From NCBI GenBank assembly GCA_963674695.2, contig CAXXGI010000001.1, positions 352,001-416,000 of the forward strand: a DNA stretch of 64,000 nucleotides, in the 5' to 3' direction. Shown in pieces: positions 1 to 64,000 of the stretch. Position numbers and translations under genes: made by a program. The DNA is from a bacterium (GTDB taxonomy: Bacteria > UBA10199 > 2-02-FULL-44-16 > JAAZCA01). A model generated the notes under the pieces. The model was not told where the DNA came from and ran no database searches. It worked only from the letters and a program-made list of their open reading frames with translations. Numbering within the stretch: position 1 is the stretch's first letter; each line of letters opens with the position of its first letter.

Positions 1-167
1 AATTTTTGGGTATCGCTTTCAGAGGTTGTTACTTGCCCATCCTTGTTGCTCGGTATGAGCTTTGGCGGGCGTCGCGAAGCTCCTCTTTTCATTTTTTCAT
101 CCCGTTTGTTGTTCTCGTTCAACACGGCAGGTAGTTTTCTCGGCATGAAGGTATCCCTCGCAATTTT

Positions 168-189
168 TTGGGGCCAATTTGGGGCCAAT
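168..189. repeat. Perfect 11-bp tandem repeat TTGGGGCCAAT x2; probable integrase arm-type sites
   Basis: Seen directly about 130 bp from a tRNA 3' fragment, with an IHF-like TAAGTTATTGTTA at 243-255 between them. Arm-site role is inferred. Confidence 0.55.
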
Positions 190-317
190 CGACTCAAAAA
201 TGACCGTTTCTATTCGTCTGTAACCGACAACTCGAAATGGGGTAAGTTATTGTTATCCTTCACAAACATCTGACATTGCAGCACTTTTGAAATTCTGCCA
301 AATATAGCCGGGAGCCG

Positions 318-361
318 CTCATAACCGGTTGGTTCCCCGTTCGAGTCGGGGAGGGCCCACA
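318..361 (+). mobile_element. 3' half of a tRNA with CAT anticodon (Ile2/Met type); att junction of an element lying left of the window
   Basis: Anticodon loop CTCATAA, 3' stem strand CCGGT, T-arm (CCCC-GTTCGAGTC-GGGG) and acceptor strand GGGCCCAC present. Upstream sequence cannot form the D-arm, acceptor or anticodon stem. Confidence 0.75.
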
Positions 362-398
362 GAACAAAAGCCCCGCCGAATGGTGGGGCTTTTGTTCT
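361..398. terminator. Intrinsic terminator hairpin after the tRNA fragment
   Basis: AGAACAAAAGCCCC...GGGGCTTTTGTTCT inverted repeat. Confidence 0.8.
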
Positions 399-781
399 GT
401 GGACACGCTCCGACGAGAACTGCAGCCCGCAGGGCTGCTGTTCGATGACCTTCCGACAAGTAGCTCGCCGATCAGGCGAGCTTTGTAATGCTGAAATGCC
501 GGCGAGTGGGTACCGCGAGCCGGCGCCGGGGAGGGCCCCTTGCGCCTGCCGTTTGTGTTGTGAGCCTTGCCAGACGAGAACTGCCGACCGAAGGGCGGCT
601 GTTGTCACTTCGTTCTGACCTATAAGGATTTTTGTTCCCCGCCTGACCTTACCCCATTTTCTATACCAATCGTAACCTTACAAGTCCAGGGTTTGACCCA
701 ACCCCAATTTCTGGACCAGTTTTCGGGGGGAAGATCATGTCTTGTGGGCCTTGCATGCCGACTTCGGCGAAGACTTCGGAA

Positions 782-1615
782 TCAATGACGATCCAACGGT
801 TTGAGCAACGTTCTCAATTCATGTTCGACGTTTTTGAATGACGGAATATCCCGTAGTTGGTGTTCAAGTGAGCGCCCCCAGGCCCGGGATACTTTTCCCA
901 ACAGGACGTCATCGAAAAAATCATCGGTGTGCTCAAAAGCAACATTCTTAAACGCGCACTTCTGACGAAACAGCGTCCGTATCTTCGGCCAATCAAACTC
1001 CTCGTTCGTCAACAAATACCAGATGTCATACCAATCCCTCGGTCGCGCGACACGCTTGACCTGCTGCAACATCGAACGCAGCTTCTCCGCGATGATCTCC
1101 TCGAGCTTGTAGACCTGAATACTGACCTCTTCCGCATCGCTGTAGCGCTGGATGATTGGCTTCAGATCTGGCCCCTCCATAACCTTCTCGTAATACGTGA
1201 GGTCCAGCTTGATCGTGGGTTTTATGGTGACCGGCTTCGAAGGACCCACAAAGGCAAGTCGTCCCTTGAGTGCCTCTTCCCCCTCTTCATCCCTCGTCTG
1301 CGTGAGTTCGGCCAACGACATCTCCATCCCGCTGGCCTTCGAAATGGAATCAGCACACTCCTTGAGGTCCGCCTCGAGCCTGCCGATATCGAATGCCGCC
1401 CCCTGAATCGTAAAATCCAGATCTTCGGAGAATCGATAGTGCTTGAAGTAACATTTTCTGAGCGCGGTACCGCCCTTGAAGACAAGCGCCCTGGACAACG
1501 CCGGATGGTTGGCTATTCCCCACAACGCCCATCCGAGCACGTAATCTTTCTCGGCAGAATGAAAGGGGATCCCCTCTTCCGCCGCAGCCTTCTTGAGCTC
1601 TACCGTGCGAATCAT
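782..1615 (-). CDS. abiEii: AbiEii/AbiGii-family nucleotidyltransferase toxin (type IV TA)
   Basis: Motifs EKDY, FKGGTALRK, YRFSEDLDF, EEIIAEKL and RPRDWYD. Confidence 0.92.
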   Translation of the reverse strand: MIRTVELKKAAAEEGIPFHSAEKDYVLGWALWGIANHPALSRALVFKGGTALRKCYFKHYRFSEDLDFTIQGAAFDIGRLEADLKECADSISKASGMEMSLAELTQTRDEEGEEALKGRLAFVGPSKPVTIKPTIKLDLTYYEKVMEGPDLKPIIQRYSDAEEVSIQVYKLEEIIAEKLRSMLQQVKRVARPRDWYDIWYLLTNEEFDWPKIRTLFRQKCAFKNVAFEHTDDFFDDVLLGKVSRAWGRSLEHQLRDIPSFKNVEHELRTLLKPLDRH

Positions 1616-1619
1616 CGTC

Positions 1620-2429
1620 TCATCCTATATCGATGTTTATCCGGAGTCGCCACGTTGAATCCACCGGCCCGTCCTTCGGGCCGTCCGGGTCGAGCAGGTT
1701 GTAGTTCCTATCGACCGCTCCCAACCACGCCTCCGCCTCTGGTATCTTCCATCCCATGCGATCGGACAGAAAACCAAACCGCTTGAAGAGCACCGTCCTG
1801 TCAAGCCTGTGCAGATACTCGTCGAGTCGCTTGTGATCGAGCTTCGATACGGAATCGGTATCGAGGGAGCCAAGGATCAACGCCATCCCTCCGCAGTGCT
1901 TCGGCATCCAGAGGGCATCGATGAGCGTCCTCTCCTTATCCGTAATGCGCACCTTCTCGTTCTCGACCCAGATATCCTCGTGACCAAAGAAGCTTTCCTT
2001 CCCCATGCATACGAATGTGTACTGCAGATCCAGAACCTCACGATTGTGCATGCGCCTGGTGCCGCTCACATAGACGCCCCGTGGAAGTTGGTCTGTAAAT
2101 CCGTGAAAATTGAAGGCTGACCAGTGACTCACGGCGCCGTCCGGCATGAGGTGTTTTGCGATAACAAACGAAGACTCGGTGAAGAGCCGATTCGTGCCCG
2201 CCTCCACAGGCACGATCATGTAGAGCCCCCGGTTGATCCGCTTGAGCCAGCCGCGCTTGGTCAACGCCATGAGCGCGGGACGCAGGCGTTCGCGACTGAG
2301 CCCGCTCCCCTCTCGGATCTCATCGAAGGTGACGATCGGCTTGCCCACGTCAGCCGCGGAGAGGAGGACATGGGACTGCATTTCGCTTAAGGCATGGGAA
2401 ATGGCCACTTTTGTCTTGTTATGTGTCAT
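1620..2429 (-). CDS. abiEi: AbiEi-family antitoxin / transcriptional regulator
   Basis: N-terminal wHTH (LTKRGWLKRINRGLY), SHWSAFNFHGFTDQLP and ITDKERTLID; immediately upstream of abiEii. Start chosen at MTHNK. Confidence 0.88.
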   Translation of the reverse strand: MTHNKTKVAISHALSEMQSHVLLSAADVGKPIVTFDEIREGSGLSRERLRPALMALTKRGWLKRINRGLYMIVPVEAGTNRLFTESSFVIAKHLMPDGAVSHWSAFNFHGFTDQLPRGVYVSGTRRMHNREVLDLQYTFVCMGKESFFGHEDIWVENEKVRITDKERTLIDALWMPKHCGGMALILGSLDTDSVSKLDHKRLDEYLHRLDRTVLFKRFGFLSDRMGWKIPEAEAWLGAVDRNYNLLDPDGPKDGPVDSTWRLRINIDIG

Positions 2430-2470
2430 GATAATGTCCAAAACAAATATTATTGTATCACATAACAAGA
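2414..2470. promoter_or_regulatory. 22-bp imperfect inverted repeat over the abiEi start; putative autorepression operator
   Basis: TCTTGTTATGTG (2414-2425) and CACATAACAAGA (2459-2470) are exact complements; inner ATAAT/ATTAT also match. Confidence 0.65.
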
Positions 2471-2564
2471 AACAGGCAAGAAACAATCTTATTCATTGTG
2501 TAGATAGTAGTGTTTTATGAACATTATTTAAACACATTTTAAGACAGAACCCGATTCAACAGGC

Positions 2565-3092
2565 TTAAATGCCATCCGTATTATGAAGTGCCCCCTCACC
2601 CCCCGGCCATTCGAAGAGGTTTTTGAGGCGTTCCCAGAACTCGCCGCCGAGGACGATGAGGGAGGTCATGAAGAGCAGATCGCCCGCGATGAGCAGGGCC
2701 ACCAGCGCATAGTGCTGCATTTGGCTCGGCTGTCCGAAGATCAGCACAATCTCGGTGATGTAATAGGGAGCCACGCTGATGAGGAGCACGGCGATGCCGA
2801 TCCGATGACGCGTTCGACTCACGCGCGCGGGCAAGGCGCCCTTTCGTCGAAAGAAGATCGCTTTGATCTTGGCGGTGAGCATCTGCACGAAGGGTTTTCC
2901 CAGAAGCACGGCACAGAGGAGAAAGGCCACCTCGGCCGAGGCCATCAGGATGGCCGCGATCGAGAGCATCTGTGCATCCGTCAGCGACAGAAATGGCAGG
3001 ATGAAGAGCGTGACGACATAGGGAATGAAGCTATAGATGAAGAGCCCCATCCCCAGGTAATACTTCCCGTTCTTCTCGAAGACGGCCCCCAT
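2565..3092 (-). CDS. Four-TM membrane protein (transporter-suffix-like)
   Basis: Duplicated two-helix unit ending LGKPF and LGGEFWERLK. Confidence 0.7.
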   Translation of the reverse strand: MGAVFEKNGKYYLGMGLFIYSFIPYVVTLFILPFLSLTDAQMLSIAAILMASAEVAFLLCAVLLGKPFVQMLTAKIKAIFFRRKGALPARVSRTRHRIGIAVLLISVAPYYITEIVLIFGQPSQMQHYALVALLIAGDLLFMTSLIVLGGEFWERLKNLFEWPGGEGALHNTDGI

Positions 3093-3258
3093 ACCACCCC
3101 CCTCTGCGTGCAGTTCATTTCGGCCATCCTTCCTCTTCTGCAGACAGAACTCAACAGGAACCAACATTTGGAAAACAACCCCCCGTATTCACACGCCCCC
3201 CCCCGGAATCGCCGACATCAGGCTCATCCGCGCCGATCACGTCGATCACACCGAAGCT

Positions 3259-4140
3259 TTAGCGGAAATGCGAAACGCCAAAACCCATCGGAAGAAATGC
3301 GTGTGGAAATCCAATCGATTCGAGATAGCCGTTGATGACAGAAACCATAAATTCACGGGGGATTATCTGCTCTGTCCAAACATATGGCCTTATTTCCGCA
3401 GGGAGATCGGCGCTTTCGTATTGGGTCATTTTCTCATCGGAGGACAACGCGCTCCATGTGTTATCAATCATCGGAAACAGATAACGCGCAATATTGCGCA
3501 ATTCATCTACAGATAGTGCAGCGGGAATAGCTTTGGCGGCATTGTCGTTCGCAACGATAAAATGCATCAGGGAGATCACACAGTCGGAATAGGTAGTGTT
3601 ATTCCTTGATATCTGCACCTTGTGCAACCATGTCAGATCCTTTTCGATGTCTTCCATCTCCTTCGAGAGGTAGTAAAGAATGAGCGCCGTTTCGATGAAT
3701 GCGTCCCCCAACAGCGTCAGGGCCATTCCATCATTGGGCTTCGATTTCGGCACGGATGGCAGCGAATGAGTCGATTGCACAAGCCTCACTATCGGGAGAC
3801 CTCGCAATGCACGAGAATGAACGGGCTCCAGAGATGCGGCTTTGGTGCCATCAATGTTCAGACGATAGGATGTCGCCTCTGGAATATATGACGATTGAAA
3901 ACGATCGACCCCCTTGATTTCAACACCCAGCTCATCGAGATATATTGCAGCGTCTCGTTCGAGGATCATTTCATTGAAGGGGGCCTCTTCAATCGTGTGC
4001 GTTACGATACCTCCCGGCAAGAGCGATACCGTGTGACGCAGCTCCGTCGGACCGAAGCTCTCCACCATTTCCGGACTACTCAGAAAGACAGCGGATGCCC
4101 CACTGATGCCAATGGTCGTCGGTGTGATAAACGGATTCAT
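3259..4140 (-). CDS. Hypothetical protein
   Basis: Long ORF; start moved to MNPFIT, downstream of a sigma28-like promoter at 4161-4187. Confidence 0.6.
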   Translation of the reverse strand: MNPFITPTTIGISGASAVFLSSPEMVESFGPTELRHTVSLLPGGIVTHTIEEAPFNEMILERDAAIYLDELGVEIKGVDRFQSSYIPEATSYRLNIDGTKAASLEPVHSRALRGLPIVRLVQSTHSLPSVPKSKPNDGMALTLLGDAFIETALILYYLSKEMEDIEKDLTWLHKVQISRNNTTYSDCVISLMHFIVANDNAAKAIPAALSVDELRNIARYLFPMIDNTWSALSSDEKMTQYESADLPAEIRPYVWTEQIIPREFMVSVINGYLESIGFPHAFLPMGFGVSHFR

Positions 4141-4160
4141 ATTATTTGCGTCCCGATAAT

Positions 4161-4187
4161 GTATCGCCAATAGCACACAAAGGTTGC
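4161..4187 (-). promoter_or_regulatory. sigma28-like promoter GCAACCTT-N11-GGCGATAC
   Basis: Same spacing as four other promoters in the window. Confidence 0.5.
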
Positions 4188-4349
4188 GCCGATTTCCAAA
4201 CGCAAATCCAGCCGTTCGGAAAACGCATACTATTCCGCTTTGTTACCAGGTGAGTTTTTTTTACATGGCAACCGGTTCGTTCAACTAATGTCAGACCGAG
4301 CAAATGAAATAACCATGCACCACTTTGAAATATATGCCCATTTTTCCAC

Positions 4350-4376
4350 GCAACTTATCCCTCGAAACGTCGATAC
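4350..4376 (+). promoter_or_regulatory. sigma28-like promoter GCAACTTA-N11-GTCGATAC
   Basis: Same architecture, upstream of the 4437 ORF. Confidence 0.5.
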
Positions 4377-4436
4377 CAAGCTTGTCTGGACAAATGGCCC
4401 CTTTGTACGCTCTGTTCTCACGGGAGAGGTACACCC

Positions 4437-5798
4437 ATGTCGGAGGTGGCGCCGAACATCGGCCCGTTCACGCGGAAGCTGCCGGAGAAGGCAGCCAACG
4501 AACCGATCAATGCGATGGTTCGCGGGGCGCTGGCGAACGCCGTCGCGGCGGAACAAGCCAAACCGCATGCGTCGCGTGAAGCATACGTCGACGCCGTGAT
4601 CGACACCTTCTACCTCGAACTCGGCGCGGGTGCGCTGGGCGCCGTCATCGAGTTCAAGGCCCTCTCGCTCCCCGATGCATATGTCGGCCGCATGCCGCGC
4701 CGCGACAGCGCGCTGAAGTTCCTCGATCGCGCCGACTTTCGGGGATACGCAAATCCCGTCATCTTCAGCCCCATCCTGGGCCTGGCCTCCCGCGATGAAC
4801 ATCGCGTCTGCTACGTCGGCTCCGACAAGTTCGGCCACTTCATCCAGCAGGGGTACGACTATCACACCATCCTGCGTGCGATCGAACGCAAACGCCCCGG
4901 CTACGGACTGCTCTATGCACAGGCCTGGGGCGCATGGCTCGAAGGCGAAGAGCTCTCCGCCGAGGCAGTCGAGCGCTATCTCGCATCGCACGATCTGCCC
5001 GATAATGCCGCGAGCGTCGCGCAGGTTCAGCGCGAGCTGCACGCCTTTCTCACGCAGGACGATCTCATCTCGAGCTTGAGTCCCATGCCCGAGTTCGCCA
5101 AGGGCAACCGCTTCCTCAAGAGCCTGGCCCGAACCGTCGGCGTCCATCAGCGCGGCATCATGGGGCTCACCACCACCGGCATCTATTCCAACGCGGATCT
5201 CGCGGCCAATGAAGCGGGGCTGCGCTTCTATCTCGACCTCGAACGCGATCCGGAGAAACTGGCTGAACGCTTCGACATCGCCGATTACGCCGACTGTTCG
5301 TGGGACGAGGAGGTGCTCCCCTCGAAGTTTTCCCCGGAGGTCAAAGCGCGTATCGATGAAGCCGTGCGCGGAGAAAAACGCGCACACTTCGCCACGGGTC
5401 TGGCCTTCGGCTTCAACCTGCCGAACTATCAGTTCTCGCTCTCCACGCCGCTGGCCTACTACGCCTCGCTCGATGAAGACTACGAGATCCGCCTGCGCCT
5501 GGGCGCGTCGATCCCGCTGTCCGGAAACGAGAAGGCCTATGCCGAGGACAGCCAGCTCTTCACGGCGCTGGACGCAAGCGTGCGATTGACGGGACTCAAC
5601 TATCTCTATTTTTCGGGAGAGCTGGGGATCACGCCGCAGATCATATCGGATGATCCCGCGCGCGCGGTGCGCCCCGCCGTGGAGACGGGCTATGAGGTGA
5701 TGCTGGGCGGCTGGGGCTCGCTGCAGTTCGGCCTCAACTACGACATCATCAAGCAGCTCCCCAGCGCCGCGATCGGCGCCCTGCTCCTGTGGCGATAG
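4437..5798 (+). CDS. Hypothetical protein; helical domain with VGSDKFGHF motif and C-terminal beta-strand-rich (barrel-like) region
   Basis: 453-aa ORF, RBS GGAGAGG, GC3-biased codons. Confidence 0.7.
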   Translation: MSEVAPNIGPFTRKLPEKAANEPINAMVRGALANAVAAEQAKPHASREAYVDAVIDTFYLELGAGALGAVIEFKALSLPDAYVGRMPRRDSALKFLDRADFRGYANPVIFSPILGLASRDEHRVCYVGSDKFGHFIQQGYDYHTILRAIERKRPGYGLLYAQAWGAWLEGEELSAEAVERYLASHDLPDNAASVAQVQRELHAFLTQDDLISSLSPMPEFAKGNRFLKSLARTVGVHQRGIMGLTTTGIYSNADLAANEAGLRFYLDLERDPEKLAERFDIADYADCSWDEEVLPSKFSPEVKARIDEAVRGEKRAHFATGLAFGFNLPNYQFSLSTPLAYYASLDEDYEIRLRLGASIPLSGNEKAYAEDSQLFTALDASVRLTGLNYLYFSGELGITPQIISDDPARAVRPAVETGYEVMLGGWGSLQFGLNYDIIKQLPSAAIGALLLWR

Positions 5799-5825
5799 CC
5801 CGCACGACATCGGGACGATTCAGTC

Positions 5826-7523
5826 ATGGCAGATATCCGACACATCGAGATCGAGGGCCATCGGTACCGGATCGATGAAAGCGATCCCTTCCTCCGCCGG
5901 ATCGTCAACCTGGTCGGCCCCCTCGACCGCGACGGCGATGGGCTCCTCACGGAGGAGGAGGTCCGAACCGGCCTGACCGCCGATCCCCGCGTGGAAACGG
6001 CCGTCGAGGCCGAGCTGGATCAGGCGCGCCGCGACCGCGACCGGCGGATGGACGACTCGAACCGACGCTTCGTCCCTGCCCCTGTTCGCGATACTGCGGA
6101 TGCGCTCGGGGCCCTCCTGGGCGACGCCGAACGCGCCCGCCGTCTGACGATCGCCGTTCCCGCCGGCAGCTTCGGCGCCTTCCCCGCGGAGCGCGTGAGG
6201 GAAATCCTCGCCGGACAACCGCCGCTCGCACTCCGCTCCCGCTCCCTCGGAGCGTACGCCGAAGAGGAAGACGGGATGCGACAGTTCTGCCAGGAGCACG
6301 ATTCCATCGAATGGTGCCACCTGCTCAACGATCGGTTCAGCACCATGTTCTCCTACCTGGAGGCCTACACCTCGCGGGAGATCTCTCCCCTGCTCGCCGA
6401 TCGCAATCCGTTCGACCTGTTCTCGGTGCCCGCAATGGTCATCCCCCTCGACGTCGGCAAAACGCCGCCGCTCCAGCGCGGGATGCCGCTGGCGACGATC
6501 GCCGAAGAGGGCGCGGCGGCCAGCAGGGCGCTCTATCTCTACGCCGACTCCGAAATGAAGATCGACGACATCGTGGGCTACATGAACACCATCCGCGCCG
6601 TGAGCATCACGATGCGGTTTGCCGCACCTGCGGCCTACGCCGAAAAATACGCGGACGCGTTCGACGAAGCCGCAGCGATCCTGTCCCGGTCGCATCCGAA
6701 CATCCATCCGAACAACCTGAAACTCATGCTGCTCTACCGCCTCTTTCGGGAATCGTTCGCGCTCGACGCCACCGACGTCTGGCAGGACATGGCGGCCTGC
6801 CGCTCGACGTCCTGCTCCACGCTCGAACGCTTTGAAGAAAAATTTCCGACTGTCGACGCGGGGTGGGCCGAATACACATGGCTGTCGGCGAGCCTTCTGA
6901 TCGGCAAGCAGCAGCAGGGGTTCGGGCCGATGCAGCTCATCCTGGGGCTGGCGCTGGAGGCCGCCTCGCACGAGGCCACCTGCGCCCGCTACCGCGGCGT
7001 GCTGACGGAGGAGGAACTCACCACCGAGGAGGGGGCGCTCCGGGCGCTGCTCGATCCCCGCAAGGCGGTCTTCTTCGCCGCCCTCATCTACGACTTCATC
7101 CTCACCCGCCTTCAGGAAACGACGTACCGCGATCCGCGCGTTATGGCGCCGAGCGATGCCTACCCCTTTCCCGTCTCGCCGAAAGCGGCACGCGAACTCG
7201 CCCTGATCGAATCGGCGCAGGTCCTCTCCGCGTTCCCCGAGGAAGCGCCGTATGCGAAGGAACGCATCATCTCCGGCGCATCGTCGTCCTACTGGGCCGA
7301 TTTCTTCTTCATCGGCGAGATCCTCGGCATCGAACCGGCCTTCCCCGAACTGCGGATGGTCACCGCACGCTACGACTTCCTCTCCCTGTTTCAGCCGGAG
7401 AGCGACCCGCGCCTTCGTACCATCCGCTCGCAGCCCAGGGTCGACATCCGCTTCCTCGCTCCGACCTCCAGAGCCGACGCGGACGCAGCAGCTTCGGCGC
7501 CTTCCCCTATCGCACGCCCATGA
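5826..7523 (+). CDS. Hypothetical protein with EF-hand-like loop and possible divergent lytic-transglycosylase domain
   Basis: DRDGDGLLTEEE loop; FRES...GFGPMQL...LLDPRKAV resembles the SLT ES/GxMQ/DP motifs. Confidence 0.6.
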   Translation: MADIRHIEIEGHRYRIDESDPFLRRIVNLVGPLDRDGDGLLTEEEVRTGLTADPRVETAVEAELDQARRDRDRRMDDSNRRFVPAPVRDTADALGALLGDAERARRLTIAVPAGSFGAFPAERVREILAGQPPLALRSRSLGAYAEEEDGMRQFCQEHDSIEWCHLLNDRFSTMFSYLEAYTSREISPLLADRNPFDLFSVPAMVIPLDVGKTPPLQRGMPLATIAEEGAAASRALYLYADSEMKIDDIVGYMNTIRAVSITMRFAAPAAYAEKYADAFDEAAAILSRSHPNIHPNNLKLMLLYRLFRESFALDATDVWQDMAACRSTSCSTLERFEEKFPTVDAGWAEYTWLSASLLIGKQQQGFGPMQLILGLALEAASHEATCARYRGVLTEEELTTEEGALRALLDPRKAVFFAALIYDFILTRLQETTYRDPRVMAPSDAYPFPVSPKAARELALIESAQVLSAFPEEAPYAKERIISGASSSYWADFFFIGEILGIEPAFPELRMVTARYDFLSLFQPESDPRLRTIRSQPRVDIRFLAPTSRADADAAASAPSPIARP

Positions 7524-9033
7524 TGGGGCGCATCTGTGTATCGCATGCATCGCCGACGGTCACCGATTGCATGCGCTCGGGCGAATCGCAATCCGCACCC
7601 CGATCGCGAACGCGACAGCCGATCGCCAGCGGTCGCCCGGCACGTAGCCAACGCGGCGTCTTGCGATAGCGCTCGACGCGTTTGAAGTGACACCCGCGCG
7701 GGATCCCATAGGGCGGACAGGATGCGGGGCGACGGAGACTCACCTTGCGATCATCGATGACAAATCCCGGATAGCGATTCTCGATGGCCACGACATCGCG
7801 ATCCGGATCGTATTGCACGCGAAACTCCTCGAAGCGATAGCCGCCCGCAACCTTTTTTCCCACCTTGATGCGCGTATTGGCAATCAATGCGAAGTCCTTG
7901 CCACGGCGCGCCACCGCACCCGAGACATACTCGACGCGTTTGTACTGCGGAAAACACTTCCCCATGGCCGGGGCGTGATAATAGTGACGCAGGTTTTTGA
8001 GATGCGAAATCGGCGTTCCCGGAAAGATCTTCGCGAGCGCGCGATCGTCACCATAGAGGATCTGCTCGATGTCACCGACGCTCTGCTCATACATGCGGCG
8101 CACGCGAGGACTCTCGCGGCTGGAGCGATCGCTCATGAAGCAGGTGGCCAGCCCCGAGATCTGGGCGAGGAACTCATCCCAGATGTTGTACTGCGAGACC
8201 TTCGAGGAGACCCCCTGAAAGTCACCGGGGAAAGAACACCCCTGACCTAACGAGCAGGTCTCTCGCGCCCGATTGCGGATCGAGAGCGCGATGACGTTGC
8301 GCTCGCAAGCGCCGTAGGCGCTACAGCCGCGATCGAGGTGCCCTTCGAAGAGGGCGGTGCGCATCGTATAGTCGAGGTGTTTTGCGCGTTCGAGATCCTT
8401 CGCTTTCCAACGCCGTGCGTTTTCAGCGATGAATTTTCCCCAGGCGGCGTTCAAGGCATCGCGGCGGCCGATGAGGTTTCGGTTTGCCCTCTCACACGGC
8501 GTGGAATTGTGAAAGGCACGAACGATCGCGTCGAGCGCGCTTGACGCCTTGCCCTGCGCAAACGGCGATACCTCGGTCCCGGGCGGATCGAAGAAGGGGG
8601 GCTTTTCCAGGTCGTAGAGATCGCGCACGCTGATGACATGCTGCACACGGGCATCGCAGTGATGATTCGGAACCGTCATCGCCGCGAGTTTGGCGACGGT
8701 CTCCTCGAACACCGTGGTCGATGCGGGTGTGGCCGTTCGGGAATCGACCACGATCTCGAACCCGACAAGCGGGGTTCCGCTTGTATCGGTCAGCGGCACT
8801 CCATCGCGCATGACGAGACAGGGGATGAGGGAGCTGCCCTGCTTGAGTGTCCCAGCGGGCCGGCCCCTGCGACCCCGCAGGGCTTCATCGGCCGTGTAGT
8901 AGGGGATATCCGCGGCACCATTGAAGCGATAGAGCGTCATGACGGGGGTTGCCGGAATGCCCGAGGCAAAAGCAGATGGGGAAAGGGCCAAGGCCAATAG
9001 CGACAGGAAAATCGTAGCGAAGAAAGCGCGCAT
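7507..9033 (-). CDS. Secreted Cys-rich protein, possibly SleB/Hydrolase_2-like cell-wall hydrolase
   Basis: Signal peptide ending AFA; RTALFEG...IALSIRNR...VSQYNIW...HYYHAP. Confidence 0.6.
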   Translation of the reverse strand: MRAFFATIFLSLLALALSPSAFASGIPATPVMTLYRFNGAADIPYYTADEALRGRRGRPAGTLKQGSSLIPCLVMRDGVPLTDTSGTPLVGFEIVVDSRTATPASTTVFEETVAKLAAMTVPNHHCDARVQHVISVRDLYDLEKPPFFDPPGTEVSPFAQGKASSALDAIVRAFHNSTPCERANRNLIGRRDALNAAWGKFIAENARRWKAKDLERAKHLDYTMRTALFEGHLDRGCSAYGACERNVIALSIRNRARETCSLGQGCSFPGDFQGVSSKVSQYNIWDEFLAQISGLATCFMSDRSSRESPRVRRMYEQSVGDIEQILYGDDRALAKIFPGTPISHLKNLRHYYHAPAMGKCFPQYKRVEYVSGAVARRGKDFALIANTRIKVGKKVAGGYRFEEFRVQYDPDRDVVAIENRYPGFVIDDRKVSLRRPASCPPYGIPRGCHFKRVERYRKTPRWLRAGRPLAIGCRVRDRGADCDSPERMQSVTVGDACDTQMRPIMGVR

Positions 9034-9108
9034 AACATGTGCACGGTATCGCGTTCGCATGGAAAATACCACCGCCAACGGACATTTTTATTCTGTGTTT
9101 AAAACCAC

Positions 9109-9135
9109 ACAACTTATTCGCGCTGCGACCGATGA
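9109..9135 (+). promoter_or_regulatory. sigma28-like promoter ACAACTTA-N11-ACCGATGA
   Basis: Same architecture, 25 nt before ATG 9161. Confidence 0.45.
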
Positions 9136-9160
9136 AATCGAGGGGCATCGGGGAAAGAGA

Positions 9161-11407
9161 ATGACGACCAGGATTCATGACAGCCGCGAACAGGTAACAT
9201 CGCTGACGCAGCGGGCTCTGCCCAATGCTGAACGCGAGCAGGCACTGGCCATGGAGCCGATGAGGCAGGGGCCGTACATCGACCTCCGATCGATCGAACG
9301 GGGAATCGCGAAGAACAAACACCTCCTCGGGCATTATGCACTCAAACACGGGCTCGTTCGCGGCGTCCTCAAGGAGTTCAAAAACAAGGGACATCTCTGG
9401 CAGATCGCGGATGTCGCCCGCGCGCTGGGCATCCACCCCTCCATCCTCTTCTGGCTCACCAAAGGGGAGGAGATATCATCATCCTTTCAGACAAAACCGC
9501 TCCTCCTACGCGATTGGGGGCATCCGCCTCGAACGGTCCCGATCGGCGCCGTCGAAATTCCCCCGGCTTTTTCGAACCTCTTCGTTCAGATCGATGAAGC
9601 ACTGCTCAAGGTTCACCATCAACCGCTGATCCGAAAAACGGATGATAAAATACGGCACGGATGGTTCTATACCTATGCCTTCTTCCGACGCGAAAACCCA
9701 CCCCTCATGGGTGCATTCGATGAACGGCGTTTCAAGAAAAAGATCCTGCGCCCCATCGCCGAAACGCTTGGGCCGGATGATCTGAATCTCATCCCGAACG
9801 CCAGCGTCGATGCCATCGTGCAGGGGCTCAAGATCTTCTGCGGCTATTATTTCGATGCGCGTTATGGTTTTCTCTATGACCGCAATCGCAACCTCGTGAT
9901 CGGACCGAACGACCTTGGGCTTACGCTCCTCTTCGATCAGGACGGCATTCCGCAGCCCTATCGCTCGATCGCGCACTATACCGACGATGCCTCACTCGAA
10001 CCGATCGGCGTTCCTCAAAAGACGGGGCTCGTCCCGTTCCTGGATCAGTTCACCGAACGCTATGGCTTTCCGGGAGAGAAACGGATGGATTTCTTCGAGC
10101 GCCATGGCGCCAGCAAACGAACAACCAAAAATGCCTTTAGCGAACTCAATTCCAATTTCGGTGCACTGAACGCGCTCGTCCATTCAGTTGGTGGAAACCC
10201 GACCCCCTTCTATTGGGCGCGCTATGGGCGCCAGGTGCGCGATGTGCTTGGACCCGATGCCATCACGATGGTCATGACGAGCGATCACGCCAAACGAAGA
10301 ACCCACAGCAACAGAAGCCCGAGCGGTGTCATCTCGATGCCACGCGGTTTCTGTGACCCGACGAGCGAAATCTTTCACATGCTGCGAACAGCCTGGGATA
10401 ATAAACGCATCTTTCGCATGCGCGATTCAAGGGCGTATCGTGCCGTTGGAAGATGGAAGGACAATCCCCTGAGCTATCATCCCCAAGAGCATACAACCTA
10501 CGATAAGGTATCGCGTTTTCTCTTCGACGAATTTCGACTGGAGGGGGTAACGAGCCTCAAGGATGTGGAACGGGCCCTTCGCATCGCGTGGAACTGGAAT
10601 CGTATCCGCGACTACCTCCCCGTCTTCTCCGCGCAGCGGGCGCAAGCCTTCGGGGCAAGCGGCCTCGGCGACCTCTGGTTCGAGGGGGAAGGCATTCCGG
10701 TCAACACGTCGATTGTCTTCGACGATCATTTGGAACAGACCAACCTCGAACGCAGCTGGCGCTTTTCCACGCAGCACCAATTGCTGCTCGAACGGGATTT
10801 CCGCACCCGGCTCTGCTCTCTTCGGGAAAACCGTTTGACCTCCTATCCGGTCCGCGCCGTAGAGATGCCCGGCGGAATGAAGGGCGTGAGAAAACTCTTC
10901 AACCTCCTCAACGGTCTCACGCGCCGAGCCAAACCGGTGCGCGCCCTCCTGGAAGGGAGGGGAAATGAGCTCTCCGAGTGGAAGCTCCTCGAAACGACCG
11001 CCCTCCTCACCAAGCACCCACTCCGAACGCAGGGTCCGCGCAAACAGCTCCCGCGACAGCTCTGGATGGGCCCGCTGCTGCTCATGGCGAACCATGACAG
11101 CATCCTCGATCATACGCCGATCTACGATCCGTCCGCCAACACCTATGAGATCCCCCCCGCGCTCGAAGGACGCTTCAAACCCATCGAGAGCTTGCACGAC
11201 AGCGGTCGTGCCCAGAATCCACAGATCGTCGTCAACGACATCGACCAACAGCAGTGGATGGATCTCAGCGAAACAGCGATAGCAACAGAGGAGATGATCA
11301 TTCCGGAGGGCGCGCTCTTGCCCACCGATGACGTTTGGCTTTGGATGGAGGACCCCACCTTCGCCCCGCTCTATGAGATCCTCAACCTTCCGATGCGCCT
11401 GCGATAA
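9161..11407 (+). CDS. Large hypothetical protein with possible HTH segment
   Basis: Long ORF followed by a terminator; IADVARALGIHPSIL is HTH-like. Confidence 0.65.
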   Translation: MTTRIHDSREQVTSLTQRALPNAEREQALAMEPMRQGPYIDLRSIERGIAKNKHLLGHYALKHGLVRGVLKEFKNKGHLWQIADVARALGIHPSILFWLTKGEEISSSFQTKPLLLRDWGHPPRTVPIGAVEIPPAFSNLFVQIDEALLKVHHQPLIRKTDDKIRHGWFYTYAFFRRENPPLMGAFDERRFKKKILRPIAETLGPDDLNLIPNASVDAIVQGLKIFCGYYFDARYGFLYDRNRNLVIGPNDLGLTLLFDQDGIPQPYRSIAHYTDDASLEPIGVPQKTGLVPFLDQFTERYGFPGEKRMDFFERHGASKRTTKNAFSELNSNFGALNALVHSVGGNPTPFYWARYGRQVRDVLGPDAITMVMTSDHAKRRTHSNRSPSGVISMPRGFCDPTSEIFHMLRTAWDNKRIFRMRDSRAYRAVGRWKDNPLSYHPQEHTTYDKVSRFLFDEFRLEGVTSLKDVERALRIAWNWNRIRDYLPVFSAQRAQAFGASGLGDLWFEGEGIPVNTSIVFDDHLEQTNLERSWRFSTQHQLLLERDFRTRLCSLRENRLTSYPVRAVEMPGGMKGVRKLFNLLNGLTRRAKPVRALLEGRGNELSEWKLLETTALLTKHPLRTQGPRKQLPRQLWMGPLLLMANHDSILDHTPIYDPSANTYEIPPALEGRFKPIESLHDSGRAQNPQIVVNDIDQQQWMDLSETAIATEEMIIPEGALLPTDDVWLWMEDPTFAPLYEILNLPMRLR

Positions 11408-11440
11408 AAAAAAGGACGCCGAAGGGGCGTCCTTTTTTTT
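11406..11440. terminator. Bidirectional intrinsic terminator
   Basis: A-tract, GGACGCC-GAAG-GGGCGTCC hairpin, T-tract between convergent genes. Confidence 0.85.
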
Positions 11441-11457
11441 ACTCACAGAGAATATGA

Positions 11458-12987
11458 TTACCCGCTGCGACCGGAATCGCGCGTGGCCTGACGCAGCCAG
11501 GGGTGTTCGAGCAGGGCATCGAGCTGATTCGGCGTCATGCGCCAACGCCAGTTGCCGTGCACCGTCGAGGGGTGGTTGATCGCCGCCTCGGCGCCGAGGT
11601 TCAGCACGTCCTGCACCGGCGCGATCGCCATGAACGCAGGAGAGTTCAAGCCCATCTCCACCATGCGCCGCGCCACATTCTGCTCCGTCGTGCGGGAATC
11701 GTAATGCTGATCGAAGCTCACGCGCGTTTCGCGATCGATGGAGCCAAACCAGGCACGCGTCGGGACGTTGTCATGCGTACCCGTATAGACGACTGCTTTT
11801 GCGCTCAGGTTTTCCAGGGCATGCGGATTATCTGCGCCGCCCCCGAAGCCATACTGCAACACCCGCATGCCGGGGATGCCGAAACGCTCCATGATCGGCG
11901 CCAAGCTCTGCATCTCATTTCCCAGGTCCTCAGCGATGAGCGAGAGATCCGGAAAGGTCGCAAACGCCGATTTTAGGAATCGATCGGCAGGCGCATCGAC
12001 CCACTTTCCGTTCTCCGCCGTCGCATCCGATCCCGGCACATCCCAAAAACGGACGAGCCCCTGAAAGTGATCGAGGCGCACGTGATCGAAGAGCTCGCGG
12101 TTGCGGCCGAGTCGATTCAACCACCAGGAGAACCTATCCTTTTCATGCTGATCCCACCGATAGGTCGGGTGGCCCCAACGCTGGCCGGTCTTGCTGAAGG
12201 CGTCCGGCGGCGTTCCGGAAACGGTGTAGACCCACCCCTCGTCGCTCATATGAAAGAGGGAGCGGGATGCCCAGGCATCGGCGCTGTTGCCCTGAACGTA
12301 GAGCGGCACATCGCCGAAGAGGCGAACGCGGTTCCCGGCGCAATGCTCGCGCAGGCGAGCCCACTGATCGGAAAAGACAAACTGCAACATCCGCTCGCGC
12401 GCAATCTCCTTCGACAGCTTCCGTGACCATTTCTCGATCACACTCGAATCGCGGCGAACGAGCCCTTTGGGCCACTCCTGCCATGCGCGGTTCTTGAAAT
12501 GGCGTCGAAAGACCGCGAAGCGGGCATAATCTTCCAGCCATACCTGATTGCCTTGGCAGAAATCCTCAAAACGGGGATCGCCCTTCAACCCCTTGGTCTC
12601 CTTGAGGAGGCGATCGAAGAGACGCACGCGCGACTTGGCGACAAGATCGTAGTCGATCGTCCCCTGTGCAAACGCCGGCATCTTCTTGAGCACTTTGGGG
12701 GAAAGATACCCATCCTTCACGAGCAGCTCGGGACTGATCAGAGAGGTCTCGCCGGCAAAGGCCGACATCGCGCTGTAGGGACAGTTCCCGGTTCCCGCAT
12801 CGGTCGGGTTGACGGGAAGGACCTGCCAGACCTGCTGATCGTTTTCCGCGAGCGCATCGGCAAAGTCGTAGGCCGCTGGACCCAAATCACCGATTCCAAA
12901 ATCGGATGGGAGGGATGTGACCGGCATGAGCACACCGGACGAAGGCTGAATTCCAGGAGCCGCAATCGGCAAGGCAGCAGACATCAT
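11458..12987 (-). CDS. malQ: 4-alpha-glucanotransferase (GH77)
   Basis: SGVLMPVTSLP, GIGDLG, WQVLP, RLDHFQG, IAEDLG and YTGTHDN motifs. Confidence 0.95.
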   Translation of the reverse strand: MMSAALPIAAPGIQPSSGVLMPVTSLPSDFGIGDLGPAAYDFADALAENDQQVWQVLPVNPTDAGTGNCPYSAMSAFAGETSLISPELLVKDGYLSPKVLKKMPAFAQGTIDYDLVAKSRVRLFDRLLKETKGLKGDPRFEDFCQGNQVWLEDYARFAVFRRHFKNRAWQEWPKGLVRRDSSVIEKWSRKLSKEIARERMLQFVFSDQWARLREHCAGNRVRLFGDVPLYVQGNSADAWASRSLFHMSDEGWVYTVSGTPPDAFSKTGQRWGHPTYRWDQHEKDRFSWWLNRLGRNRELFDHVRLDHFQGLVRFWDVPGSDATAENGKWVDAPADRFLKSAFATFPDLSLIAEDLGNEMQSLAPIMERFGIPGMRVLQYGFGGGADNPHALENLSAKAVVYTGTHDNVPTRAWFGSIDRETRVSFDQHYDSRTTEQNVARRMVEMGLNSPAFMAIAPVQDVLNLGAEAAINHPSTVHGNWRWRMTPNQLDALLEHPWLRQATRDSGRSG

Positions 12988-13038
12988 TCCTCCTCGACGG
13001 CCGAAGCGATCTCGGCCCTATCATATAAAGTCATCTCC

Positions 13039-13065
13039 TTATCGCGCGGGATGAAGGAAAGTTGC
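13039..13065 (-). promoter_or_regulatory. sigma28-like promoter GCAACTTT-N11-CGCGATAA upstream of malQ
   Basis: Same architecture. Confidence 0.5.
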
Positions 13066-13319
13066 GCGGTTTTTCCCAAAAAAAGGCAATTATTACAACG
13101 TTGTTTTGGCTGATCGCCCCCTCATCGGCTCAAAACTGATCTTTTTGTCATATTTTTCTTGTCTCTCCCCCCCTGCCTGGCTATAAGGGGCAAAGATGTG
13201 AAGAAGATCGATCGATGGGTGTGGAAGATGGCGCAATGGTTGCGCTTGAGAACAGCCCGAGAAAACGGGCTGTTTTTTATTGAGCACCCATCGGCGATCA
13301 AACGAAAGGATTGGATTTT

Positions 13320-13535
13320 ATGTCGAACGCAAGAAAAAAGGGTCAGGTAAAGTGGTTTAACGACGGCAAGGGCTTCGGCTTCATCGCTCCGGAAGATGGC
13401 GGTGAGGACGTGTTCGTGCACTTCCAGGCCATCCAGGGCGAAGGCTTCAAGACGCTCCAGGAAGGTCAGACGGTCGAGTTCGAGGTGGTGCAGGGCCCGA
13501 AGGGTCTGCAGGCTGCCAACGTCACAAAAGCATAA
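13320..13535 (+). CDS. csp: Cold-shock protein (CspA family)
   Basis: [30 protein letters not shown]. Confidence 0.97.
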
Positions 13536-13561
13536 AAAAATGATGTTCAGCGTGACTGTAC

Positions 13562-13596
13562 AAACCCCCGGCCTCACGGTCGGGGGTTTTTCTTTT
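13562..13596 (+). terminator. Intrinsic terminator after csp
   Basis: AAACCCCCGGCC...GGTCGGGGGTTTT. Confidence 0.75.
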
Positions 13597-13654
13597 CCAT
13601 TGTACTTCCCCTTCAGCTTTCCTATGAAGCCATCACACGAAAGGAATCAAGCCG

Positions 13655-14296
13655 ATGGAAAAGACAACGCGTCATCCCGGTGGGCTCGCCCGCGCTATCC
13701 TGCGACGTTGCCTCGGCCCCCTCATCAGCGTCATCCTGTTGGCCGCCTTCTACAGCGCCTATCTCACCCGCGTGCGCCACTCATTTGCGATCAACTGGAA
13801 CGCGATCGCCGACAAGGCCTTCTTCGTCGTCGCCATCATCGTGCTCGCCTACTGGGCGCGAACCATCGTGATTGCCCTCTTCAACTGGTACGCAACCCGG
13901 TTTGCCGGACGAACGCGCTCGGATCTTGATGATGCTTTCCTGCCGCTGTTTCGACGCATCGCGAGTATCCTCATCTGGCTCATCGCCCTGATCGCCGTCC
14001 TGAGCTACCTCGGCATCAACATTAACGCGCTCATCGCCACGCTGGGCGTTGGCTCCTTGGCCATCGCGCTGGCCGCGCAGGATACTATTGCCAATATCAT
14101 CTCGGGATTTCTCATCATGATCGATCGGCCCTTTCGCGTGGGCGACGAGGTCAAGCTGGCCACGGGTGAACAGGCGATCGTCACCAGCATCGGCATCCGG
14201 CGTTCGGTCTTTCGCGGATCGGATGGATCGACCCTCTTTGTCCCCAACATCGATCTCGCTAAGAGCCGCATCGTCAATCTCTCGATGAAGGGGTAG
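13655..14296 (+). CDS. mscS: Small-conductance mechanosensitive channel (MscS family, C-terminally short)
   Basis: LGVGSLAIALAAQDTIANIISG...DRPFRVGD. Confidence 0.9.
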   Translation: MEKTTRHPGGLARAILRRCLGPLISVILLAAFYSAYLTRVRHSFAINWNAIADKAFFVVAIIVLAYWARTIVIALFNWYATRFAGRTRSDLDDAFLPLFRRIASILIWLIALIAVLSYLGININALIATLGVGSLAIALAAQDTIANIISGFLIMIDRPFRVGDEVKLATGEQAIVTSIGIRRSVFRGSDGSTLFVPNIDLAKSRIVNLSMKG

Positions 14297-14315
14297 GCAT
14301 CTGCAAGGAACCCTT

Positions 14316-15563
14316 ATGAAAAAACGTTCTCCCATCATCACCGTGGCGCTACTTATCGCCGGCAATCTCGTCGGCGCGGGGATATTGGCCCTCCCCATCA
14401 ACACGGGACCCGCGGGCTTCATCCCCGCCATGGTCAGCATGGTCCTGGTGGGCAGTGCGATGTATGTCACCGCGCTCATCCTCTCGCATGAGGCGATCCG
14501 CACACAGGAATCGACGTTCAACTATCCGAGCCTCTACCACAATTACCTTGGCGCCTTCGGCAAATGGATCGGCATCGCCGCGAACCTCCTCATCCTCTAT
14601 GGGTTGCTCGTCGCGTATCTGTCCGGCGCCTCCACGATCATCGCGCACCTCATCCCCTATGACATTCCGCGGCCGCTCATCACGATCGGCTTCTTCCTCG
14701 TCATCACCGGGCTCAACCTGACCGAGATGGAATACATCCGGCGTCACAATGCGTTGCTCATGGTGTTTTTGTGGGCCTCGTTTGCCCTCATCGTCTTCCT
14801 GGGCGAGCAACACGTGGAACCGGTCCGACTCCTGCGCATGAACTGGACCTGGATCCCGATGACCGTGCCCATCGTCATCACCGCATTTCATTTCCACAAC
14901 ATCATCCCGCACGTCTGCGAGAGCCTGCATTGGAACCGCCGAACCATCGCGCTCACTATGGCATTCGGCATGATCGTCGGGTTCATCATGAATGCCATCT
15001 GGATTCAGGTCGGCATCGGCGTGCTCCCGCTGACAGGAGAGACAGCGAGCATTCTGGGCTCCCTCACGAGCAACCTGCCGGCGACGATCCCCATGGCCCG
15101 CATCATACAATCACCGCTGTTCACGACGGGGGCACTGCTCTTCGCGCTTCTGGCGATCGCCACCTCTTACCTCGCCAACGGCACGGGGCTTCTCGGCTTC
15201 ATCGAGGATCTCACCAAGAACCATCTCAAGCGGCACACCAAATCGCTGGAAATCCTGCTCACCTTCGGGCCGCCACTGGCCATCACGCTGCTCTATCCAG
15301 ACGCCTTTCTCAAAGCGCTCAACATCGTCGGCGGCGTGGGCATCGTGCTCCTCTTCGGCCTGTTGCCGGGTGTCATCGCGCTGAAATGGGCGCGCGGCTT
15401 TTTCGGCCACGCCATCGGGGTGGTCCTGCTGCTCCTCTTCGGCTCCTTCCTCATCGTCGAGATCGCCCAGGAGGCGGGGTTCCTCACAATCGACCCGCAG
15501 ATAGAGCACTGGAACACGATCTATCTGCAGTTCAAGGCCAACGTTCGGGGACTTCTTCCCTAG
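14316..15563 (+). CDS. Aromatic amino-acid permease (TyrP/Mtr, HAAAP family)
   Basis: LIAGNLVGAGILALP, AFHFHNIIP, multiple TM helices. Confidence 0.9.
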   Translation: MKKRSPIITVALLIAGNLVGAGILALPINTGPAGFIPAMVSMVLVGSAMYVTALILSHEAIRTQESTFNYPSLYHNYLGAFGKWIGIAANLLILYGLLVAYLSGASTIIAHLIPYDIPRPLITIGFFLVITGLNLTEMEYIRRHNALLMVFLWASFALIVFLGEQHVEPVRLLRMNWTWIPMTVPIVITAFHFHNIIPHVCESLHWNRRTIALTMAFGMIVGFIMNAIWIQVGIGVLPLTGETASILGSLTSNLPATIPMARIIQSPLFTTGALLFALLAIATSYLANGTGLLGFIEDLTKNHLKRHTKSLEILLTFGPPLAITLLYPDAFLKALNIVGGVGIVLLFGLLPGVIALKWARGFFGHAIGVVLLLLFGSFLIVEIAQEAGFLTIDPQIEHWNTIYLQFKANVRGLLP

Positions 15564-15642
15564 GACCCTGAAAACCTCTCTTCTCGAGGCGGCCAAACGC
15601 CACCTTGCAATCGGAGAGACGTGCGCTACAATCCCGCCAATC

Positions 15643-17877
15643 ATGAACGACTTCGGGCTGTTGGTAAAATTTCATCGCCTCCTCGTCCCATTTCTCGGAG
15701 CCTTTCTCGCGACGATCCTCTTCGACGCCGTGGCCACCGCACTGTTAGTCCTGCTTCCGCTGCTCGCGCGCGTCCTCCTGGATAACGCCTACCCCTTCCG
15801 CAATCTTTCGCTGCTGAACCTGACCATTCTGACCAGCGTCGCTGCATGCGCGCTCTATTTTCTCTTGAGCGCAGCATCCGAATTTCTCAAGGCTTCCATA
15901 GATTCGGAGTCAAAGGCCACCCTGACCACACGCGTCTTCCGGGCATTGACACATCTGCCCCTCGCCTTTCATCAGCAGCACCCATCGAGCGACCTCATGG
16001 CGCACATCACCGATGACGTCGACGTCACCACAAACATGGTGCAGCGCGCACTGCCGACGCTTCTCATCGGCGGCGGCCGTCTTGCCCTCATCCTGATGGT
16101 CGTCCTCTCGATCGATGCCAAGCTGGCGCTTGTGACGGTAATTTCGATTCCGCTCTTCATCCTGGAAGCGCGGTTTCAAGCAGACCGGTCTTCCGGGAGG
16201 GCGCGCGAAACGCTCGATGCCCAGACAGACCTCTCCTGCCGCGCGCGTGAGCGACTTGAAAACATCCGGCCGGTCAAAGCATTTGGACAGGAACGGGTCG
16301 AGACCCGTGGCTTTGCGCAATGGCTTCATCGGCGCGACCGCATGACGTTCACAGAAAACCTCATCGATACCGCCCGATTCTTCAGCCATTCCATCATGCT
16401 TCAGGTGTGGGGAATCCTTCTCATCTGGATCGTGGGGCAACAGGTCGTCCGCGGGCACCTCACGATCGGGGAAAGCGTTTCCTTACTCCTGCTGGTCATA
16501 TTGATGGTCAGCCCGATGCGCTCGATCATCGAACTCCTCCACAACGGAAAAAATCGATTGGCCTCGATTTGCCGCATCGAACGCGTCCTGAATGAATCGT
16601 CCGAGGAGGAGAACGCTGCGGAGAAATCCCCCTTGAAGATCGCCGACGGCGTCATCGCCGCGGAGCGCATCTCCTTCTCCTACGAACCCAGCCAAGAGGT
16701 TCTCCATAATATCGATCTGCGTTTCGCTCCGAGAAGCATCACCGCCATCGTCGGCGATTCGGGAAGCGGAAAGACGACGCTGGCAAACCTCTTATTGCGT
16801 TTTCTTCATCCGACGACCGGCGCCATCTTCGTGGATGGGCAGGATATCTCACAAGTCCGGCTGCACGACCTGCGCGACCGCGTTGGAATCGTTGAACGAA
16901 ACATGGCCCTCTTCGACGCCACGGTCATGGACAATATTCTCTATGGCAACGAGGAAAAATCGCGCGGTGATGCGATGCAGGCGGCGATGCTTGCCGGTGC
17001 GCACGACTTTATCGAAACGCTGCCTGGAAAATATGATACCACCGTCGGCCCCTGTGGCTCGCTTCTCTCAAACGGCCAATGCCGACGCATCCTCATGGCG
17101 CGCACGCTCCTGCGCGACCCAAAGGTCATCATCTTTGACGAAGCCGGCGGAGATCTTGATGCGGAGAGCGAGTTTCACATACAGGAGATGCTTACGAAAC
17201 TGCGACGCAGCAAGACCATCATCGTCATCGCTCGACGTCTCTCCACCATCAAAACAGCAGACGCCATCCTGATGCTCGAGGAGGGACGACTTGTCGAGCA
17301 AGGCCCATTCGACAAACTGATCGCTGAGCGTGGCGACTTCTACCGCTTTTTTTGGCGACAATTCGGAGGGCTGGCTACATTTCGGCGACACCTGGGACTG
17401 GAGTTGGAACGCACGGCACGCTATGGATCGCGTTTCTGCCTGGCCGTTCTCAAAATCGCTGCATTTGCGCACGTGACCGAAACACAGGGGCCCGGCACCG
17501 CGGAACAGCTCATGGAGGATGTGGATCTGCTCGTGAAGAAGACCGTGCGCATGGGGGATGACTGTGCGCGACTCGATCGAAACCTCATCCTGATCCTGCT
17601 GCCGGAGATCGACACCGAACAACTCGCAGCCTTTTTCGAACGCATGCGCCGGGTCCTGGCGGAAACGGACATAGCGCTCCTGGGCGCGCCCCTCCCCATC
17701 GAAGAGCTGCACTTCGTCGGCACCCGGATCACCGGGAAACACTTTCGGACGCCGGAGGAACTGCTGCAGGCGCTCACCGAACAAGCCGACGCAATGCCCG
17801 CCGACGCAACGATGCAAATTTTCGACGAAGAGGAACTGGCACAGAGCACCGCCGCTGAAGGAGGGCGCCCCACATGA
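15643..17877 (+). CDS. ABC exporter (TMD+NBD) fused to a degenerate GGDEF domain
   Basis: Six-TM domain, Walker A GDSGSGKTT, LSNGQ, IIFDEA; C-terminal ELERTARYG...VRMGDDCARLDRNLILILLP. Confidence 0.85.
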   Translation: MNDFGLLVKFHRLLVPFLGAFLATILFDAVATALLVLLPLLARVLLDNAYPFRNLSLLNLTILTSVAACALYFLLSAASEFLKASIDSESKATLTTRVFRALTHLPLAFHQQHPSSDLMAHITDDVDVTTNMVQRALPTLLIGGGRLALILMVVLSIDAKLALVTVISIPLFILEARFQADRSSGRARETLDAQTDLSCRARERLENIRPVKAFGQERVETRGFAQWLHRRDRMTFTENLIDTARFFSHSIMLQVWGILLIWIVGQQVVRGHLTIGESVSLLLLVILMVSPMRSIIELLHNGKNRLASICRIERVLNESSEEENAAEKSPLKIADGVIAAERISFSYEPSQEVLHNIDLRFAPRSITAIVGDSGSGKTTLANLLLRFLHPTTGAIFVDGQDISQVRLHDLRDRVGIVERNMALFDATVMDNILYGNEEKSRGDAMQAAMLAGAHDFIETLPGKYDTTVGPCGSLLSNGQCRRILMARTLLRDPKVIIFDEAGGDLDAESEFHIQEMLTKLRRSKTIIVIARRLSTIKTADAILMLEEGRLVEQGPFDKLIAERGDFYRFFWRQFGGLATFRRHLGLELERTARYGSRFCLAVLKIAAFAHVTETQGPGTAEQLMEDVDLLVKKTVRMGDDCARLDRNLILILLPEIDTEQLAAFFERMRRVLAETDIALLGAPLPIEELHFVGTRITGKHFRTPEELLQALTEQADAMPADATMQIFDEEELAQSTAAEGGRPT

Positions 17878-18311
17878 ACGCCTTCGAACGGCTGATCGAT
17901 TTCTTTTCGACCCAAAACCGACGCGCGCGCAGAGCTGCGGTGATCGTCGTCGGCATCATCGCCTGTACCCTGCTCATCGGCATCGGTGCGCTTTTTTTCA
18001 CCCAGACCGTGGACATCGACATCGAGGGCATCGGCCGCGGTCGCAGCCCCGAGACGATTGCCGTCTCGCTCGATGACGGCGACATCATACGCATTCCGAT
18101 CACTCAGCGCACGGTCGAAGTACAACGCCGAAAAAGCGATGGCTGGTCGCCGGCGGTCGCCGCACGCATCGAAGCGATCGAGCTGACCGAACCCACCGTG
18201 CTACTGCGGTTGACCGAATCACCTGAAGGGTTTGCAGAGACAACGCCCTATCGCCTCCGCCTGATCCTCGAACGCAAACCGTTTTGGAAACTCTTGTGGG
18301 GGCAATCATGA
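17874..18311 (+). CDS. Single-TM hypothetical protein coupled to the ABC exporter
   Basis: ATGA overlaps at both ends; one N-terminal TM; topology resembles a shortened membrane-fusion adaptor (inference). Confidence 0.7.
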   Translation: MNAFERLIDFFSTQNRRARRAAVIVVGIIACTLLIGIGALFFTQTVDIDIEGIGRGRSPETIAVSLDDGDIIRIPITQRTVEVQRRKSDGWSPAVAARIEAIELTEPTVLLRLTESPEGFAETTPYRLRLILERKPFWKLLWGQS

Positions 18312-18883
18312 AGCGAATACCGCTCGAACGATCGGCGCTCATCGTCATCGATATGCAGCGCTACTTTCTCGACCCGAAGGCGCGCGCCTTTCTCGATACA
18401 CCGGCTTCGCTCATCCCCAACGCCTGCGCCCTCATCGAGGCCTTTCGTCGCGCGAACCTTCCCGTCCTCTTCACGCGTCATGCCCACCGCCGGGATCGAC
18501 CGACTGGACAGATGGGCCGATGGTGGGGTGACGATCTGCCCTTTGAGGATGATCCGTTTTCCCAGTTGTATCCCGCCATCAAACCGGAGGCGGGAGAGGT
18601 GGTGCTGATCAAGACCCACTACAGCGCCTTCGAGGAGACCGAACTCGACCATCACCTCCGCACCCAGGGCATCGACACCCTGGTCCTGTGCGGCGTGATG
18701 ACCAACGTCTGCGTCGAGACGACCGCGCGCCATGCCTTCATGAAGGAATTGCAGCCGGTCATCGTCGCCGATGCCTGCGCAACCAAAAGTGATGACTATC
18801 AGAACGCCTCGCTGACGAATCTCGCCTACGCCTTCGGCCCCACCCCCAACACGAAGAGCATCCTTGCAATGCTCCCGCGGTAG
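18308..18883 (+). CDS. Isochorismatase-family cysteine hydrolase
   Basis: ALIVIDMQRYF, KTHYSAF, GVMTNVCVETTARHA. Confidence 0.93.
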   Translation: MKRIPLERSALIVIDMQRYFLDPKARAFLDTPASLIPNACALIEAFRRANLPVLFTRHAHRRDRPTGQMGRWWGDDLPFEDDPFSQLYPAIKPEAGEVVLIKTHYSAFEETELDHHLRTQGIDTLVLCGVMTNVCVETTARHAFMKELQPVIVADACATKSDDYQNASLTNLAYAFGPTPNTKSILAMLPR

Positions 18884-18939
18884 AGATAGAAAACGAGAAA
18901 ATCACAGGCACCGTCGATTCATACACTATTTATTTTTTC

Positions 18940-19860
18940 ATGTCCCCATCGACACCAGACATACAGACTCCGATCGATTGCGCGATCATCGGCGCCGGCC
19001 CCGCCGGCATGGCGGCTGCAGTGCATGCCGTTCGCCGTGGGCTCAGCACCATCCTCTATGAGGCGAGCGAACCGGGCGGCCAGGCGCTTGCCGCCAACTG
19101 GATTGAGGACTATCCCGGCTTTCCCGAGGGGCTCTCCGGTCCGGATCTGATGACCCGCTTCTTTGCGCAGGTCGAAGCACACCAGACCACCATTCACCGT
19201 CAACGCGTTCAAACGATCGAGCAGCATGAGAAAGTTTTTTGCATCACGACCGCATCTATCATGACAACGGCACGAACGGTCATTCTGGCCACCGGCCTTG
19301 TGCCCAAACAACTCGGCGTTCCCGGAGAGAGCGCGCTCATCGGTCGACGCATCTTCGCCTATGCCGATCCGCGCTCCATCCCGCATGCGAACAAACGCGT
19401 GCTCATCGTCGGCAGCGGAGACGCCGCCTTCGATCAGGCGCTGAACTATGCGCGCCAGGCCGCGCGCGTTTCAATCGCCGTACGCGGCACTACCCCTCAC
19501 TGCAACGCCGCACTCGCACGCCGTGTGCGTGAGGCAAACATCGACGTCATCCGGAACTGCCAGATCCAGGCCATCTCCGAGATCGATAACAATCTCGCCA
19601 TGGCCTGCCAACGCGACGAGATGGAGATGCTCATCGAAGCCGACCTCATGATCGCCTGCATCGGGAAGATATCGGATCTGAGCTGTCTCCCGCATGATCT
19701 GCGTCGTGGGGAGACACCGGGGCTCTTCCGCGCCGGCGATTGTCAACGCGGACGCAGCCGACATATCGCTATCGCCGTCGGCGATGGCACGACCGCGGCG
19801 ATCGCCGCATCGGATTATCTACGAAGGCTCTCTCGCGCAAACGAAGGGGGAAGAGGTTGA
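18940..19860 (+). CDS. Thioredoxin-reductase-like FAD/NAD(P) oxidoreductase lacking the CxxC motif
   Basis: IIGAGPAG, IEDYPGFP, ILATG, IVGSGDAA, PGLFRAGD; FAYADP at the CxxC position. Confidence 0.85.
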   Translation: MSPSTPDIQTPIDCAIIGAGPAGMAAAVHAVRRGLSTILYEASEPGGQALAANWIEDYPGFPEGLSGPDLMTRFFAQVEAHQTTIHRQRVQTIEQHEKVFCITTASIMTTARTVILATGLVPKQLGVPGESALIGRRIFAYADPRSIPHANKRVLIVGSGDAAFDQALNYARQAARVSIAVRGTTPHCNAALARRVREANIDVIRNCQIQAISEIDNNLAMACQRDEMEMLIEADLMIACIGKISDLSCLPHDLRRGETPGLFRAGDCQRGRSRHIAIAVGDGTTAAIAASDYLRRLSRANEGGRG

Positions 19861-20771
19861 TGCAGATTATTTCTCAACAGGGCGACCCCACGCTGGCCGA
19901 AGTTTTTGTCGCGCGCTTCCGCGATAACGATCGTTTCTTGGCCGAGTTCGTGGATGCCCGCGACCCGGATCTCCCCGCCGATGCCAAATGGGTCGTCATC
20001 ATCTCATCCCAGTTCGGCTGCCCAGTGGCTTGTCCCATGTGCGACGCCGGCGGCGACTATCGCGGCGATCTGACGCGCGATGAGATGCTCGCCCAGGTCG
20101 ATCATGTCGTCACGCGCCATGGAGCTGAGCGCTTGTCACGGGTCGAGAAGTTCAAGGTCCAATTCGCGCGCATGGGCGAGCCAGCGCTCAATCCGGCGGT
20201 GCTCGACGCCCTACGCGAGCTGCCCATCCGCTACGACGCGCCGGGGCTCATCCCCTGCATCGCGACAACAGCACCCACCGCATCACGCACATGGCTCGAT
20301 GCATTGTGCGACATTCGCCATACCATCTATGGCGATCGCCTCTTTCAACTCCAACTCTCGGTGAATTCCACGGACGAGACCGCGCGCAACCGACTCATGC
20401 CGGTGGCGAAACTCTCGCTTCCGGAGTTGGCAATGTATGCGCGTCGTTTCTCCGCGGGCGGCCCGCGCAAGGCGTCTCTCAATTTCGTCATGACCGACGA
20501 GGTGCCGATCGATCCAGATGTCATCGCGCGCCACTTCGATCCGGAATCGACCTGTGTCAAGATCACGCCGCTCAACCCCACAAACCGCTCGGTCGAACAA
20601 CACCTCTCCACCGCGCTGCCGCCACACGCGCCCGAAGCGGCCGACGCCCTCTGCGACGCGCTCGCGCGCCATGGCTTCGACATCATCCTCTCCATCGGCG
20701 ATGTGCGGGAAAACGAAATCGGCAGCAACTGCGGCATGGCGGTACGGCGATACCAAAGCGAGTCAGGCTAA
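19860..20771 (+). CDS. RlmN/Cfr-like class A radical SAM protein lacking the N-terminal domain
   Basis: SSQFGCPVACPMC, RMGEP, C-terminal IGSNCG. Confidence 0.85.
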   Translation: MQIISQQGDPTLAEVFVARFRDNDRFLAEFVDARDPDLPADAKWVVIISSQFGCPVACPMCDAGGDYRGDLTRDEMLAQVDHVVTRHGAERLSRVEKFKVQFARMGEPALNPAVLDALRELPIRYDAPGLIPCIATTAPTASRTWLDALCDIRHTIYGDRLFQLQLSVNSTDETARNRLMPVAKLSLPELAMYARRFSAGGPRKASLNFVMTDEVPIDPDVIARHFDPESTCVKITPLNPTNRSVEQHLSTALPPHAPEAADALCDALARHGFDIILSIGDVRENEIGSNCGMAVRRYQSESG

Positions 20772-20804
20772 AAACGACTTTGATTTATACTGTCAACCTT
20801 TCTC

Positions 20805-20880
20805 GCTTGACTGGCTTGACTGGCTTGACTGGCTTGACTGGCTTGACTGTCCTGACTGGCCTGACTGGCCTGACTGGCTT
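20805..20880. repeat. 9-bp tandem repeat GC(T/C)TGACTG x8
   Basis: Seen directly, abutting the response-regulator stop codon. Confidence 0.95.
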
Positions 20881-21290
20881 CATCCCGCCAGAATCTCGTG
20901 GATCTTGGCGATGAGGTCGTCGAAGTCGAGTGGCTTCTGTGCAAAATGGGCAATCTGCTCGTCGGCTGCCTCGACCTGATCACGCGGCAGGCGCTCGACG
21001 ATCTCGTCGGCACCAAGCCCGGAGACGGCGATCACCGGGATAAGGGCTGTGGGAGATGCCGTGCGCAGGCGTTCGAGCACCGTGAAGGCCGAACCGCCGG
21101 GGAGCATGACGTCGAGGATCACCAGGTCCGGCCCTTCCTTGTGCGCCACCGCCACCGCCTGGATGGCATCGAAGGCGGCGACGATCTTGAAGCCCGCCGC
21201 ACTGAGACGATCGTCGAGCAGCTCGATGATCGTCGGATCATCATCGACGATCAGAATCTTCGGTCTTCCCTCATTCCCCTGTGCCATCAT
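20880..21290 (-). CDS. Single-domain response regulator
   Basis: ILIVDDD, DLVILDVMLP, QKP. Confidence 0.9.
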   Translation of the reverse strand: MMAQGNEGRPKILIVDDDPTIIELLDDRLSAAGFKIVAAFDAIQAVAVAHKEGPDLVILDVMLPGGSAFTVLERLRTASPTALIPVIAVSGLGADEIVERLPRDQVEAADEQIAHFAQKPLDFDDLIAKIHEILAG

Positions 21291-22750
21291 GCCTCCGTGC
21301 GCGGAAGTGAAAGAACCATGCGCGCCCCGCCGTTATTGCCTTCTTCGGCCCAGATCTTTCCGCCGTGCATCTCGATAATTCCACGGGCGATGGCCAGCCC
21401 CAGGCCTCGTCCCTTGTAAACGTTGTGCCGATCCTCGGAACGATAGTATTTCTCAAAGATCCGGTCGCGCTCCTCGGGAGAGATGCCGGGACCTTCATCC
21501 TCGACGCTGATCTGAACGGCATCCGGAAGAGCCTTCCCTGAAACCGTAACATGTCCCGTCGGCGGGCTGACCTTGATCGCGTTGTCGACGATATTGACGA
21601 TAACCTGCCGCATACGATCGGGGTCGACCTTCACCGTCGGCATTGATTCCGGGAAATCCAACTCCACATGCACGCCGGAGGTCATCTTGATGGCGCGTAC
21701 CGAATCGGCGCAGAGCTTGGCCACGTCGGTCAGCTTCTTCAGAAGCCTGATCCCACCCGACTCGATCTTGGTGATATCGAGATAGGCCTCGATGATGTCG
21801 GTCATGCGCACTCCCTCCGACTTGATCATGTCGAGATAGTGCATCCGCTTCTCCTCGGACAGAGGCATCCTCTGCATCGAGTCGGCCAGGCCGATGACAG
21901 CGGTGAGCGGATTGCGCAGATCATGCGAGACGATCGAGAGGAACTCGGTCTTCATCCGGTCGAGTTCCACCAGGCGCCGGTTGCCCCGCTCGAGCTCCTG
22001 TTTTTTCTCGGTGAGCAAGGCATTGGCCGCCGCGAGTTTCGCAGTGGCCTCGTCGATGCGCTCCTGCAGGTGCCGGGTCATGTCGTCGAGCTCATGGGCC
22101 ATATGGTTGAAGGAGCGCCCCAACGCGCCGATGACATCCTGGCTCTGCACCAGAATTTCGCGGGAGAAGTCACCGCGCGCGATTCCTTCGGCGGCCTGCC
22201 GCATCGCCTCGAGGGGTTTCAGAAGACGCCCAGAGAGTTTCCAGGAGACGCCGATGATAAAGACGAGCATCAGCACGCTCAAGACCGCCGACCAGATGAA
22301 GAGAACGACCAGATCGCGATGCATCTGCTCAAGCGAGAGAGCGAGTTGCAAGGTGCCAAATGACACATCGTGATCAAGCAGCGGAAAAGATTGAATCAGA
22401 ACCTGCTCATCACCCAAACGCTGCTGTCCGTCATGATAGGGCACGGGGAGACCAACGAACCTCTCATCGGAGGCAGAACGAACAATCCCATTTTGGTCAT
22501 AGATAAGCGCTAACGAAATGCGTTTTTGACTGGCCAAAAATCCGAGGGCATCTCGGACACGTTCAATTCTGTCCTGGACCAAATCATCGATAATCTCGCG
22601 ACTGAAGACACCGCCCGCGCTGACAAGACGCGTCTGGGCACGTTCGAAGAGGATCTCCTCGACCAGCAACATGCGATTGATCATGAGGGCAGCCAGCGTG
22701 AGCACGCTGACGGCACAGATGGCGATGATGAGTTTTGCGCGATAGGTCAT
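21287..22750 (-). CDS. HAMP-domain sensor histidine kinase
   Basis: [10 protein letters not shown]-box, [20 protein letters not shown]; ATGA overlap with the kbl stop. Confidence 0.93.
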
Positions 22751-23931
22751 AGGTGTTTTTTGCATACCTTCGCGAATGCGGCGACGGTGCGATCGAGTTG
22801 ATCCTTCGTATGCACCGCACTCACCTGGCAGCGAATACGCGCGGCGCCCTTGGGCACCACCGGATAGAAAAACCCCTTCACATAGATCCCCTCGGCGAGC
22901 ATATCATTGGCAACATCGGAGGCGAGTTTGGCATCGCCGAACATGATGGGTGTGATCGGGTGCGTCCCCTCGAGCACCTTGAGTCCAGCCTTATTCAACT
23001 CGGCGCGAAAGTAGGTCGTGTTCTCCTCGAGCCGATCGCGAAGCGCCGTGCTCCCCTCGAGCATCCCCAGAACCGCGAGGGTGGCAGCACAGATCATCGG
23101 CGGCAATGCATTGGAAAAGAGATACGGACGTGATCGCTGCCGAAGGAAGGCGACGAGTTCACGCCGACCGGTCGTAAACCCTCCGGCGGCTCCGCCCATC
23201 GCCTTGCCCATGGTGCTGGTAATGATATCGACCCGATCCATCACGCCGCAGTATTCGGGCGTACCGCGACCGGTCTTTCCCACGAATCCCGTCGCATGAC
23301 TGTCGTCGACCATCACAAGCGCGTTGTATTTTTCGGCCAGATCACAGATCGCATCGAGTTTGGCGATATAGCCATCCATGGAGAAGACGCCGTCGGTGGC
23401 GATGAGCTTGACGCGCGCACCGGCCGCATCGGCCTCTTTGAGCTTCGCCTCGAGGTCGCTCATATCGGAATTGGCATAGCGAAAGCGCTTGGCCTTGCAC
23501 AGACGCACGCCGTCGATGATCGAGGCATGGTTGAGCGCATCGGAGATGATCGCATCGTCGGGACCGAGAATCGTTTCGAAGAGTCCCTCGTTCGCCTCAT
23601 AGCAGGAGGAATAGAGGATGGTGTCTTCGGTGCCGAAGAACCGAGAGAGTTCCGCTTCCAGCGTGCGATGGATGTCGAAGGTGCCACAGATGAAGCGCAC
23701 CGACGCCGTACCGAAGCCATAGCGATCGAGCGCTGTCTTTGCCGCCGCAATAATCTCGGCGTTATCGGCCAAACCCAGATAGTTGTTCGCGCAGAAGTTG
23801 ATGACCTCGCCATCGGCCACGCGGATGGTCGCATTCTGCGGCGAGAGGATTTCCCACTCCTCTTTCCAGAGCCCCTGTTCTTTGATTTCACCGAGTTGTG
23901 CATCGAGAATCGGTTTGAGTGTGTCGAACAT
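22747..23931 (-). CDS. kbl: Glycine C-acetyltransferase (2-amino-3-ketobutyrate CoA ligase)
   Basis: [37 protein letters not shown]; adjacent to tdh. Confidence 0.96.
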
Positions 23932-23961
23932 AACGTCTCCTTCGTGAACGGTTAACCGTGA

Positions 23962-24042
23962 ACGGTTCACGGTTCACGGTTCACGGTTCACGGTTCACGG
24001 TTCACGGTTCACGGTTCACGGTTCACGGTTCACGGTTCACGG
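23962..24042. repeat. 7-bp tandem repeat ACGGTTC x11 between tdh and kbl, with short inverted copies at 23943-23961
   Basis: Seen directly; overlaps the tdh stop codon. Confidence 0.97.
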
Positions 24043-25083
24043 CTTTAGAATGATCTTCCCCGCCTTGATCTCCGGGGCGTTGAGAATGGCCATTGCCTCG
24101 TCGATTTTGCCCAACGGAAATTCATGCGTGAGGACCGAGGAGATATCCAGGCGACCCGACCCGAGGAGTGCGGCCACCTCATACCAGGTCTCGAACATCT
24201 TTCGTCCGTTGATCGCCAAAAGCCGGATCCCCTTGAAGATCACCTCTTCGGCCATATTCAGCGCAATTGGTTTTCCGGGGATGCCGAAAGCGGTGAAGGT
24301 CCCGCCGCGCTTGATCACGGCTAACCCATCATGGATGGCCGCCTCCGCTCCGCTCATCTCAAGGACCACGTCCACGCCCTCGCCATGGGTCAGATCGCGG
24401 ATCGCCTCGCGCGCATTCTGCTTCGAAACATCGATCACGTGATCCGGGTCGAAGCCCCGCATGAGATCCATGCGATAGGACTGCATCCCACAGACGATGA
24501 GCGTGGTCGCACCATATGCGCGCGCAATGCCGGTGGCGAAGATACCGATCGGCCCATCGCCGAAGATCGCGACCGTCTTCCCGGCCACGTTCGATTCGCT
24601 CACGCAGTAGACGGCATTGCCCAGCGGCTCCTGGACGGAAGCGATCTCCCAGGGCAGCGCGGGATCGTTTTTGATGCAACAGATTTCAGGGATCGCGACA
24701 TACTCGGCAAAGCAACCGTCGCGATCCACACCGATGATCTCGACATTCTGACAGATGTGCATCTTTCCGGTGCGACACTGAAAACAACCACCGCAGGGGA
24801 TGTGTGTCTCAGCCGAGACGTGATCGCCCACCGTGATGTGTTCGACCTGCGCACCGATGGCGACAACCTCGCCACCGAACTCGTGGCCGAAGATCATCGG
24901 CGGTTTGATGCGCCCGGCCGACCATTGGTCCCAATTGTAGATATGGATGTCGGTCCCACAGATCGATGTGGCGAAAACCTTGACGAGGACCTGGTGGGAG
25001 GTGGGAGTCGGAACTGGCCGCGACTCGATCGCGGCACCCGGACCGGGGGAGAGCTTTCGTACCGCCTGCATCGTGCTGCTCAT
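24037..25083 (-). CDS. tdh: L-threonine 3-dehydrogenase
   Basis: SICGTDIHIYNWD, GHEF, VSAETHIPCGGCFQC, GRKMFETW. Confidence 0.95.
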   Translation of the reverse strand: MSSTMQAVRKLSPGPGAAIESRPVPTPTSHQVLVKVFATSICGTDIHIYNWDQWSAGRIKPPMIFGHEFGGEVVAIGAQVEHITVGDHVSAETHIPCGGCFQCRTGKMHICQNVEIIGVDRDGCFAEYVAIPEICCIKNDPALPWEIASVQEPLGNAVYCVSESNVAGKTVAIFGDGPIGIFATGIARAYGATTLIVCGMQSYRMDLMRGFDPDHVIDVSKQNAREAIRDLTHGEGVDVVLEMSGAEAAIHDGLAVIKRGGTFTAFGIPGKPIALNMAEEVIFKGIRLLAINGRKMFETWYEVAALLGSGRLDISSVLTHEFPLGKIDEAMAILNAPEIKAGKIILKP

Positions 25084-25207
25084 GATAACTCCTCAGAATA
25101 GTTACTCTTATCAGACAGCGACTGTATCCGCCCCCTTCGATCATTGTCAAACGAGAAAATGGGACCGCCAGCTTGCCATCGCGCACCGCCTGCCCTACAG
25201 TACGCTC

Positions 25208-25582
25208 ATGCCCAGCGCCCTGATCGTCAGCCCTGACCCCCAGACCACCCGCCTCTTCGAACTCGGCCTTGAACTGCGCGGCTGGACGGTCGAAACCGCC
25301 GCTCAATTGCCCTCAACAGCAGTTCGCCAAGAAGCCGATATCCTCCTGGTCGACCTGGCGGACATCGATCACGAACAGTGGGAGTCCTGCCCGACGGTGC
25401 GCCAGCGCGCTGAGGACCCGCGCACGACGGTGCTCATCCTTCCCCGCGGACTCTCCCCCGACCACGTGCCACGTGAATGTCAGCTGGCGACGATGTTCGT
25501 GCACCGACCATTCGATTTCTGGAACGTGGTCGACCAGATCGATCAACTCGGCCGTGGAAAGAGCACGCTGCCGGCGGGATAA
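25208..25582 (+). CDS. Degenerate receiver-domain protein
   Basis: CheY-like pattern (ALIVSPD, DILLVD, FVHRPF) lacking the acidic pair and the Lys. Confidence 0.65.
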   Translation: MPSALIVSPDPQTTRLFELGLELRGWTVETAAQLPSTAVRQEADILLVDLADIDHEQWESCPTVRQRAEDPRTTVLILPRGLSPDHVPRECQLATMFVHRPFDFWNVVDQIDQLGRGKSTLPAG

Positions 25583-25612
25583 AAAAAGGCCCGCCGCTTT
25601 CGCGACGGACCC

Positions 25613-25774
25613 AGACTGCTGACAAAATTATCTCATACGGTCAACCAAGGTTTGTCATTCCCGCGCAGGCGGGAATCTCGCTTGTAATGGTACATCGAGA
25701 TCCCCGCTGGAGCCTACCCTCGAATGATTGAATCGGGGGCGGGGATGACAAAAACACAGGTTTGTCATCAACCT
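25613..25774. mobile_element. MITE-like element with IS1182-like ends enclosing a GTCAT...ATGAC palindrome
   Basis: Ends AGACTGCTGACAAA / TTTGTCATCAACCT (11 of 14 complementary); near-identical ends at 28340-28471. Confidence 0.6.
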
Positions 25775-25803
25775 CGGTCTTTTTCTTTTTCGCCCTATCG
25801 AAA

Positions 25804-26841
25804 TCAATATCCCCAAAAGGTCTTGGTCAGATCATAAAGATCCATGTCGAGCGTCTTGAGCCCCTCGGCCACGGTCGACAGCGGAATCTCGACAACATCC
25901 TTCCCCTGCAGCGCGACCATCTTGCCCCACCGACCGGCATGGGCCGCATCCATCGCCGCCACGCCGTAACGCGTGGCCAGCACGCGATCGTAGGCGGTCG
26001 GCCGACCACCGCGCTGAATGTGACCGAGCACCGTCACGCGCGTATCATAGCCCGTCTTCTGTTCGATCATCTTTCCTAACACGTTACCGATGCCACCGAG
26101 CTGCACATGACCAAAGTCATCGACGTGTTTCGAAGAAAGCACTTCGTCCGTCCCCTTGATCTTGGCCCCTTCAGCCACGACGATGATGGAAAAGAAAACA
26201 CCCGACTTGTGTCGTTGCAGAACCATCTCGCAGACTTCATCCGTGTCGATCGGTTTTTCCGGGATGAGGATGCAGTCAGCACCGCCGGCCAGCCCCGCAT
26301 ACGCGGCGATCCATCCGGCATGCCGCCCCATCACCTCACAGACGAGAACGCGGTCATGCGACTCGGCCGTGGTGTGCAGCCGATCGATCGCTTCGGTCGC
26401 GATCTCGACGGCGGTATCGAAACCGAAGGTGAAGTCGGTTCCCATCAAATCGTTGTCGATCGTCTTCGGAACACCGACGACGTTGATGCCGTTGTCGTTC
26501 AACCTCTTGGCGATCCCCAGCGTATCCTCGCCGCCGATGGCGATGATGCCGTCGAGCTGTAATTTTTTGATGTTGGCGATCGCCTGTTTGGCCGTCGCAT
26601 CATCTTTGAAGATGTTCGTGCGGCTCGTGCCTAAAATGGTGCCGCCCCGATGCAAAATACCCTGTACATCGCGCCGGGTAAGCGAACAGGTGTCCATCTC
26701 CAACAGGCCGCGCCACCCGTGCTTGACACCGATGGCCTCATACCCGCCGTGCATGATGGCCCGTCGCACGACCGCGCGGATGACCGCATTGAGTCCTGGG
26801 CAATCGCCGCCGCCGGTGAGTACTCCAACTCGCTTTGTCAT
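25804..26841 (-). CDS. pfkA: 6-phosphofructokinase (ATP/PPi family)
   Basis: LTGGGDCPGLNAVIR, GGTILGTSR, PKTIDND, EVMGRHAG, GHIQRGG. Confidence 0.95.
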   Translation of the reverse strand: MTKRVGVLTGGGDCPGLNAVIRAVVRRAIMHGGYEAIGVKHGWRGLLEMDTCSLTRRDVQGILHRGGTILGTSRTNIFKDDATAKQAIANIKKLQLDGIIAIGGEDTLGIAKRLNDNGINVVGVPKTIDNDLMGTDFTFGFDTAVEIATEAIDRLHTTAESHDRVLVCEVMGRHAGWIAAYAGLAGGADCILIPEKPIDTDEVCEMVLQRHKSGVFFSIIVVAEGAKIKGTDEVLSSKHVDDFGHVQLGGIGNVLGKMIEQKTGYDTRVTVLGHIQRGGRPTAYDRVLATRYGVAAMDAAHAGRWGKMVALQGKDVVEIPLSTVAEGLKTLDMDLYDLTKTFWGY

Positions 26842-26884
26842 AATACGCCTCCCTCTTTCGGACGCCTACCTCCGCGCCCATTTG

Positions 26885-28261
26885 TCATGGTTGTGAAACC
26901 GGTTGCTGTTGTGCAGACGATACGGTCGCTTTCTGCAGAAACTCGATCGCCCGCTTGAGTTGATAGTCTTCCCCCTCTTTCTGAACCGGCGGCTTCGGCG
27001 CGACCTCTTCCCCTTCGTCCACCGAGGCGCTCGGCGCCGCCTTCGCCACACCCTTCTTCGCTGAAGCCTTCGGCTTCGGCTGATCCTTGGGAACCACGAT
27101 ATCCGGAACGACTCCCAGGTCCTGGATGAATCGACCGCTCGGAGTCTGATACTTCGCGATCGTGAGTTTGAGCCCTGAGCCGTCGTCGAGGTCGATCACG
27201 GTCTGCACCGATCCCTTGCCGAAGGAGGTGGTTCCCATGATGGTCGCACGCTTGCTGTCCTGCAGGGCGCCGGCCACGATCTCAGAGGCGGAGGCCGACC
27301 CTCGATCAATGAGAACGACCACCGGATAGTCCGGCTCGGTCTCCTCCGCATGCGCCTCATGCCGATCGATCTCACGACCACGACTGGCCGTCGTGACGAT
27401 CACGCCCTCGTCCATAAAGAGATCGGAGACCACCACGGCCTGGTCGAGCAACCCCCCCGGATTGTGGCGCAGATCGAGGATGAGGCCATCGAGCGCATTC
27501 TCTTTGCGCAACTGCTTGAGCGCACGACGCAGCGCGCGCCCCGTTCCCTGCTGAAAGTTGCTGATGCTCACATACCCGAAACGATCGCCGACCACCTCGG
27601 CCTTGACGCTGGGCACCTTGATGATGCTGCGCTTGAGCGAAACGTCGAAAGGCTTGTGCCCCTCCCGCCCAATGGTGAGCGTAATGCGGCTACCGCGCTT
27701 GCCGCGCATGAGCGAAACCGCCTGGGAGAGCATCATGTTCTTGGTGCCCTTGCCGTCGATGCGCAGAATCACATCGCCCGCCTGGATCCCCTCGCGCGCA
27801 GCGGGCGAGCCCTTGATGGGAGAGACGACCGTGAGGTATCCCTTACGCACCGTCACCTCGATGCCGATGCCATCGAAGCGCCCGCGCGTATCCACTTTCA
27901 ATTCACGATAGATCTCGGGCGACATATAGACGCTGTGCGGGTCGAGCGTGCCGAGCATCCCCTGCATGGCACCCTGGATGAGTTCGTCCTCGTCAATCTC
28001 GTCGGCGTAGTTTTCCTCGACGTAATGGAGCACCTTGCTGAACGTGTGCAGGGCCTCAAATCCCTTCTCGGTCAGCGCCTGCGCCCGCATCGGCGCTCCG
28101 AGCACCACCAGGATGAGAAAGAGACACGCCCCGTGCAGGAATAGACGCCTGTGGCTGGAAGACTGCGTGCGGCCCACGAAAACCCCTTGTTCCGGAGATG
28201 AACGAAAAACAAAAGCGGATACCAGCAACCAAGTTCTTACAATGGCGCCCTTTTCTCGCAT
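26885..28261 (-). CDS. ctpA: C-terminal processing protease, S41 family with PDZ (start uncertain)
   Basis: LDPHS, GIGIEV, DLRHNPGG, SASASEI, FGKGSVQ. Confidence 0.93.
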   Translation of the reverse strand: MREKGAIVRTWLLVSAFVFRSSPEQGVFVGRTQSSSHRRLFLHGACLFLILVVLGAPMRAQALTEKGFEALHTFSKVLHYVEENYADEIDEDELIQGAMQGMLGTLDPHSVYMSPEIYRELKVDTRGRFDGIGIEVTVRKGYLTVVSPIKGSPAAREGIQAGDVILRIDGKGTKNMMLSQAVSLMRGKRGSRITLTIGREGHKPFDVSLKRSIIKVPSVKAEVVGDRFGYVSISNFQQGTGRALRRALKQLRKENALDGLILDLRHNPGGLLDQAVVVSDLFMDEGVIVTTASRGREIDRHEAHAEETEPDYPVVVLIDRGSASASEIVAGALQDSKRATIMGTTSFGKGSVQTVIDLDDGSGLKLTIAKYQTPSGRFIQDLGVVPDIVVPKDQPKPKASAKKGVAKAAPSASVDEGEEVAPKPPVQKEGEDYQLKRAIEFLQKATVSSAQQQPVSQP

Positions 28262-28339
28262 ACACCGCCAGAAAGGTCAAAGCTGAAAACAGTTGAAAGT
28301 TGAACGTTAAAAGTTGAAAGAAAGGGGGTTTCCCCTTTC

Positions 28340-28471
28340 AGACCGCTGACAAAGTCCCAACGATGTCATTCCGAGTGAGCCGAAAGGCGAGTCGAGGAAT
28401 CTCATGAGATCCTTCGACTCGTCCGTTCCGGCCTCGCTCAGGATGACAACAGCAGGGTTTGTCATCAACCT
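28340..28471. mobile_element. Second MITE-like copy, flanked by a duplicated palindromic target
   Basis: Ends AGACCGCTGACAAA / TTTGTCATCAACCT; GGGGTTTCCCCTTTC on both sides; outer inverted GTTGAAA heptamer arrays at about 28289-28320 and 28485-28517. Confidence 0.65.
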
Positions 28472-28518
28472 CGAAGGGGTTTCCCCTTTCAACTTTAAAC
28501 TTCCAACTTTCAACTGTC

Positions 28519-29319
28519 TTACAGGTCCACCCGGGTCACCTGCGGCAGATCCCCTTCGAGAAAGCGATGCGCGATGACCTCGAAGCGAGCGGGCAGGTCG
28601 GTGACATAGATCTGACATCCCGCGGGGGAAGCGCCATCTCCGCTCAATCCGCGCTCATCGAGCAGCGCCTTCAGGGCCAGGGCGGTGGTCTCGGCGGAAT
28701 CAACGACGGTGATCCCCTCGCCCAGTTCCCGCTCGATCGTGGAGGCCAGGAGCGGATAGTGCGTACATCCGAGGATGAGCACATCGATCCCCTCGGCGCG
28801 CACGCCGTCGAGATAGCGATGCACGATGGACTCGGTGATCTCACCACCGAGCCACCCCTCTTCGATGAGCGGCACGAAAAGCGGACAAGCGCGACTGACA
28901 ACCCGCACGCCGGGATTGAGCTCGCGCAGAGCAGCGCCATAGGCGTTGCTCGAAATCGTTCCGGCCGTCCCGATCACGCCGATGCTCCCCCCGCGGGTCG
29001 CTGCAAGCGCCGCGCGAGCACCGGGCTCAACGACACCGATGACCGGAACCTCGAGCTCGCGCGCAAGTGCGGGCAGGGCATAGGCGGAGGCCGTATTGCA
29101 GGCGACCACCACCGCGCGCACACCGCGATCGACGAGAAAATGCGAGCATTCGCGCGCATAGCGCACGACCGTCTCGGCCGACTTGGTCCCATAGGGGACG
29201 CGCGCCGTATCGCCCAGATAGAGGAGCGACTCCTGCGGCAGATGCCGGCGAATGGCGGCAAAAACCGTCAAACCGCCGATACCGGAGTCGAAGATGCCGA
29301 TGGGACCGGAAGCGACCAT
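28519..29319 (-). CDS. murI: Glutamate racemase
   Basis: IGIFDSGIGGLTV, VPYGTKS, VVACNTAS, LGCTHYP. Confidence 0.97.
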   Translation of the reverse strand: MVASGPIGIFDSGIGGLTVFAAIRRHLPQESLLYLGDTARVPYGTKSAETVVRYARECSHFLVDRGVRAVVVACNTASAYALPALARELEVPVIGVVEPGARAALAATRGGSIGVIGTAGTISSNAYGAALRELNPGVRVVSRACPLFVPLIEEGWLGGEITESIVHRYLDGVRAEGIDVLILGCTHYPLLASTIERELGEGITVVDSAETTALALKALLDERGLSGDGASPAGCQIYVTDLPARFEVIAHRFLEGDLPQVTRVDL

Positions 29320-29366
29320 GCGCGGCGCTATAGCGCAGCATCCCCCGGAGGGCCAGTAAAAAGGGG

Positions 29367-29393
29367 GCAACTTTTGGGAGCGATATGCGATAA
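29367..29393 (+). promoter_or_regulatory. sigma28-like promoter GCAACTTT-N11-TGCGATAA
   Basis: Same architecture, followed by RBS AAGGAGG and GTG 29420. Confidence 0.5.
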
Positions 29394-29419
29394 GGGGGAA
29401 CAAGGAGGGGGTTTTCATC

Positions 29420-30517
29420 GTGTCCGATCATGCGTGTCAATTCGCTGCCGCCCGCGACGCTGAAGCCGGCGCACTCTGCCGCCTGCTCATCGACGAGATG
29501 AAGATGGCACCGAATGCCATCGATGCGGGCGTGCCCTTCGTCGCCTGCGAGACCACGACCCCCGGCACCTGCGATGACGGCTGGAACTGCTCCGTCCAGG
29601 TGGAATCCCACACCGCCGGTGACAAAACGCTGCAGCCCGGTGAAATCTACACCTCCGCTCTGGCCCTCCTCGAAGAAGAGGAGGATCGATTCGTCGCCAG
29701 CCAAGGGAAGACATCGCGCCCCTTCACCGACCTGGTCTCCACACGCACGACCTTTCGCCACCCGGGGCTCTTTTCCGATTTCGATCCAAAGACGCATGAC
29801 GACGACAAGCTCCTGCAGCGCATCGGCCGGACGTTCGCGCGCATGCGCGCCGACCTCGTCGCACAAGGGTATGCGAAGGACACCCCCGATTTTCGTATCG
29901 TGCTGGCCCAACGCATCTGCGACTGGATGTTCGACCCGAAGGGATTGGGCGTTTCGAAGATTGATCTGGCTGGCCGCGAACGCGCGGTCATCGAGCTCAT
30001 GCGCCTGCCTCCCGGAGAACGCCAGGGAGACTGCTCGGAACTGGCCCGCCTGCTTTGCGGCCTTATGCGCCTGGCCGGACTCGATGCGGAGATCCTCGAT
30101 GTCCAGTGGGACAAACTCGATGTGACGATCTTCTGGCACATGGCGGTGGCGCTCTTTCCCGATCCGAACGATCGCTCGCGCATGATCACGATCGACCCGT
30201 ATCACAAGGGGTGGATGTCGGAGCAGGGCCACTTCGCACAGTCGATCATGCCCGCCGTAAGCGCGCTGGCCGCCTTCAACGCCAACGCCGAACATGCAGC
30301 AGTAGAGCCAAGCGCGCTCTTTTCCAGCACCGAACCACCGCTTGCGCACGCCCTACGCTACGACCCCCACTACGCGCTGGCCCTCTACATGCGCGCCCTG
30401 CGCGCGCACGAGCACGGGGATACGACACAAGCACGCACCGCGATCGAAGCGGCTCGTCGCGCCCGCCCCTGCACACCAAATGTGAAAAGCCTGGAACGCG
30501 AAATCATAACGCCGTGA
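29420..30517 (+). CDS. Transglutaminase-like (Cys-His-Asp) protein with C-terminal TPR
   Basis: GDCSELARLLCGLMRLAGL, WHMAVAL, ITIDP; TPR-like tail. Confidence 0.75.
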   Translation: MSDHACQFAAARDAEAGALCRLLIDEMKMAPNAIDAGVPFVACETTTPGTCDDGWNCSVQVESHTAGDKTLQPGEIYTSALALLEEEEDRFVASQGKTSRPFTDLVSTRTTFRHPGLFSDFDPKTHDDDKLLQRIGRTFARMRADLVAQGYAKDTPDFRIVLAQRICDWMFDPKGLGVSKIDLAGRERAVIELMRLPPGERQGDCSELARLLCGLMRLAGLDAEILDVQWDKLDVTIFWHMAVALFPDPNDRSRMITIDPYHKGWMSEQGHFAQSIMPAVSALAAFNANAEHAAVEPSALFSSTEPPLAHALRYDPHYALALYMRALRAHEHGDTTQARTAIEAARRARPCTPNVKSLEREIITP

Positions 30518-30569
30518 ATCGGCATCACGCGTGAACACCTCTGTTCTTGCCCGTCATCCCCTTGTGTAT

Positions 30570-30652
30570 GTCATCCCCGAGGGTGTTATCGGGGATCTCG
30601 ATCGTAATATGCTGTGATCACCGGGATTCCCGATTACCCCCTCGGGAATGAC
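30570..30652. repeat. GTCAT...ATGAC REP-like palindromic element
   Basis: GTCATCCCCGAGGG...CCCTCGGGAATGAC. Confidence 0.8.
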
Positions 30653-30714
30653 AGCGTAAAAAAACCCCCGACACGCATGTCGGGGGCTCCCCTACCGAAT
30701 GGAATGGACGCCGC

Positions 30715-31242
30715 TCACTTTCGAAAGAGTCCTGAGCTTTTGAAGGTGGCATCGGCGTCCTCGTTGACGAGCTTCTTCAACTCGTCGGCTTTCTGTTTCG
30801 GATCGGCCTTCTTTCCCGCCATCGCCGCATCCTGCGCCTTCTCCGCACGCGCCACATGAAACGCACCCATCTCGGCCTCGGAAATATAGCTTCCTTCAAT
30901 CTTATAGCCGATCGGGCCGGAGAGTTCGCGTCCCTCGCCATCGAAGAGCCCCATCTGGTCGAGCGTCTCCCAGCCTCCGAAGAGTCGATCGACCTCCTTC
31001 TGGGCGTCGGCACGCGACAACCCCCCTTGCAGCATCACCGTATCGACCAACACGCTCCAGGGGACGGCGAATCCGCGCCGCTGCGTCTTGCCCTCGATCG
31101 CATCGTGCACGGAAAAAGAGTAGGGAACGGACATCCCCTTGCCCTCCGCAATCTTAAGCGCCGAACCGAAGACGGCATTGGCATCGAGCTTCACCGATTC
31201 CTGTTTGGCCTTCACCCCGCCAATGGGTTTGACGTCTACCAT
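30715..31242 (-). CDS. Hypothetical protein
   Basis: RBS AGGAGG, downstream hairpin terminator. Confidence 0.7.
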   Translation of the reverse strand: MVDVKPIGGVKAKQESVKLDANAVFGSALKIAEGKGMSVPYSFSVHDAIEGKTQRRGFAVPWSVLVDTVMLQGGLSRADAQKEVDRLFGGWETLDQMGLFDGEGRELSGPIGYKIEGSYISEAEMGAFHVARAEKAQDAAMAGKKADPKQKADELKKLVNEDADATFKSSGLFRK

Positions 31243-31263
31243 GACCCCTCCTTTCGGACCCCG

Positions 31264-31464
31264 TTATCGCCGCATCATTGCGCGCGGTCGCTCCACCAGA
31301 AAGTGCATGTGCGTCTCCTGCCCGTCGAGATCGGAGATCATCGGATCGGCCAAAAGCCCCAGATCCTCAAACCCCTCCTCCTCGTGCAGGAGTTCCCACG
31401 CCTTGGTGGAGTGACGATAATTTTCGTAGCGATGTTCCATCTCCTCGTTCCAGATCATGCCCAT
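31264..31464 (-). CDS. Small acidic hypothetical protein (66 aa)
   Basis: RBS AAGGAGG before ATG 31464; sigma54 site upstream. Confidence 0.6.
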   Translation of the reverse strand: MGMIWNEEMEHRYENYRHSTKAWELLHEEEGFEDLGLLADPMISDLDGQETHMHFLVERPRAMMRR

Positions 31465-31501
31465 GGCTTTCCTCCTTTTTCCGACTCCATGCCCAAAATA
31501 G

Positions 31502-31517
31502 TGCAAGGAGCGTGCCG
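31502..31517 (-). promoter_or_regulatory. sigma54 (-24/-12) promoter CGGCACGCTCCTTGCA
   Basis: GG-N10-GC with GGCAC and TTGCA consensus. Confidence 0.7.
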
Positions 31518-31689
31518 AGGAAACAGCCATGGAACCCATTGATTTGATTGTGGTTGAGAAATGAACCGGGTGGAGAAAGAAGCGGATGGCCCCGCGAACG
31601 ATCAAAAAATTGACGATCGCGAGCGGTGAACCCAAGACATCCAATCGGACCCTGAAAGAACAATTTTTGTGAAACGCTCGAATGATCGA

Positions 31690-33699
31690 TCAGGATTTAT
31701 TGCGGGATTGTTTCTGAACGCCTGCCAGGTCGCGTTCGATATCCTGTTTGAGCACATCCTGCCTCTGAAGCGTTTTTTGACTTCCGTCGAGGAGCCGATC
31801 CAATACGCCCAGCGCCGCCCGGTAGAACGCTTCGGCCTGAGGCCATTGGCTCATAAACTTGTGGTATTCTTGTCCCTTCCGATGGAGGGCCTCGGCCAAT
31901 TCCATCGCCTCTATGACCGGCAGCGTCCCCTTCTGATCCCGAAGAGAGGTGGCCATCGCCAACGCCTTTTCCCAATCACTCGTTCGACAGAAATACAGGG
32001 CCACGGGAATACCAAGCGCGGGGTCGAGGATCGCTGCATCGAGCACCTTCAAGGTCAAGAGCGACGAGGCCTGCTCGATCCATCCCGCCTTGATGAGGAC
32101 CGTGACTACGACGGCCACGACCTGCCGCTGCGTCGGGTCGACCGCATTCGACATGCGCTCGCGAAAGTCGGTCACCCAGGACGCAAGAAGCTCCCCCTGA
32201 AACGACCCCTTCTTGATCCCCTGAAAAACGGCTGTGAGATCGGCGACGGCCGCCGCTGTCCGATCCGCCTGCCCCACCTCGTAGGGCAACAGGCGAACGC
32301 GCGGGTCGATGAAATGGTCGACATGCCAGTCGCTCTTCTTCACGCGCCGCTGCATATCGATGATCGCCCGCGCGCGATCGAGACGAACGCCTCGTTCACG
32401 ATCGGTCGCGGATGCAACCTGCGCAACCGCTTCATTGCACGCCTCGGTGTACCAGGCATAGCGGGAGATATGAATATCATCGTGCTTCAAATGTTGCACA
32501 ACCGATGCTTCAAAATCTGCATCAAGCGGAAACCGATACCAAAGACGAACAGCGGCATTTCCGCCACCCTGCGGCAGAAAGTCGCGCCTCACACACAGCA
32601 GCCACAGCCCGAAATCACGCAGCTCAGAAGACCTGTTCCGTCTGAGCTCGTTTATCACAAAACCATCATCTTTGTGGCGAGTCATGATCTTCGCCATACG
32701 CTTGATGCTCTCAAAGCAATGCGGATACCGTTCGACGACACTCCCGAAAAAGGATGCCGCACTCTCCTCAATCTCCTGCACCTTCCTCTCCGCTGAAGAT
32801 GGAGATCTGCGCCCAAACGAGTGGAAGGAAACATGCTGTCTCGCGTTCTCGCGCAACGCATCTCGTATCGACCACGCCTTGTTTATCAGCCATTCGGCCA
32901 GATCGGGATTTTGCCCCAATTCCGGATTATTGAGCAGATTGAAAATCCACTCCACGCCCACCTGCTGCTCCGCACTGGCAATGAATTTCTGCACCGCATC
33001 GGTGTCGGTTGGATCGGCCAACAGGGTGTCACGATAATGCTCGAACAGCTCTTTGGGAGTACCCGTGGTCTCCAACACCTGCACCTTCATCCGTTTTGCA
33101 TCTCGGCTATTCGGCCAAAGACGCGCGAATTCAGCAATCCATCGCCGCTGTCCTTCGGCATCACCCTGCCTTTTAAAATGCTGAATGAGTTTCATCATCA
33201 GCCCATCCGCACGCGAAACCCCCCTCCCGATCGCCTTCCTCACCAGACGCTCGGCCTCGACCGCGTCACCCTTCTCCAAAGCCGCATTCACATCGCGCGT
33301 GAACCGCTTCATGCTGCCGGCCGCATCCTTCCCCTTCTTGACACGGTATGACTTTCTCTTCGCTGCCTGCATCGTCACTTCGGGTATCCTCGATGAACCG
33401 GCGCCACGAACCGCAACATCCACACCCTGCGCCGCGTACATCGAACCGGACGCATCGGAGCGAGGCGCCTCAACCGCCAGGAGGGAGAGATCGAGTCCTT
33501 CCGGAACGCGCGTCAGGTCCGGGCGTGTCGTCCAGACCGGCGGCACGAGCGCCTGAAACTGCTGCCCCAGATCCGCCAGGACCGTCGCGTCCATATCGTC
33601 GAAGCCACCGATTTCCTGGTCCATCTCCAACGAGGTTGCGGTGGCATCGAACGTGCCGATGGGAACAACCGCTCCATTGCCGATAATCCCAACACCCAT
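31690..33699 (-). CDS. Hypothetical helical-repeat (TPR-like) protein
   Basis: 669-aa ORF, RBS GAGGAGG, TPR-like helices. Confidence 0.65.
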   Translation of the reverse strand: MGVGIIGNGAVVPIGTFDATATSLEMDQEIGGFDDMDATVLADLGQQFQALVPPVWTTRPDLTRVPEGLDLSLLAVEAPRSDASGSMYAAQGVDVAVRGAGSSRIPEVTMQAAKRKSYRVKKGKDAAGSMKRFTRDVNAALEKGDAVEAERLVRKAIGRGVSRADGLMMKLIQHFKRQGDAEGQRRWIAEFARLWPNSRDAKRMKVQVLETTGTPKELFEHYRDTLLADPTDTDAVQKFIASAEQQVGVEWIFNLLNNPELGQNPDLAEWLINKAWSIRDALRENARQHVSFHSFGRRSPSSAERKVQEIEESAASFFGSVVERYPHCFESIKRMAKIMTRHKDDGFVINELRRNRSSELRDFGLWLLCVRRDFLPQGGGNAAVRLWYRFPLDADFEASVVQHLKHDDIHISRYAWYTEACNEAVAQVASATDRERGVRLDRARAIIDMQRRVKKSDWHVDHFIDPRVRLLPYEVGQADRTAAAVADLTAVFQGIKKGSFQGELLASWVTDFRERMSNAVDPTQRQVVAVVVTVLIKAGWIEQASSLLTLKVLDAAILDPALGIPVALYFCRTSDWEKALAMATSLRDQKGTLPVIEAMELAEALHRKGQEYHKFMSQWPQAEAFYRAALGVLDRLLDGSQKTLQRQDVLKQDIERDLAGVQKQSRNKS

Positions 33700-33919
33700 G
33701 GAAGTCCTCCTCGAACCTGTTGTCCTCTTCCCGTGAAGGGGATGTTTTTTTCATACCCCTTCCCCAAAAAGCAATAAAATATTATGCGACGCTTTAAAAT
33801 GTCATTTTTTCATCCCCGCCACGCTCCCCTTTTGTGCGGAACTCCGGGCTGATGTTGACAACACCCCGTCTTATCCGCAATATCCCCTAAATTTCACCAT
33901 CGCATGGAAGGATGAACCT

Positions 33920-34639
33920 ATGAACGCACTCGCTCTCATCGGCCTTTTGGCCCAAACCGCAGAAACCGTCGTGGAGACCAACGTCAGCGCTGGTCAGCAG
34001 AGTTTCATGCAGCTCGTCCTGAGCGCCAACATCGTGGTGCAACTGACGCTGCTGCTGCTGGTCTTCTTCTCCGTCGTCTCCTGGGCGATCATCGGCAGCA
34101 AGTATCGCCAGCTCAAGAAGAACAAAAAGCGCTCGAACCGATTCTTCCAGTTCTTCTGGCAGGCCAAATCGGTCGACGCGATCGTCGCTAAGGGCAACTT
34201 TCGCGTCAGCCCCGCCTTCAACATCTTTAAGGTGGGCGTGGATACGGTGCGCGACAATCGGGATCCGCGCGCCGCGCAGGTCGTGGAGAAGGAGATCAAG
34301 CGCGCCACCGAAGACGAGATCGAGCAGATGGAATACGGCATTCCGTTTCTGGCCACGACCGCCAGCGCCTGCCCGTTTTTGGGTCTCTTCGGAACGGTCT
34401 GGGGCGTACTCTTCGCCTTCTGGAAGATCGGGCGCACGGGCACGTCGAGCCTGGCGATCATCGGACCCCATCTGGCCGAGGCGCTTTTGACCACCGCCAT
34501 CGGACTCATCGCCGCCATTCCGGCGATCATCTTCTATAACTATTACGTCACGCGCGTACGTGTGATGTCGAAGGATCTCTCCGATTTCGCCGATGACCTG
34601 AACACACGCATCGATCGCGAATATTTCAGCGCCGTCTGA
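33920..34639 (+). CDS. tolQ: TolQ (MotA/TolQ/ExbB family)
   Basis: FLATTASACPFLGLFGTVWG, AEALLTTAIGL. Confidence 0.92.
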   Translation: MNALALIGLLAQTAETVVETNVSAGQQSFMQLVLSANIVVQLTLLLLVFFSVVSWAIIGSKYRQLKKNKKRSNRFFQFFWQAKSVDAIVAKGNFRVSPAFNIFKVGVDTVRDNRDPRAAQVVEKEIKRATEDEIEQMEYGIPFLATTASACPFLGLFGTVWGVLFAFWKIGRTGTSSLAIIGPHLAEALLTTAIGLIAAIPAIIFYNYYVTRVRVMSKDLSDFADDLNTRIDREYFSAV

Positions 34640-34651
34640 CGAGGAATACCC

Positions 34652-35113
34652 ATGGCCATCACCGTTCGCTCGCACAACTCGCTGCAGTCGATGATCAACG
34701 TGACCCCCTTGGTCGACGTAGCGCTCACCCTTCTCATCGTCTTCATGATGACGGCACCCATGCTGCAACAGGGGCTTCCGGTGAACCTGCCCGAAGCGGC
34801 CGCGCCCGCGCTCAAGCGCAGCAAGGCGGACGTGATCCTGACCGTCCAGTCCGGCGGCAAGATCTTCATCGGCGATGACCAGGAGACCATTCCGCTCGAC
34901 GAACTCGAGGGACGGCTGGGCGCGCTCTATTCAGCCAAGCAGGAGAAGGATCTCTTCGTCAAGGCCGACAGCGAACTGCTCTACGGCACGGTGGTGAAAA
35001 TCATGTCGATCGCGAAACGCGCGGGGGTCGACCGCATCGGCATGATCACCCAGCCGGAATCCGAAGCTCCCCCCACGTCGAACGCAACCCCAGGAACCAC
35101 ATCATCCTCGTGA
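34652..35113 (+). CDS. tolR: TolR (ExbD/TolR family)
   Basis: INVTPLVDVALTLLIVFMMTAP. Confidence 0.92.
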   Translation: MAITVRSHNSLQSMINVTPLVDVALTLLIVFMMTAPMLQQGLPVNLPEAAAPALKRSKADVILTVQSGGKIFIGDDQETIPLDELEGRLGALYSAKQEKDLFVKADSELLYGTVVKIMSIAKRAGVDRIGMITQPESEAPPTSNATPGTTSSS

Positions 35114-35976
35114 GGGCGAAACCGCACGTGAGAATGCTCTCGCACAAAGCGCCCCCGCTCAAGGGGGCCTTCATCATCTCGGCCATCGTCCATGTGGCGA
35201 TGTTTACCACCCTTGTGGCCGCACCGAAGCTGTTGCTCCCGATCAGCGAACGCCCGATGCGCATCGACGTCATGTGGGTGGAACTGCCGCGCGGCACGAG
35301 CGACGATATCGGGCTGGGCATCAAGAAATCGGAAACCCTTCCCCGCAGCACGATCGAGGAACAGAAGAAACTCTTCGAACCGGAAGGTACGGATCAGAAG
35401 GTCTCGCAGAAGATGCTCGAACCGAAGATGAAGGCTCCGCCGGAAAAACCCAAACCGAAGGAAAAGACAAAACGCCCCGAGATCCCCATCTCGAAGAAGA
35501 TGGCGGTGAAGAAGACCAAGCCCCGCCGCCGCAGCGCCATCGATAATGCCCTGGCCAAGATCGATCGGCAACTTTCGCGCCGCGTCGTCCCGGAGGCCGC
35601 GCAGGTCGACAAGAACAACGAGGGATATAAATACGGCACCAGCAACAAACCGCTGCGGGTCAAACCCTCGAACCCGGAATACATCAAATACCAGGCGATG
35701 GTGCGCGCCAAGATCATCCGCCAGTGGATCGTCCCCTCCCGCTTCACCGAGGAGGGGCAGGGCAGTTTCAACGCACGACTCGAAGTGCTCGTGAACACCG
35801 ACGGCGATGTCACCTCGATTCGCTGGGCCTCCCCCTCGGGGAACGCCACCTTCGACCAATCGGCAGTGCGCGCCGTGCGCAAGGCCTCGCCCTTCCCCAA
35901 ACCCCCCGACATCCTCGCCTGGGAGGCCTACAATGAGGGATTCCTCATCGAATTCGATCCGAGACTGAAACGATAG
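35110..35976 (+). CDS. tolA: TolA/TonB-like energy transducer
   Basis: TM with SxxxH, Lys/Pro-rich linker, SGNATFDQSAVRAV domain; position in the operon. Confidence 0.85.
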   Translation: MRAKPHVRMLSHKAPPLKGAFIISAIVHVAMFTTLVAAPKLLLPISERPMRIDVMWVELPRGTSDDIGLGIKKSETLPRSTIEEQKKLFEPEGTDQKVSQKMLEPKMKAPPEKPKPKEKTKRPEIPISKKMAVKKTKPRRRSAIDNALAKIDRQLSRRVVPEAAQVDKNNEGYKYGTSNKPLRVKPSNPEYIKYQAMVRAKIIRQWIVPSRFTEEGQGSFNARLEVLVNTDGDVTSIRWASPSGNATFDQSAVRAVRKASPFPKPPDILAWEAYNEGFLIEFDPRLKR

Positions 35977-36027
35977 GATGTGAAAAAAGGCGTTGAATCG
36001 CGCCCTCGCATATACGATAGTCCGATC

Positions 36028-37302
36028 ATGAAAAAACTTATCATCCTTGTCCTGGCGCTCATCGCCTTCACCGCCACCACCGCTCACGCGCGCATCTACA
36101 TTCCGATCGATCAGCCGGCCGATCAGAAGTTTCCAATTGCCATTCCGGACATCAGCACCGGCATGGGAAAGAAGATCGCCGACATCATTCGCAACGACAT
36201 GACGCTCTCGGGCTATTTCCGCCTGATCCCAATCTCGGCCATCAAGGCCGTCGCCAAAAAAGAGGGAATCACCGCCGAGTCGATGAACTTCTCCTTTTGG
36301 AAGGCGGTCGAAGCGCAGGGCGTGGTCAAGGGCGAGGTCAAACGCAAGAGCGGCAAACTCATGGTCACGCTGCGCCTCTTTGACCCCTATCTCGGCGAAA
36401 TGCTGGTGGGCAAACAGTACAAGGCCGACAAAAAGCATCTGCGCGAAATCGCCCACCGTTTCTCCGACGAGATCATGGAGGCGCTCACCGGTATCCGCGG
36501 CGTCTTCAATACCAAGATCGCTTATTCGGCCGTCACCGGAAAGGGGCGCAAAGAGATCTTCGTCATGGACATGGATGGGTTCAATCCCGCTGCGATCACC
36601 AAGAACAAATCGATCAATATCAGCCCGAGTTGGTCGCCGGACGGCAAACAACTCGTCTTCACGTCCTACATGCGCGGAAACCCCGACCTCTACATCATGA
36701 AGCTGGGCGGACGCGGTTTGCGCAAGATCTCACCGGGGTCGGGCTCGAACATCACGCCGGCCTGGCAGCCGACGGGAAAACTCATCGCGTTCGCCTCATC
36801 GGTAAAGGGCACCTCCAACCTCTATACGATCGCGGCGCGCGGCCGAAAGATGCGCCCGCTCACGCGCAGCTCCACGATCGACATCGCCCCCTCCTGGGCC
36901 CCCGACGGTCAGCAGCTCGTCTTCTCCTCCGAACGCGCGGGAGGACTCCACCTCTTCCGCACCTCCTTGGGCGGCGGGGTCAACCGGCTCACCTATGTAG
37001 GGTATCAGAACGACATGCCGGACTGGTCCCCGATGGGCGACAAGATCGTCTTCGCCGGACGCGACATGGGCGCCTTCGACATCTTCATCATGAACGACGA
37101 CGGCAGCAACATCCAGCGGCTCACGATCGGAGCGGGCAACAACGAACACCCGACCTTCTCGCCGGACGGCCGCTTCGTCACCTTCTCCTCCACGCGCGAA
37201 GGGGCGGCATCGATCTTCATGATGCGCGCAGACGGCTCGAACCAGACGCGCATCTCCAAGGGGAATGGTCTCCTGCCCAGCTGGGGTCCGCAGGTGAAGT
37301 AG
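36028..37302 (+). CDS. tolB: TolB beta-propeller protein
   Basis: Signal peptide, TolB N-domain, PD40 repeats (SPSWSPDG). Confidence 0.93.
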   Translation: MKKLIILVLALIAFTATTAHARIYIPIDQPADQKFPIAIPDISTGMGKKIADIIRNDMTLSGYFRLIPISAIKAVAKKEGITAESMNFSFWKAVEAQGVVKGEVKRKSGKLMVTLRLFDPYLGEMLVGKQYKADKKHLREIAHRFSDEIMEALTGIRGVFNTKIAYSAVTGKGRKEIFVMDMDGFNPAAITKNKSINISPSWSPDGKQLVFTSYMRGNPDLYIMKLGGRGLRKISPGSGSNITPAWQPTGKLIAFASSVKGTSNLYTIAARGRKMRPLTRSSTIDIAPSWAPDGQQLVFSSERAGGLHLFRTSLGGGVNRLTYVGYQNDMPDWSPMGDKIVFAGRDMGAFDIFIMNDDGSNIQRLTIGAGNNEHPTFSPDGRFVTFSSTREGAASIFMMRADGSNQTRISKGNGLLPSWGPQVK

Positions 37303-37346
37303 AAAACTCGTGATATCGTTAATCGTAGTCTCGTAGTATCGTTGAA

Positions 37347-37384
37347 ACGAGACCACGAAACCACGAGACCACGAGACCACGAGA
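37347..37384. repeat. 8-bp tandem repeat ACGAGACC, about 4.7 copies, just before the ppx start
   Basis: Seen directly; degenerate inverted copies at about 37323-37345. Confidence 0.85.
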
Positions 37385-37385
37385 T

Positions 37386-38288
37386 ATGTACGCATCCATC
37401 GACATCGGTACGAATTCGATTTTGCTCCTCATCGGCGAGCCGAATGATGACGGATCGGTGCAGATCCTGGCCGACCGGGCGGATATCACCCGCCTTGGGG
37501 AGAAGGTGGAAAAGACCGGGAAACTCTCGGATGAAGCGATCAACCGAACGCTGGAGACGCTCGGCGGACTCTGGGAACTGTGCCACCGTCACAAGGTGCA
37601 GCGCATCGCCTGTGTCGGCACCGAGGTCCTGCGCCGAGCACAGAATGCAGCCGACTTCGCCTTCGTCGTCAAGCGCACCTACAATATCGACATCGACATC
37701 ATCACGCCCGAGCGTGAAGCCCAACTCACCTTTCTGGGCGCCACCCGCGATTTCGGCGAGGACAACATCGTCTGCGACATCGGCGGGGGTTCGACCGAAA
37801 TCACCCACCGCGATGACGCGGGTGAGCTCAAATCGGTGAGCCTCCCCATCGGATGCGTGACATTGACCGAACGCTTTCTCAAGAGCGATCCCCCGAAGGA
37901 CAAACAGTGCCTCGCGGCGATCGAGGAAATCCAGAAACGGGTGACGGACATTACACCGAACGGGCGAAGGATGATCGTCACCGCCGGAACCGCAACCACG
38001 CTCATGGCCATGCACCTGGGCCTCGAGAAATACGATGCCGCCCGCGTGCACGGCCAGACTCTCACCGAAGAGATGCTCGCCGACCTCTTCGGACAGCTGC
38101 GCGCAGTCTCGCTTCGCCACCGCAAAAAGATCGTCGGGCTCGATCCGAAGCGCGCCGACGTCATCATCGCCGGGGCCATCATCCTGGATGAACTCATGGA
38201 TCGTCTGGGAAAAGACGAGGTCACGGTGAGCGACCGGGGGGTCAAGTGGGGGCTCTTCTATGAGGCGTTCTGTAAGACCGCTCCCTAG
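37386..38288 (+). CDS. ppx: Ppx/GppA phosphatase
   Basis: IDIGTNS, ITRLGE, EREA, DIGGGSTE, RADVIIAG. Confidence 0.93.
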   Translation: MYASIDIGTNSILLLIGEPNDDGSVQILADRADITRLGEKVEKTGKLSDEAINRTLETLGGLWELCHRHKVQRIACVGTEVLRRAQNAADFAFVVKRTYNIDIDIITPEREAQLTFLGATRDFGEDNIVCDIGGGSTEITHRDDAGELKSVSLPIGCVTLTERFLKSDPPKDKQCLAAIEEIQKRVTDITPNGRRMIVTAGTATTLMAMHLGLEKYDAARVHGQTLTEEMLADLFGQLRAVSLRHRKKIVGLDPKRADVIIAGAIILDELMDRLGKDEVTVSDRGVKWGLFYEAFCKTAP

Positions 38289-38310
38289 CGAACCAAGCAG
38301 AAACCAACGC

Positions 38311-39243
38311 CTATCGCCGCTTCCGATAGAACTCGTTCGAATGCACCGCCAGGTGGGGAAAACCATCCGGCCCCGGAAGGACGAGGCGAAACTTTCCGAA
38401 AAGCGCTCGATCCTCAGGCTTCCACTGCGTGCGCCACACTTCGCCCGGAGCCAACTGAACCGCATTCGGAATCGATAACGTTCCTGCCGGCTCCCACTTT
38501 CCCCGGCGGAAGCGTTCAACGGTGATCGCGCTGTCGAAGGAGCGCGGTGCTCGCGTGATGTTCATCACCTCGACGTCGATGACCTCATCAGGGAGATACA
38601 GGTTGCGATCGGTGATCACCTGCCACTTCGCCCCCTTGCGCATCGCCATGAGCAAACGCCCGGGCCGATCCGGGAGATCCCAACGGCGCACATCGCCCGT
38701 GTCGATATGAACGAAATCGAACGCGGGATAGTATCCCACGCCGCCGACCTTGAGCGAACGGGCGTACGAGGAGACGATCTCCTCGGTCACTTCGTCAAGA
38801 TGGATGTCCGCCGCCCGTCCCTCCAGATGCAGGCTCTCCTCGGAGACATTGACGTTCTTCTCCTTGAGTTCCTTGTTGAGCTTTGGGCTGCGGTAACCCG
38901 AGATAAGTTCCACGCAATCGACGGCGAAATGGTCCTGGAGGTGATCGAGCAGTTCGATGAGTTCGATGTCGATCGGATGTTCCTGTTTGTCCGAGCGCGA
39001 GCGAAAGAGGTATTGAATCTCATCGAGTCCCTTTTGGCGATACCGCTTCCCCTTCCGATAATTCACCTCAATCGCCCGATCCTCGTGGTAGTTGTAGAGG
39101 CAGAGTTTTCCGTCTCCCGCCGAAAACGACGTGGAAATCCTCTGCTTCGGAGAAACATTTTTCACCGGTTGTGCCGATACCGCAACGGCAACAAGGAGCG
39201 AAACACCGATGATAAACAGTGAAATAAAACGGTGGCAAAACAT
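38311..39243 (-). CDS. YcbK/DUF882 (peptidase M15) protein with C-terminal Ig-like extension
   Basis: ISGYRSP, SLHLEGRAADI, GGVGYYP, FVHIDTG. Confidence 0.88.
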   Translation of the reverse strand: MFCHRFISLFIIGVSLLVAVAVSAQPVKNVSPKQRISTSFSAGDGKLCLYNYHEDRAIEVNYRKGKRYRQKGLDEIQYLFRSRSDKQEHPIDIELIELLDHLQDHFAVDCVELISGYRSPKLNKELKEKNVNVSEESLHLEGRAADIHLDEVTEEIVSSYARSLKVGGVGYYPAFDFVHIDTGDVRRWDLPDRPGRLLMAMRKGAKWQVITDRNLYLPDEVIDVEVMNITRAPRSFDSAITVERFRRGKWEPAGTLSIPNAVQLAPGEVWRTQWKPEDRALFGKFRLVLPGPDGFPHLAVHSNEFYRKRR

Positions 39244-39251
39244 GACTTCTC

Positions 39252-39359
39252 CTATCCCATGATCCAATAGCAGATATGTCCGGTAAAGAAGGCGGGCGTG
39301 AGCATGATGATGGCCATCACACCGAGCGGATCGCTGATGATCGTCTGGGCTTGTTCCAT
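39252..39359 (-). CDS. Putative 35-aa membrane peptide MEQAQTIISDPLGVMAIIMLTPAFFTGHICYWIMG
   Basis: AAGGAG RBS; its TAG overlaps the RBS of the downstream M15 gene; below the ORF-track cutoff. Confidence 0.45.
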   Translation of the reverse strand: MEQAQTIISDPLGVMAIIMLTPAFFTGHICYWIMG

Positions 39360-39454
39360 GGATGAGCTCCTTGAGAGGGCGATGGACAGCAAGCACCTCA
39401 TCAAGAACCCATTCATGTGGGATTGTCAAATGGTTGGGAACAGCCGAGCGATTT

Positions 39455-39550
39455 TCATTCTGAGCCCTTCGACTCCGCTCAGGGTAAACTCCCGTCGAAG
39501 AATCTCATGAGATCCCTCGACTACGCCCTCCGGGCTTCGCTCGGGATGAC
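39455..39550. repeat. (G)TCAT...ATGAC REP-like palindromic element
   Basis: Shares GAATCTCATGAGATCC core with the 28365-28447 element. Confidence 0.75.
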
Positions 39551-39560
39551 AACGACATAT

Positions 39561-42314
39561 TTATTCCTCTTCTTCTTCAATGCGTGCGGATTTTACGGTG
39601 AAGGGGGCGCAGGCGATGTTGATCTCGTGGATCGTCGCATCAAACATATTGCTCACCACCCCCACGAGCGCCTTACCCTCGTCACACGTGCGCACATCGT
39701 GTCCGGATCCGTCGCGGGTCACCCCTTTCATATTCGTCCACGTCATATAGGCGGGAAGCGTTCCGAGATCAATCGTATCGGCATCCCGAAAGAACGCGAT
39801 CGGCGTGCAGCGCAGGGCCAGACCGCTCAGTCCGTGATAGCTATGACTGGTTCGCGTCTTCGAAATCGTATAGTGATCGGCGGCCACGCCCGTGGCCACA
39901 TGTCCACGCGGACAGGCCATGCGCGTTCCGGCCTCGATGTCATACAGGTTCTGCACATCCTCCGGCCCCGTCATATAGCCGTAGGTCACGTTATTGAATC
40001 CGGGCAAAAAGAATTCCCCCTCACAACGCTGCCCATTACAGCCGGTCCTCGCCGAAAAAATATCGCCGATATCCCGATAGAGCGGCATGAGGGAGGTGAC
40101 CGCATCTCGCGCCGGTTTTGCATTTCCATTCCACCATCGTTCCACCGCAATGCCTGTCATGAGCGGAAGGCCCTCATCGCGCCAGGCATCCCAATCGCCC
40201 GTTGCATCCATTTCAGCGGCACCGTCATTGCCCATCGCCCAGCCCTCGATCGCATGATCGTCCTCGACCGCCAACTCGACCGTCCAGGAGGGATATTTCT
40301 CCTCGTTTTGAATGGGGCGGCACTTGAGCCCCAGGTTGTGGATCATCGTGTCGCCCTCATCCACATATCCCCAGATACCGCTGGCCACGCCCTCCTCGCA
40401 GGAACTGCGATAGCGGGTCGAGAGCCAGTGCGCACAGAACTGCCCCTGGCATTCGGCGCGCTCCTCGATCGGATCGGCCGGTTTGGCGCGATGATCGTCG
40501 TCGCGTCCGCGATCGGCAAGCGTCCCGACGGGCTTGAGAAAGAGGGAGAAGGTCTCGCCGGTGAAGGGGGCCTCCTGCTGCGCGTCATTGATGCGCACGC
40601 GACCGTGGCCGTCCACAGCGATGCACTCGATGCCGAGCGCACCGACGTTGCGTCCGCCGCTGGAATACCCCTTCGTCGCGAAGAGGCGCGAGACGGCATA
40701 GCCCAAGGGGCACAGGCGCGTCTGCTCGCTGCGGCGACTGTCATCGGCATCATCCTGGCCGACAAAAGCGAGCGTATCGTTGCTTCCCACGAGCCCGCCC
40801 TTGCCGTCCTTCGCTTCAAAGCGCGGGGTCCACGACTTACAGACCGGCGCGATGCCGTCGATATCGCCGCCATTGATGAATTTGAATCCGATCAGGAGTT
40901 GTCCATCCGGGCAGGAGGCATCGAAGCGCTTCTTTCCCTCGTTGCTGCCACCGACCGTACTCGGCGCGGTCTCCTCTTCGCCGAGCGCGAGGACGTTGTC
41001 GATCTTCCACTGAGCGAGGCTTTCCTGCAACGCCTTGCACCCCTCATCCCATCCGACCACATCCTGCGCGTGCGCACCCTTGGGATCGAAACGCTGATAC
41101 TGCTTGCCGATCGCATCCGCCTGCATCACCAGGCTCGCGCGCTTGGCCGTGCATTCGCCGATGGCCGTCGTCTCGTCGTTCGGCTTGCCATAAAACCCCT
41201 TCCACGCCTCAAGGATATCGTCCTGTGCGCGAAGCGCCTCGTTGCACTGATCATCCGCCTTCTGCTCGCACCCATCGGTGCGATGATTGGTCTCATCCTT
41301 GACGGTCGTCTCCAGCGCTTCGAGCGCGGCCTTCTCGATTGTGAGATCAGCCAGCCGCGTCTCGAGCCCGGCGCAGGCCGAGCCGTCGTCGGAGAGCGCT
41401 GGCGCCGCTTCCACCTCGGCGATCGTCACCGACATGCCAGAAAACCGCGGAAGTTCCGTGGGCAATGCAGTGAGGCTCGAACGCTGTGCCTCGCATGCGA
41501 TCACCGTGCGTTCGGCCGAAATGGGATGTTCCTGCTTGAGCAGACGTCTCCCGCCCATGATCCAGACAAAGGCATACTCCTTGGCATCGTCCCAACGTTG
41601 CGGCTGATGGCACGCGCTCACCTCTTGCGAGGAAACCGCCTTCTGAAACGGCTCGAAGTAGATATCGTCCGCGATGCGATCCCAATCCTGCATCACCCGT
41701 CCGAAACGCATGCCCACCTGCTCAAAACGCGCATCCGTCTCGCGCACCGTCTCGACGATGCGCGCACCGATCTCGGCGAGCGCGTGGCGATCCCAGCAGT
41801 CGTCGCCCTTGCTCGCGCCCATGACGCACTCGGGGAGCATCGCATCGCCCTGTTCACAGCGCCCAAGTTTTGCGGCCAGTTCGGCGATCTCCTCTTTTGA
41901 AGCCTCATGACTGCGAATCGTTCCGGAGGCCAGGATCTCGCTGCAGGAACGCGCAGCGCAGGCCACATCGCGCTTGGCCACCAGGCCGTCGGCGGCGAAG
42001 AGCTGTTCGCGCAAATCGGCGACATCGCCTTCGAGTTCCTCGACATCGCCGCGCATGCGTTCGCAGCGGCGGACCCCGGCTTCGTCGTCGTCATCGTCAT
42101 CGATGACATCATCGTCGTCATCGTCACCGAGATCGACCGTTCCCGGCTCACCGCAGAGCGGACCGACGCAGAGATCGGGGGCATCGATGACGATGGTGTC
42201 GTCAGAGATATCCAGGCCGAGATCACCCTCGCCGCCGACACCGTTTCCGGCGCTACAGGCTGAGAGCAGGGTCAAAGAGAGGACGAAGAGAAAGAGAATG
42301 ACGAGTTGCCGCAT
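39561..42314 (-). CDS. Giant Cys-rich lipoprotein, paralogue 1 (helical stalk plus beta-prism/lectin-like repeats)
   Basis: Lipobox LSAC, acidic linker, repeated CPxGxxxxG motifs. Confidence 0.8.
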   Translation of the reverse strand: MRQLVILFLFVLSLTLLSACSAGNGVGGEGDLGLDISDDTIVIDAPDLCVGPLCGEPGTVDLGDDDDDDVIDDDDDDEAGVRRCERMRGDVEELEGDVADLREQLFAADGLVAKRDVACAARSCSEILASGTIRSHEASKEEIAELAAKLGRCEQGDAMLPECVMGASKGDDCWDRHALAEIGARIVETVRETDARFEQVGMRFGRVMQDWDRIADDIYFEPFQKAVSSQEVSACHQPQRWDDAKEYAFVWIMGGRRLLKQEHPISAERTVIACEAQRSSLTALPTELPRFSGMSVTIAEVEAAPALSDDGSACAGLETRLADLTIEKAALEALETTVKDETNHRTDGCEQKADDQCNEALRAQDDILEAWKGFYGKPNDETTAIGECTAKRASLVMQADAIGKQYQRFDPKGAHAQDVVGWDEGCKALQESLAQWKIDNVLALGEEETAPSTVGGSNEGKKRFDASCPDGQLLIGFKFINGGDIDGIAPVCKSWTPRFEAKDGKGGLVGSNDTLAFVGQDDADDSRRSEQTRLCPLGYAVSRLFATKGYSSGGRNVGALGIECIAVDGHGRVRINDAQQEAPFTGETFSLFLKPVGTLADRGRDDDHRAKPADPIEERAECQGQFCAHWLSTRYRSSCEEGVASGIWGYVDEGDTMIHNLGLKCRPIQNEEKYPSWTVELAVEDDHAIEGWAMGNDGAAEMDATGDWDAWRDEGLPLMTGIAVERWWNGNAKPARDAVTSLMPLYRDIGDIFSARTGCNGQRCEGEFFLPGFNNVTYGYMTGPEDVQNLYDIEAGTRMACPRGHVATGVAADHYTISKTRTSHSYHGLSGLALRCTPIAFFRDADTIDLGTLPAYMTWTNMKGVTRDGSGHDVRTCDEGKALVGVVSNMFDATIHEINIACAPFTVKSARIEEEEE

Positions 42315-42334
42315 AGGAATTTCCTCCATTCCTA

Positions 42335-42397
42335 TTATCGGCTGTAGGGGGGTGCAGAAGTGCCTTGAAACGGGGAAAGCGTGGACGAAAGAGAACA
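42335..42397 (-). promoter_or_regulatory. Composite promoter: box 42380-42397, N37, GCCGATAA 42335-42342
   Basis: + strand box CGTGGACGAAAGAGAACA. Confidence 0.65.
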
Positions 42398-42453
42398 AAA
42401 TTCCCCAATGATTTCAAGGATACTATTTAGAATGGACGAGGAGAACCGCGTCC

Positions 42454-45252
42454 TCACTCATCGTCATCCGCATGAACCGTGATGTCCAGATTGGCGCAGT
42501 GCATCTGGACCTGATAGACGAAATCGTTGCACCAGTTGCCCGTGAGGCCGTAGGCCACCTGGTCTTCATCACAAGACCCATTGTATTGTGTCTCGGAACC
42601 GAGCGACGTCGCCGCGCCATATTCCACACCATGCATGCTCGTCCAGACCTGCAGGCTGTCCTTTTTGGCGAGGACGATTCCCTTCTTTCGATTCCACACC
42701 AGGGGACTGCACTTGAGCGCCGCACCGCGCATGCCGCTGAAACGAGGCTCTTCCTGACGGTTGTTGCCGCTGACGGCGATGCCCGTCACCAAGTGCCCTG
42801 GGGGACAGGCGATCTCTGCACCCTTTGTGGAGTAATCGATCGCGTTGTCGATCGCATCGACGCCGATCAGGAGACTGTCATCCCAAAGATCATTTTCATC
42901 GAGCATATCGCGGCCAACGAGATCAGCCAACACACGCGGCTCCTCTTCAAAGAGGTTTGTCTTACGATAGAGCGGTGCAACTTGCTTCAACGCCCGACGT
43001 CGATAGTTTCCCCATGTTGCTGTCACATGCCACCGAGCACTGATGCCGATCAAACCCCGAAGCAGCGGATAGGACTCATCATCATCCATCAGGTTATCGA
43101 TGGCACTGATCCATGTACTTCCATCATCACCCTTCGCCGTTCCCAGCCATGGCGTCGCGCTCACCGTTCCACTCGCCGCCACGGTGATCTCGCGCACCGG
43201 CCAGACATCGTTGCTCTCATTGACAAATGAACGACAACGCAACGCGAGCCACCGCACCATGCTCTCCTCGCGTTCAACGACATCGATCCCGGCAGCAACG
43301 CCGTTCTCACAACGGCTGGCAAAGCGCGTATCGACCCAGTGCGCACAGAAAACCCCGTTACAATCGGAACGCTCATGGATAGCACCGCTTTGATATGAAT
43401 AATCATCCACACGATTGCTACCCTCTTTTTTATTCAACCAGACATGATGACCGTTGGCACCTTCATCGTTGTCCATTGCCCCTGCCGGACCGATGAAGAC
43501 GACCAGCGGCGAGGTCGTGCTCGCGCCATTTGCCTTCACGCGAATGCGACCGTAGCCATCGACGGCCACGCACTCGAGGGCGAGCGAACCGACGTTGCGG
43601 CCATGCGCATACTTTCCGCTGGTCATATAGAGCGAGCGAACGACATAGTCTTTCGGACAATAGAGCGATTCTTCATGCTGCCCCTCGGTCTCACCGTAAT
43701 AGGTACCACGCTCCCGGAAGGCGGAGAGCCCATCGCCATAGAGAAGCCCTTCTCCTTCACCCTCTCGCCACTGACGATAGACCGGCTGCAGGCCATCGAT
43801 ATCGCCAGTACCGTCTTCGCCCACCTGCAGACGAAATCCAATGAGGAGAGCATCATCCGCTTCGGGCTCGTCGATCTTCTTCACCAATCCCGATGGATAG
43901 GGGAGGCTCTCGGTCGTAACGGGGAGCGGCTTCACCTCTCCCAGCCGGACGAGGGTTCTGTCTTTCCACGTCTTGAGCGTACCCGCGAGGCGCTCGCACC
44001 CCGCCTCCCAACCGCTTACCCCTGTAGCGAGTTCACCCTTGGGATCGAAATTGTGATACAGCTCTCCCATCGCCGCGGCCTTCAGCCTGAGATCCTTGCG
44101 CTTGACTATGCACTCGTCGCTGGCCTCTCCATAATACCCATCCCACGCTTCATAGATATCTTCCTGCGCACGAAACGCCACGTCACACTGATCCTCAGCC
44201 TTCCGCTCACACCCATCGGTGTGATCATTGGTCTCATCCTTGACGGTCGTTTCGAGCGTTTCGAGCGCGGCCTTCTCGATCTCGAGATTGGCCAGCCTCG
44301 TCTCGAGGCCCGCGCAGGCCGAGCCATCGTCTTCGAGCGTCGGGGCCAGCTCCACCTCGGCAGTCGTCACCGCCATGCCGGAAAAACGCGGGAGCTCCGT
44401 GGGCAGGGGCGGAAGGGAATCGAATTCTGTCTTTTTCACCACCGCCATGCGTTCGGGAGGAATCGGTTGATCCTTGAAGGCATGCCCTGCCATGACCCAC
44501 GTAAAGAGATCCTGCTTGGCCATGCTCCAATCCTTTTTCTGATAGCAGGCGCTGATCTTTTCTTTCGAAACGTCGCTTTCGAATGTAGTAAAATAGGGGT
44601 CGGCGGAAATCACATTCCACTTTTCTTGGCTCGACCCAAACGCATCTCCGATTTTTTCGAACCGACCATCCGTCTCATTTCTCGTCTCGATGAAGCGCTC
44701 GCCGATCTCTACAAGCGAGTGGTGATCCCAACAGTCATCATTCTTCCCTGCACCCATCGGACAGGCGGCGATGCTCTCATCGCCCTGCTCACAGAGCGCG
44801 AATGTTGTCTTCAACTCCGCAATATCCTCCTTCGATGCTTCATAGCTGCGGAGCGTCCCGGAGGCGAGGATCTCGCTGCAGGAGCGCGCGGCACACTCCG
44901 CATCGCGCTTGGCCACGAGGCCATCGGCGGCGAAGAGCTGTTCACGCAAATCCGCGATATCGCCTTCGATATCTTCGACATCGCCGCGCATGCGTTCGCA
45001 GCGGCGCAGTTCTTCTTCGGGATCGTCAGGATTGTCCGGATCGTCAGGATTGTCCGGATCGTCAGGATTATCGGGGTCGTCAGGGTCGCCGCAGAGCGGG
45101 CCGACGCAGATATCGGGAGGGTCGATGATGATGTTGTCGTCGGGGCCGTCGAGACCGAGGTCGCCCTTGCCGCCGACACCGTTTCCGGCGCTACAGGCTG
45201 AGAGCAGGGTCAAAGAGAGGACGAAGAGAAAGAGAATGACGAGTTGCCGCAT
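42454..45252 (-). CDS. Giant Cys-rich lipoprotein, paralogue 2
   Basis: First 28 aa identical to paralogue 1; PDNPDD repeat linker. Confidence 0.8.
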   Translation of the reverse strand: MRQLVILFLFVLSLTLLSACSAGNGVGGKGDLGLDGPDDNIIIDPPDICVGPLCGDPDDPDNPDDPDNPDDPDNPDDPEEELRRCERMRGDVEDIEGDIADLREQLFAADGLVAKRDAECAARSCSEILASGTLRSYEASKEDIAELKTTFALCEQGDESIAACPMGAGKNDDCWDHHSLVEIGERFIETRNETDGRFEKIGDAFGSSQEKWNVISADPYFTTFESDVSKEKISACYQKKDWSMAKQDLFTWVMAGHAFKDQPIPPERMAVVKKTEFDSLPPLPTELPRFSGMAVTTAEVELAPTLEDDGSACAGLETRLANLEIEKAALETLETTVKDETNDHTDGCERKAEDQCDVAFRAQEDIYEAWDGYYGEASDECIVKRKDLRLKAAAMGELYHNFDPKGELATGVSGWEAGCERLAGTLKTWKDRTLVRLGEVKPLPVTTESLPYPSGLVKKIDEPEADDALLIGFRLQVGEDGTGDIDGLQPVYRQWREGEGEGLLYGDGLSAFRERGTYYGETEGQHEESLYCPKDYVVRSLYMTSGKYAHGRNVGSLALECVAVDGYGRIRVKANGASTTSPLVVFIGPAGAMDNDEGANGHHVWLNKKEGSNRVDDYSYQSGAIHERSDCNGVFCAHWVDTRFASRCENGVAAGIDVVEREESMVRWLALRCRSFVNESNDVWPVREITVAASGTVSATPWLGTAKGDDGSTWISAIDNLMDDDESYPLLRGLIGISARWHVTATWGNYRRRALKQVAPLYRKTNLFEEEPRVLADLVGRDMLDENDLWDDSLLIGVDAIDNAIDYSTKGAEIACPPGHLVTGIAVSGNNRQEEPRFSGMRGAALKCSPLVWNRKKGIVLAKKDSLQVWTSMHGVEYGAATSLGSETQYNGSCDEDQVAYGLTGNWCNDFVYQVQMHCANLDITVHADDDE
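45020..45087. repeat. In-frame 18-bp repeat encoding (PDNPDD)n
   Basis: GGATCGTCAGGATTGTCC repeated with variants. Confidence 0.85.
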
Positions 45253-45272
45253 AGGAAGAACCTCCATTCCTA

Positions 45273-45336
45273 TTATCGGCTGCAACGGGGGCAGGAGGTG
45301 TGCGCGGGCACCAAAAACCGTTCACTTATGAGTACG
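45273..45336 (-). promoter_or_regulatory. Composite promoter: box 45319-45336, N38, GCCGATAA 45273-45280
   Basis: + strand box CGTTCACTTATGAGTACG. Confidence 0.6.
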
Positions 45337-45497
45337 CAGAAAGAAAACAATATCGGGAGGTTTCATTACTCCTGTCGCTTGCGGGGTTCAGAATATCCGT
45401 CACCATCCACATGACCCGGCGGGTCAGCTGACCTTGACGCTCCAGTCCTCGAATTGCTTCCGATAGGTTTCATACCCGGATTTTCCCTGGATGGGCG

Positions 45498-48254
45498 CTA
45501 TTCTTCCGGATCGGCCCAGGAGGTGGCCTTGATCGTGAGCGGAGCGCAGACGGCAGAGACCCTTCGCACAAACGCATCGGTGCGATTACCCACGATACCC
45601 ACGACCACCTCATCATCGTTTTCGCAGATTTCCTCCCACTGAGCATCACCGTCCTCGCTCGTTCCCTTCATGCTCGTCCAGGTCATATACTTCTTCGCGT
45701 CTCCCTGTTTAATCGCATCGGAATCCTTGAAATACGCGATCGGTGTACACCGCAGCGCAACCCCTCGAGTCTGTGTCAGCATATATCTTCCCCTATAACG
45801 TTTCCCCGCAATGCCGGTGACGACATGACCGGCCGGGCAGGAGATTTTGGTCCCCCAATCGTTCAGCCGATCCACATCCCCATTGTCATAGTTCGTCATG
45901 CTGTTGACAAAACTGGGGATGATCATTTCACCAAAGCAGAGCGGATCGTCCGAGCCCCCGCAGATCACGCCATCAACGAACAGATCCCGAGGTTGCCGAA
46001 AAACGGGCGTCAAAAAAGAGACCGCATATTCCCCAGATGAATTCGATCCACTCACATCCTTTTCCATACGAGACACACGGATACCGGTCACGACGGGACT
46101 TCCCTCCCCTTCCCAGGCATCCCAATCGGGCTCGACCGTCTTCTTGATCTTCTCTTGTTTTTCAAAAAACACTTTTTCCACATTGTACCGCTCCGCACTC
46201 TCATCGACCTTGATCTCGACGGACCATGACTTGTATTTTCCCTCGTTCTCGAACGGACGGCAGTTGAGCCAGAGTTCATGGATGCGCGTATCCTTCTCAT
46301 TCGTGTAGCCATGGAGACCGGTCGCAACGCCGTCTTCGCACGCGCTCTGAAATCGCGTGAGCGGCCAGTGGGCACAGAACTGCCCATAACAATCCTCGCG
46401 ATCCTTGATCAACTTACTCGCCCGATCATCAGGATGGGTATCATCGCCGACTTTTCCGACCGGGGTCAGGTGGAGCGTGAGGAATTTCCCCGTATCATAG
46501 TCATCTTCATCCGCGGCATGGAGGCGCACGCGACCATGGCCATCGATGGCCACGCACTGGGCCGCGAGCGAGCCGACGTTGCGACCAGAACCGGAGTGTC
46601 CCTTGGTCATGAAGATACGGCTGATCGCGTATCCGGCCGGGCAACGCATCTGCGAAGAGGACTGCCCGTCTTTTTTCTTCTGACGACCGAACGATCCCCC
46701 CGATGTCCGCTCTCCCACCAGACCGCCGATACCGTCTTCGCTCTCCATCGCGGGAATCCAGTCCTGATAAATAGGCGTCACACCGGTGAGATCGCCCCCG
46801 CTCCAGAGGTCGAAGCCGACGAGGACTCGGTTGCTGACGGCATTTGTCACAAAATGCGTCCACTCCACCCGATCCCCTGCCTGTGGGTGCCAATTCGGAT
46901 CGCCGGTGGAGGTGCGATTCTCCTCGCCCAGCCGAAGGACGTTGTCCTTCTTCCAGACCTCAAACTCCTTCTTCATCAGCGCACAACTCGTCAACCCATC
47001 CTGCATCGCTGAAGCGATATCGCCCGTCGACGCGAACAACAGATACTTCTCGCCAACCTGTGCGGCCTTCTCCACGAGCGCGCTGCGCTTGACCATGCAC
47101 CCACCGATGGCAGTCGTCTCGTCCTTGCGCTTCCCATAAAACGTCTTCCACGCCTCATAGATATCGTCCTGCGCGCGCAACGCCTCGTTGCACTGATCCT
47201 CCGCCTTCCGCTTGCAGCCATTTTCACGACCGTTCGTTTCATCTTTGACCGCATCCTGCAGATTTTTCAGTGCCGTCTTCTCCGCCTCGAGATTCGCCAG
47301 CCGCGTCTCGAGCCCTTCACAGGCCGAGCCATCGTCGAAGAGTGCTCGCGCCGCTGCAACCAAAGCGGGTGCGACCGCAATGCCACCAAACTGAGGAAGA
47401 ACCTCTGGAGGCACGGGGAGAGAGGAACTCGCCACGGATGTCTGTTCCGCTGCAATCGGATGGGCATCGACCCGGCGCAGAAGCGACCGGCCTCCGACGA
47501 GCTCTGTTCCGATACCACCCCGTCTTTCCGTGTCGAGGCAGGCATCGATATGCGCGGAATCGCTCGCATTGCGAAAGGCTTCGAGATAGCCGTCCGCCCG
47601 GATGTCATCCTCTTGGTCGGCCAAGAGGGTGTAGACCTTCGCCTGGGCCTGAACGCGCGGTTCGGTCTTTTTTGCGACCCGGCCGATCTCGGTGGCGATC
47701 CCTGAGAGCGAATAGTGATCCCAGCAATCGTCCTTGCCGTTGGCACCCATGGTGCATTTGGAAATGCTCGCATCGCCCTTTTCACAGCGCCCAAACTCCG
47801 CGGCCAGATCGGCGATTTTCTCTTTCGAGGCCTCATGGCTCCGGATCGTCCCGGAGGCCACAATCGCTTCACAGGAGCGCGCGCTACAAGTTGCATCGCG
47901 CTGGGCCACGAGACCGTCGGCCGCAAAGAGGCGTTCGCGCAGATCCGCGACATCGCCTTCGATCTCCTCGACATCGTCGCGCATCGCCTCGCAGCGGCGG
48001 ACCTCAACTTCGGCCTCTTCCGCTTCATCCTCAACATCATTGTCGACATCAGCATCGTCAGCATCACCATCATCATCGTTCTCGTCATCGCTGCAAAGCG
48101 GGCCGACGCAGAGATCGGGGCCATCGACGATGATACTATCGTCGGGACCATCGAGGACGAGGTCCCCCTCGCCATCGACGCCATTTCCGGCGCTGCAGGC
48201 GGAGAAAGCGATAATCATGAACGTGATGAGGATGAGGGAGGAGATATTCCGCAT
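45498..48254 (-). CDS. Giant Cys-rich lipoprotein, paralogue 3 (probably leaderless mRNA)
   Basis: Lipobox FSAC; ATG 7 nt after GCCGATAA with no SD. Confidence 0.8.
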   Translation of the reverse strand: MRNISSLILITFMIIAFSACSAGNGVDGEGDLVLDGPDDSIIVDGPDLCVGPLCSDDENDDDGDADDADVDNDVEDEAEEAEVEVRRCEAMRDDVEEIEGDVADLRERLFAADGLVAQRDATCSARSCEAIVASGTIRSHEASKEKIADLAAEFGRCEKGDASISKCTMGANGKDDCWDHYSLSGIATEIGRVAKKTEPRVQAQAKVYTLLADQEDDIRADGYLEAFRNASDSAHIDACLDTERRGGIGTELVGGRSLLRRVDAHPIAAEQTSVASSSLPVPPEVLPQFGGIAVAPALVAAARALFDDGSACEGLETRLANLEAEKTALKNLQDAVKDETNGRENGCKRKAEDQCNEALRAQDDIYEAWKTFYGKRKDETTAIGGCMVKRSALVEKAAQVGEKYLLFASTGDIASAMQDGLTSCALMKKEFEVWKKDNVLRLGEENRTSTGDPNWHPQAGDRVEWTHFVTNAVSNRVLVGFDLWSGGDLTGVTPIYQDWIPAMESEDGIGGLVGERTSGGSFGRQKKKDGQSSSQMRCPAGYAISRIFMTKGHSGSGRNVGSLAAQCVAIDGHGRVRLHAADEDDYDTGKFLTLHLTPVGKVGDDTHPDDRASKLIKDREDCYGQFCAHWPLTRFQSACEDGVATGLHGYTNEKDTRIHELWLNCRPFENEGKYKSWSVEIKVDESAERYNVEKVFFEKQEKIKKTVEPDWDAWEGEGSPVVTGIRVSRMEKDVSGSNSSGEYAVSFLTPVFRQPRDLFVDGVICGGSDDPLCFGEMIIPSFVNSMTNYDNGDVDRLNDWGTKISCPAGHVVTGIAGKRYRGRYMLTQTRGVALRCTPIAYFKDSDAIKQGDAKKYMTWTSMKGTSEDGDAQWEEICENDDEVVVGIVGNRTDAFVRRVSAVCAPLTIKATSWADPEE

Positions 48255-48261
48255 GTTAGGA

Positions 48262-48324
48262 TTATCGGCAGGCCGGGGGGGCAAAGGTGCCGCGAAACGG
48301 AGATACCGTGGACAGAAGAGAACG
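48262..48324 (-). promoter_or_regulatory. Composite promoter: box 48307-48324, N37, GCCGATAA 48262-48269
   Basis: + strand box CGTGGACAGAAGAGAACG. Confidence 0.65.
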
Positions 48325-48506
48325 AATTTCCTGAATCATTTCAAGGTTACTCGATAGAACTGACCGACGGAAAAAAGAGGCGAGAACGTGACAGCATTGA
48401 AATGGAGGTTGACGGATCGGGCAGGCGCATGCTACCCCGACGCCACTAATCAGCTTAGAATTCAAGTGTTTACAACGTTTTGGATTTTATAAACGAAGGA
48501 GGCATC

Positions 48507-50399
48507 ATGAACGCACGCAGCGCAGGGGCCGAACCAGCCCTCGACCTGAACACCACCTCGAAGATCGGGCAGCAGGGGCGCACAATCGTGCGCGGTCGCA
48601 CCCGGCCCGGATTTCTCAACGAACAGCAGCCGAGCATGACCTATTCGGGCCACCCGATCCGTGAGGTCCCCTGGACACTCCCCTACTGGACCACCTCGCT
48701 CTGCCCCGAGTGCAAGGCGATCATCCGCGCGCGCAAATATGCCGAAGATGGATGCGTCTATATGGAAAAAGAGTGCGCCGAACACGGCTACTTCCGCGAA
48801 CGCCTCTCGCGCGACACGAACTTCTATCTGCAGATGTTCACCAATCGCTATGGCGACAATCGCGGCTTTTCGAATCCGCTGGCGCGAACCGATGCGAAAG
48901 CGGAATGCCCCAGCAACTGTGGCATCTGCAACATGCACCACTCGCATACCTGCATGTCCAACGTGGATCTCACCAACCGGTGCGACATGCGCTGCCCGGT
49001 CTGTTTCGCCAACGCCGCGGCCATGGGCTATATCACCGAACCGGGCCTCGACCAGGTGCGCGCGATGCTCGAGACCCTTCGCAACCGCAAGCCCGTGCCG
49101 TGCAAGGTGGTGCAGTTCTCGGGCGGAGAGCCCACCTGCCATCCGCAGTTCATCGAGATCCTCCAGATGGCCAAGGGCATGGGGTTCGAGCACATCCAGA
49201 TCGCGACCAACGGCAAGAACATGTCCGATCTCGACTTCGCACGCCGCTGCCGCGAAGCGGGGTTGGCGAGCCTCTATCTGCAGTTCGACGGCGTCACCGA
49301 CGAGGTTTATAGCAAGACGCGTGCGGAAAAGGACCTGTTGCGCGTGAAGCTGCAGGTGCTGGAGGTCTGCCGCGAGGTGGGCCTGCGCGTCGTGCTGGTG
49401 CCAACGATCATTCGCGGACTCAACGACCATCACGTCGGTGCGATCACCCGCTTTGCGTGCGACAACTCCGATGTCGTCACGGGCGTCTCCTTTCAGCCGG
49501 TCTGCTTCACCGGGCGCATCTCGGAGAAGGATCGCACGGAGCAGCGCTATACCATCACGGATCTCGCGCTCGATATCGAAGGACAGACCAGCGGGCTCAT
49601 GCCGAGCGTGAACTGGTTTCCGCTCGGGGCCACACAACCGCTCTCGAAACTCTCGGAGGCATTCGCGGGAAAACCCGCCTTCTTCGTCTCCTGCCACCCG
49701 GACTGCGGCGGCGGCGGATATCTCTTCATCAACCCGAACGATCCGAACGAGATCGTCCCGCTCACACAGTTCTTCGACTTGAACGGCGCACTGGCCGACG
49801 TAAACTCGCTGGCGCAGCGCATCGCTCGGCGCCGCAGCCGCCTCTGGTATCGGTGGGCCACCGCCCTCGGGCTCAAGAAATCCGCCGATCTCATCGGGGG
49901 CTTGGGCGCACTGCGCATTCTCAAACGCCACTTTGATGAGAGCAAGGCGCCGACAGGCTTAACGCTCAAGCGCATCTTGGGCGTCATCGAGGGTTATCGC
50001 AACACGCGGCGCGGGCGACAGACCGACGCCGAGCGCACCTTCAGCTACAACACCGTCTTCATCGCGGGCATGCACTTCCAGGACGTCTACAACTATGACA
50101 CCGAGCGCACGCGTCGCTGTGTGATCCATCAGTCGGCGCCGGATGGGAAGATGTATCCGTTCTGCACCTATAACTCCGGCCCCTACTATCGCGAGCGCGT
50201 CGAGGAGCAGATGCAGACGACGACGGCGGATGACTATGTGGCCAGCAGCGATACGCACGCGAGCGACGATCGGAAGAAGCGTTTCAACCCGGATCCCAAA
50301 CTGCGCGAGATCGTCGTGAAGGACTACGGCGTGGGCAATGCGGGCGATCACTTTGAAATCCCGGAGAACTACGGCTGTTGTTCGACGGCGAAGGCTTGA
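48507..50399 (+). CDS. tes: Radical SAM protein of the tetraether lipid synthase (Tes/GDGT-MAS, MJ0619) family
   Basis: Rubredoxin-like SLCPEC...KECAEHG, CPSNCGICNMH, VDLTNRCDMRCPVCFANA, QFSGGEPT, YLQFDG, CHPDCG, MHFQD, CVIH...PFCTYN. Confidence 0.8.
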   Translation: MNARSAGAEPALDLNTTSKIGQQGRTIVRGRTRPGFLNEQQPSMTYSGHPIREVPWTLPYWTTSLCPECKAIIRARKYAEDGCVYMEKECAEHGYFRERLSRDTNFYLQMFTNRYGDNRGFSNPLARTDAKAECPSNCGICNMHHSHTCMSNVDLTNRCDMRCPVCFANAAAMGYITEPGLDQVRAMLETLRNRKPVPCKVVQFSGGEPTCHPQFIEILQMAKGMGFEHIQIATNGKNMSDLDFARRCREAGLASLYLQFDGVTDEVYSKTRAEKDLLRVKLQVLEVCREVGLRVVLVPTIIRGLNDHHVGAITRFACDNSDVVTGVSFQPVCFTGRISEKDRTEQRYTITDLALDIEGQTSGLMPSVNWFPLGATQPLSKLSEAFAGKPAFFVSCHPDCGGGGYLFINPNDPNEIVPLTQFFDLNGALADVNSLAQRIARRRSRLWYRWATALGLKKSADLIGGLGALRILKRHFDESKAPTGLTLKRILGVIEGYRNTRRGRQTDAERTFSYNTVFIAGMHFQDVYNYDTERTRRCVIHQSAPDGKMYPFCTYNSGPYYRERVEEQMQTTTADDYVASSDTHASDDRKKRFNPDPKLREIVVKDYGVGNAGDHFEIPENYGCCSTAKA

Positions 50400-50442
50400 C
50401 GGCCGTGACACGTGACACGTAACACGTGATTCGTACAAAAAC

Positions 50443-50480
50443 GTAAAAAGACCGGCGCTCACAAGCGCCGGTCTTTTTAC
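50443..50480. terminator. Bidirectional terminator
   Basis: GTAAAAAGACCGGCGCT...AGCGCCGGTCTTTTTAC. Confidence 0.85.
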
Positions 50481-50502
50481 ATGGACGAAAAGCACTGCCG
50501 TT

Positions 50503-50688
50503 GTCATTCCCGCCCTTCGACTACGCTCAGGACAGGCTCCAGCGGGAATCTCGCTGTATCGTAAAAATCGAGATTCCCGCCTTCGCGGGAATGACAAACA
50601 GAGGCGGGAATGACAAACAGAGGCGGAGATGACAAACAGAGGCGGGAATGACAAACAGAGGCGGAGATGACAAACGGAGAAATGACAC
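50503..50688. repeat. GTCAT...ATGAC palindromic element followed by five tandem 19-bp copies of its right end
   Basis: GCGG(GA/AG)ATGACAAACAGAG x5 at 50585-50679, no spacers. Confidence 0.9.
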
Positions 50689-50703
50689 TGTTTGGAATCC
50701 GTT

Positions 50704-51396
50704 TCACTCCGACCAGAGCAGGCGTTCGCGGATGCGGCGCTCGGCGCGGGCAAAACGCGCGCGATATTTTGGGTGGGTGATCATCTTGGGGTTGGGCAGG
50801 AGCGAGGCGAGCTTCGCCGCCTGAACGATGTTCAGACCTGAGGCGCTCGTGCCGACGTGATAGCGCGCGCCGAGCTCGGCGCCGTAGATGCGCGGCGCAA
50901 ACTCGGCGACGTTGAGATACATTTCAAGAATGCGCTCCTTGGAGAGCATCGTCTCCATCGCGAGTGCAAGCCAGACCTCGTTCCACTTGCGCATCCACGT
51001 CCGTTTCGGGCCGAGGAATATATTCTTGGCCGTCTGCATCGTGATGGACGATGCGCCCCGCACGACACGCCCCGCACGAATATTGGCGAGAATCGAGTTG
51101 GCGATGAGAACGCCATCGAGGCCATGATGCGCGAAGAAGCGCGGATCCTCCGCCTCGATCACCGCACGGCGCAAGATGGGCGCGATGCGATCAAGGGCAA
51201 CCCACTGCTGTACGACCGGACGCGAACAGCTCCGCATGAAGGGCGTGGTCGTCGGGTTCTGCTCACGCAACTGCGCCACCGCAGACACGCCCCGTCCGAT
51301 GAGGAGCATGCCCGCGATAAAGGCACAGACGATACCGATGGAAATCAATCGCTTCAAAAGGGCAGATCCTCCTGGGAAAGAGCATGCGCCGTTCAC
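50704..51396 (-). CDS. mtgA: Monofunctional biosynthetic peptidoglycan transglycosylase
   Basis: AEDPRFFAHHG, RGASSITMQTAKN, RKWNE, KERILEMYLN. Confidence 0.92.
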   Translation of the reverse strand: MNGACSFPGGSALLKRLISIGIVCAFIAGMLLIGRGVSAVAQLREQNPTTTPFMRSCSRPVVQQWVALDRIAPILRRAVIEAEDPRFFAHHGLDGVLIANSILANIRAGRVVRGASSITMQTAKNIFLGPKRTWMRKWNEVWLALAMETMLSKERILEMYLNVAEFAPRIYGAELGARYHVGTSASGLNIVQAAKLASLLPNPKMITHPKYRARFARAERRIRERLLWSE

Positions 51397-52478
51397 CGCG
51401 GAAATTCCTGCGAAGCCACTTCAATCGTATGTCCCGTCACACCCGGCGCCCACATCTCTGCCTTGAGGGCATCGACGCTGGAGAAGCTCGAATAGGTCAG
51501 CACCGATCCCTCGCCAGTGACCAGCAACGGTTTGCAGGGATAGCCGTATTTCCCTGAAACCCCCTTTGAACACTTGTTGGTAAACTGCCCGAGTCCGGTG
51601 GGATTTCCATCCACCAGTACGCCAGCGGTGCTATAGCTGATTCCATCGTGTTCTTGAAGAAAGTCGATCGCCTGGGCGATAAGACCGTTATCGTTGCCAT
51701 CCCAGGACAGACTTCCCATCATCCGTTTGAAGTTGTCATAGAACCCCTCCATGTGGCCAGCAAAGTCTTTTTGCTGACCATCTTTATCCTCATGATACAT
51801 CCCGTGCAGCCAGGTCGGAACATAAACGATCGCCTCTTGTCCTTCCGGCACGAACCACGAAACACGGTAGACGCCGCGATCATTCCGCCCATTCTCGCGA
51901 TCATGGTCCGTCTGATCGACAAACTCGACATTGAGGGCAAACACATCCGCATCGTCATCGTCGCCCGTCTGCGTTCCGGTGCCATTGCCATGTCCGCCAC
52001 CGCCGGTCACACCATCGTCGTCATCATCATCATCGTCATCGCCAACGACCGCTTCGCCATCGATGACGAGTTCCACGGTATTCGATTCCAGAATCCCATC
52101 CTCCGTCTCGCGCAGGACCTTCACGGAGACACTCCCCGCCTCGATCGCGGGCACGGTGAACGGGACCTGCCCGTCGATGGCATCGGGCTCGGCCGAGCTC
52201 ATCAGGCCCGAGAGAAAAGCGTTGCTGCTCACCGTAGCCACGATGGTCTGGTCTCCCACCATCACCTCGTCGGTCGTCGCATCCAGCCCCTCGCCGTAGA
52301 GGATGACGGTCTCGCCCGGGGCCGCACTGGAAACGCTGATCCCGTCCACACGGAGGCCATTGCCACCACCGCCGGGACCATCGCCACCGCCGCCAAAACC
52401 GGAATCATCGCCGCCACCGGAACAGCCGGCCGACATGAGTACCCCCACCAGGATCAGCACTATTGATTTCCGATGCAT
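51393..52478 (-). CDS. Lipoprotein with IPT/TIG-like domain and acidic linker
   Basis: Lipobox SAGC, Gly linker, AAPGETVILYGEGL; GTGA overlap with mtgA. Confidence 0.75.
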   Translation of the reverse strand: MHRKSIVLILVGVLMSAGCSGGGDDSGFGGGGDGPGGGGNGLRVDGISVSSAAPGETVILYGEGLDATTDEVMVGDQTIVATVSSNAFLSGLMSSAEPDAIDGQVPFTVPAIEAGSVSVKVLRETEDGILESNTVELVIDGEAVVGDDDDDDDDDGVTGGGGHGNGTGTQTGDDDDADVFALNVEFVDQTDHDRENGRNDRGVYRVSWFVPEGQEAIVYVPTWLHGMYHEDKDGQQKDFAGHMEGFYDNFKRMMGSLSWDGNDNGLIAQAIDFLQEHDGISYSTAGVLVDGNPTGLGQFTNKCSKGVSGKYGYPCKPLLVTGEGSVLTYSSFSSVDALKAEMWAPGVTGHTIEVASQEFPR

Positions 52479-52511
52479 ACAACCTCCTTATAATACATTC
52501 CCCAGTTAGGT

Positions 52512-52574
52512 GTATCGGCTGCCGACCCCCCGCATATCCTCTCGAGACCGATTTATCGTGCACGGGCGTACACA
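52512..52574 (-). promoter_or_regulatory. Composite promoter: box 52557-52574, N37, GCCGATAC 52512-52519
   Basis: + strand box CGTGCACGGGCGTACACA. Confidence 0.7.
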
Positions 52575-52631
52575 CGGCGATTGCGGTGCCACTCAGAATT
52601 GTCGACTTCCCCTATACGAACGCACAGGATG

Positions 52632-52649
52632 GGTGTATACTAGTCCACA
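52632..52649. promoter_or_regulatory. Box copy overlapping a TATACT (-10-like) hexamer upstream of the TIGR02147 gene
   Basis: GGTGTATACTAGTCCACA. Confidence 0.55.
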
Positions 52650-52688
52650 CTGAATATTGGCACCGGACAGTTCTAGGTGGAGGCAGCG

Positions 52689-53537
52689 ATGGTCAGCATC
52701 TATCAATATCTGGACTACCGAAAATTCCTGCTCGACTATTACGAGGAGAAGAAACGCACGACCAAGACGATGTCCTACCGCAACTTCGCGCGCGCAGCGG
52801 GGCTTGCCGGGTGGAACTATTTAAAGCTCGTCGTCGACGGCAAGCGCAACCTCTCGGCCAGCTCTATCGCCAAGTTCGCCAAGGCGCTCAAACTCAAAAA
52901 ACGCGAGACTGACTTTTTCAGCATCCTGGTCAGCATGAACCAGAGCAGCGATCCGGAGGAGAAGAGCCGCTATTACGAAAAGCTGATGACCTTCCGGCGG
53001 TTCAACGAAATTCACCGGATGGAGAACGACATCTATCAGCTGCTCAGCCGCTGGTATATCGCTGCGGTGCACGAGCTGGTGGCGCTGCCGGATTTCGACA
53101 CGGATCCGCGCTGGATCGCGCAGCAGCTGCGCCCCAACATCACGATCGCCGAAGCGAAGAAGGCACTCGAGATTCTGCAGCACCTGGGGCTGATCAAGAT
53201 CGATCGTGAAAAGAATATGACCGTGCAGACCAAGGGACACTTCGCGACCCCCGATCAGGTCAGCGGCATCGCCATCTTCAACTTTCAGAAGGAGATGCTG
53301 GCACTGGCGCACAACGCCCTGCGCTATCGCTCCTCGCGCATCCGCGACATCTCGGGACTGACCATCGCGCTCTCGCCGGAGGGGTTCGACACCGCCAAGG
53401 ACATGATCCGCGAGTTCCGTCGCGGCCTGCACGCCAAGCTGGCCACGGGGGGACAACCCACCGCCGTCTATCAGCTCAACTTTCAGATCTTTCCGCTCAG
53501 CGAGGTCAAGGCGACCCGCGCCGCTCCTTCCGAATAA
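52689..53537 (+). CDS. TIGR02147 / DUF4423 family protein, putative DNA-binding regulator
   Basis: YLDYRKFL, SYRNFARAAG, YLKLVVDGKRNLS, RWYIAAVHEL, WIAQQLRP, RDISGLT, VYQLNFQIFPL. Confidence 0.88.
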   Translation: MVSIYQYLDYRKFLLDYYEEKKRTTKTMSYRNFARAAGLAGWNYLKLVVDGKRNLSASSIAKFAKALKLKKRETDFFSILVSMNQSSDPEEKSRYYEKLMTFRRFNEIHRMENDIYQLLSRWYIAAVHELVALPDFDTDPRWIAQQLRPNITIAEAKKALEILQHLGLIKIDREKNMTVQTKGHFATPDQVSGIAIFNFQKEMLALAHNALRYRSSRIRDISGLTIALSPEGFDTAKDMIREFRRGLHAKLATGGQPTAVYQLNFQIFPLSEVKATRAAPSE

Positions 53538-53570
53538 ATTCTGCATATTCAGGTCGGATTGGTGAGAAAG

Positions 53571-53588
53571 TGGGTACAGGTGTACACA
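53571..53588. promoter_or_regulatory. Box copy upstream of the 53736 lipoprotein
   Basis: TGGGTACAGGTGTACACA. Confidence 0.65.
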
Positions 53589-53735
53589 CCTGCGCCTGCA
53601 AAAAAGCACTATTTTACCATTGCCTTCAAGGCGTTCGACCGATCCTGACCCGTTTTTTCGCCTCGGCTCCCCACGCAACCGAACCCCACGCCAGAACCGA
53701 TAACCCAGATAGAAACGACGCATCGAGGAGGAGTC

Positions 53736-54434
53736 ATGAATATCCGCATCGCATTGACCATCATCATCTGCCTCTGCTTCATGAGCGCGTGCAGCGTGAG
53801 CCGCAGCATCGAGGTGGGAAATCCCCTCGAGACCGAAGCGCCTGAACCCAACTCCTCCTATACGAACCATGCGTTCGGCGTGGCGATGACGGTGCGATCG
53901 GATTTCCAGATCGCCGAGGAGGAAGCGAGCTTTGTCCGTTTCGAGGATGATGCCACCTCGTTCGTACAGTGCACGTTCGCCTGGGGAAACTGTCCGGCAT
54001 CCGTCGCGGCCGCTATCGATGAGACCGATTACATCCACCAGTACCTGAGCGCCCTGTCGATGTATGATGACCGAGCCGTCTGCATTACAGTCGAGGGCGT
54101 CATCAGACCGGGGATCAGCGCTGATGACGACAGGCCAATCGTTGCGATCGATACCGACCACACGCCGGGAGATCCGAACACCGATACAACCGAGCCGGGT
54201 CCACAGGCCGGCGATGGAGCGAAGGAGACGCCCTCCTGCACCGACGCGACCTGTGCCGAAGCACCGGCGACGGTGCCAGGCGATGGGGTCAGCAGCCGCA
54301 CGCCTCCGACACCGGTCGATGCGGATGAAGCAAGCGCCGAAGAGGAGGAAGATGCCCCCGCATGCACCGACGAGACCTGTGCCGAGGCCCCGAGCACCGG
54401 TCTGGGTGGCAGCATCGGCGGTTTGATGCCTTAA
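53736..54434 (+). CDS. Lipoprotein with SIEVGNP motif and acidic tail
   Basis: RBS GAGGAG, lipobox MSAC; GCAACCGA-N13-ACCGATAA at 53675-53703. Confidence 0.75.
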   Translation: MNIRIALTIIICLCFMSACSVSRSIEVGNPLETEAPEPNSSYTNHAFGVAMTVRSDFQIAEEEASFVRFEDDATSFVQCTFAWGNCPASVAAAIDETDYIHQYLSALSMYDDRAVCITVEGVIRPGISADDDRPIVAIDTDHTPGDPNTDTTEPGPQAGDGAKETPSCTDATCAEAPATVPGDGVSSRTPPTPVDADEASAEEEEDAPACTDETCAEAPSTGLGGSIGGLMP

Positions 54435-54583
54435 GGTCCATTTCCCCCCTTTTTCCATCGAATGATCGTCAAAATATTGACGGTCATTCTTTTTTTGGCA
54501 AAAAAGCAACTCCATCCCCCCTGGCTGCCGATAACTCTGACAGATCTGAATGGCACTGAACGCCGATAGGAAAGTGGTTGATA

Positions 54584-54599
54584 TGGCACATCTCTTGCT
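54584..54599 (+). promoter_or_regulatory. sigma54 promoter TGGCACATCTCTTGCT
   Basis: Exact TGGCAC-N5-TTGCT consensus 34 nt before ATG 54634. Confidence 0.75.
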
Positions 54600-54633
54600 T
54601 CATTTAAGACGTGGTACCCAGGAGAGGACGCTC

Positions 54634-55458
54634 ATGAAACGGATCCTTATGGCGCTAGCCCTGTTCGCCCTGCTTGCAGGAGGGGTTGGCTGCACCGGCA
54701 TGCAGAAGAGCATCGAGGTGGGCAATCCGCAGGAAGAAGAGACGCCGATGCCCGTCTTGGAAGTTGAGAACGAATATTACGGCGTCACCGTGAAAGTGCG
54801 CGAAGACTTCCAGTTCAGCGCACAGAGCGATAGCGCCTGGGTTCTCGAAAAGTTCCCCTCCACCGTCAAACTCGATTTCAGCTGGGATGACGGCAACTGC
54901 CCACCGTTGGAATCGACCCATGAAGAGGACGGCTTTGTCATCGTCGAAAAGCGAGAGTCCGTCCTGTCGACGAAGGAAGACCGCGGTGTCTGCATTGAAA
55001 CCTATGGCCGGATCATGAACAACGAGATCATCCCGGGGGGCAGTGACCCAGTCGATACCGACCCGAACGATATGGTGATAGCAAATGACGGCGTCGACCC
55101 GAACAAGCTCAACGATCCGAATAAAGATCCGCTGGGGAATCTCTCCGGAGGAGGGGGCGGATCCGGCGGCGGCGAAAAGGAAATCTACGACGGCGAAGAG
55201 GACCCCGAGATCGTCGTGCGCAGCAATACGGGTGGCGGCGGAGGTTCCCCTGTCGCCCCGCACGACTACGATATGCATACCAACACCCCCCCTGGCGAAA
55301 TCCAGACCCAGCCCGGCGAAGGCTACATACACGATGGCGACGCGATGGAACGCGCCGACGACAGTCCCTACCAACGTCAGCAGGGTGATTACCGTTGGAG
55401 AACTCCCTCTCGGGGCACGATACAGATTCCCGGCGACGACGACGATGATGACGATTGA
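54634..55458 (+). CDS. Lipoprotein paralogous to 53736 (SIEVGNP motif)
   Basis: Lipobox GVGC; shared GVxxxVRxDFQ, W..GNCP and DRxVCI; GCAACTCC-N13-GCCGATAA at 54506-54534. Confidence 0.75.
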   Translation: MKRILMALALFALLAGGVGCTGMQKSIEVGNPQEEETPMPVLEVENEYYGVTVKVREDFQFSAQSDSAWVLEKFPSTVKLDFSWDDGNCPPLESTHEEDGFVIVEKRESVLSTKEDRGVCIETYGRIMNNEIIPGGSDPVDTDPNDMVIANDGVDPNKLNDPNKDPLGNLSGGGGGSGGGEKEIYDGEEDPEIVVRSNTGGGGGSPVAPHDYDMHTNTPPGEIQTQPGEGYIHDGDAMERADDSPYQRQQGDYRWRTPSRGTIQIPGDDDDDDD

Positions 55459-55470
55459 GATCGACGAAAA

Positions 55471-55508
55471 CAAAAAAGCCCGGCACCATTTGGCGCCGGG
55501 CTTTTTTG
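55471..55508. terminator. Bidirectional terminator
   Basis: AAAAAAGCCCGGC...GCCGGGCTTTTTT. Confidence 0.85.
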
Positions 55509-55525
55509 TATCCATCACCTATTGA

Positions 55526-55978
55526 TCAGGAGACCTTGCACAGACAGTTCGCGCAGAGGTTCCCCGAGGCACAGGCATGCACCTCTTCGCCAATCCTGCC
55601 CCGAACATTCTCATCGACACTGCGCGGGGTGACCTCCCACAACCCCGCCTCGATCAACCATTTGCGGATCGTCTCGCGGGAAAGATCGAGCCCCTTGCTG
55701 TCCACGACATCCCGAACGAACATGCTGATCGCACGCCCTCGATAGCATTCGCGATAGAGGCCAACGACCTCATCCTTGATGATGGTGGGCTTGGCCCGAT
55801 TCGACCGCCGCCCCTTGAGCCCGTGCACGAGGCCATCGGCACCACGCGCCTTGAAGCGAATGACGCGACGCCCGATCGTGCGCGTACTGCATCCCAGAAT
55901 GACCGCCGCCTCCTTATAGGAGAGCACCCCATTCAACACTCGCTCCAACACCTCTGTCTGATACGCGATCGTCATCAT
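55526..55978 (-). CDS. HTH protein related to the ISNCY/IS481 transposase N-terminus, with Cys-rich tail (copy 1)
   Basis: EAAVILGCSTRTIGR, GADGLVHGLKGRRSNR, LSRETIRKWLIEAGLW; ends CASGNLCANCLCKVS; no DDE domain. Confidence 0.8.
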   Translation of the reverse strand: MMTIAYQTEVLERVLNGVLSYKEAAVILGCSTRTIGRRVIRFKARGADGLVHGLKGRRSNRAKPTIIKDEVVGLYRECYRGRAISMFVRDVVDSKGLDLSRETIRKWLIEAGLWEVTPRSVDENVRGRIGEEVHACASGNLCANCLCKVS

Positions 55979-56040
55979 GCCTCCCGGTCTGTTGCAGTCC
56001 TCGCTGGTTTTTGTTTTGCTGCTGCCGTGTTCTGTCTGAA

Positions 56041-56103
56041 TTATCGGCAGCTCCGCCCCAAATGGTGCGCGACAAAACAATAAAGCGTGGACTTCTGTAC
56101 ACA
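56041..56103 (-). promoter_or_regulatory. Composite promoter: box 56086-56103, N37, GCCGATAA 56041-56048
   Basis: + strand box CGTGGACTTCTGTACACA. Confidence 0.7.
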
Positions 56104-56265
56104 TTCAATTCAATGATTATTTAAGAATTTCATGGAGATATGGTAATTATCGCCAAGGCAAATACATGCACATTTAACACCAAAGAACACCCTTGTACGC
56201 AGGCGTCACCCCCATCGACATCGAGGGAAAATGCTGTATCTCATCGGAATGATGGGGATAAAGAA

Positions 56266-56294
56266 AACCCCGACCAGGATCACTGGTCGGGGTT
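56266..56294. terminator. Hairpin downstream of HTH copy 2
   Basis: AACCCCGACCAG...CTGGTCGGGGTT followed by a T-tract on the minus strand. Confidence 0.7.
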
Positions 56295-56333
56295 CGGATA
56301 GATATCGATCGATCAGAAGGAAATACACCGTTT

Positions 56334-56810
56334 CTACGACACCTTGTTCAGACACTCCCTGCAGTCATGCGCCTCGGCACAGGCACACGGGGCAACAACG
56401 GGTTCTCCCTGCGGCGTCCCTTCGATCGCCGTCGGTACTGAGGACTGACAGGGGCGACCACGGCATCCCGCCTCCCACAGGCCCGCTTCGATGAGCCACT
56501 TGCGGATCGTCTCGCGGGAGAGGTCGATCCCCTTGCGTTCGACCTGACGGATGAAATCGCTGAGCGACTTCACTTCAGCCTGTTCCTGGAAGATCAGGAC
56601 CACCTGCTCCTTCAGATTCTCCGGCTTGGCGCGATTGCTGCGTCGACCCGTCAGACGATGCATCAGGCCGTCGGCGCCCAGGAGTTTATACCGGGCCAGT
56701 TTACGCTGCACCGTACGGATGCTGCAGGACATGAGCCCGGAAGCCTCCTGATGCGTGATCTGTCCTGCGATGATGCTGTCGAGCACTGCCTTCTGATATC
56801 GAATACTCAT
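56334..56810 (-). CDS. HTH protein related to the ISNCY/IS481 transposase N-terminus, with Cys-rich tail (copy 2)
   Basis: GADGLMHRLTGRRSNRAKP, LSRETIRKWLIEAGLW; ends CACAEAHDCRECLNKVS. Confidence 0.8.
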   Translation of the reverse strand: MSIRYQKAVLDSIIAGQITHQEASGLMSCSIRTVQRKLARYKLLGADGLMHRLTGRRSNRAKPENLKEQVVLIFQEQAEVKSLSDFIRQVERKGIDLSRETIRKWLIEAGLWEAGCRGRPCQSSVPTAIEGTPQGEPVVAPCACAEAHDCRECLNKVS

Positions 56811-56859
56811 GTGATGTCCCCAATCTGTTGTGACGCCCCCTGTGTCAGTTCTGTCTGGA

Positions 56860-56947
56860 TTATCGGTTGGCGACAGATGAAAGGTGTGCGGCAAGATACG
56901 AAAGCGTGCACAGCGAAACACGTGGCTGTGTACAGATGTACACAGCC
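56860..56947 (-). promoter_or_regulatory. Composite promoter: ACCGATAA 56860-56867, N37, box 56905-56922, plus perfect box 56927-56944
   Basis: CGTGCACAGCGAAACACG and the palindrome GGCTGTGTACA-GA-TGTACACAGCC. Confidence 0.7.
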
Positions 56948-57024
56948 GGACCCTATCTATGTAATTGAATTTATTGAATTCTTCTTGTCCGCGACAGGCG
57001 AAAAAGGCGAAAAAAGGAGGGGTT

Positions 57025-57042
57025 TGTGTACAGCTGTGCACA
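57025..57042. promoter_or_regulatory. Additional box copy
   Basis: TGTGTACAGCTGTGCACA. Confidence 0.65.
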
Positions 57043-57120
57043 GTCGTGTACCGCCACATCGTCACATTGACGAGGCTCGATAGATCGTAGAGCCATTATA
57101 ATGATAGCGGTGGAACGGGT

Positions 57121-57223
57121 GTCATTCCCGCGAAGGCGGGAATCTCGATTTTTCAAGCACATCGAGATTCCCGCCTTCGCGGGAATGACAACAAATCGAG
57201 ATTCCCGCCTTCGCGGGAATGAC
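57121..57223. repeat. GTCAT...ATGAC palindromic element with duplicated right arm
   Basis: GTCATTCCCGCGAAGGCGGGAATCTCGAT and two copies of ATCGAGATTCCCGCCTTCGCGGGAATGAC. Confidence 0.9.
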
Positions 57224-57257
57224 AACGATCGGCATAATCGTCTTTTGCGGACAACCC

Positions 57258-58862
57258 CTAATGAATGATATCGGGATCCTTCTCGGGTCTGCGGCGGTCG
57301 ATCGTTTCGGCGGTGGAGATCTCGCCGGTGACCTCCTCTTCGGCGGGCGATTCGGGGGAGGCGAAGACCTCGACGCGGTTGCGACCGAGCTCCTTGGCGC
57401 GATAGAGAGCGATATCGGCGTGATCGATCAAGTCGTCCATCTCGGAGACATCGTCGGGAAAGGTCGCCACGCCGCTCGAGATCGTGATGCGCCGGGTCTG
57501 CCGATGCTTCTCGGTGAGAAAGTGATGTTCATCGACGAGCAGGCGCACCTTTTCGGCCACCGCGGTCGCACCGTGTTTGTCCGTATCGGGAAGCAGGAGC
57601 ACAAATTCCTCGCCGCCGAAACGGGCCACGGTATCCACCTCGCGCAGGTTGCGTTTGAGCAGCGCCCCGATCTGCCGCAAGACCACATCCCCCTGCAGAT
57701 GCCCAAAGGTATCGTTGTAGGCCTTGAAGTGATCGACATCGATCATCACCAGCGACAGCATCCGGCGAAAACGCACTGCGCGTTTCCACTCCATCTGGAG
57801 CATCTGCTGAAAGTGTCGACGGTTGTTGATGCCGGTCAGCTCATCGCGCACGGAGAGCTCGCGCGTTCGCGTGTAGAGGCGCGCGTTCGCGATCGCCAAC
57901 GCCACCTGGCCAGCCACGAGCGAGAGCATCTTCACATCCTGATAGGAGAAGCTGCTCTTGCCATGCCGTGAAAAGTTGATGACGCCGAGCACCTCATCCT
58001 TGAAGACGAGGGGGATGGACAGGAACGACGAGGTCTGCGCAGGCCGCTCGCGCTTGTAGTGAAGAAAGCGCGTCTCACGACTCGTGTCCTTGATATAGAT
58101 CTTGCGACCCGTCTCCGCCACAAGCCCGGTGATCCCCTCACCCGCACGAAAACTGGTGCGCAGGATCTCATCCTCGTCCTCGAAGCCATAGGCCGCCAAC
58201 ACCTGCAACGCCTCTCCCTTGTCATCGTAGACGAGCAACGCAAATTCGTTGATGCGCAGGTATTTCTGCAAGGTCACGGTGATCGTGCTGTAGAGACGTT
58301 CCAAATCGATGATCGAGTTGACCTCCTGGCCGATCTCGTAGATGAGCGAGAGATCGCGCACCAGGTATTCGAGCGTCTTGTTCGTCCGCTCGATAATGGA
58401 ATTTTTTTCCTCGAGACGATGACGCAACTGGGACTGCTCCTGCATCAACACCACATCCTGATCCGCCTGAATATTGCTGGCAGACAGGTCCGTCACCTTC
58501 GACACCAACCGATTGAAGGCATGCGTAATGAGCCCCAGTTCGTCGTCGGCCAAGACCGGTGCGCGAATGAGAAAATCCCCCTCCTCGGCACGACGCATGG
58601 CCTTCATCAAATGCGTGAGCGGACGATCGAGAAAGATATGGATCGCCGCCGTCGCCGCACATGCGGCCACCAGCACCTGCATCGCCGTGATGAGGATACG
58701 CACATCGATGCCCAAGAGTTTTCCGGAAAGATCGACGCGTCCCGATGCAGCGAGCGCGAGTTCCGCCCCCCAGACGAGGACGTAGGCGATACCCGTGGTC
58801 AACACCACTTTGACGGGAATGGAGAGGCGACACCGAATGTTGTCCGGGCCAAAACCGCTCAC
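57258..58862 (-). CDS. Membrane diguanylate cyclase (TM-HAMP-GAF-GGDEF)
   Basis: DELTGINNRR, IDVDHFKAYNDTFGHLQGD, REVDTVARFGGEEF. Confidence 0.93.
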   Translation of the reverse strand: MSGFGPDNIRCRLSIPVKVVLTTGIAYVLVWGAELALAASGRVDLSGKLLGIDVRILITAMQVLVAACAATAAIHIFLDRPLTHLMKAMRRAEEGDFLIRAPVLADDELGLITHAFNRLVSKVTDLSASNIQADQDVVLMQEQSQLRHRLEEKNSIIERTNKTLEYLVRDLSLIYEIGQEVNSIIDLERLYSTITVTLQKYLRINEFALLVYDDKGEALQVLAAYGFEDEDEILRTSFRAGEGITGLVAETGRKIYIKDTSRETRFLHYKRERPAQTSSFLSIPLVFKDEVLGVINFSRHGKSSFSYQDVKMLSLVAGQVALAIANARLYTRTRELSVRDELTGINNRRHFQQMLQMEWKRAVRFRRMLSLVMIDVDHFKAYNDTFGHLQGDVVLRQIGALLKRNLREVDTVARFGGEEFVLLLPDTDKHGATAVAEKVRLLVDEHHFLTEKHRQTRRITISSGVATFPDDVSEMDDLIDHADIALYRAKELGRNRVEVFASPESPAEEEVTGEISTAETIDRRRPEKDPDIIH

Positions 58863-59100
58863 GAAAATACTCCGTTTCTCAAGAGGAACCCTTTTGACAT
58901 GCCTCGCACAGGGAGGACCTTGCCGATCCCCCTCCTTCCGTCCTTCTTATCGGTGCCACGTCGAAATTGTTGCTCGGTTTTTTCGTCTTTTTCTCGTTTA
59001 TTATCAATACGTTGAAATGACGCCCCCAGGCCGCACCGATCGTCCCCCCACGCGGACCCCGCTCACGGTTCAGTTGACGCGCGCGCGGCACTGCCCCAAT

Positions 59101-60231
59101 ATGCGCCCCATGCGTCTTCCCGGTTGCATCACCCTCATGATCGTCACCCTCATCGCGTTCGCGCCATCGCTCCATGCCGCGCCACCGCCCGAGATCCGCG
59201 TGCTCGTCGCAGGCTCTCTCACGGTGATCGACATCCACGGCGAGCCGATGCACACATCCACCGACGCGCGCACACACTCCATGGAGCTGGGGAGCCCCGT
59301 GCGCATCACCGCTGGACCGAAGGGACTGACCCTGGACGGACGCATGCTTGGCCAAACGATCACGATCACCAATCGCGAACGGCTCTATCACATTGGGCAG
59401 CGCACCTTCCGCGGAATGCTGACGCTCCGGTGGAAGGAACACGGAAAGCTCGATGTCGTCAATACGCTCCCGCTCGAGGAATACCTGGTCGGCCTGGTGG
59501 GCAGCGAGATCCGTGCCGACTGGCCGACGGAATCGGTCAAGACCCAGATCGTCGCCGCCCGCAGCTATGCGCTCGCACGGATGCGCGCCGCACATGCCGC
59601 ACACCAACCCTACGACGTCACCGGCACGACACTCAGCCAGGTCTATCACGGCGCGCACCTGGACGACCCGCGTTCAGTCGCGGCCGCCAAAGCCACGCGT
59701 GGCGAAGCGCTCTATCGCAGCGGACACCTCTTTCGCGCCTGGTATCACAGCTGCTGCGGAGGACAGACCGAACACGCCCACAACGTCTGGGCGGGTGAGA
59801 GCGGACCACCGACGGCCACCGGGAACTGGTGCGCGCGCTCGCCGAAATTCAACTGGCAGTATGAAATCGACACCACCACATTTGCCCAGAAGATGACGGC
59901 AGCGGGATTTCCATTGACGAACGTCCTCTCCGTTGCGACCACCACGCTCGCCGATTCGCCGCGCGTCGAACACCTGCTCGTCACCGATGCGGGCGGCATG
60001 CAGATGATTCCGGCGACGAAGCTGCGCGCCACCTTGAGTTATCGTGAATTTCAGAGCACCTGGTTCGAGGTGAAACTTTCGGGGAAAAAACTCCTCTTCA
60101 CCGGTCGCGGCTATGGCCACGGCGTAGGGATGTGTCAGTGGGGAGCCAAAGCGATGGCCGAGGCCGGACACACCTACCGCGAAATCCTGGCCAACTACTA
60201 CCCGGACGCTGAGGTGCGAAAGGCATACTGA
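59101..60231 (+). CDS. SpoIID/LytB domain protein
   Basis: VVNTLPLEEYLVGLVGSE, QIVAARSYA, SQVY, GRGYGHGVGMCQWGA. Confidence 0.92.
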   Translation: MRPMRLPGCITLMIVTLIAFAPSLHAAPPPEIRVLVAGSLTVIDIHGEPMHTSTDARTHSMELGSPVRITAGPKGLTLDGRMLGQTITITNRERLYHIGQRTFRGMLTLRWKEHGKLDVVNTLPLEEYLVGLVGSEIRADWPTESVKTQIVAARSYALARMRAAHAAHQPYDVTGTTLSQVYHGAHLDDPRSVAAAKATRGEALYRSGHLFRAWYHSCCGGQTEHAHNVWAGESGPPTATGNWCARSPKFNWQYEIDTTTFAQKMTAAGFPLTNVLSVATTTLADSPRVEHLLVTDAGGMQMIPATKLRATLSYREFQSTWFEVKLSGKKLLFTGRGYGHGVGMCQWGAKAMAEAGHTYREILANYYPDAEVRKAY

Positions 60232-60235
60232 CCGT

Positions 60236-61348
60236 ATGAACGTATCCGACTTCAATTACGAGCACCCCAAAGAACTCATCGCGCAACAGCCGTGTGAGAA
60301 GCGCGATGCCGCGCGCATGATGGTCGTCGATCGCGGCGCGCGCACCTGGAAGCATCGGGGCGTTATCGATCTGCCGGAGCTGCTCGAACCCGGCGACCTT
60401 CTCGTGCTCAACGACTCGCGCGTCATTCCCGCCCGACTCTTCGGCACGAACCACAGCGGACTGCCGATCGAACTGCTCGTCGTCGAACCGGGCCAGGGTC
60501 CGGGAGTCTGGCGCTGTCTCATCCAGAAAGCCAAGCGCCTGCGGCGCGGCGATCGCTTTCACTTCGGCATGCATGCCGTGGCCGAGGTCACCGGACACGA
60601 AGCGCCCTACCTCCTTGTCCGCTTCCGCCCGGATGCACTCGAACTGGCGATGAAGCACCACGGCGTTCCGCCGCTGCCACCCTATATCGAACGCGAGGGG
60701 TTCGAGGCCTATTCCGCCCAGGATCGCGAGCGCTATCAGACGACCTTCGCCCGGACGCCCGGCTCGGCTGCAGCGCCGACCGCGGGCCTTCACCTGAGCG
60801 AGCGTCTGCTCGAACGGATCACAGCGCGCGGCGTCGAGATGGCGCAGATCACGCTGCACGTCGGCATCGACACGTTCACCCCGGTGCGCGCAGAAACGAC
60901 GGAGGACCACCGCATGCACGGCGAGCGCGTGGAGGTCCCGATCGAGACCGTCGAGGCGGTCGCCAAGGCCAAGCGCGAAGGCCGACGCGTGATCGCCGTG
61001 GGCACCACCACGACCCGAGCCCTGGAATCCGCCTGCCACACGGGTCACGGGTCACGGGTCACGGGTCACGAAGACGGTGATCATGACTCCCATCCGCGAA
61101 TTCATTTCGGAGATAAAGACAGCACGGCGATGAAATACGGCTCTTGGGTGACCGACCTCTTCATCACGCCCGGCTTCGAATTTCAGGTCGTCGACGCGAT
61201 GCTCACCAACTTCCACATTCCGAAATCGACGCTCCTGATGATGGTCTCAGCATTCGCCGACCGCGCCTTCATCCTCGAATGCTATGCCGAGGCCGTGCGC
61301 GAACGCTACCGGCTCTTCTCGTATGGGGATTGCATGCTGATCGAGTGA
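60236..61348 (+). CDS. queA: S-adenosylmethionine:tRNA ribosyltransferase-isomerase, with an internal insertion
   Basis: PLPPYI, RYQT, AAPTAGLH, AVGTTTTRALES, TNFHIPKSTL, YRLFSYGD. Confidence 0.96.
   Translation: MNVSDFNYEHPKELIAQQPCEKRDAARMMVVDRGARTWKHRGVIDLPELLEPGDLLVLNDSRVIPARLFGTNHSGLPIELLVVEPGQGPGVWRCLIQKAKRLRRGDRFHFGMHAVAEVTGHEAPYLLVRFRPDALELAMKHHGVPPLPPYIEREGFEAYSAQDRERYQTTFARTPGSAAAPTAGLHLSERLLERITARGVEMAQITLHVGIDTFTPVRAETTEDHRMHGERVEVPIETVEAVAKAKREGRRVIAVGTTTTRALESACHTGHGSRVTGHEDGDHDSHPRIHFGDKDSTAMKYGSWVTDLFITPGFEFQVVDAMLTNFHIPKSTLLMMVSAFADRAFILECYAEAVRERYRLFSYGDCMLIE
61039..61070. repeat. 7-bp repeat CACGGGT x4 inside queA
   Basis: Seen directly. Confidence 0.9.
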
Positions 61349-61364
61349 TCGAACATCAATGCGA

Positions 61365-61919
61365 TCATTCGGTTTGGGAAAAATTGGCCGGAGGAATATC
61401 CATTTTCGACCACGGGCACGCCGCGCGGGTGAAAAAGATTTCGCGGTCGCAACCGGGGAGATTGTCGGCCCAAAACCCCTTCCACCCATACGCTCCAAGC
61501 ACAACCCATCCGGGGCTGATCACGCCCACCAACCCCTTAAAATGCGCCGCATCCAGATGGGCATCAAAGCCCTGGATGAAGGAATAATTCGGCGAACGCC
61601 CTTCGATCATCGCCGCGGCCGCCTCCAAAAGACCCTGCTCGATCAAGAACGTATACGGATGATCGACCAAATTCGTCTCGATCGCAAAGGCGTGCAATCC
61701 CTCGATCGAACGGAGGAGTTTTTTCACGCCGGAACGAACTCGTGCATGGCGTTTTTCGGGACCGAACCGCGTCTGATAGACTTGCCAAAGTTTGTGCAGA
61801 TCGACACCGCGAAACTTCTCGTCATAGGGGGATACATCCCCCTTGGCATCCAACGCATCAAGAGCCGCAAAGGCCCGCAAAACAGGCGCTGCCCACTTTT
61901 GCGCATTCATCTTCCACAT
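61365..61919 (-). CDS. Hypothetical protein
   Basis: RBS AGGAGG, 184-aa ORF. Confidence 0.55.
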   Translation of the reverse strand: MWKMNAQKWAAPVLRAFAALDALDAKGDVSPYDEKFRGVDLHKLWQVYQTRFGPEKRHARVRSGVKKLLRSIEGLHAFAIETNLVDHPYTFLIEQGLLEAAAAMIEGRSPNYSFIQGFDAHLDAAHFKGLVGVISPGWVVLGAYGWKGFWADNLPGCDREIFFTRAACPWSKMDIPPANFSQTE

Positions 61920-62022
61920 AGAAACCTCCTGGTGTGCGCGAGTTCTCTACCGCCCCAAACCCCCATCCGTCAAGCCCCGCCGCTTGTCCTCTGATCTCAA
62001 ATATGCAAGGATAGCGGCGTTT

Positions 62023-63159
62023 ATGAGACATCTTGTCCTGGTCATCCTGATCACCCTCTTTGCCGCACTCCCGCGGCTTGGCGTCTGTGCGGATGGAAAT
62101 ATCCTCGGCGGCTTCGAGATCACGGGGTTTTTGAACGTCGGCGCTGGATTTCAGCACTACAGCCGCGATCCGATCACCAAAAATTTAAACGGCGGCAGCG
62201 CCTTCGGAGGCAGCTTGGGCGCGGTCCTGCCGGGGGTCAATGGCGGCCCCGCTCCGGTTCCGGGCGAAGACTACCTGCTCGCCTTCATCGATAACCTGGA
62301 ACTCGATATCGTCAAATCCTTCGGCAAGAGGGCAAGGCTTCGCGCCGATCTCTATTTCGCCCGACCGCTCTCCGGTTCGGCCGTCGGAACCACATCGGTC
62401 GAACACGCCTATCTGGCCGTCACGCTCTCGGAAAAATACGGTGCCGAGCTCGCGCTCGGGCGCATCGGCCTGGAGACGGGGATCGAGCCGTATGAACGCT
62501 ATTCACTCGATACGATCTCCGAGAGCGTGCTCTCGAACGCCAGCATGTACCCCGGCCCCGTCACGGCGATGCAGCTCGCCTTCACACCGATCGACGACGT
62601 CACGCTCTATCTGCTCGCCGCCAACGGCATGACCGACGACACGCTCATCCGCACCACCGCCATCCCCTCCGGCATCGGCATCGTCGAAGTCAACTGGGGC
62701 GATCCGGATCAGGGCAACGGCATCGTCATCACCGCGGATGTCAGCCCCGACTCGGACGCCAACGGGCATCTGACCTATGGCGGCAACATCGACCTCTATC
62801 AGTATGTGCTGCCCAACCTGCAACTCTCGCTTGAGGGGCTGGCGCGCCGTGACAACGCTATAGCCGGCGGCGTGAACACGACCTACGCCGCAGCCCTCGG
62901 CAATCTGCGCTGGGACATCACCAAGCGTTGGTATGCGGTCTTCAAATACGCCTATGCCTGGCAGTCGGCGGCGGGAAACGGTTTCTACAACCTCACCGGC
63001 GCGCACCAACAGCTGCATGAGGCCTGGATCGGTTTTGGGCATTACCTGGCCGACACGGTGAAGCTCAAGTGGGAGGTGCGCATGGACGTCACCGACCCGG
63101 CCGTCGGCGCTACCCAGTGGATCGCCAGCAGTGCTATCGGCATCGGCTGCGCATTCTGA
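62023..63159 (+). CDS. Putative outer-membrane beta-barrel porin
   Basis: Signal peptide, amphipathic strands, EHAYL...LGR, terminal Phe. Confidence 0.75.
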   Translation: MRHLVLVILITLFAALPRLGVCADGNILGGFEITGFLNVGAGFQHYSRDPITKNLNGGSAFGGSLGAVLPGVNGGPAPVPGEDYLLAFIDNLELDIVKSFGKRARLRADLYFARPLSGSAVGTTSVEHAYLAVTLSEKYGAELALGRIGLETGIEPYERYSLDTISESVLSNASMYPGPVTAMQLAFTPIDDVTLYLLAANGMTDDTLIRTTAIPSGIGIVEVNWGDPDQGNGIVITADVSPDSDANGHLTYGGNIDLYQYVLPNLQLSLEGLARRDNAIAGGVNTTYAAALGNLRWDITKRWYAVFKYAYAWQSAAGNGFYNLTGAHQQLHEAWIGFGHYLADTVKLKWEVRMDVTDPAVGATQWIASSAIGIGCAF

Positions 63160-63182
63160 AGAACGTTGAAGGAGGCAGTGCC

Positions 63183-64000
63183 ATGGCCTGGTTCATCGAT
63201 CCGATCCGGCGCAACAGTCTCATCATCGGAATAGTTGGGGTGCTCCTCATCGCCGCCAGCTCGTTTTTCTTCATCCGCACCAGCAATCGCTTCTTCATCC
63301 GCCTCATGGGGGAAAACCTGATCTTTGCTGCCGCCGACCTCGCCGCCGACCTCGACGGCGACGCGCATGCACGGCTTCGCACGCCCACCGACATGGACAG
63401 CGCCGCATATACCACCATATCGAACATGCTGGAGAGAATCCGCACCTACTCCAAGTCCATCGTCGACACCTACACCGTCCGCATGGTCGATGGGGAGCTA
63501 CAGCTGATCCTGAGTCCACCGGTCGATTACGATCACAACGGGAAGATCGAAGGAGAGCTGGAGGAACGCGACGACATCGGCACACCCTATGGCGAGGACC
63601 CCGAACCCGAGATGGTCGGCGCCTTCAACGGAAAATCCACCGCCGCGAAGGGGTTTTCCGACGACCGATGGGGGACGTGGCTCACCGCCTGCGCCCCGAT
63701 TCGCACCTCGGCGGGTCTGGTCGACGGCGCGGTCTGCGTCGACGAGAGCGCCCATCACGTGAGAGGGCAGATGCGCCAGGTCATGGCCATGACGGTGGCG
63801 CTAGCGACGATCGCCTCCGGCCTGCTCATCCTGATGCTCATCAGTTATCTCCGTGCGCGCACGGAACTGGCCGGTCGCCGCAGGGCCGAGCGCCAGCGCG
63901 AAGAGGCACTGCAGCGCTTTGAAGGCGCCATGGAAGCGACGCCCATGGTCGCGACGCAGGGGTTTTCCCCCGACGGCCACATCCTCTACTGGAACCCGGC
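63183..64000 (+). CDS. Membrane sensor protein (TM, periplasmic Cache-like domain, TM, PAS), truncated by the window end
   Basis: Open frame from MAWFIDP; SDDRWGTWLTACAPIR; PAS start EATPMVATQGFSPDGHILYWNP. Confidence 0.8.
   Translation, partial: MAWFIDPIRRNSLIIGIVGVLLIAASSFFFIRTSNRFFIRLMGENLIFAAADLAADLDGDAHARLRTPTDMDSAAYTTISNMLERIRTYSKSIVDTYTVRMVDGELQLILSPPVDYDHNGKIEGELEERDDIGTPYGEDPEPEMVGAFNGKSTAAKGFSDDRWGTWLTACAPIRTSAGLVDGAVCVDESAHHVRGQMRQVMAMTVALATIASGLLILMLISYLRARTELAGRRRAERQREEALQRFEGAMEATPMVATQGFSPDGHILYWNP

What the first reader, a model, noticed from the sequence alone, without database searches (positions are those of the whole stretch)
42335..57042. Candidate new regulon: 18-bp box at a fixed 37-38 nt from a sigma28-like -10, centred on an uncharacterised TIGR02147 protein
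Seen: six minus-strand genes of three unrelated kinds share one promoter layout. + strand boxes and gaps to the -10 are: 42380 CGTGGACGAAAGAGAACA (37 nt), 45319 CGTTCACTTATGAGTACG (38), 48307 CGTGGACAGAAGAGAACG (37), 52557 CGTGCACGGGCGTACACA (37), 56086 CGTGGACTTCTGTACACA (37), 56905 CGTGCACAGCGAAACACG (37). The -10 is (G/A)CCGATA(A/C) and the promoter-proximal half-site CGT(G/T)(G/C)AC is nearly invariant. Four more boxes lie at 52632 (over a TATACT upstream of the TIGR02147 gene), 53571, 56927 (perfect TGTGTACA-NN-TGTACACA) and 57025. Known: GCCGATAA is the FliA/sigma28 -10; TIGR02147/DUF4423 is a family expanded in Fibrobacter and Bdellovibrio for which I know of no function or binding site. 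Inference: the TIGR02147 protein binds this box as a dimer, activates alternative-sigma promoters of surface lipoproteins from about -60, and represses itself. The two HTH proteins are alternative binders.
Basis: partly seen in the sequence, partly recalled or inferred. Interest (0 to 1): 0.9.

Follow-up and report, generated by a model that had tools for sequence, protein, structure and literature searches.

The report
Operator box upstream of sigma-28-like promoters
A short two-part DNA box sits at one fixed distance upstream of an alternative-sigma promoter in this uncultured bacterium and its relatives, and it keeps turning up beside genes of an uncharacterised regulator family (TIGR02147/DUF4423), giving that family its first testable function.

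Summary
All six boxes lie at the stated coordinates, 37-38 nt from (G/A)CCGATA(A/C), and the spacing is non-random genome-wide.

Three things change the picture.
- The -10 belongs to an abundant promoter class, T-rich/AC-GCAACTT-N14/15-RCCGATAAT: about 80-100 sites in this genome and present in 57 of 61 related genomes. The likely reader is a conserved FliA/WhiG-like sigma; no flagellin was found.
- The box is GTNNAC-N4-GTNNAC, with its proximal hexamer 38 nt from the -10. This genome has 10 such promoters, not 6. In another genus the orthologous lipoprotein and HTH promoters keep the box while the spacer has diverged. Genome-specific palindromes occupy the same position across the phylum: 55 hits against 7 control hits in 93 genomes.
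- The boxes are tied to TIGR02147 genes. 7 of 54 such genes have a strict box within 330 nt upstream, against about 0.3 expected. The box promoter lies about 115-230 bp from, and divergent to, a TIGR02147 gene in five genomes. Genomes with boxes but no homologue of the HTH_28 proteins exist.

TIGR02147 models as an XRE-type HTH protein and is predicted to dimerise. Binding, activation and transcription starts remain untested. Self-repression is unsupported.

The parts
42335..42397 (-). lipoA promoter: -10 octamer 42335-42342, -35-like GGCACTT, box 42380-42397 (TGTTCTCTTTCGTCCACG on the - strand)
   Evidence: gap 37; PWM hit C1:394342
45273..45336 (-). lipoB promoter: -10 45273-45280, box 45319-45336
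   Evidence: gap 38
48262..48324 (-). lipoC promoter: -10 48262-48269, -35 GCACCTT, box 48307-48324
   Evidence: gap 37
52512..52574 (-). lipoD-mtgA promoter: -10 GCCGATAC 52512-52519, no recognisable -35, strict box GTGTAC-GCCC-GTGCAC 52558-52573; divergent from the TIGR02147 gene
   Evidence: orthologous box conserved in G008
56041..56103 (-). HTH1 promoter: -10 56041-56048, -35 GCACCAT, strict box GTGTAC-AGAA-GTCCAC 56087-56102
   Evidence: orthologous box in G008
56860..56922 (-). HTH2 promoter: -10 ACCGATAA 56860-56867, box 56905-56922
56928..56943 (.). extra palindromic box GTGTAC-AGAT-GTACAC, 6 nt upstream of the HTH2 promoter box (centres 22 bp apart)
57026..57051 (.). three hexamers 10 bp apart (GTGTAC/GTGCAC/GTGTAC), i.e. 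two overlapping strict boxes, about 160 nt upstream of the HTH2 -10
52633..52648 (.). near-box GTGTAT-ACTA-GTCCAC (one mismatch), 41 nt before the TIGR02147 start codon and 9 nt before a TGGCAC
52689..53537 (+). TIGR02147/DUF4423 gene (282 aa), the candidate box-binding regulator
   Evidence: TIGR02147 231 bits against cut-off 50; PF14394 126 bits; model and dimer
39561..42314 (-). lipoA, 917-aa lipoprotein with no Pfam family
42454..45252 (-). lipoB, paralogue of lipoA (44% identity)
45498..48254 (-). lipoC, paralogue of lipoA (45% identity)
50704..52478 (-). lipoD (51393-52478, lipoprotein with a weak TIG hit) followed by a peptidoglycan transglycosylase gene (50704-51396) whose start overlaps the lipoD stop
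   Evidence: PF00912, 157 bits
55526..55978 (-). HTH1, 150 aa, HTH_28/HTH_29 with a Cys-rich C terminus
56334..56810 (-). HTH2, 158 aa, paralogue of HTH1 (45% identity)
53696..54434 (+). lipoG with a class promoter lacking a strict box (GCAACCG-N14-ACCGATAA; -10 at 53696-53703)
54527..55458 (+). lipoH with a class promoter (GCAACTC-N14-GCCGATAA; -10 at 54527-54534), followed by a sigma-54-like TGGCAC-N5-TTGC at 54584-54598

Best explanation
The six promoters belong to a large class of alternative-sigma promoters: a T-rich tract, then AC-GCAACTT, N14/15, then (G/A)CCGATAAT. The class is most likely read by the conserved FliA/WhiG-like sigma of this lineage.

A subset of these promoters carries a 16-bp two-hexamer operator, GTNNAC-N4-GTNNAC. 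Its proximal hexamer ends 38 nt upstream of the -10 octamer. If transcription starts 7-8 nt after the octamer, the operator centre is near -61.

The operator is most likely bound by a dimer of a TIGR02147/DUF4423 protein. The model is an N-terminal XRE-type HTH with dimerisation through the C-terminal DUF4423 part.

Each TIGR02147 paralogue has drifted to its own hexamer sequence and spacing (N4, N5 or N6), and usually keeps a site at its own promoter or its divergent neighbour's promoter. The window copy (52689-53537) would serve the GTGTAC/GTSCAC-type boxes of lipoD, HTH1 and HTH2. It or close paralogues would serve the GT(C/G)(C/A)ACG boxes of lipoA-C and four promoters elsewhere.

From that position the protein most likely activates, like a class I activator.

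What is shown: the motifs, spacing, conservation, gene adjacency, fold model and predicted dimer. What is inferred: which sigma reads the class, that TIGR02147 binds, and the sign of regulation.
For: 1. Position-locked element.
- 12 of 98 half-site occurrences fall at gaps of 36-38 nt, against 0.94 per gap on average.
- The composite pattern gives 8 hits against 0 in the control.

2. Footprint across genera. In G008 (same family, different genus) the syntenic lipoD <-> TIGR02147 (68% identity) -> lipoG locus keeps GTGTAC-ACCG-GTCCAC 39 nt from ACCGATAC, while the spacer sequence differs. Both HTH orthologues keep boxes 38-39 nt from the -10.

3. Same geometry across the phylum. GTNNAC-N4-GTNNAC-N36-40-CCGATA gives 43 hits against 4 control hits in 61 genomes, and 55 against 7 in 93 genomes. 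The palindromes are genome-specific, for example GTCCACAATTGTGGAC, GTATACCNCGGTATAC and GTTGAC..GTCAAC.

4. Link to TIGR02147.
- 7 of 54 TIGR02147 genes examined have a strict box within 330 nt upstream, against about 0.26 expected.
- 6 of 44 box promoters in eight other genomes lie within 230 bp of a TIGR02147 gene.
- The divergent arrangement seen in the window recurs in G008, G022, G044 and G075. In G022 and G056 a box promoter drives a TIGR02147 gene directly.
- Five orthologous TIGR02147 genes carry GTnnnC-N5-GAACAC ending 38 nt from GCCGATAAT.
- Two other paralogues of this genome have GTGTTC-N6-GAACAC and GTATTC-N6-GAATAC at the same distance.

5. Out-of-sample check. G072 and G075 were picked only for having 5 and 6 box hits. 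They hold 11 and 9 TIGR02147 genes, and one G075 box promoter is divergent from a TIGR02147 gene 214 bp away.

6. Copy number. 12 genomes without TIGR02147 have 2 hits in all; 12 genomes with 6 or more copies have 35 (related genomes are not independent).

7. The protein.
- AF2 model: pLDDT 87.7.
- Residues 7-91 match XRE-type HTH proteins: 3pxp_A Z 8.6, rmsd 3.3, 82 aligned; DdrO Z 7.5. C.AhdI scores Foldseek probability 1.00 over 55 columns.
- Homodimer score 0.66 against a best control of 0.02. That mark was reached by 20 of 30 proteins solved as pairs of one chain and 1 of 23 solved as single chains. The runs agree in at least 95% of contacts and partner pLDDT is at least 83. My own alignment was used, so these counts hold only roughly.

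8. Assignment of the sigma.
- The class gives 81 sites against 4 in the control.
- The rRNA promoter is TTGACA-N17-TAGAAC, so the class is not the housekeeping promoter.
- The best family for the C3:8530 sigma is FliA/WhiG. FliG-like and FliM-like genes lie next to it.
- A class promoter lies 0.7-3.2 kb upstream of the sigma gene, on the same strand, in this genome and 8 others.
- In Bdellovibrio, TTAAG-N16-CCGATA is ascribed to FliA at 92 of 140 attack-phase promoters (PMC3627812, passages read).
Against: - No binding, expression or transcription-start data exist. No RNA run is on hand.
- Adjacency would also arise if TIGR02147 genes were merely favoured targets of another factor.
- G036 has 18 TIGR02147 genes but no strict box hit, and 5 of the 12 genomes with 6 or more copies have none. 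The strict motif is therefore not universal to the family.
- In G011, G018 and G072 no box promoter shares a contig with a TIGR02147 gene. These assemblies are fragmented.
- This genome has six paralogues. Which one serves which box is not resolved, and one paralogue (C2:470810) shows no clear dyad.
- The sigma scores 132 bits against the FliA_WhiG cut-off of 189.6. It is present in 60 of 61 genomes, so presence or absence cannot tie it to the promoter class.
- The weaker -35 of box promoters, expected for activator dependence, is only a trend: 5.4 against 6.0 of 7 matches, p = 0.10.
- The fold matches are middling (Z under 9). The tool itself warns that such values may reflect only a common arrangement.
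Confidence: 0.6

Rival explanations
1. The box is bound by the small HTH_28/HTH_29 proteins (HTH1, HTH2, and a third copy at C2:309782). These would autoregulate through the tandem and perfect palindromes upstream of HTH2. TIGR02147 would only be a neighbour.
For: - Both HTH genes carry box promoters. HTH2 has three to four extra boxes, including a perfect palindrome.
- Their orthologues in G008 keep the boxes.
- They are HTH proteins with a leucine-zipper-like hit.
Against: - With HTH2 as query, no homologue was found at E <= 0.001 in G011, G018 and G056, which have 5, 2 and 5 box promoters. Only 30-34% identical hits appear in G022 and G044.
- With HTH1 as query at E <= 1e-8, matches occur in 3 of 13 family genomes.
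- The third copy in this genome has no clear box.
- No HTH homologue lies in the 30 box loci fetched from other genomes, apart from G008.
Confidence: 0.1
2. An unidentified factor conserved in the phylum binds the dyads, or the RNA polymerase alpha subunit does. TIGR02147 genes and their neighbours would simply be frequent members of that regulon.
For: - 13 of 54 TIGR02147 genes are themselves transcribed from class promoters, so they are regulon members in any case.
- Most box promoters (38 of 44 in the eight genomes checked) are not next to a TIGR02147 gene.
- G036 has many copies but no strict box.
Against: - The dyads differ in hexamer sequence and spacing (N4, N5, N6) between paralogous modules of one genome and between genomes. 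That calls for a multi-paralogue, fast-diverging binder. TIGR02147 is the only such family seen at these loci.
- Genomes without TIGR02147 have 2 hits in 12 genomes.
- Sites at a regulator's own or divergent promoter are the usual signature of the regulator itself (general knowledge).
Confidence: 0.15
3. TIGR02147 binds the box but acts as a repressor or anti-activator, for example by looping between the tandem and distal boxes, rather than as a class I-type activator.
For: - XRE-type HTH dimers, including the controller proteins and DdrO that match the model, are often repressors (recalled; matches).
- HTH2 has several boxes spaced 22 and about 100 bp apart, which suits cooperative repression.
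- The -35 difference between box promoters and other class promoters is not significant.
Against: - The single box sits upstream of, and does not overlap, the -35 and -10 in all 10 promoters.
- The fixed distance of the proximal hexamer across the N4, N5 and N6 variants suits a contact with polymerase.
- The lipoD promoter has no recognisable -35.
Confidence: 0.2
4. The shared layout comes from duplicated promoters or chance and has no regulatory meaning.
For: lipoA, B and C are paralogues, and the lipoA and lipoC upstream regions are similar throughout.
Against: - Unrelated genes share only the box, the -35 and the -10, not the spacers.
- Control counts are 0-7 against 8-55 real hits.
- The boxes are conserved in G008 while the spacer has diverged.
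Confidence: 0.02

Closest known systems
FliA (sigma-28) global attack-phase regulon of Bdellovibrio bacteriovorus (Karunker et al. 2013, PMC3627812; passages read)
   Same: The -10 is CCGATA, with a pentamer about 16 nt upstream. The sigma-28-type promoter is used far beyond flagellar genes, for surface and secreted proteins and for regulators. TIGR02147/DUF4423 genes also exist in Bdellovibrio (Bd3700 is named as DUF4423 in PMC12546842).
   Different: The -35 is GCAAC(TT), not TTAAG or TAAA; TAAA-N14-16-RCCGATA gives 4 hits against 3 in the control. No flagellin or rod/hook domain was found here. In the passages I read, no upstream operator or partner regulator is described for the Bdellovibrio promoters.
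Class I activation at about -61.5 (the CRP paradigm; recalled textbook knowledge)
   Same: A dyad operator is centred near -61 if the start lies 7-8 nt after the octamer. It sits at a fixed distance, with a T-rich tract between operator and -35 where the alpha C-terminal domain could dock.
   Different: The promoters use a sigma-28-like factor, not sigma-70. The binder is not a CRP/FNR protein. The position is inferred without a mapped start, and activation is untested.
Restriction-modification controller (C) proteins and other XRE-type HTH dimers (C.AhdI, C.Esp1396I, DdrO, HigA)
   Same: The N-terminal 90 residues of the TIGR02147 model match them. Like them, it is expected to bind two-part operators as a dimer, with sites at its own gene.
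   Different: TIGR02147 is 280 aa, with an added winged-helix-like module (about residues 109-190) and a DUF4423 dimer interface. No full-length structural match was found. It occurs in many paralogues per genome (up to 18).

Membership tests
TIGR02147 / DUF4423 (protein at 52689-53537) | Scores above the curated cut-offs of the family models | tested here: met
   TIGR02147 231.3 bits against cut-off 50; PF14394 126.4 bits against 30
Sigma-28 (FliA/WhiG) type promoter | -10 element GCCGATAA | tested here: met
   RCCGATAA(T) in the class: 51 sites against 2 in the control; 81 against 4 by PWM
Sigma-28 (FliA/WhiG) type promoter | -35 element TAAA about 15 nt upstream of GCCGATAA | tested here: not met
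   TAAA-N14-16-RCCGATA gives 4 against 3 in the control. GCAAC(TT) stands at the equivalent place instead.
Sigma-28 (FliA/WhiG) type promoter | A cognate FliA/WhiG sigma factor is encoded | tested here: inconclusive
   For the C3:8530-9399 protein the best family is TIGR02479, at 132.4 bits against cut-off 189.6. FliG_M-like and FliM-like genes lie nearby. The sigma is present in 60 of 61 relatives.
Sigma-28 (FliA/WhiG) type promoter | Transcription starts a few nt downstream of the -10 and depends on that sigma | not testable with these tools
   No RNA run holds the locus
Flagellar regulon | Flagellin and axial (rod/hook) genes are present | tested here: not met
   PF00669, PF00700 and PF06429 give no match in a genome rated 100% complete. 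FHIPEP and FliM are present.
Class I-type activator site | Operator centred near -61.5, on the same helix face, at a fixed distance | tested here: inconclusive
   The distance is fixed: the proximal hexamer ends 38-39 nt (39 in two G008 promoters) from the octamer in the N4, N5 and N6 variants. The -61 figure rests on a recalled start position.
Class I-type activator site | The protein raises transcription through contact with RNA polymerase | not testable with these tools
   Needs reporters or in-vitro transcription
XRE-type HTH dimeric regulator | Five-helix HTH fold | tested here: met
   Model residues 7-91: 3pxp_A Z 8.6, rmsd 3.3, 82 aligned; 6jq1_A Z 7.5, rmsd 2.5, 73 aligned. 1y7y_B probability 1.00. 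C.BclI E = 0.027 by sequence profile. All this rests on a predicted model.
XRE-type HTH dimeric regulator | Homodimer that binds a two-fold operator | tested here: inconclusive
   The dimer is predicted only: 0.66 against control 0.02. The operators are two-hexamer dyads. DNA binding was not tested.

The most novel reading that the evidence does not exclude
TIGR02147/DUF4423 is a family of dimeric regulators dedicated to sigma-28-type promoters. Each paralogue docks at one fixed position, about -61, and evolves its own hexamer pair. Sigma plus paralogue then form a combinatorial code for surface and secreted proteins. The same logic would explain why the family is expanded in Bdellovibrio, whose FliA runs the attack-phase programme, and in Fibrobacter.
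Probability: 0.35. Interest if true: 0.8.

Novelty: new variant of a known kind. Interest (0 to 1): 0.66.

Why it matters
TIGR02147/DUF4423 is a sizeable paralogous family: up to 18 copies per genome here.

I found no published function. A full-text search for TIGR02147 or DUF4423 returned one paper, which lists one such protein in a proteome table.

This work gives a concrete, cheap-to-test hypothesis with three parts:
- a defined operator, GTNNAC-N4-GTNNAC;
- a defined position, 38 nt from the -10;
- a defined partner promoter class.

It also describes the promoter grammar of an uncultured phylum: a sigma-28-like class with -35 GCAACTT, in 57 of 61 genomes. Sigma-28-type promoters that depend on an upstream regulator are, to my recollection, unusual.

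The limits are plain. All evidence is computational, the organism is uncultured, and the general kind of system (a regulator with its operator) is familiar.

Tried and rejected
- RNA evidence: no RNA holder is listed for window 51300-57300. Three DNA-type runs from one study hold it.
- Sigma presence or absence as a test: the FliA-like sigma is in 60 of 61 genomes, so it cannot discriminate.
- Weaker -35 in box promoters: only a trend. 8 box promoters against 62 others give 5.4 against 6.0 matches, p = 0.10. The lipoD and C2:357173 promoters were not in this count because they fell below the PWM threshold.
The signal appeared only with the strand-symmetric strict form.
- A sigma-70 promoter for the TIGR02147 gene: none found in 52400-52760.
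- A lipoC orthologue in G008: not found at E <= 1e-10, so conservation of that part of the regulon could not be tested.
- A full-length fold relative of TIGR02147: Foldseek gave no match at E <= 0.001. The VIA wide search gave only domain-level matches, Z <= 8.6.
- Loose box counts alone are not enriched genome-wide: GTNNAC-N4-GTNNAC gives 42 against 46 in the control, and GTSMACGSTWT gives 21 against 21. Only position and clustering carry the signal.
- Covariation between the recognition helix and the hexamers: orthologue groups keep both, but this does not separate the hypotheses.
- A LexA reading of the GTGAACG half-sites was rejected. The true Cheo-like palindromes (GTGAAC-N4-GTTCAC) are separate sites over TTGACA promoters. 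At least 2 of the 43 hits (G004, G009) are of that kind, and G003's is a direct GTGAAC repeat.
- Earlier notes of this scan on this genome concern heptamer repeats and did not bear on this finding.
- Supplements of PMC3627812 (the promoter tables) are closed. They might show whether Bdellovibrio FliA promoters carry upstream dyads.

Full report
WHAT IS THERE

The window is C1:352001-416000 of a 3.03-Mb, 58.6% G+C genome in three contigs. They lie 37, 38, 37, 37, 37 and 37 nt from an octamer (G/A)CCGATA(A/C) on the minus strand.

The genes behind the six promoters are as described:
- Three paralogous lipoproteins of about 920 aa with no Pfam family (37-45% identity to each other).
- A 361-aa lipoprotein followed by a peptidoglycan transglycosylase gene.
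- Two paralogous 150-158-aa HTH_28/HTH_29 proteins.

The gene at 52689-53537 is a clear TIGR02147/DUF4423 member (231 bits against a cut-off of 50). It is divergent from the lipoD promoter.

IS IT MORE THAN CHANCE?

- CCGATA is over-represented in the window: 44 against 25.5 +/- 4.9 in shuffles.
- Genome-wide, upstream of 875 RCCGATA[ACT] sites, the half-site GTNNACG occurs 98 times within about 100 nt. 12 of these end 36-38 nt from the octamer, against a mean of 0.94 per gap.
- The composite GTSMACG-N35-39-RCCGATAM occurs 8 times and never in the backwards-read control.
- Loosely defined boxes are not enriched on their own (42 against 46). The signal is positional.
- lipoA and lipoC share a duplicated upstream region, so the six are about five independent cases.
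- Four more promoters with the same layout lie elsewhere:
  - an LRR lipoprotein at C3:276673;
  - a signal-peptide protein at C3:1035471;
  - C2:357173 (-);
  - C2:331140 (-).

THE -10 BELONGS TO A LARGE PROMOTER CLASS

Aligning the promoters shows GCAC(C)TT about 15 nt upstream of the octamer. Relaxing this gave GCA[AC]C-N15-18-RCCGATA[ACT] at 51 sites, against 2 in the reversed genome.

A two-block weight matrix finds 81 sites against 4 in the control (102 against 12 at a looser threshold). The consensus is a T-rich tract, AC, GCAACTT, N14/15, then (G/A)CCGATAAT.

The classical sigma-28 -35 is not used: TAAA-N14-16 gives 4 against 3. The rRNA promoter is TTGACA-N17-TAGAAC, so the class is read by an alternative sigma.

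The genome encodes seven sigma-70-family proteins:
- RpoD;
- an RpoH-like factor;
- three ECF-type factors;
- a 924-aa sigma with a long N-terminal extension;
- one FliA/WhiG-like factor at C3:8530-9399 (132 bits, below the subfamily cut-off of 189.6).

Sigma-54-type promoters are also enriched (58 against 3).

The FliA-like gene sits beside FliG-like and FliM-like genes. No flagellin or rod/hook domain was found in this genome, which is rated complete.

One of the two strongest class promoters in the genome lies 0.83 kb upstream of the sigma gene. Co-directional class promoters lie 0.7-3.2 kb upstream of its orthologue in eight other genomes. That fits positive autoregulation.

The class is found in 57 of 61 related genomes, against 2 control hits in all. 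The sigma is in 60 of 61. Public relatives are uncultured MAGs, mostly labelled Deltaproteobacteria or Pseudomonadota.

The nearest published parallel is Bdellovibrio. There TTAAG-N16-CCGATA, ascribed to FliA, heads 92 of 140 attack-phase promoters, including many non-flagellar genes (PMC3627812, passages read).

THE BOX

Read on the transcribed strand, the box is two hexamers one helical turn apart: GTNNAC-N4-GTNNAC. The proximal one is well kept (GT[G/C/A][C/A]ACG) and the distal one is looser. The proximal hexamer ends 38 nt from the octamer.

If the start lies 7-8 nt after the octamer (recalled from enteric sigma-28 promoters, not measured), the box spans about -69 to -54 and is centred near -61.

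All five strict boxes of the window lie within 52.5-57.1 kb. HTH2 has a second, perfectly palindromic box 6 nt further upstream, and three hexamers at 10-bp spacing about 100 nt beyond that.

CONSERVATION

No genome of the same genus is held.

In G008 (same family, another genus) the locus is syntenic: lipoD orthologue <-> TIGR02147 orthologue (68% identity) -> lipoG orthologue. The lipoD promoter reads GTGTAC-ACCG-GTCCAC, then 39 nt, then ACCGATAC, while the intervening sequence is unrelated to that of the window. The two G008 HTH orthologues carry GTGTAC-AGCG-GTCCAC and GTATAC-AATT-GTTTAC, 39 and 38 nt from their -10.

Across 61 genomes, the strand-symmetric pattern GTNNAC-N4-GTNNAC-N36-40-CCGATA gives 43 hits against 4 control hits. 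Across all 93 genomes held for the phylum it gives 55 against 7.

Hits cluster in certain genomes, each with its own palindrome:
- G056: GTCCACAATTGTGGAC, 5 hits.
- G011: GTATACC.CGGTAYAC, 5 hits.
- G022: GTTGAC/GTAAAC types, 11 hits.
- G072: GTTTAC..GTAAAC, 5 hits.
- G075: GTTGAC..GTCMAC, 6 hits.

A few hits (G004, G009) are LexA-like GTGAAC-N4-GTTCAC palindromes and should be discounted.

WHO BINDS IT?

Evidence for TIGR02147:
- Of 54 TIGR02147 genes whose upstream DNA I fetched (29 of the 36 rows and 25 of the 48 rows), 7 have a strict box within 330 nt upstream, where about 0.26 is expected.
- In the eight other genomes for which I had both lists, 6 of 44 box promoters lie within 230 bp of a TIGR02147 gene. 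The arrangement is divergent in G008, G022, G044 and G075, as in the window. In G022 and G056 the box promoter drives the TIGR02147 gene directly.
- G072 and G075 were a prediction test. They were chosen only for their box counts, and they hold 11 and 9 TIGR02147 genes.
- Twelve genomes without the family have 2 hits in all; twelve with six or more copies have 35. Related genomes are not independent, and G036 has 18 copies but no strict hit.
- 13 of 54 TIGR02147 genes have a class promoter 26-48 nt before their start. Five orthologues among them carry GTnnnC-N5-GAACAC ending exactly 38 nt from GCCGATAAT.
- In this genome, the lipoprotein promoters next to two other paralogues carry GTGTTC-N6-GAACAC and GTATTC-N6-GAATAC at the same distance. 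A lipoD paralogue divergent from a fourth TIGR02147 gene carries GTCGAC-ATCT-GTCTTC about 38-39 nt from ACCGATAC.

Across the N4, N5 and N6 variants the proximal hexamer keeps its place and the distal one moves.

The HTH_28 proteins are less likely binders. No homologue was found in G011, G018 and G056, which have boxes, and at E <= 1e-8 they occur in 3 of 13 family genomes. They look like conserved targets instead.

THE PROTEIN

- The AF2 model is confident: pLDDT 87.7, pTM 0.76.
- Residues 7-91 resemble XRE-type HTH domains. 3pxp_A gives Z 8.6, rmsd 3.3 with 82 aligned; DdrO gives Z 7.5. C.AhdI scores Foldseek probability 1.00 over 55 columns, and C.BclI gives E = 0.027 by profile.
- Residues about 109-190 resemble winged-helix domains (Z about 7-7.6). 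The tool warns that such a value may reflect only a common arrangement.
- No full-length match exists.
- A homodimer is predicted through residues about 197-274: score 0.66, best control 0.02. That mark was reached by 20 of 30 proteins solved as pairs of one chain and 1 of 23 solved as single chains. Runs agree in at least 95% of contacts and pLDDT is at least 83. My own alignment was used, so these counts hold only roughly. This supports a dimer but does not show one.

MECHANISM AND ITS WEAK POINTS

The most likely reading is this. A TIGR02147 dimer sits at about -61 of promoters read by the FliA-like sigma and helps polymerase, in the manner of a class I activator. The T-rich tract between box and -35 would serve as a possible docking site for the alpha C-terminal domain.

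Only position supports activation:
- The box is upstream of the core elements and does not overlap them.
- Its distance from the -10 is fixed.
- The lipoD promoter has no recognisable -35.
- The -35 of box promoters is only slightly weaker, and not significantly so.

Repression or looping is not excluded, especially at HTH2 with its several boxes.

No sigma-70-like promoter is found upstream of the TIGR02147 gene. The G008 orthologue and the closest paralogue (C2:102240) have perfect TGGCAC-N5-TTGC elements, and the window copy keeps only the TGGCAC half.

No RNA data are available.

NOVELTY

A full-text search for TIGR02147 or DUF4423 found one paper, which only lists a DUF4423 protein in a Bdellovibrio proteome table. 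I found no description of an operator or function for this family.

A sigma-28 regulon widened beyond flagella is known from Bdellovibrio. The following appear new:
- the -35 GCAACTT variant;
- the absence of flagellin;
- the fixed upstream operator;
- the link to a paralogue-rich regulator family.

The kind of system (a regulator, an operator and an alternative sigma) is familiar, so I file this as a new variant of a known kind.

Noticed in passing
genome C3:8530-15454 (outside the window): The FliA/WhiG-like sigma gene lies in a cluster with a FliG_M-like gene (C3:9988-10416, cut by the locus end) and a FliM-like gene (C3:14963-15454). FHIPEP is at C1:140970-142961. No flagellin (N or C domain) and no rod/hook C-terminal domain was found in a genome rated 100% complete. 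This may be a flagellum-derived export apparatus without a filament.
   Followed up: partly
genome C1:302009-302024 and C3:977198-977213 (outside the window): Two alike palindromes, TTGACAAGTGAAC-N4-GTTCAC, overlap a TTGACA hexamer. They look like Cheo-type LexA boxes. Similar GTGAAC-N4-GTTCAC sites occur in G004 and G009.
   Followed up: no
window 57124-57220, 50573-50592, 25657-25676: A palindromic repeat ATTCCCGC-N4-GCGGGAAT has 195 copies genome-wide. Three copies stand in a row upstream of the HTH2 box cluster. One lies upstream of the third HTH paralogue (C2:309.5 kb) and one after the class promoter at C3:129753.
   Followed up: no
window 54584-54598; genome C2:102180, C2:636620; L057 (G008): Sigma-54-type TGGCAC-N5-TTGC elements lie upstream of lipoH and of 4 of the 54 TIGR02147 genes examined. 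The motif is enriched genome-wide (58 against 3 in the control). At lipoH it follows a class promoter by about 50 nt, so that gene may have two promoters read by different sigmas.
   Followed up: partly
genome C3:147918-150692: A 924-aa open frame ends in a complete sigma-70 domain set (RpoD_Cterm 125 bits) after a repetitive N-terminal extension of about 650 aa with no assigned family.
   Followed up: no
genome C2:635346-637493 and C1:208796-211000: The divergent pair of a TIGR02147 gene and a lipoprotein gene is itself duplicated. A lipoD paralogue (40% identity) faces TIGR02147 at C2:636693, and a 394-aa lipoprotein faces TIGR02147 at C1:209614. In each case the lipoprotein has a class promoter and its own dyad.
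   Followed up: partly
window 52577-52591 (- strand): A loose sigma-54-like match, TGGCACCGCAATCGC, lies immediately upstream of the lipoD box. It may be chance, since the pattern was relaxed.
   Followed up: no
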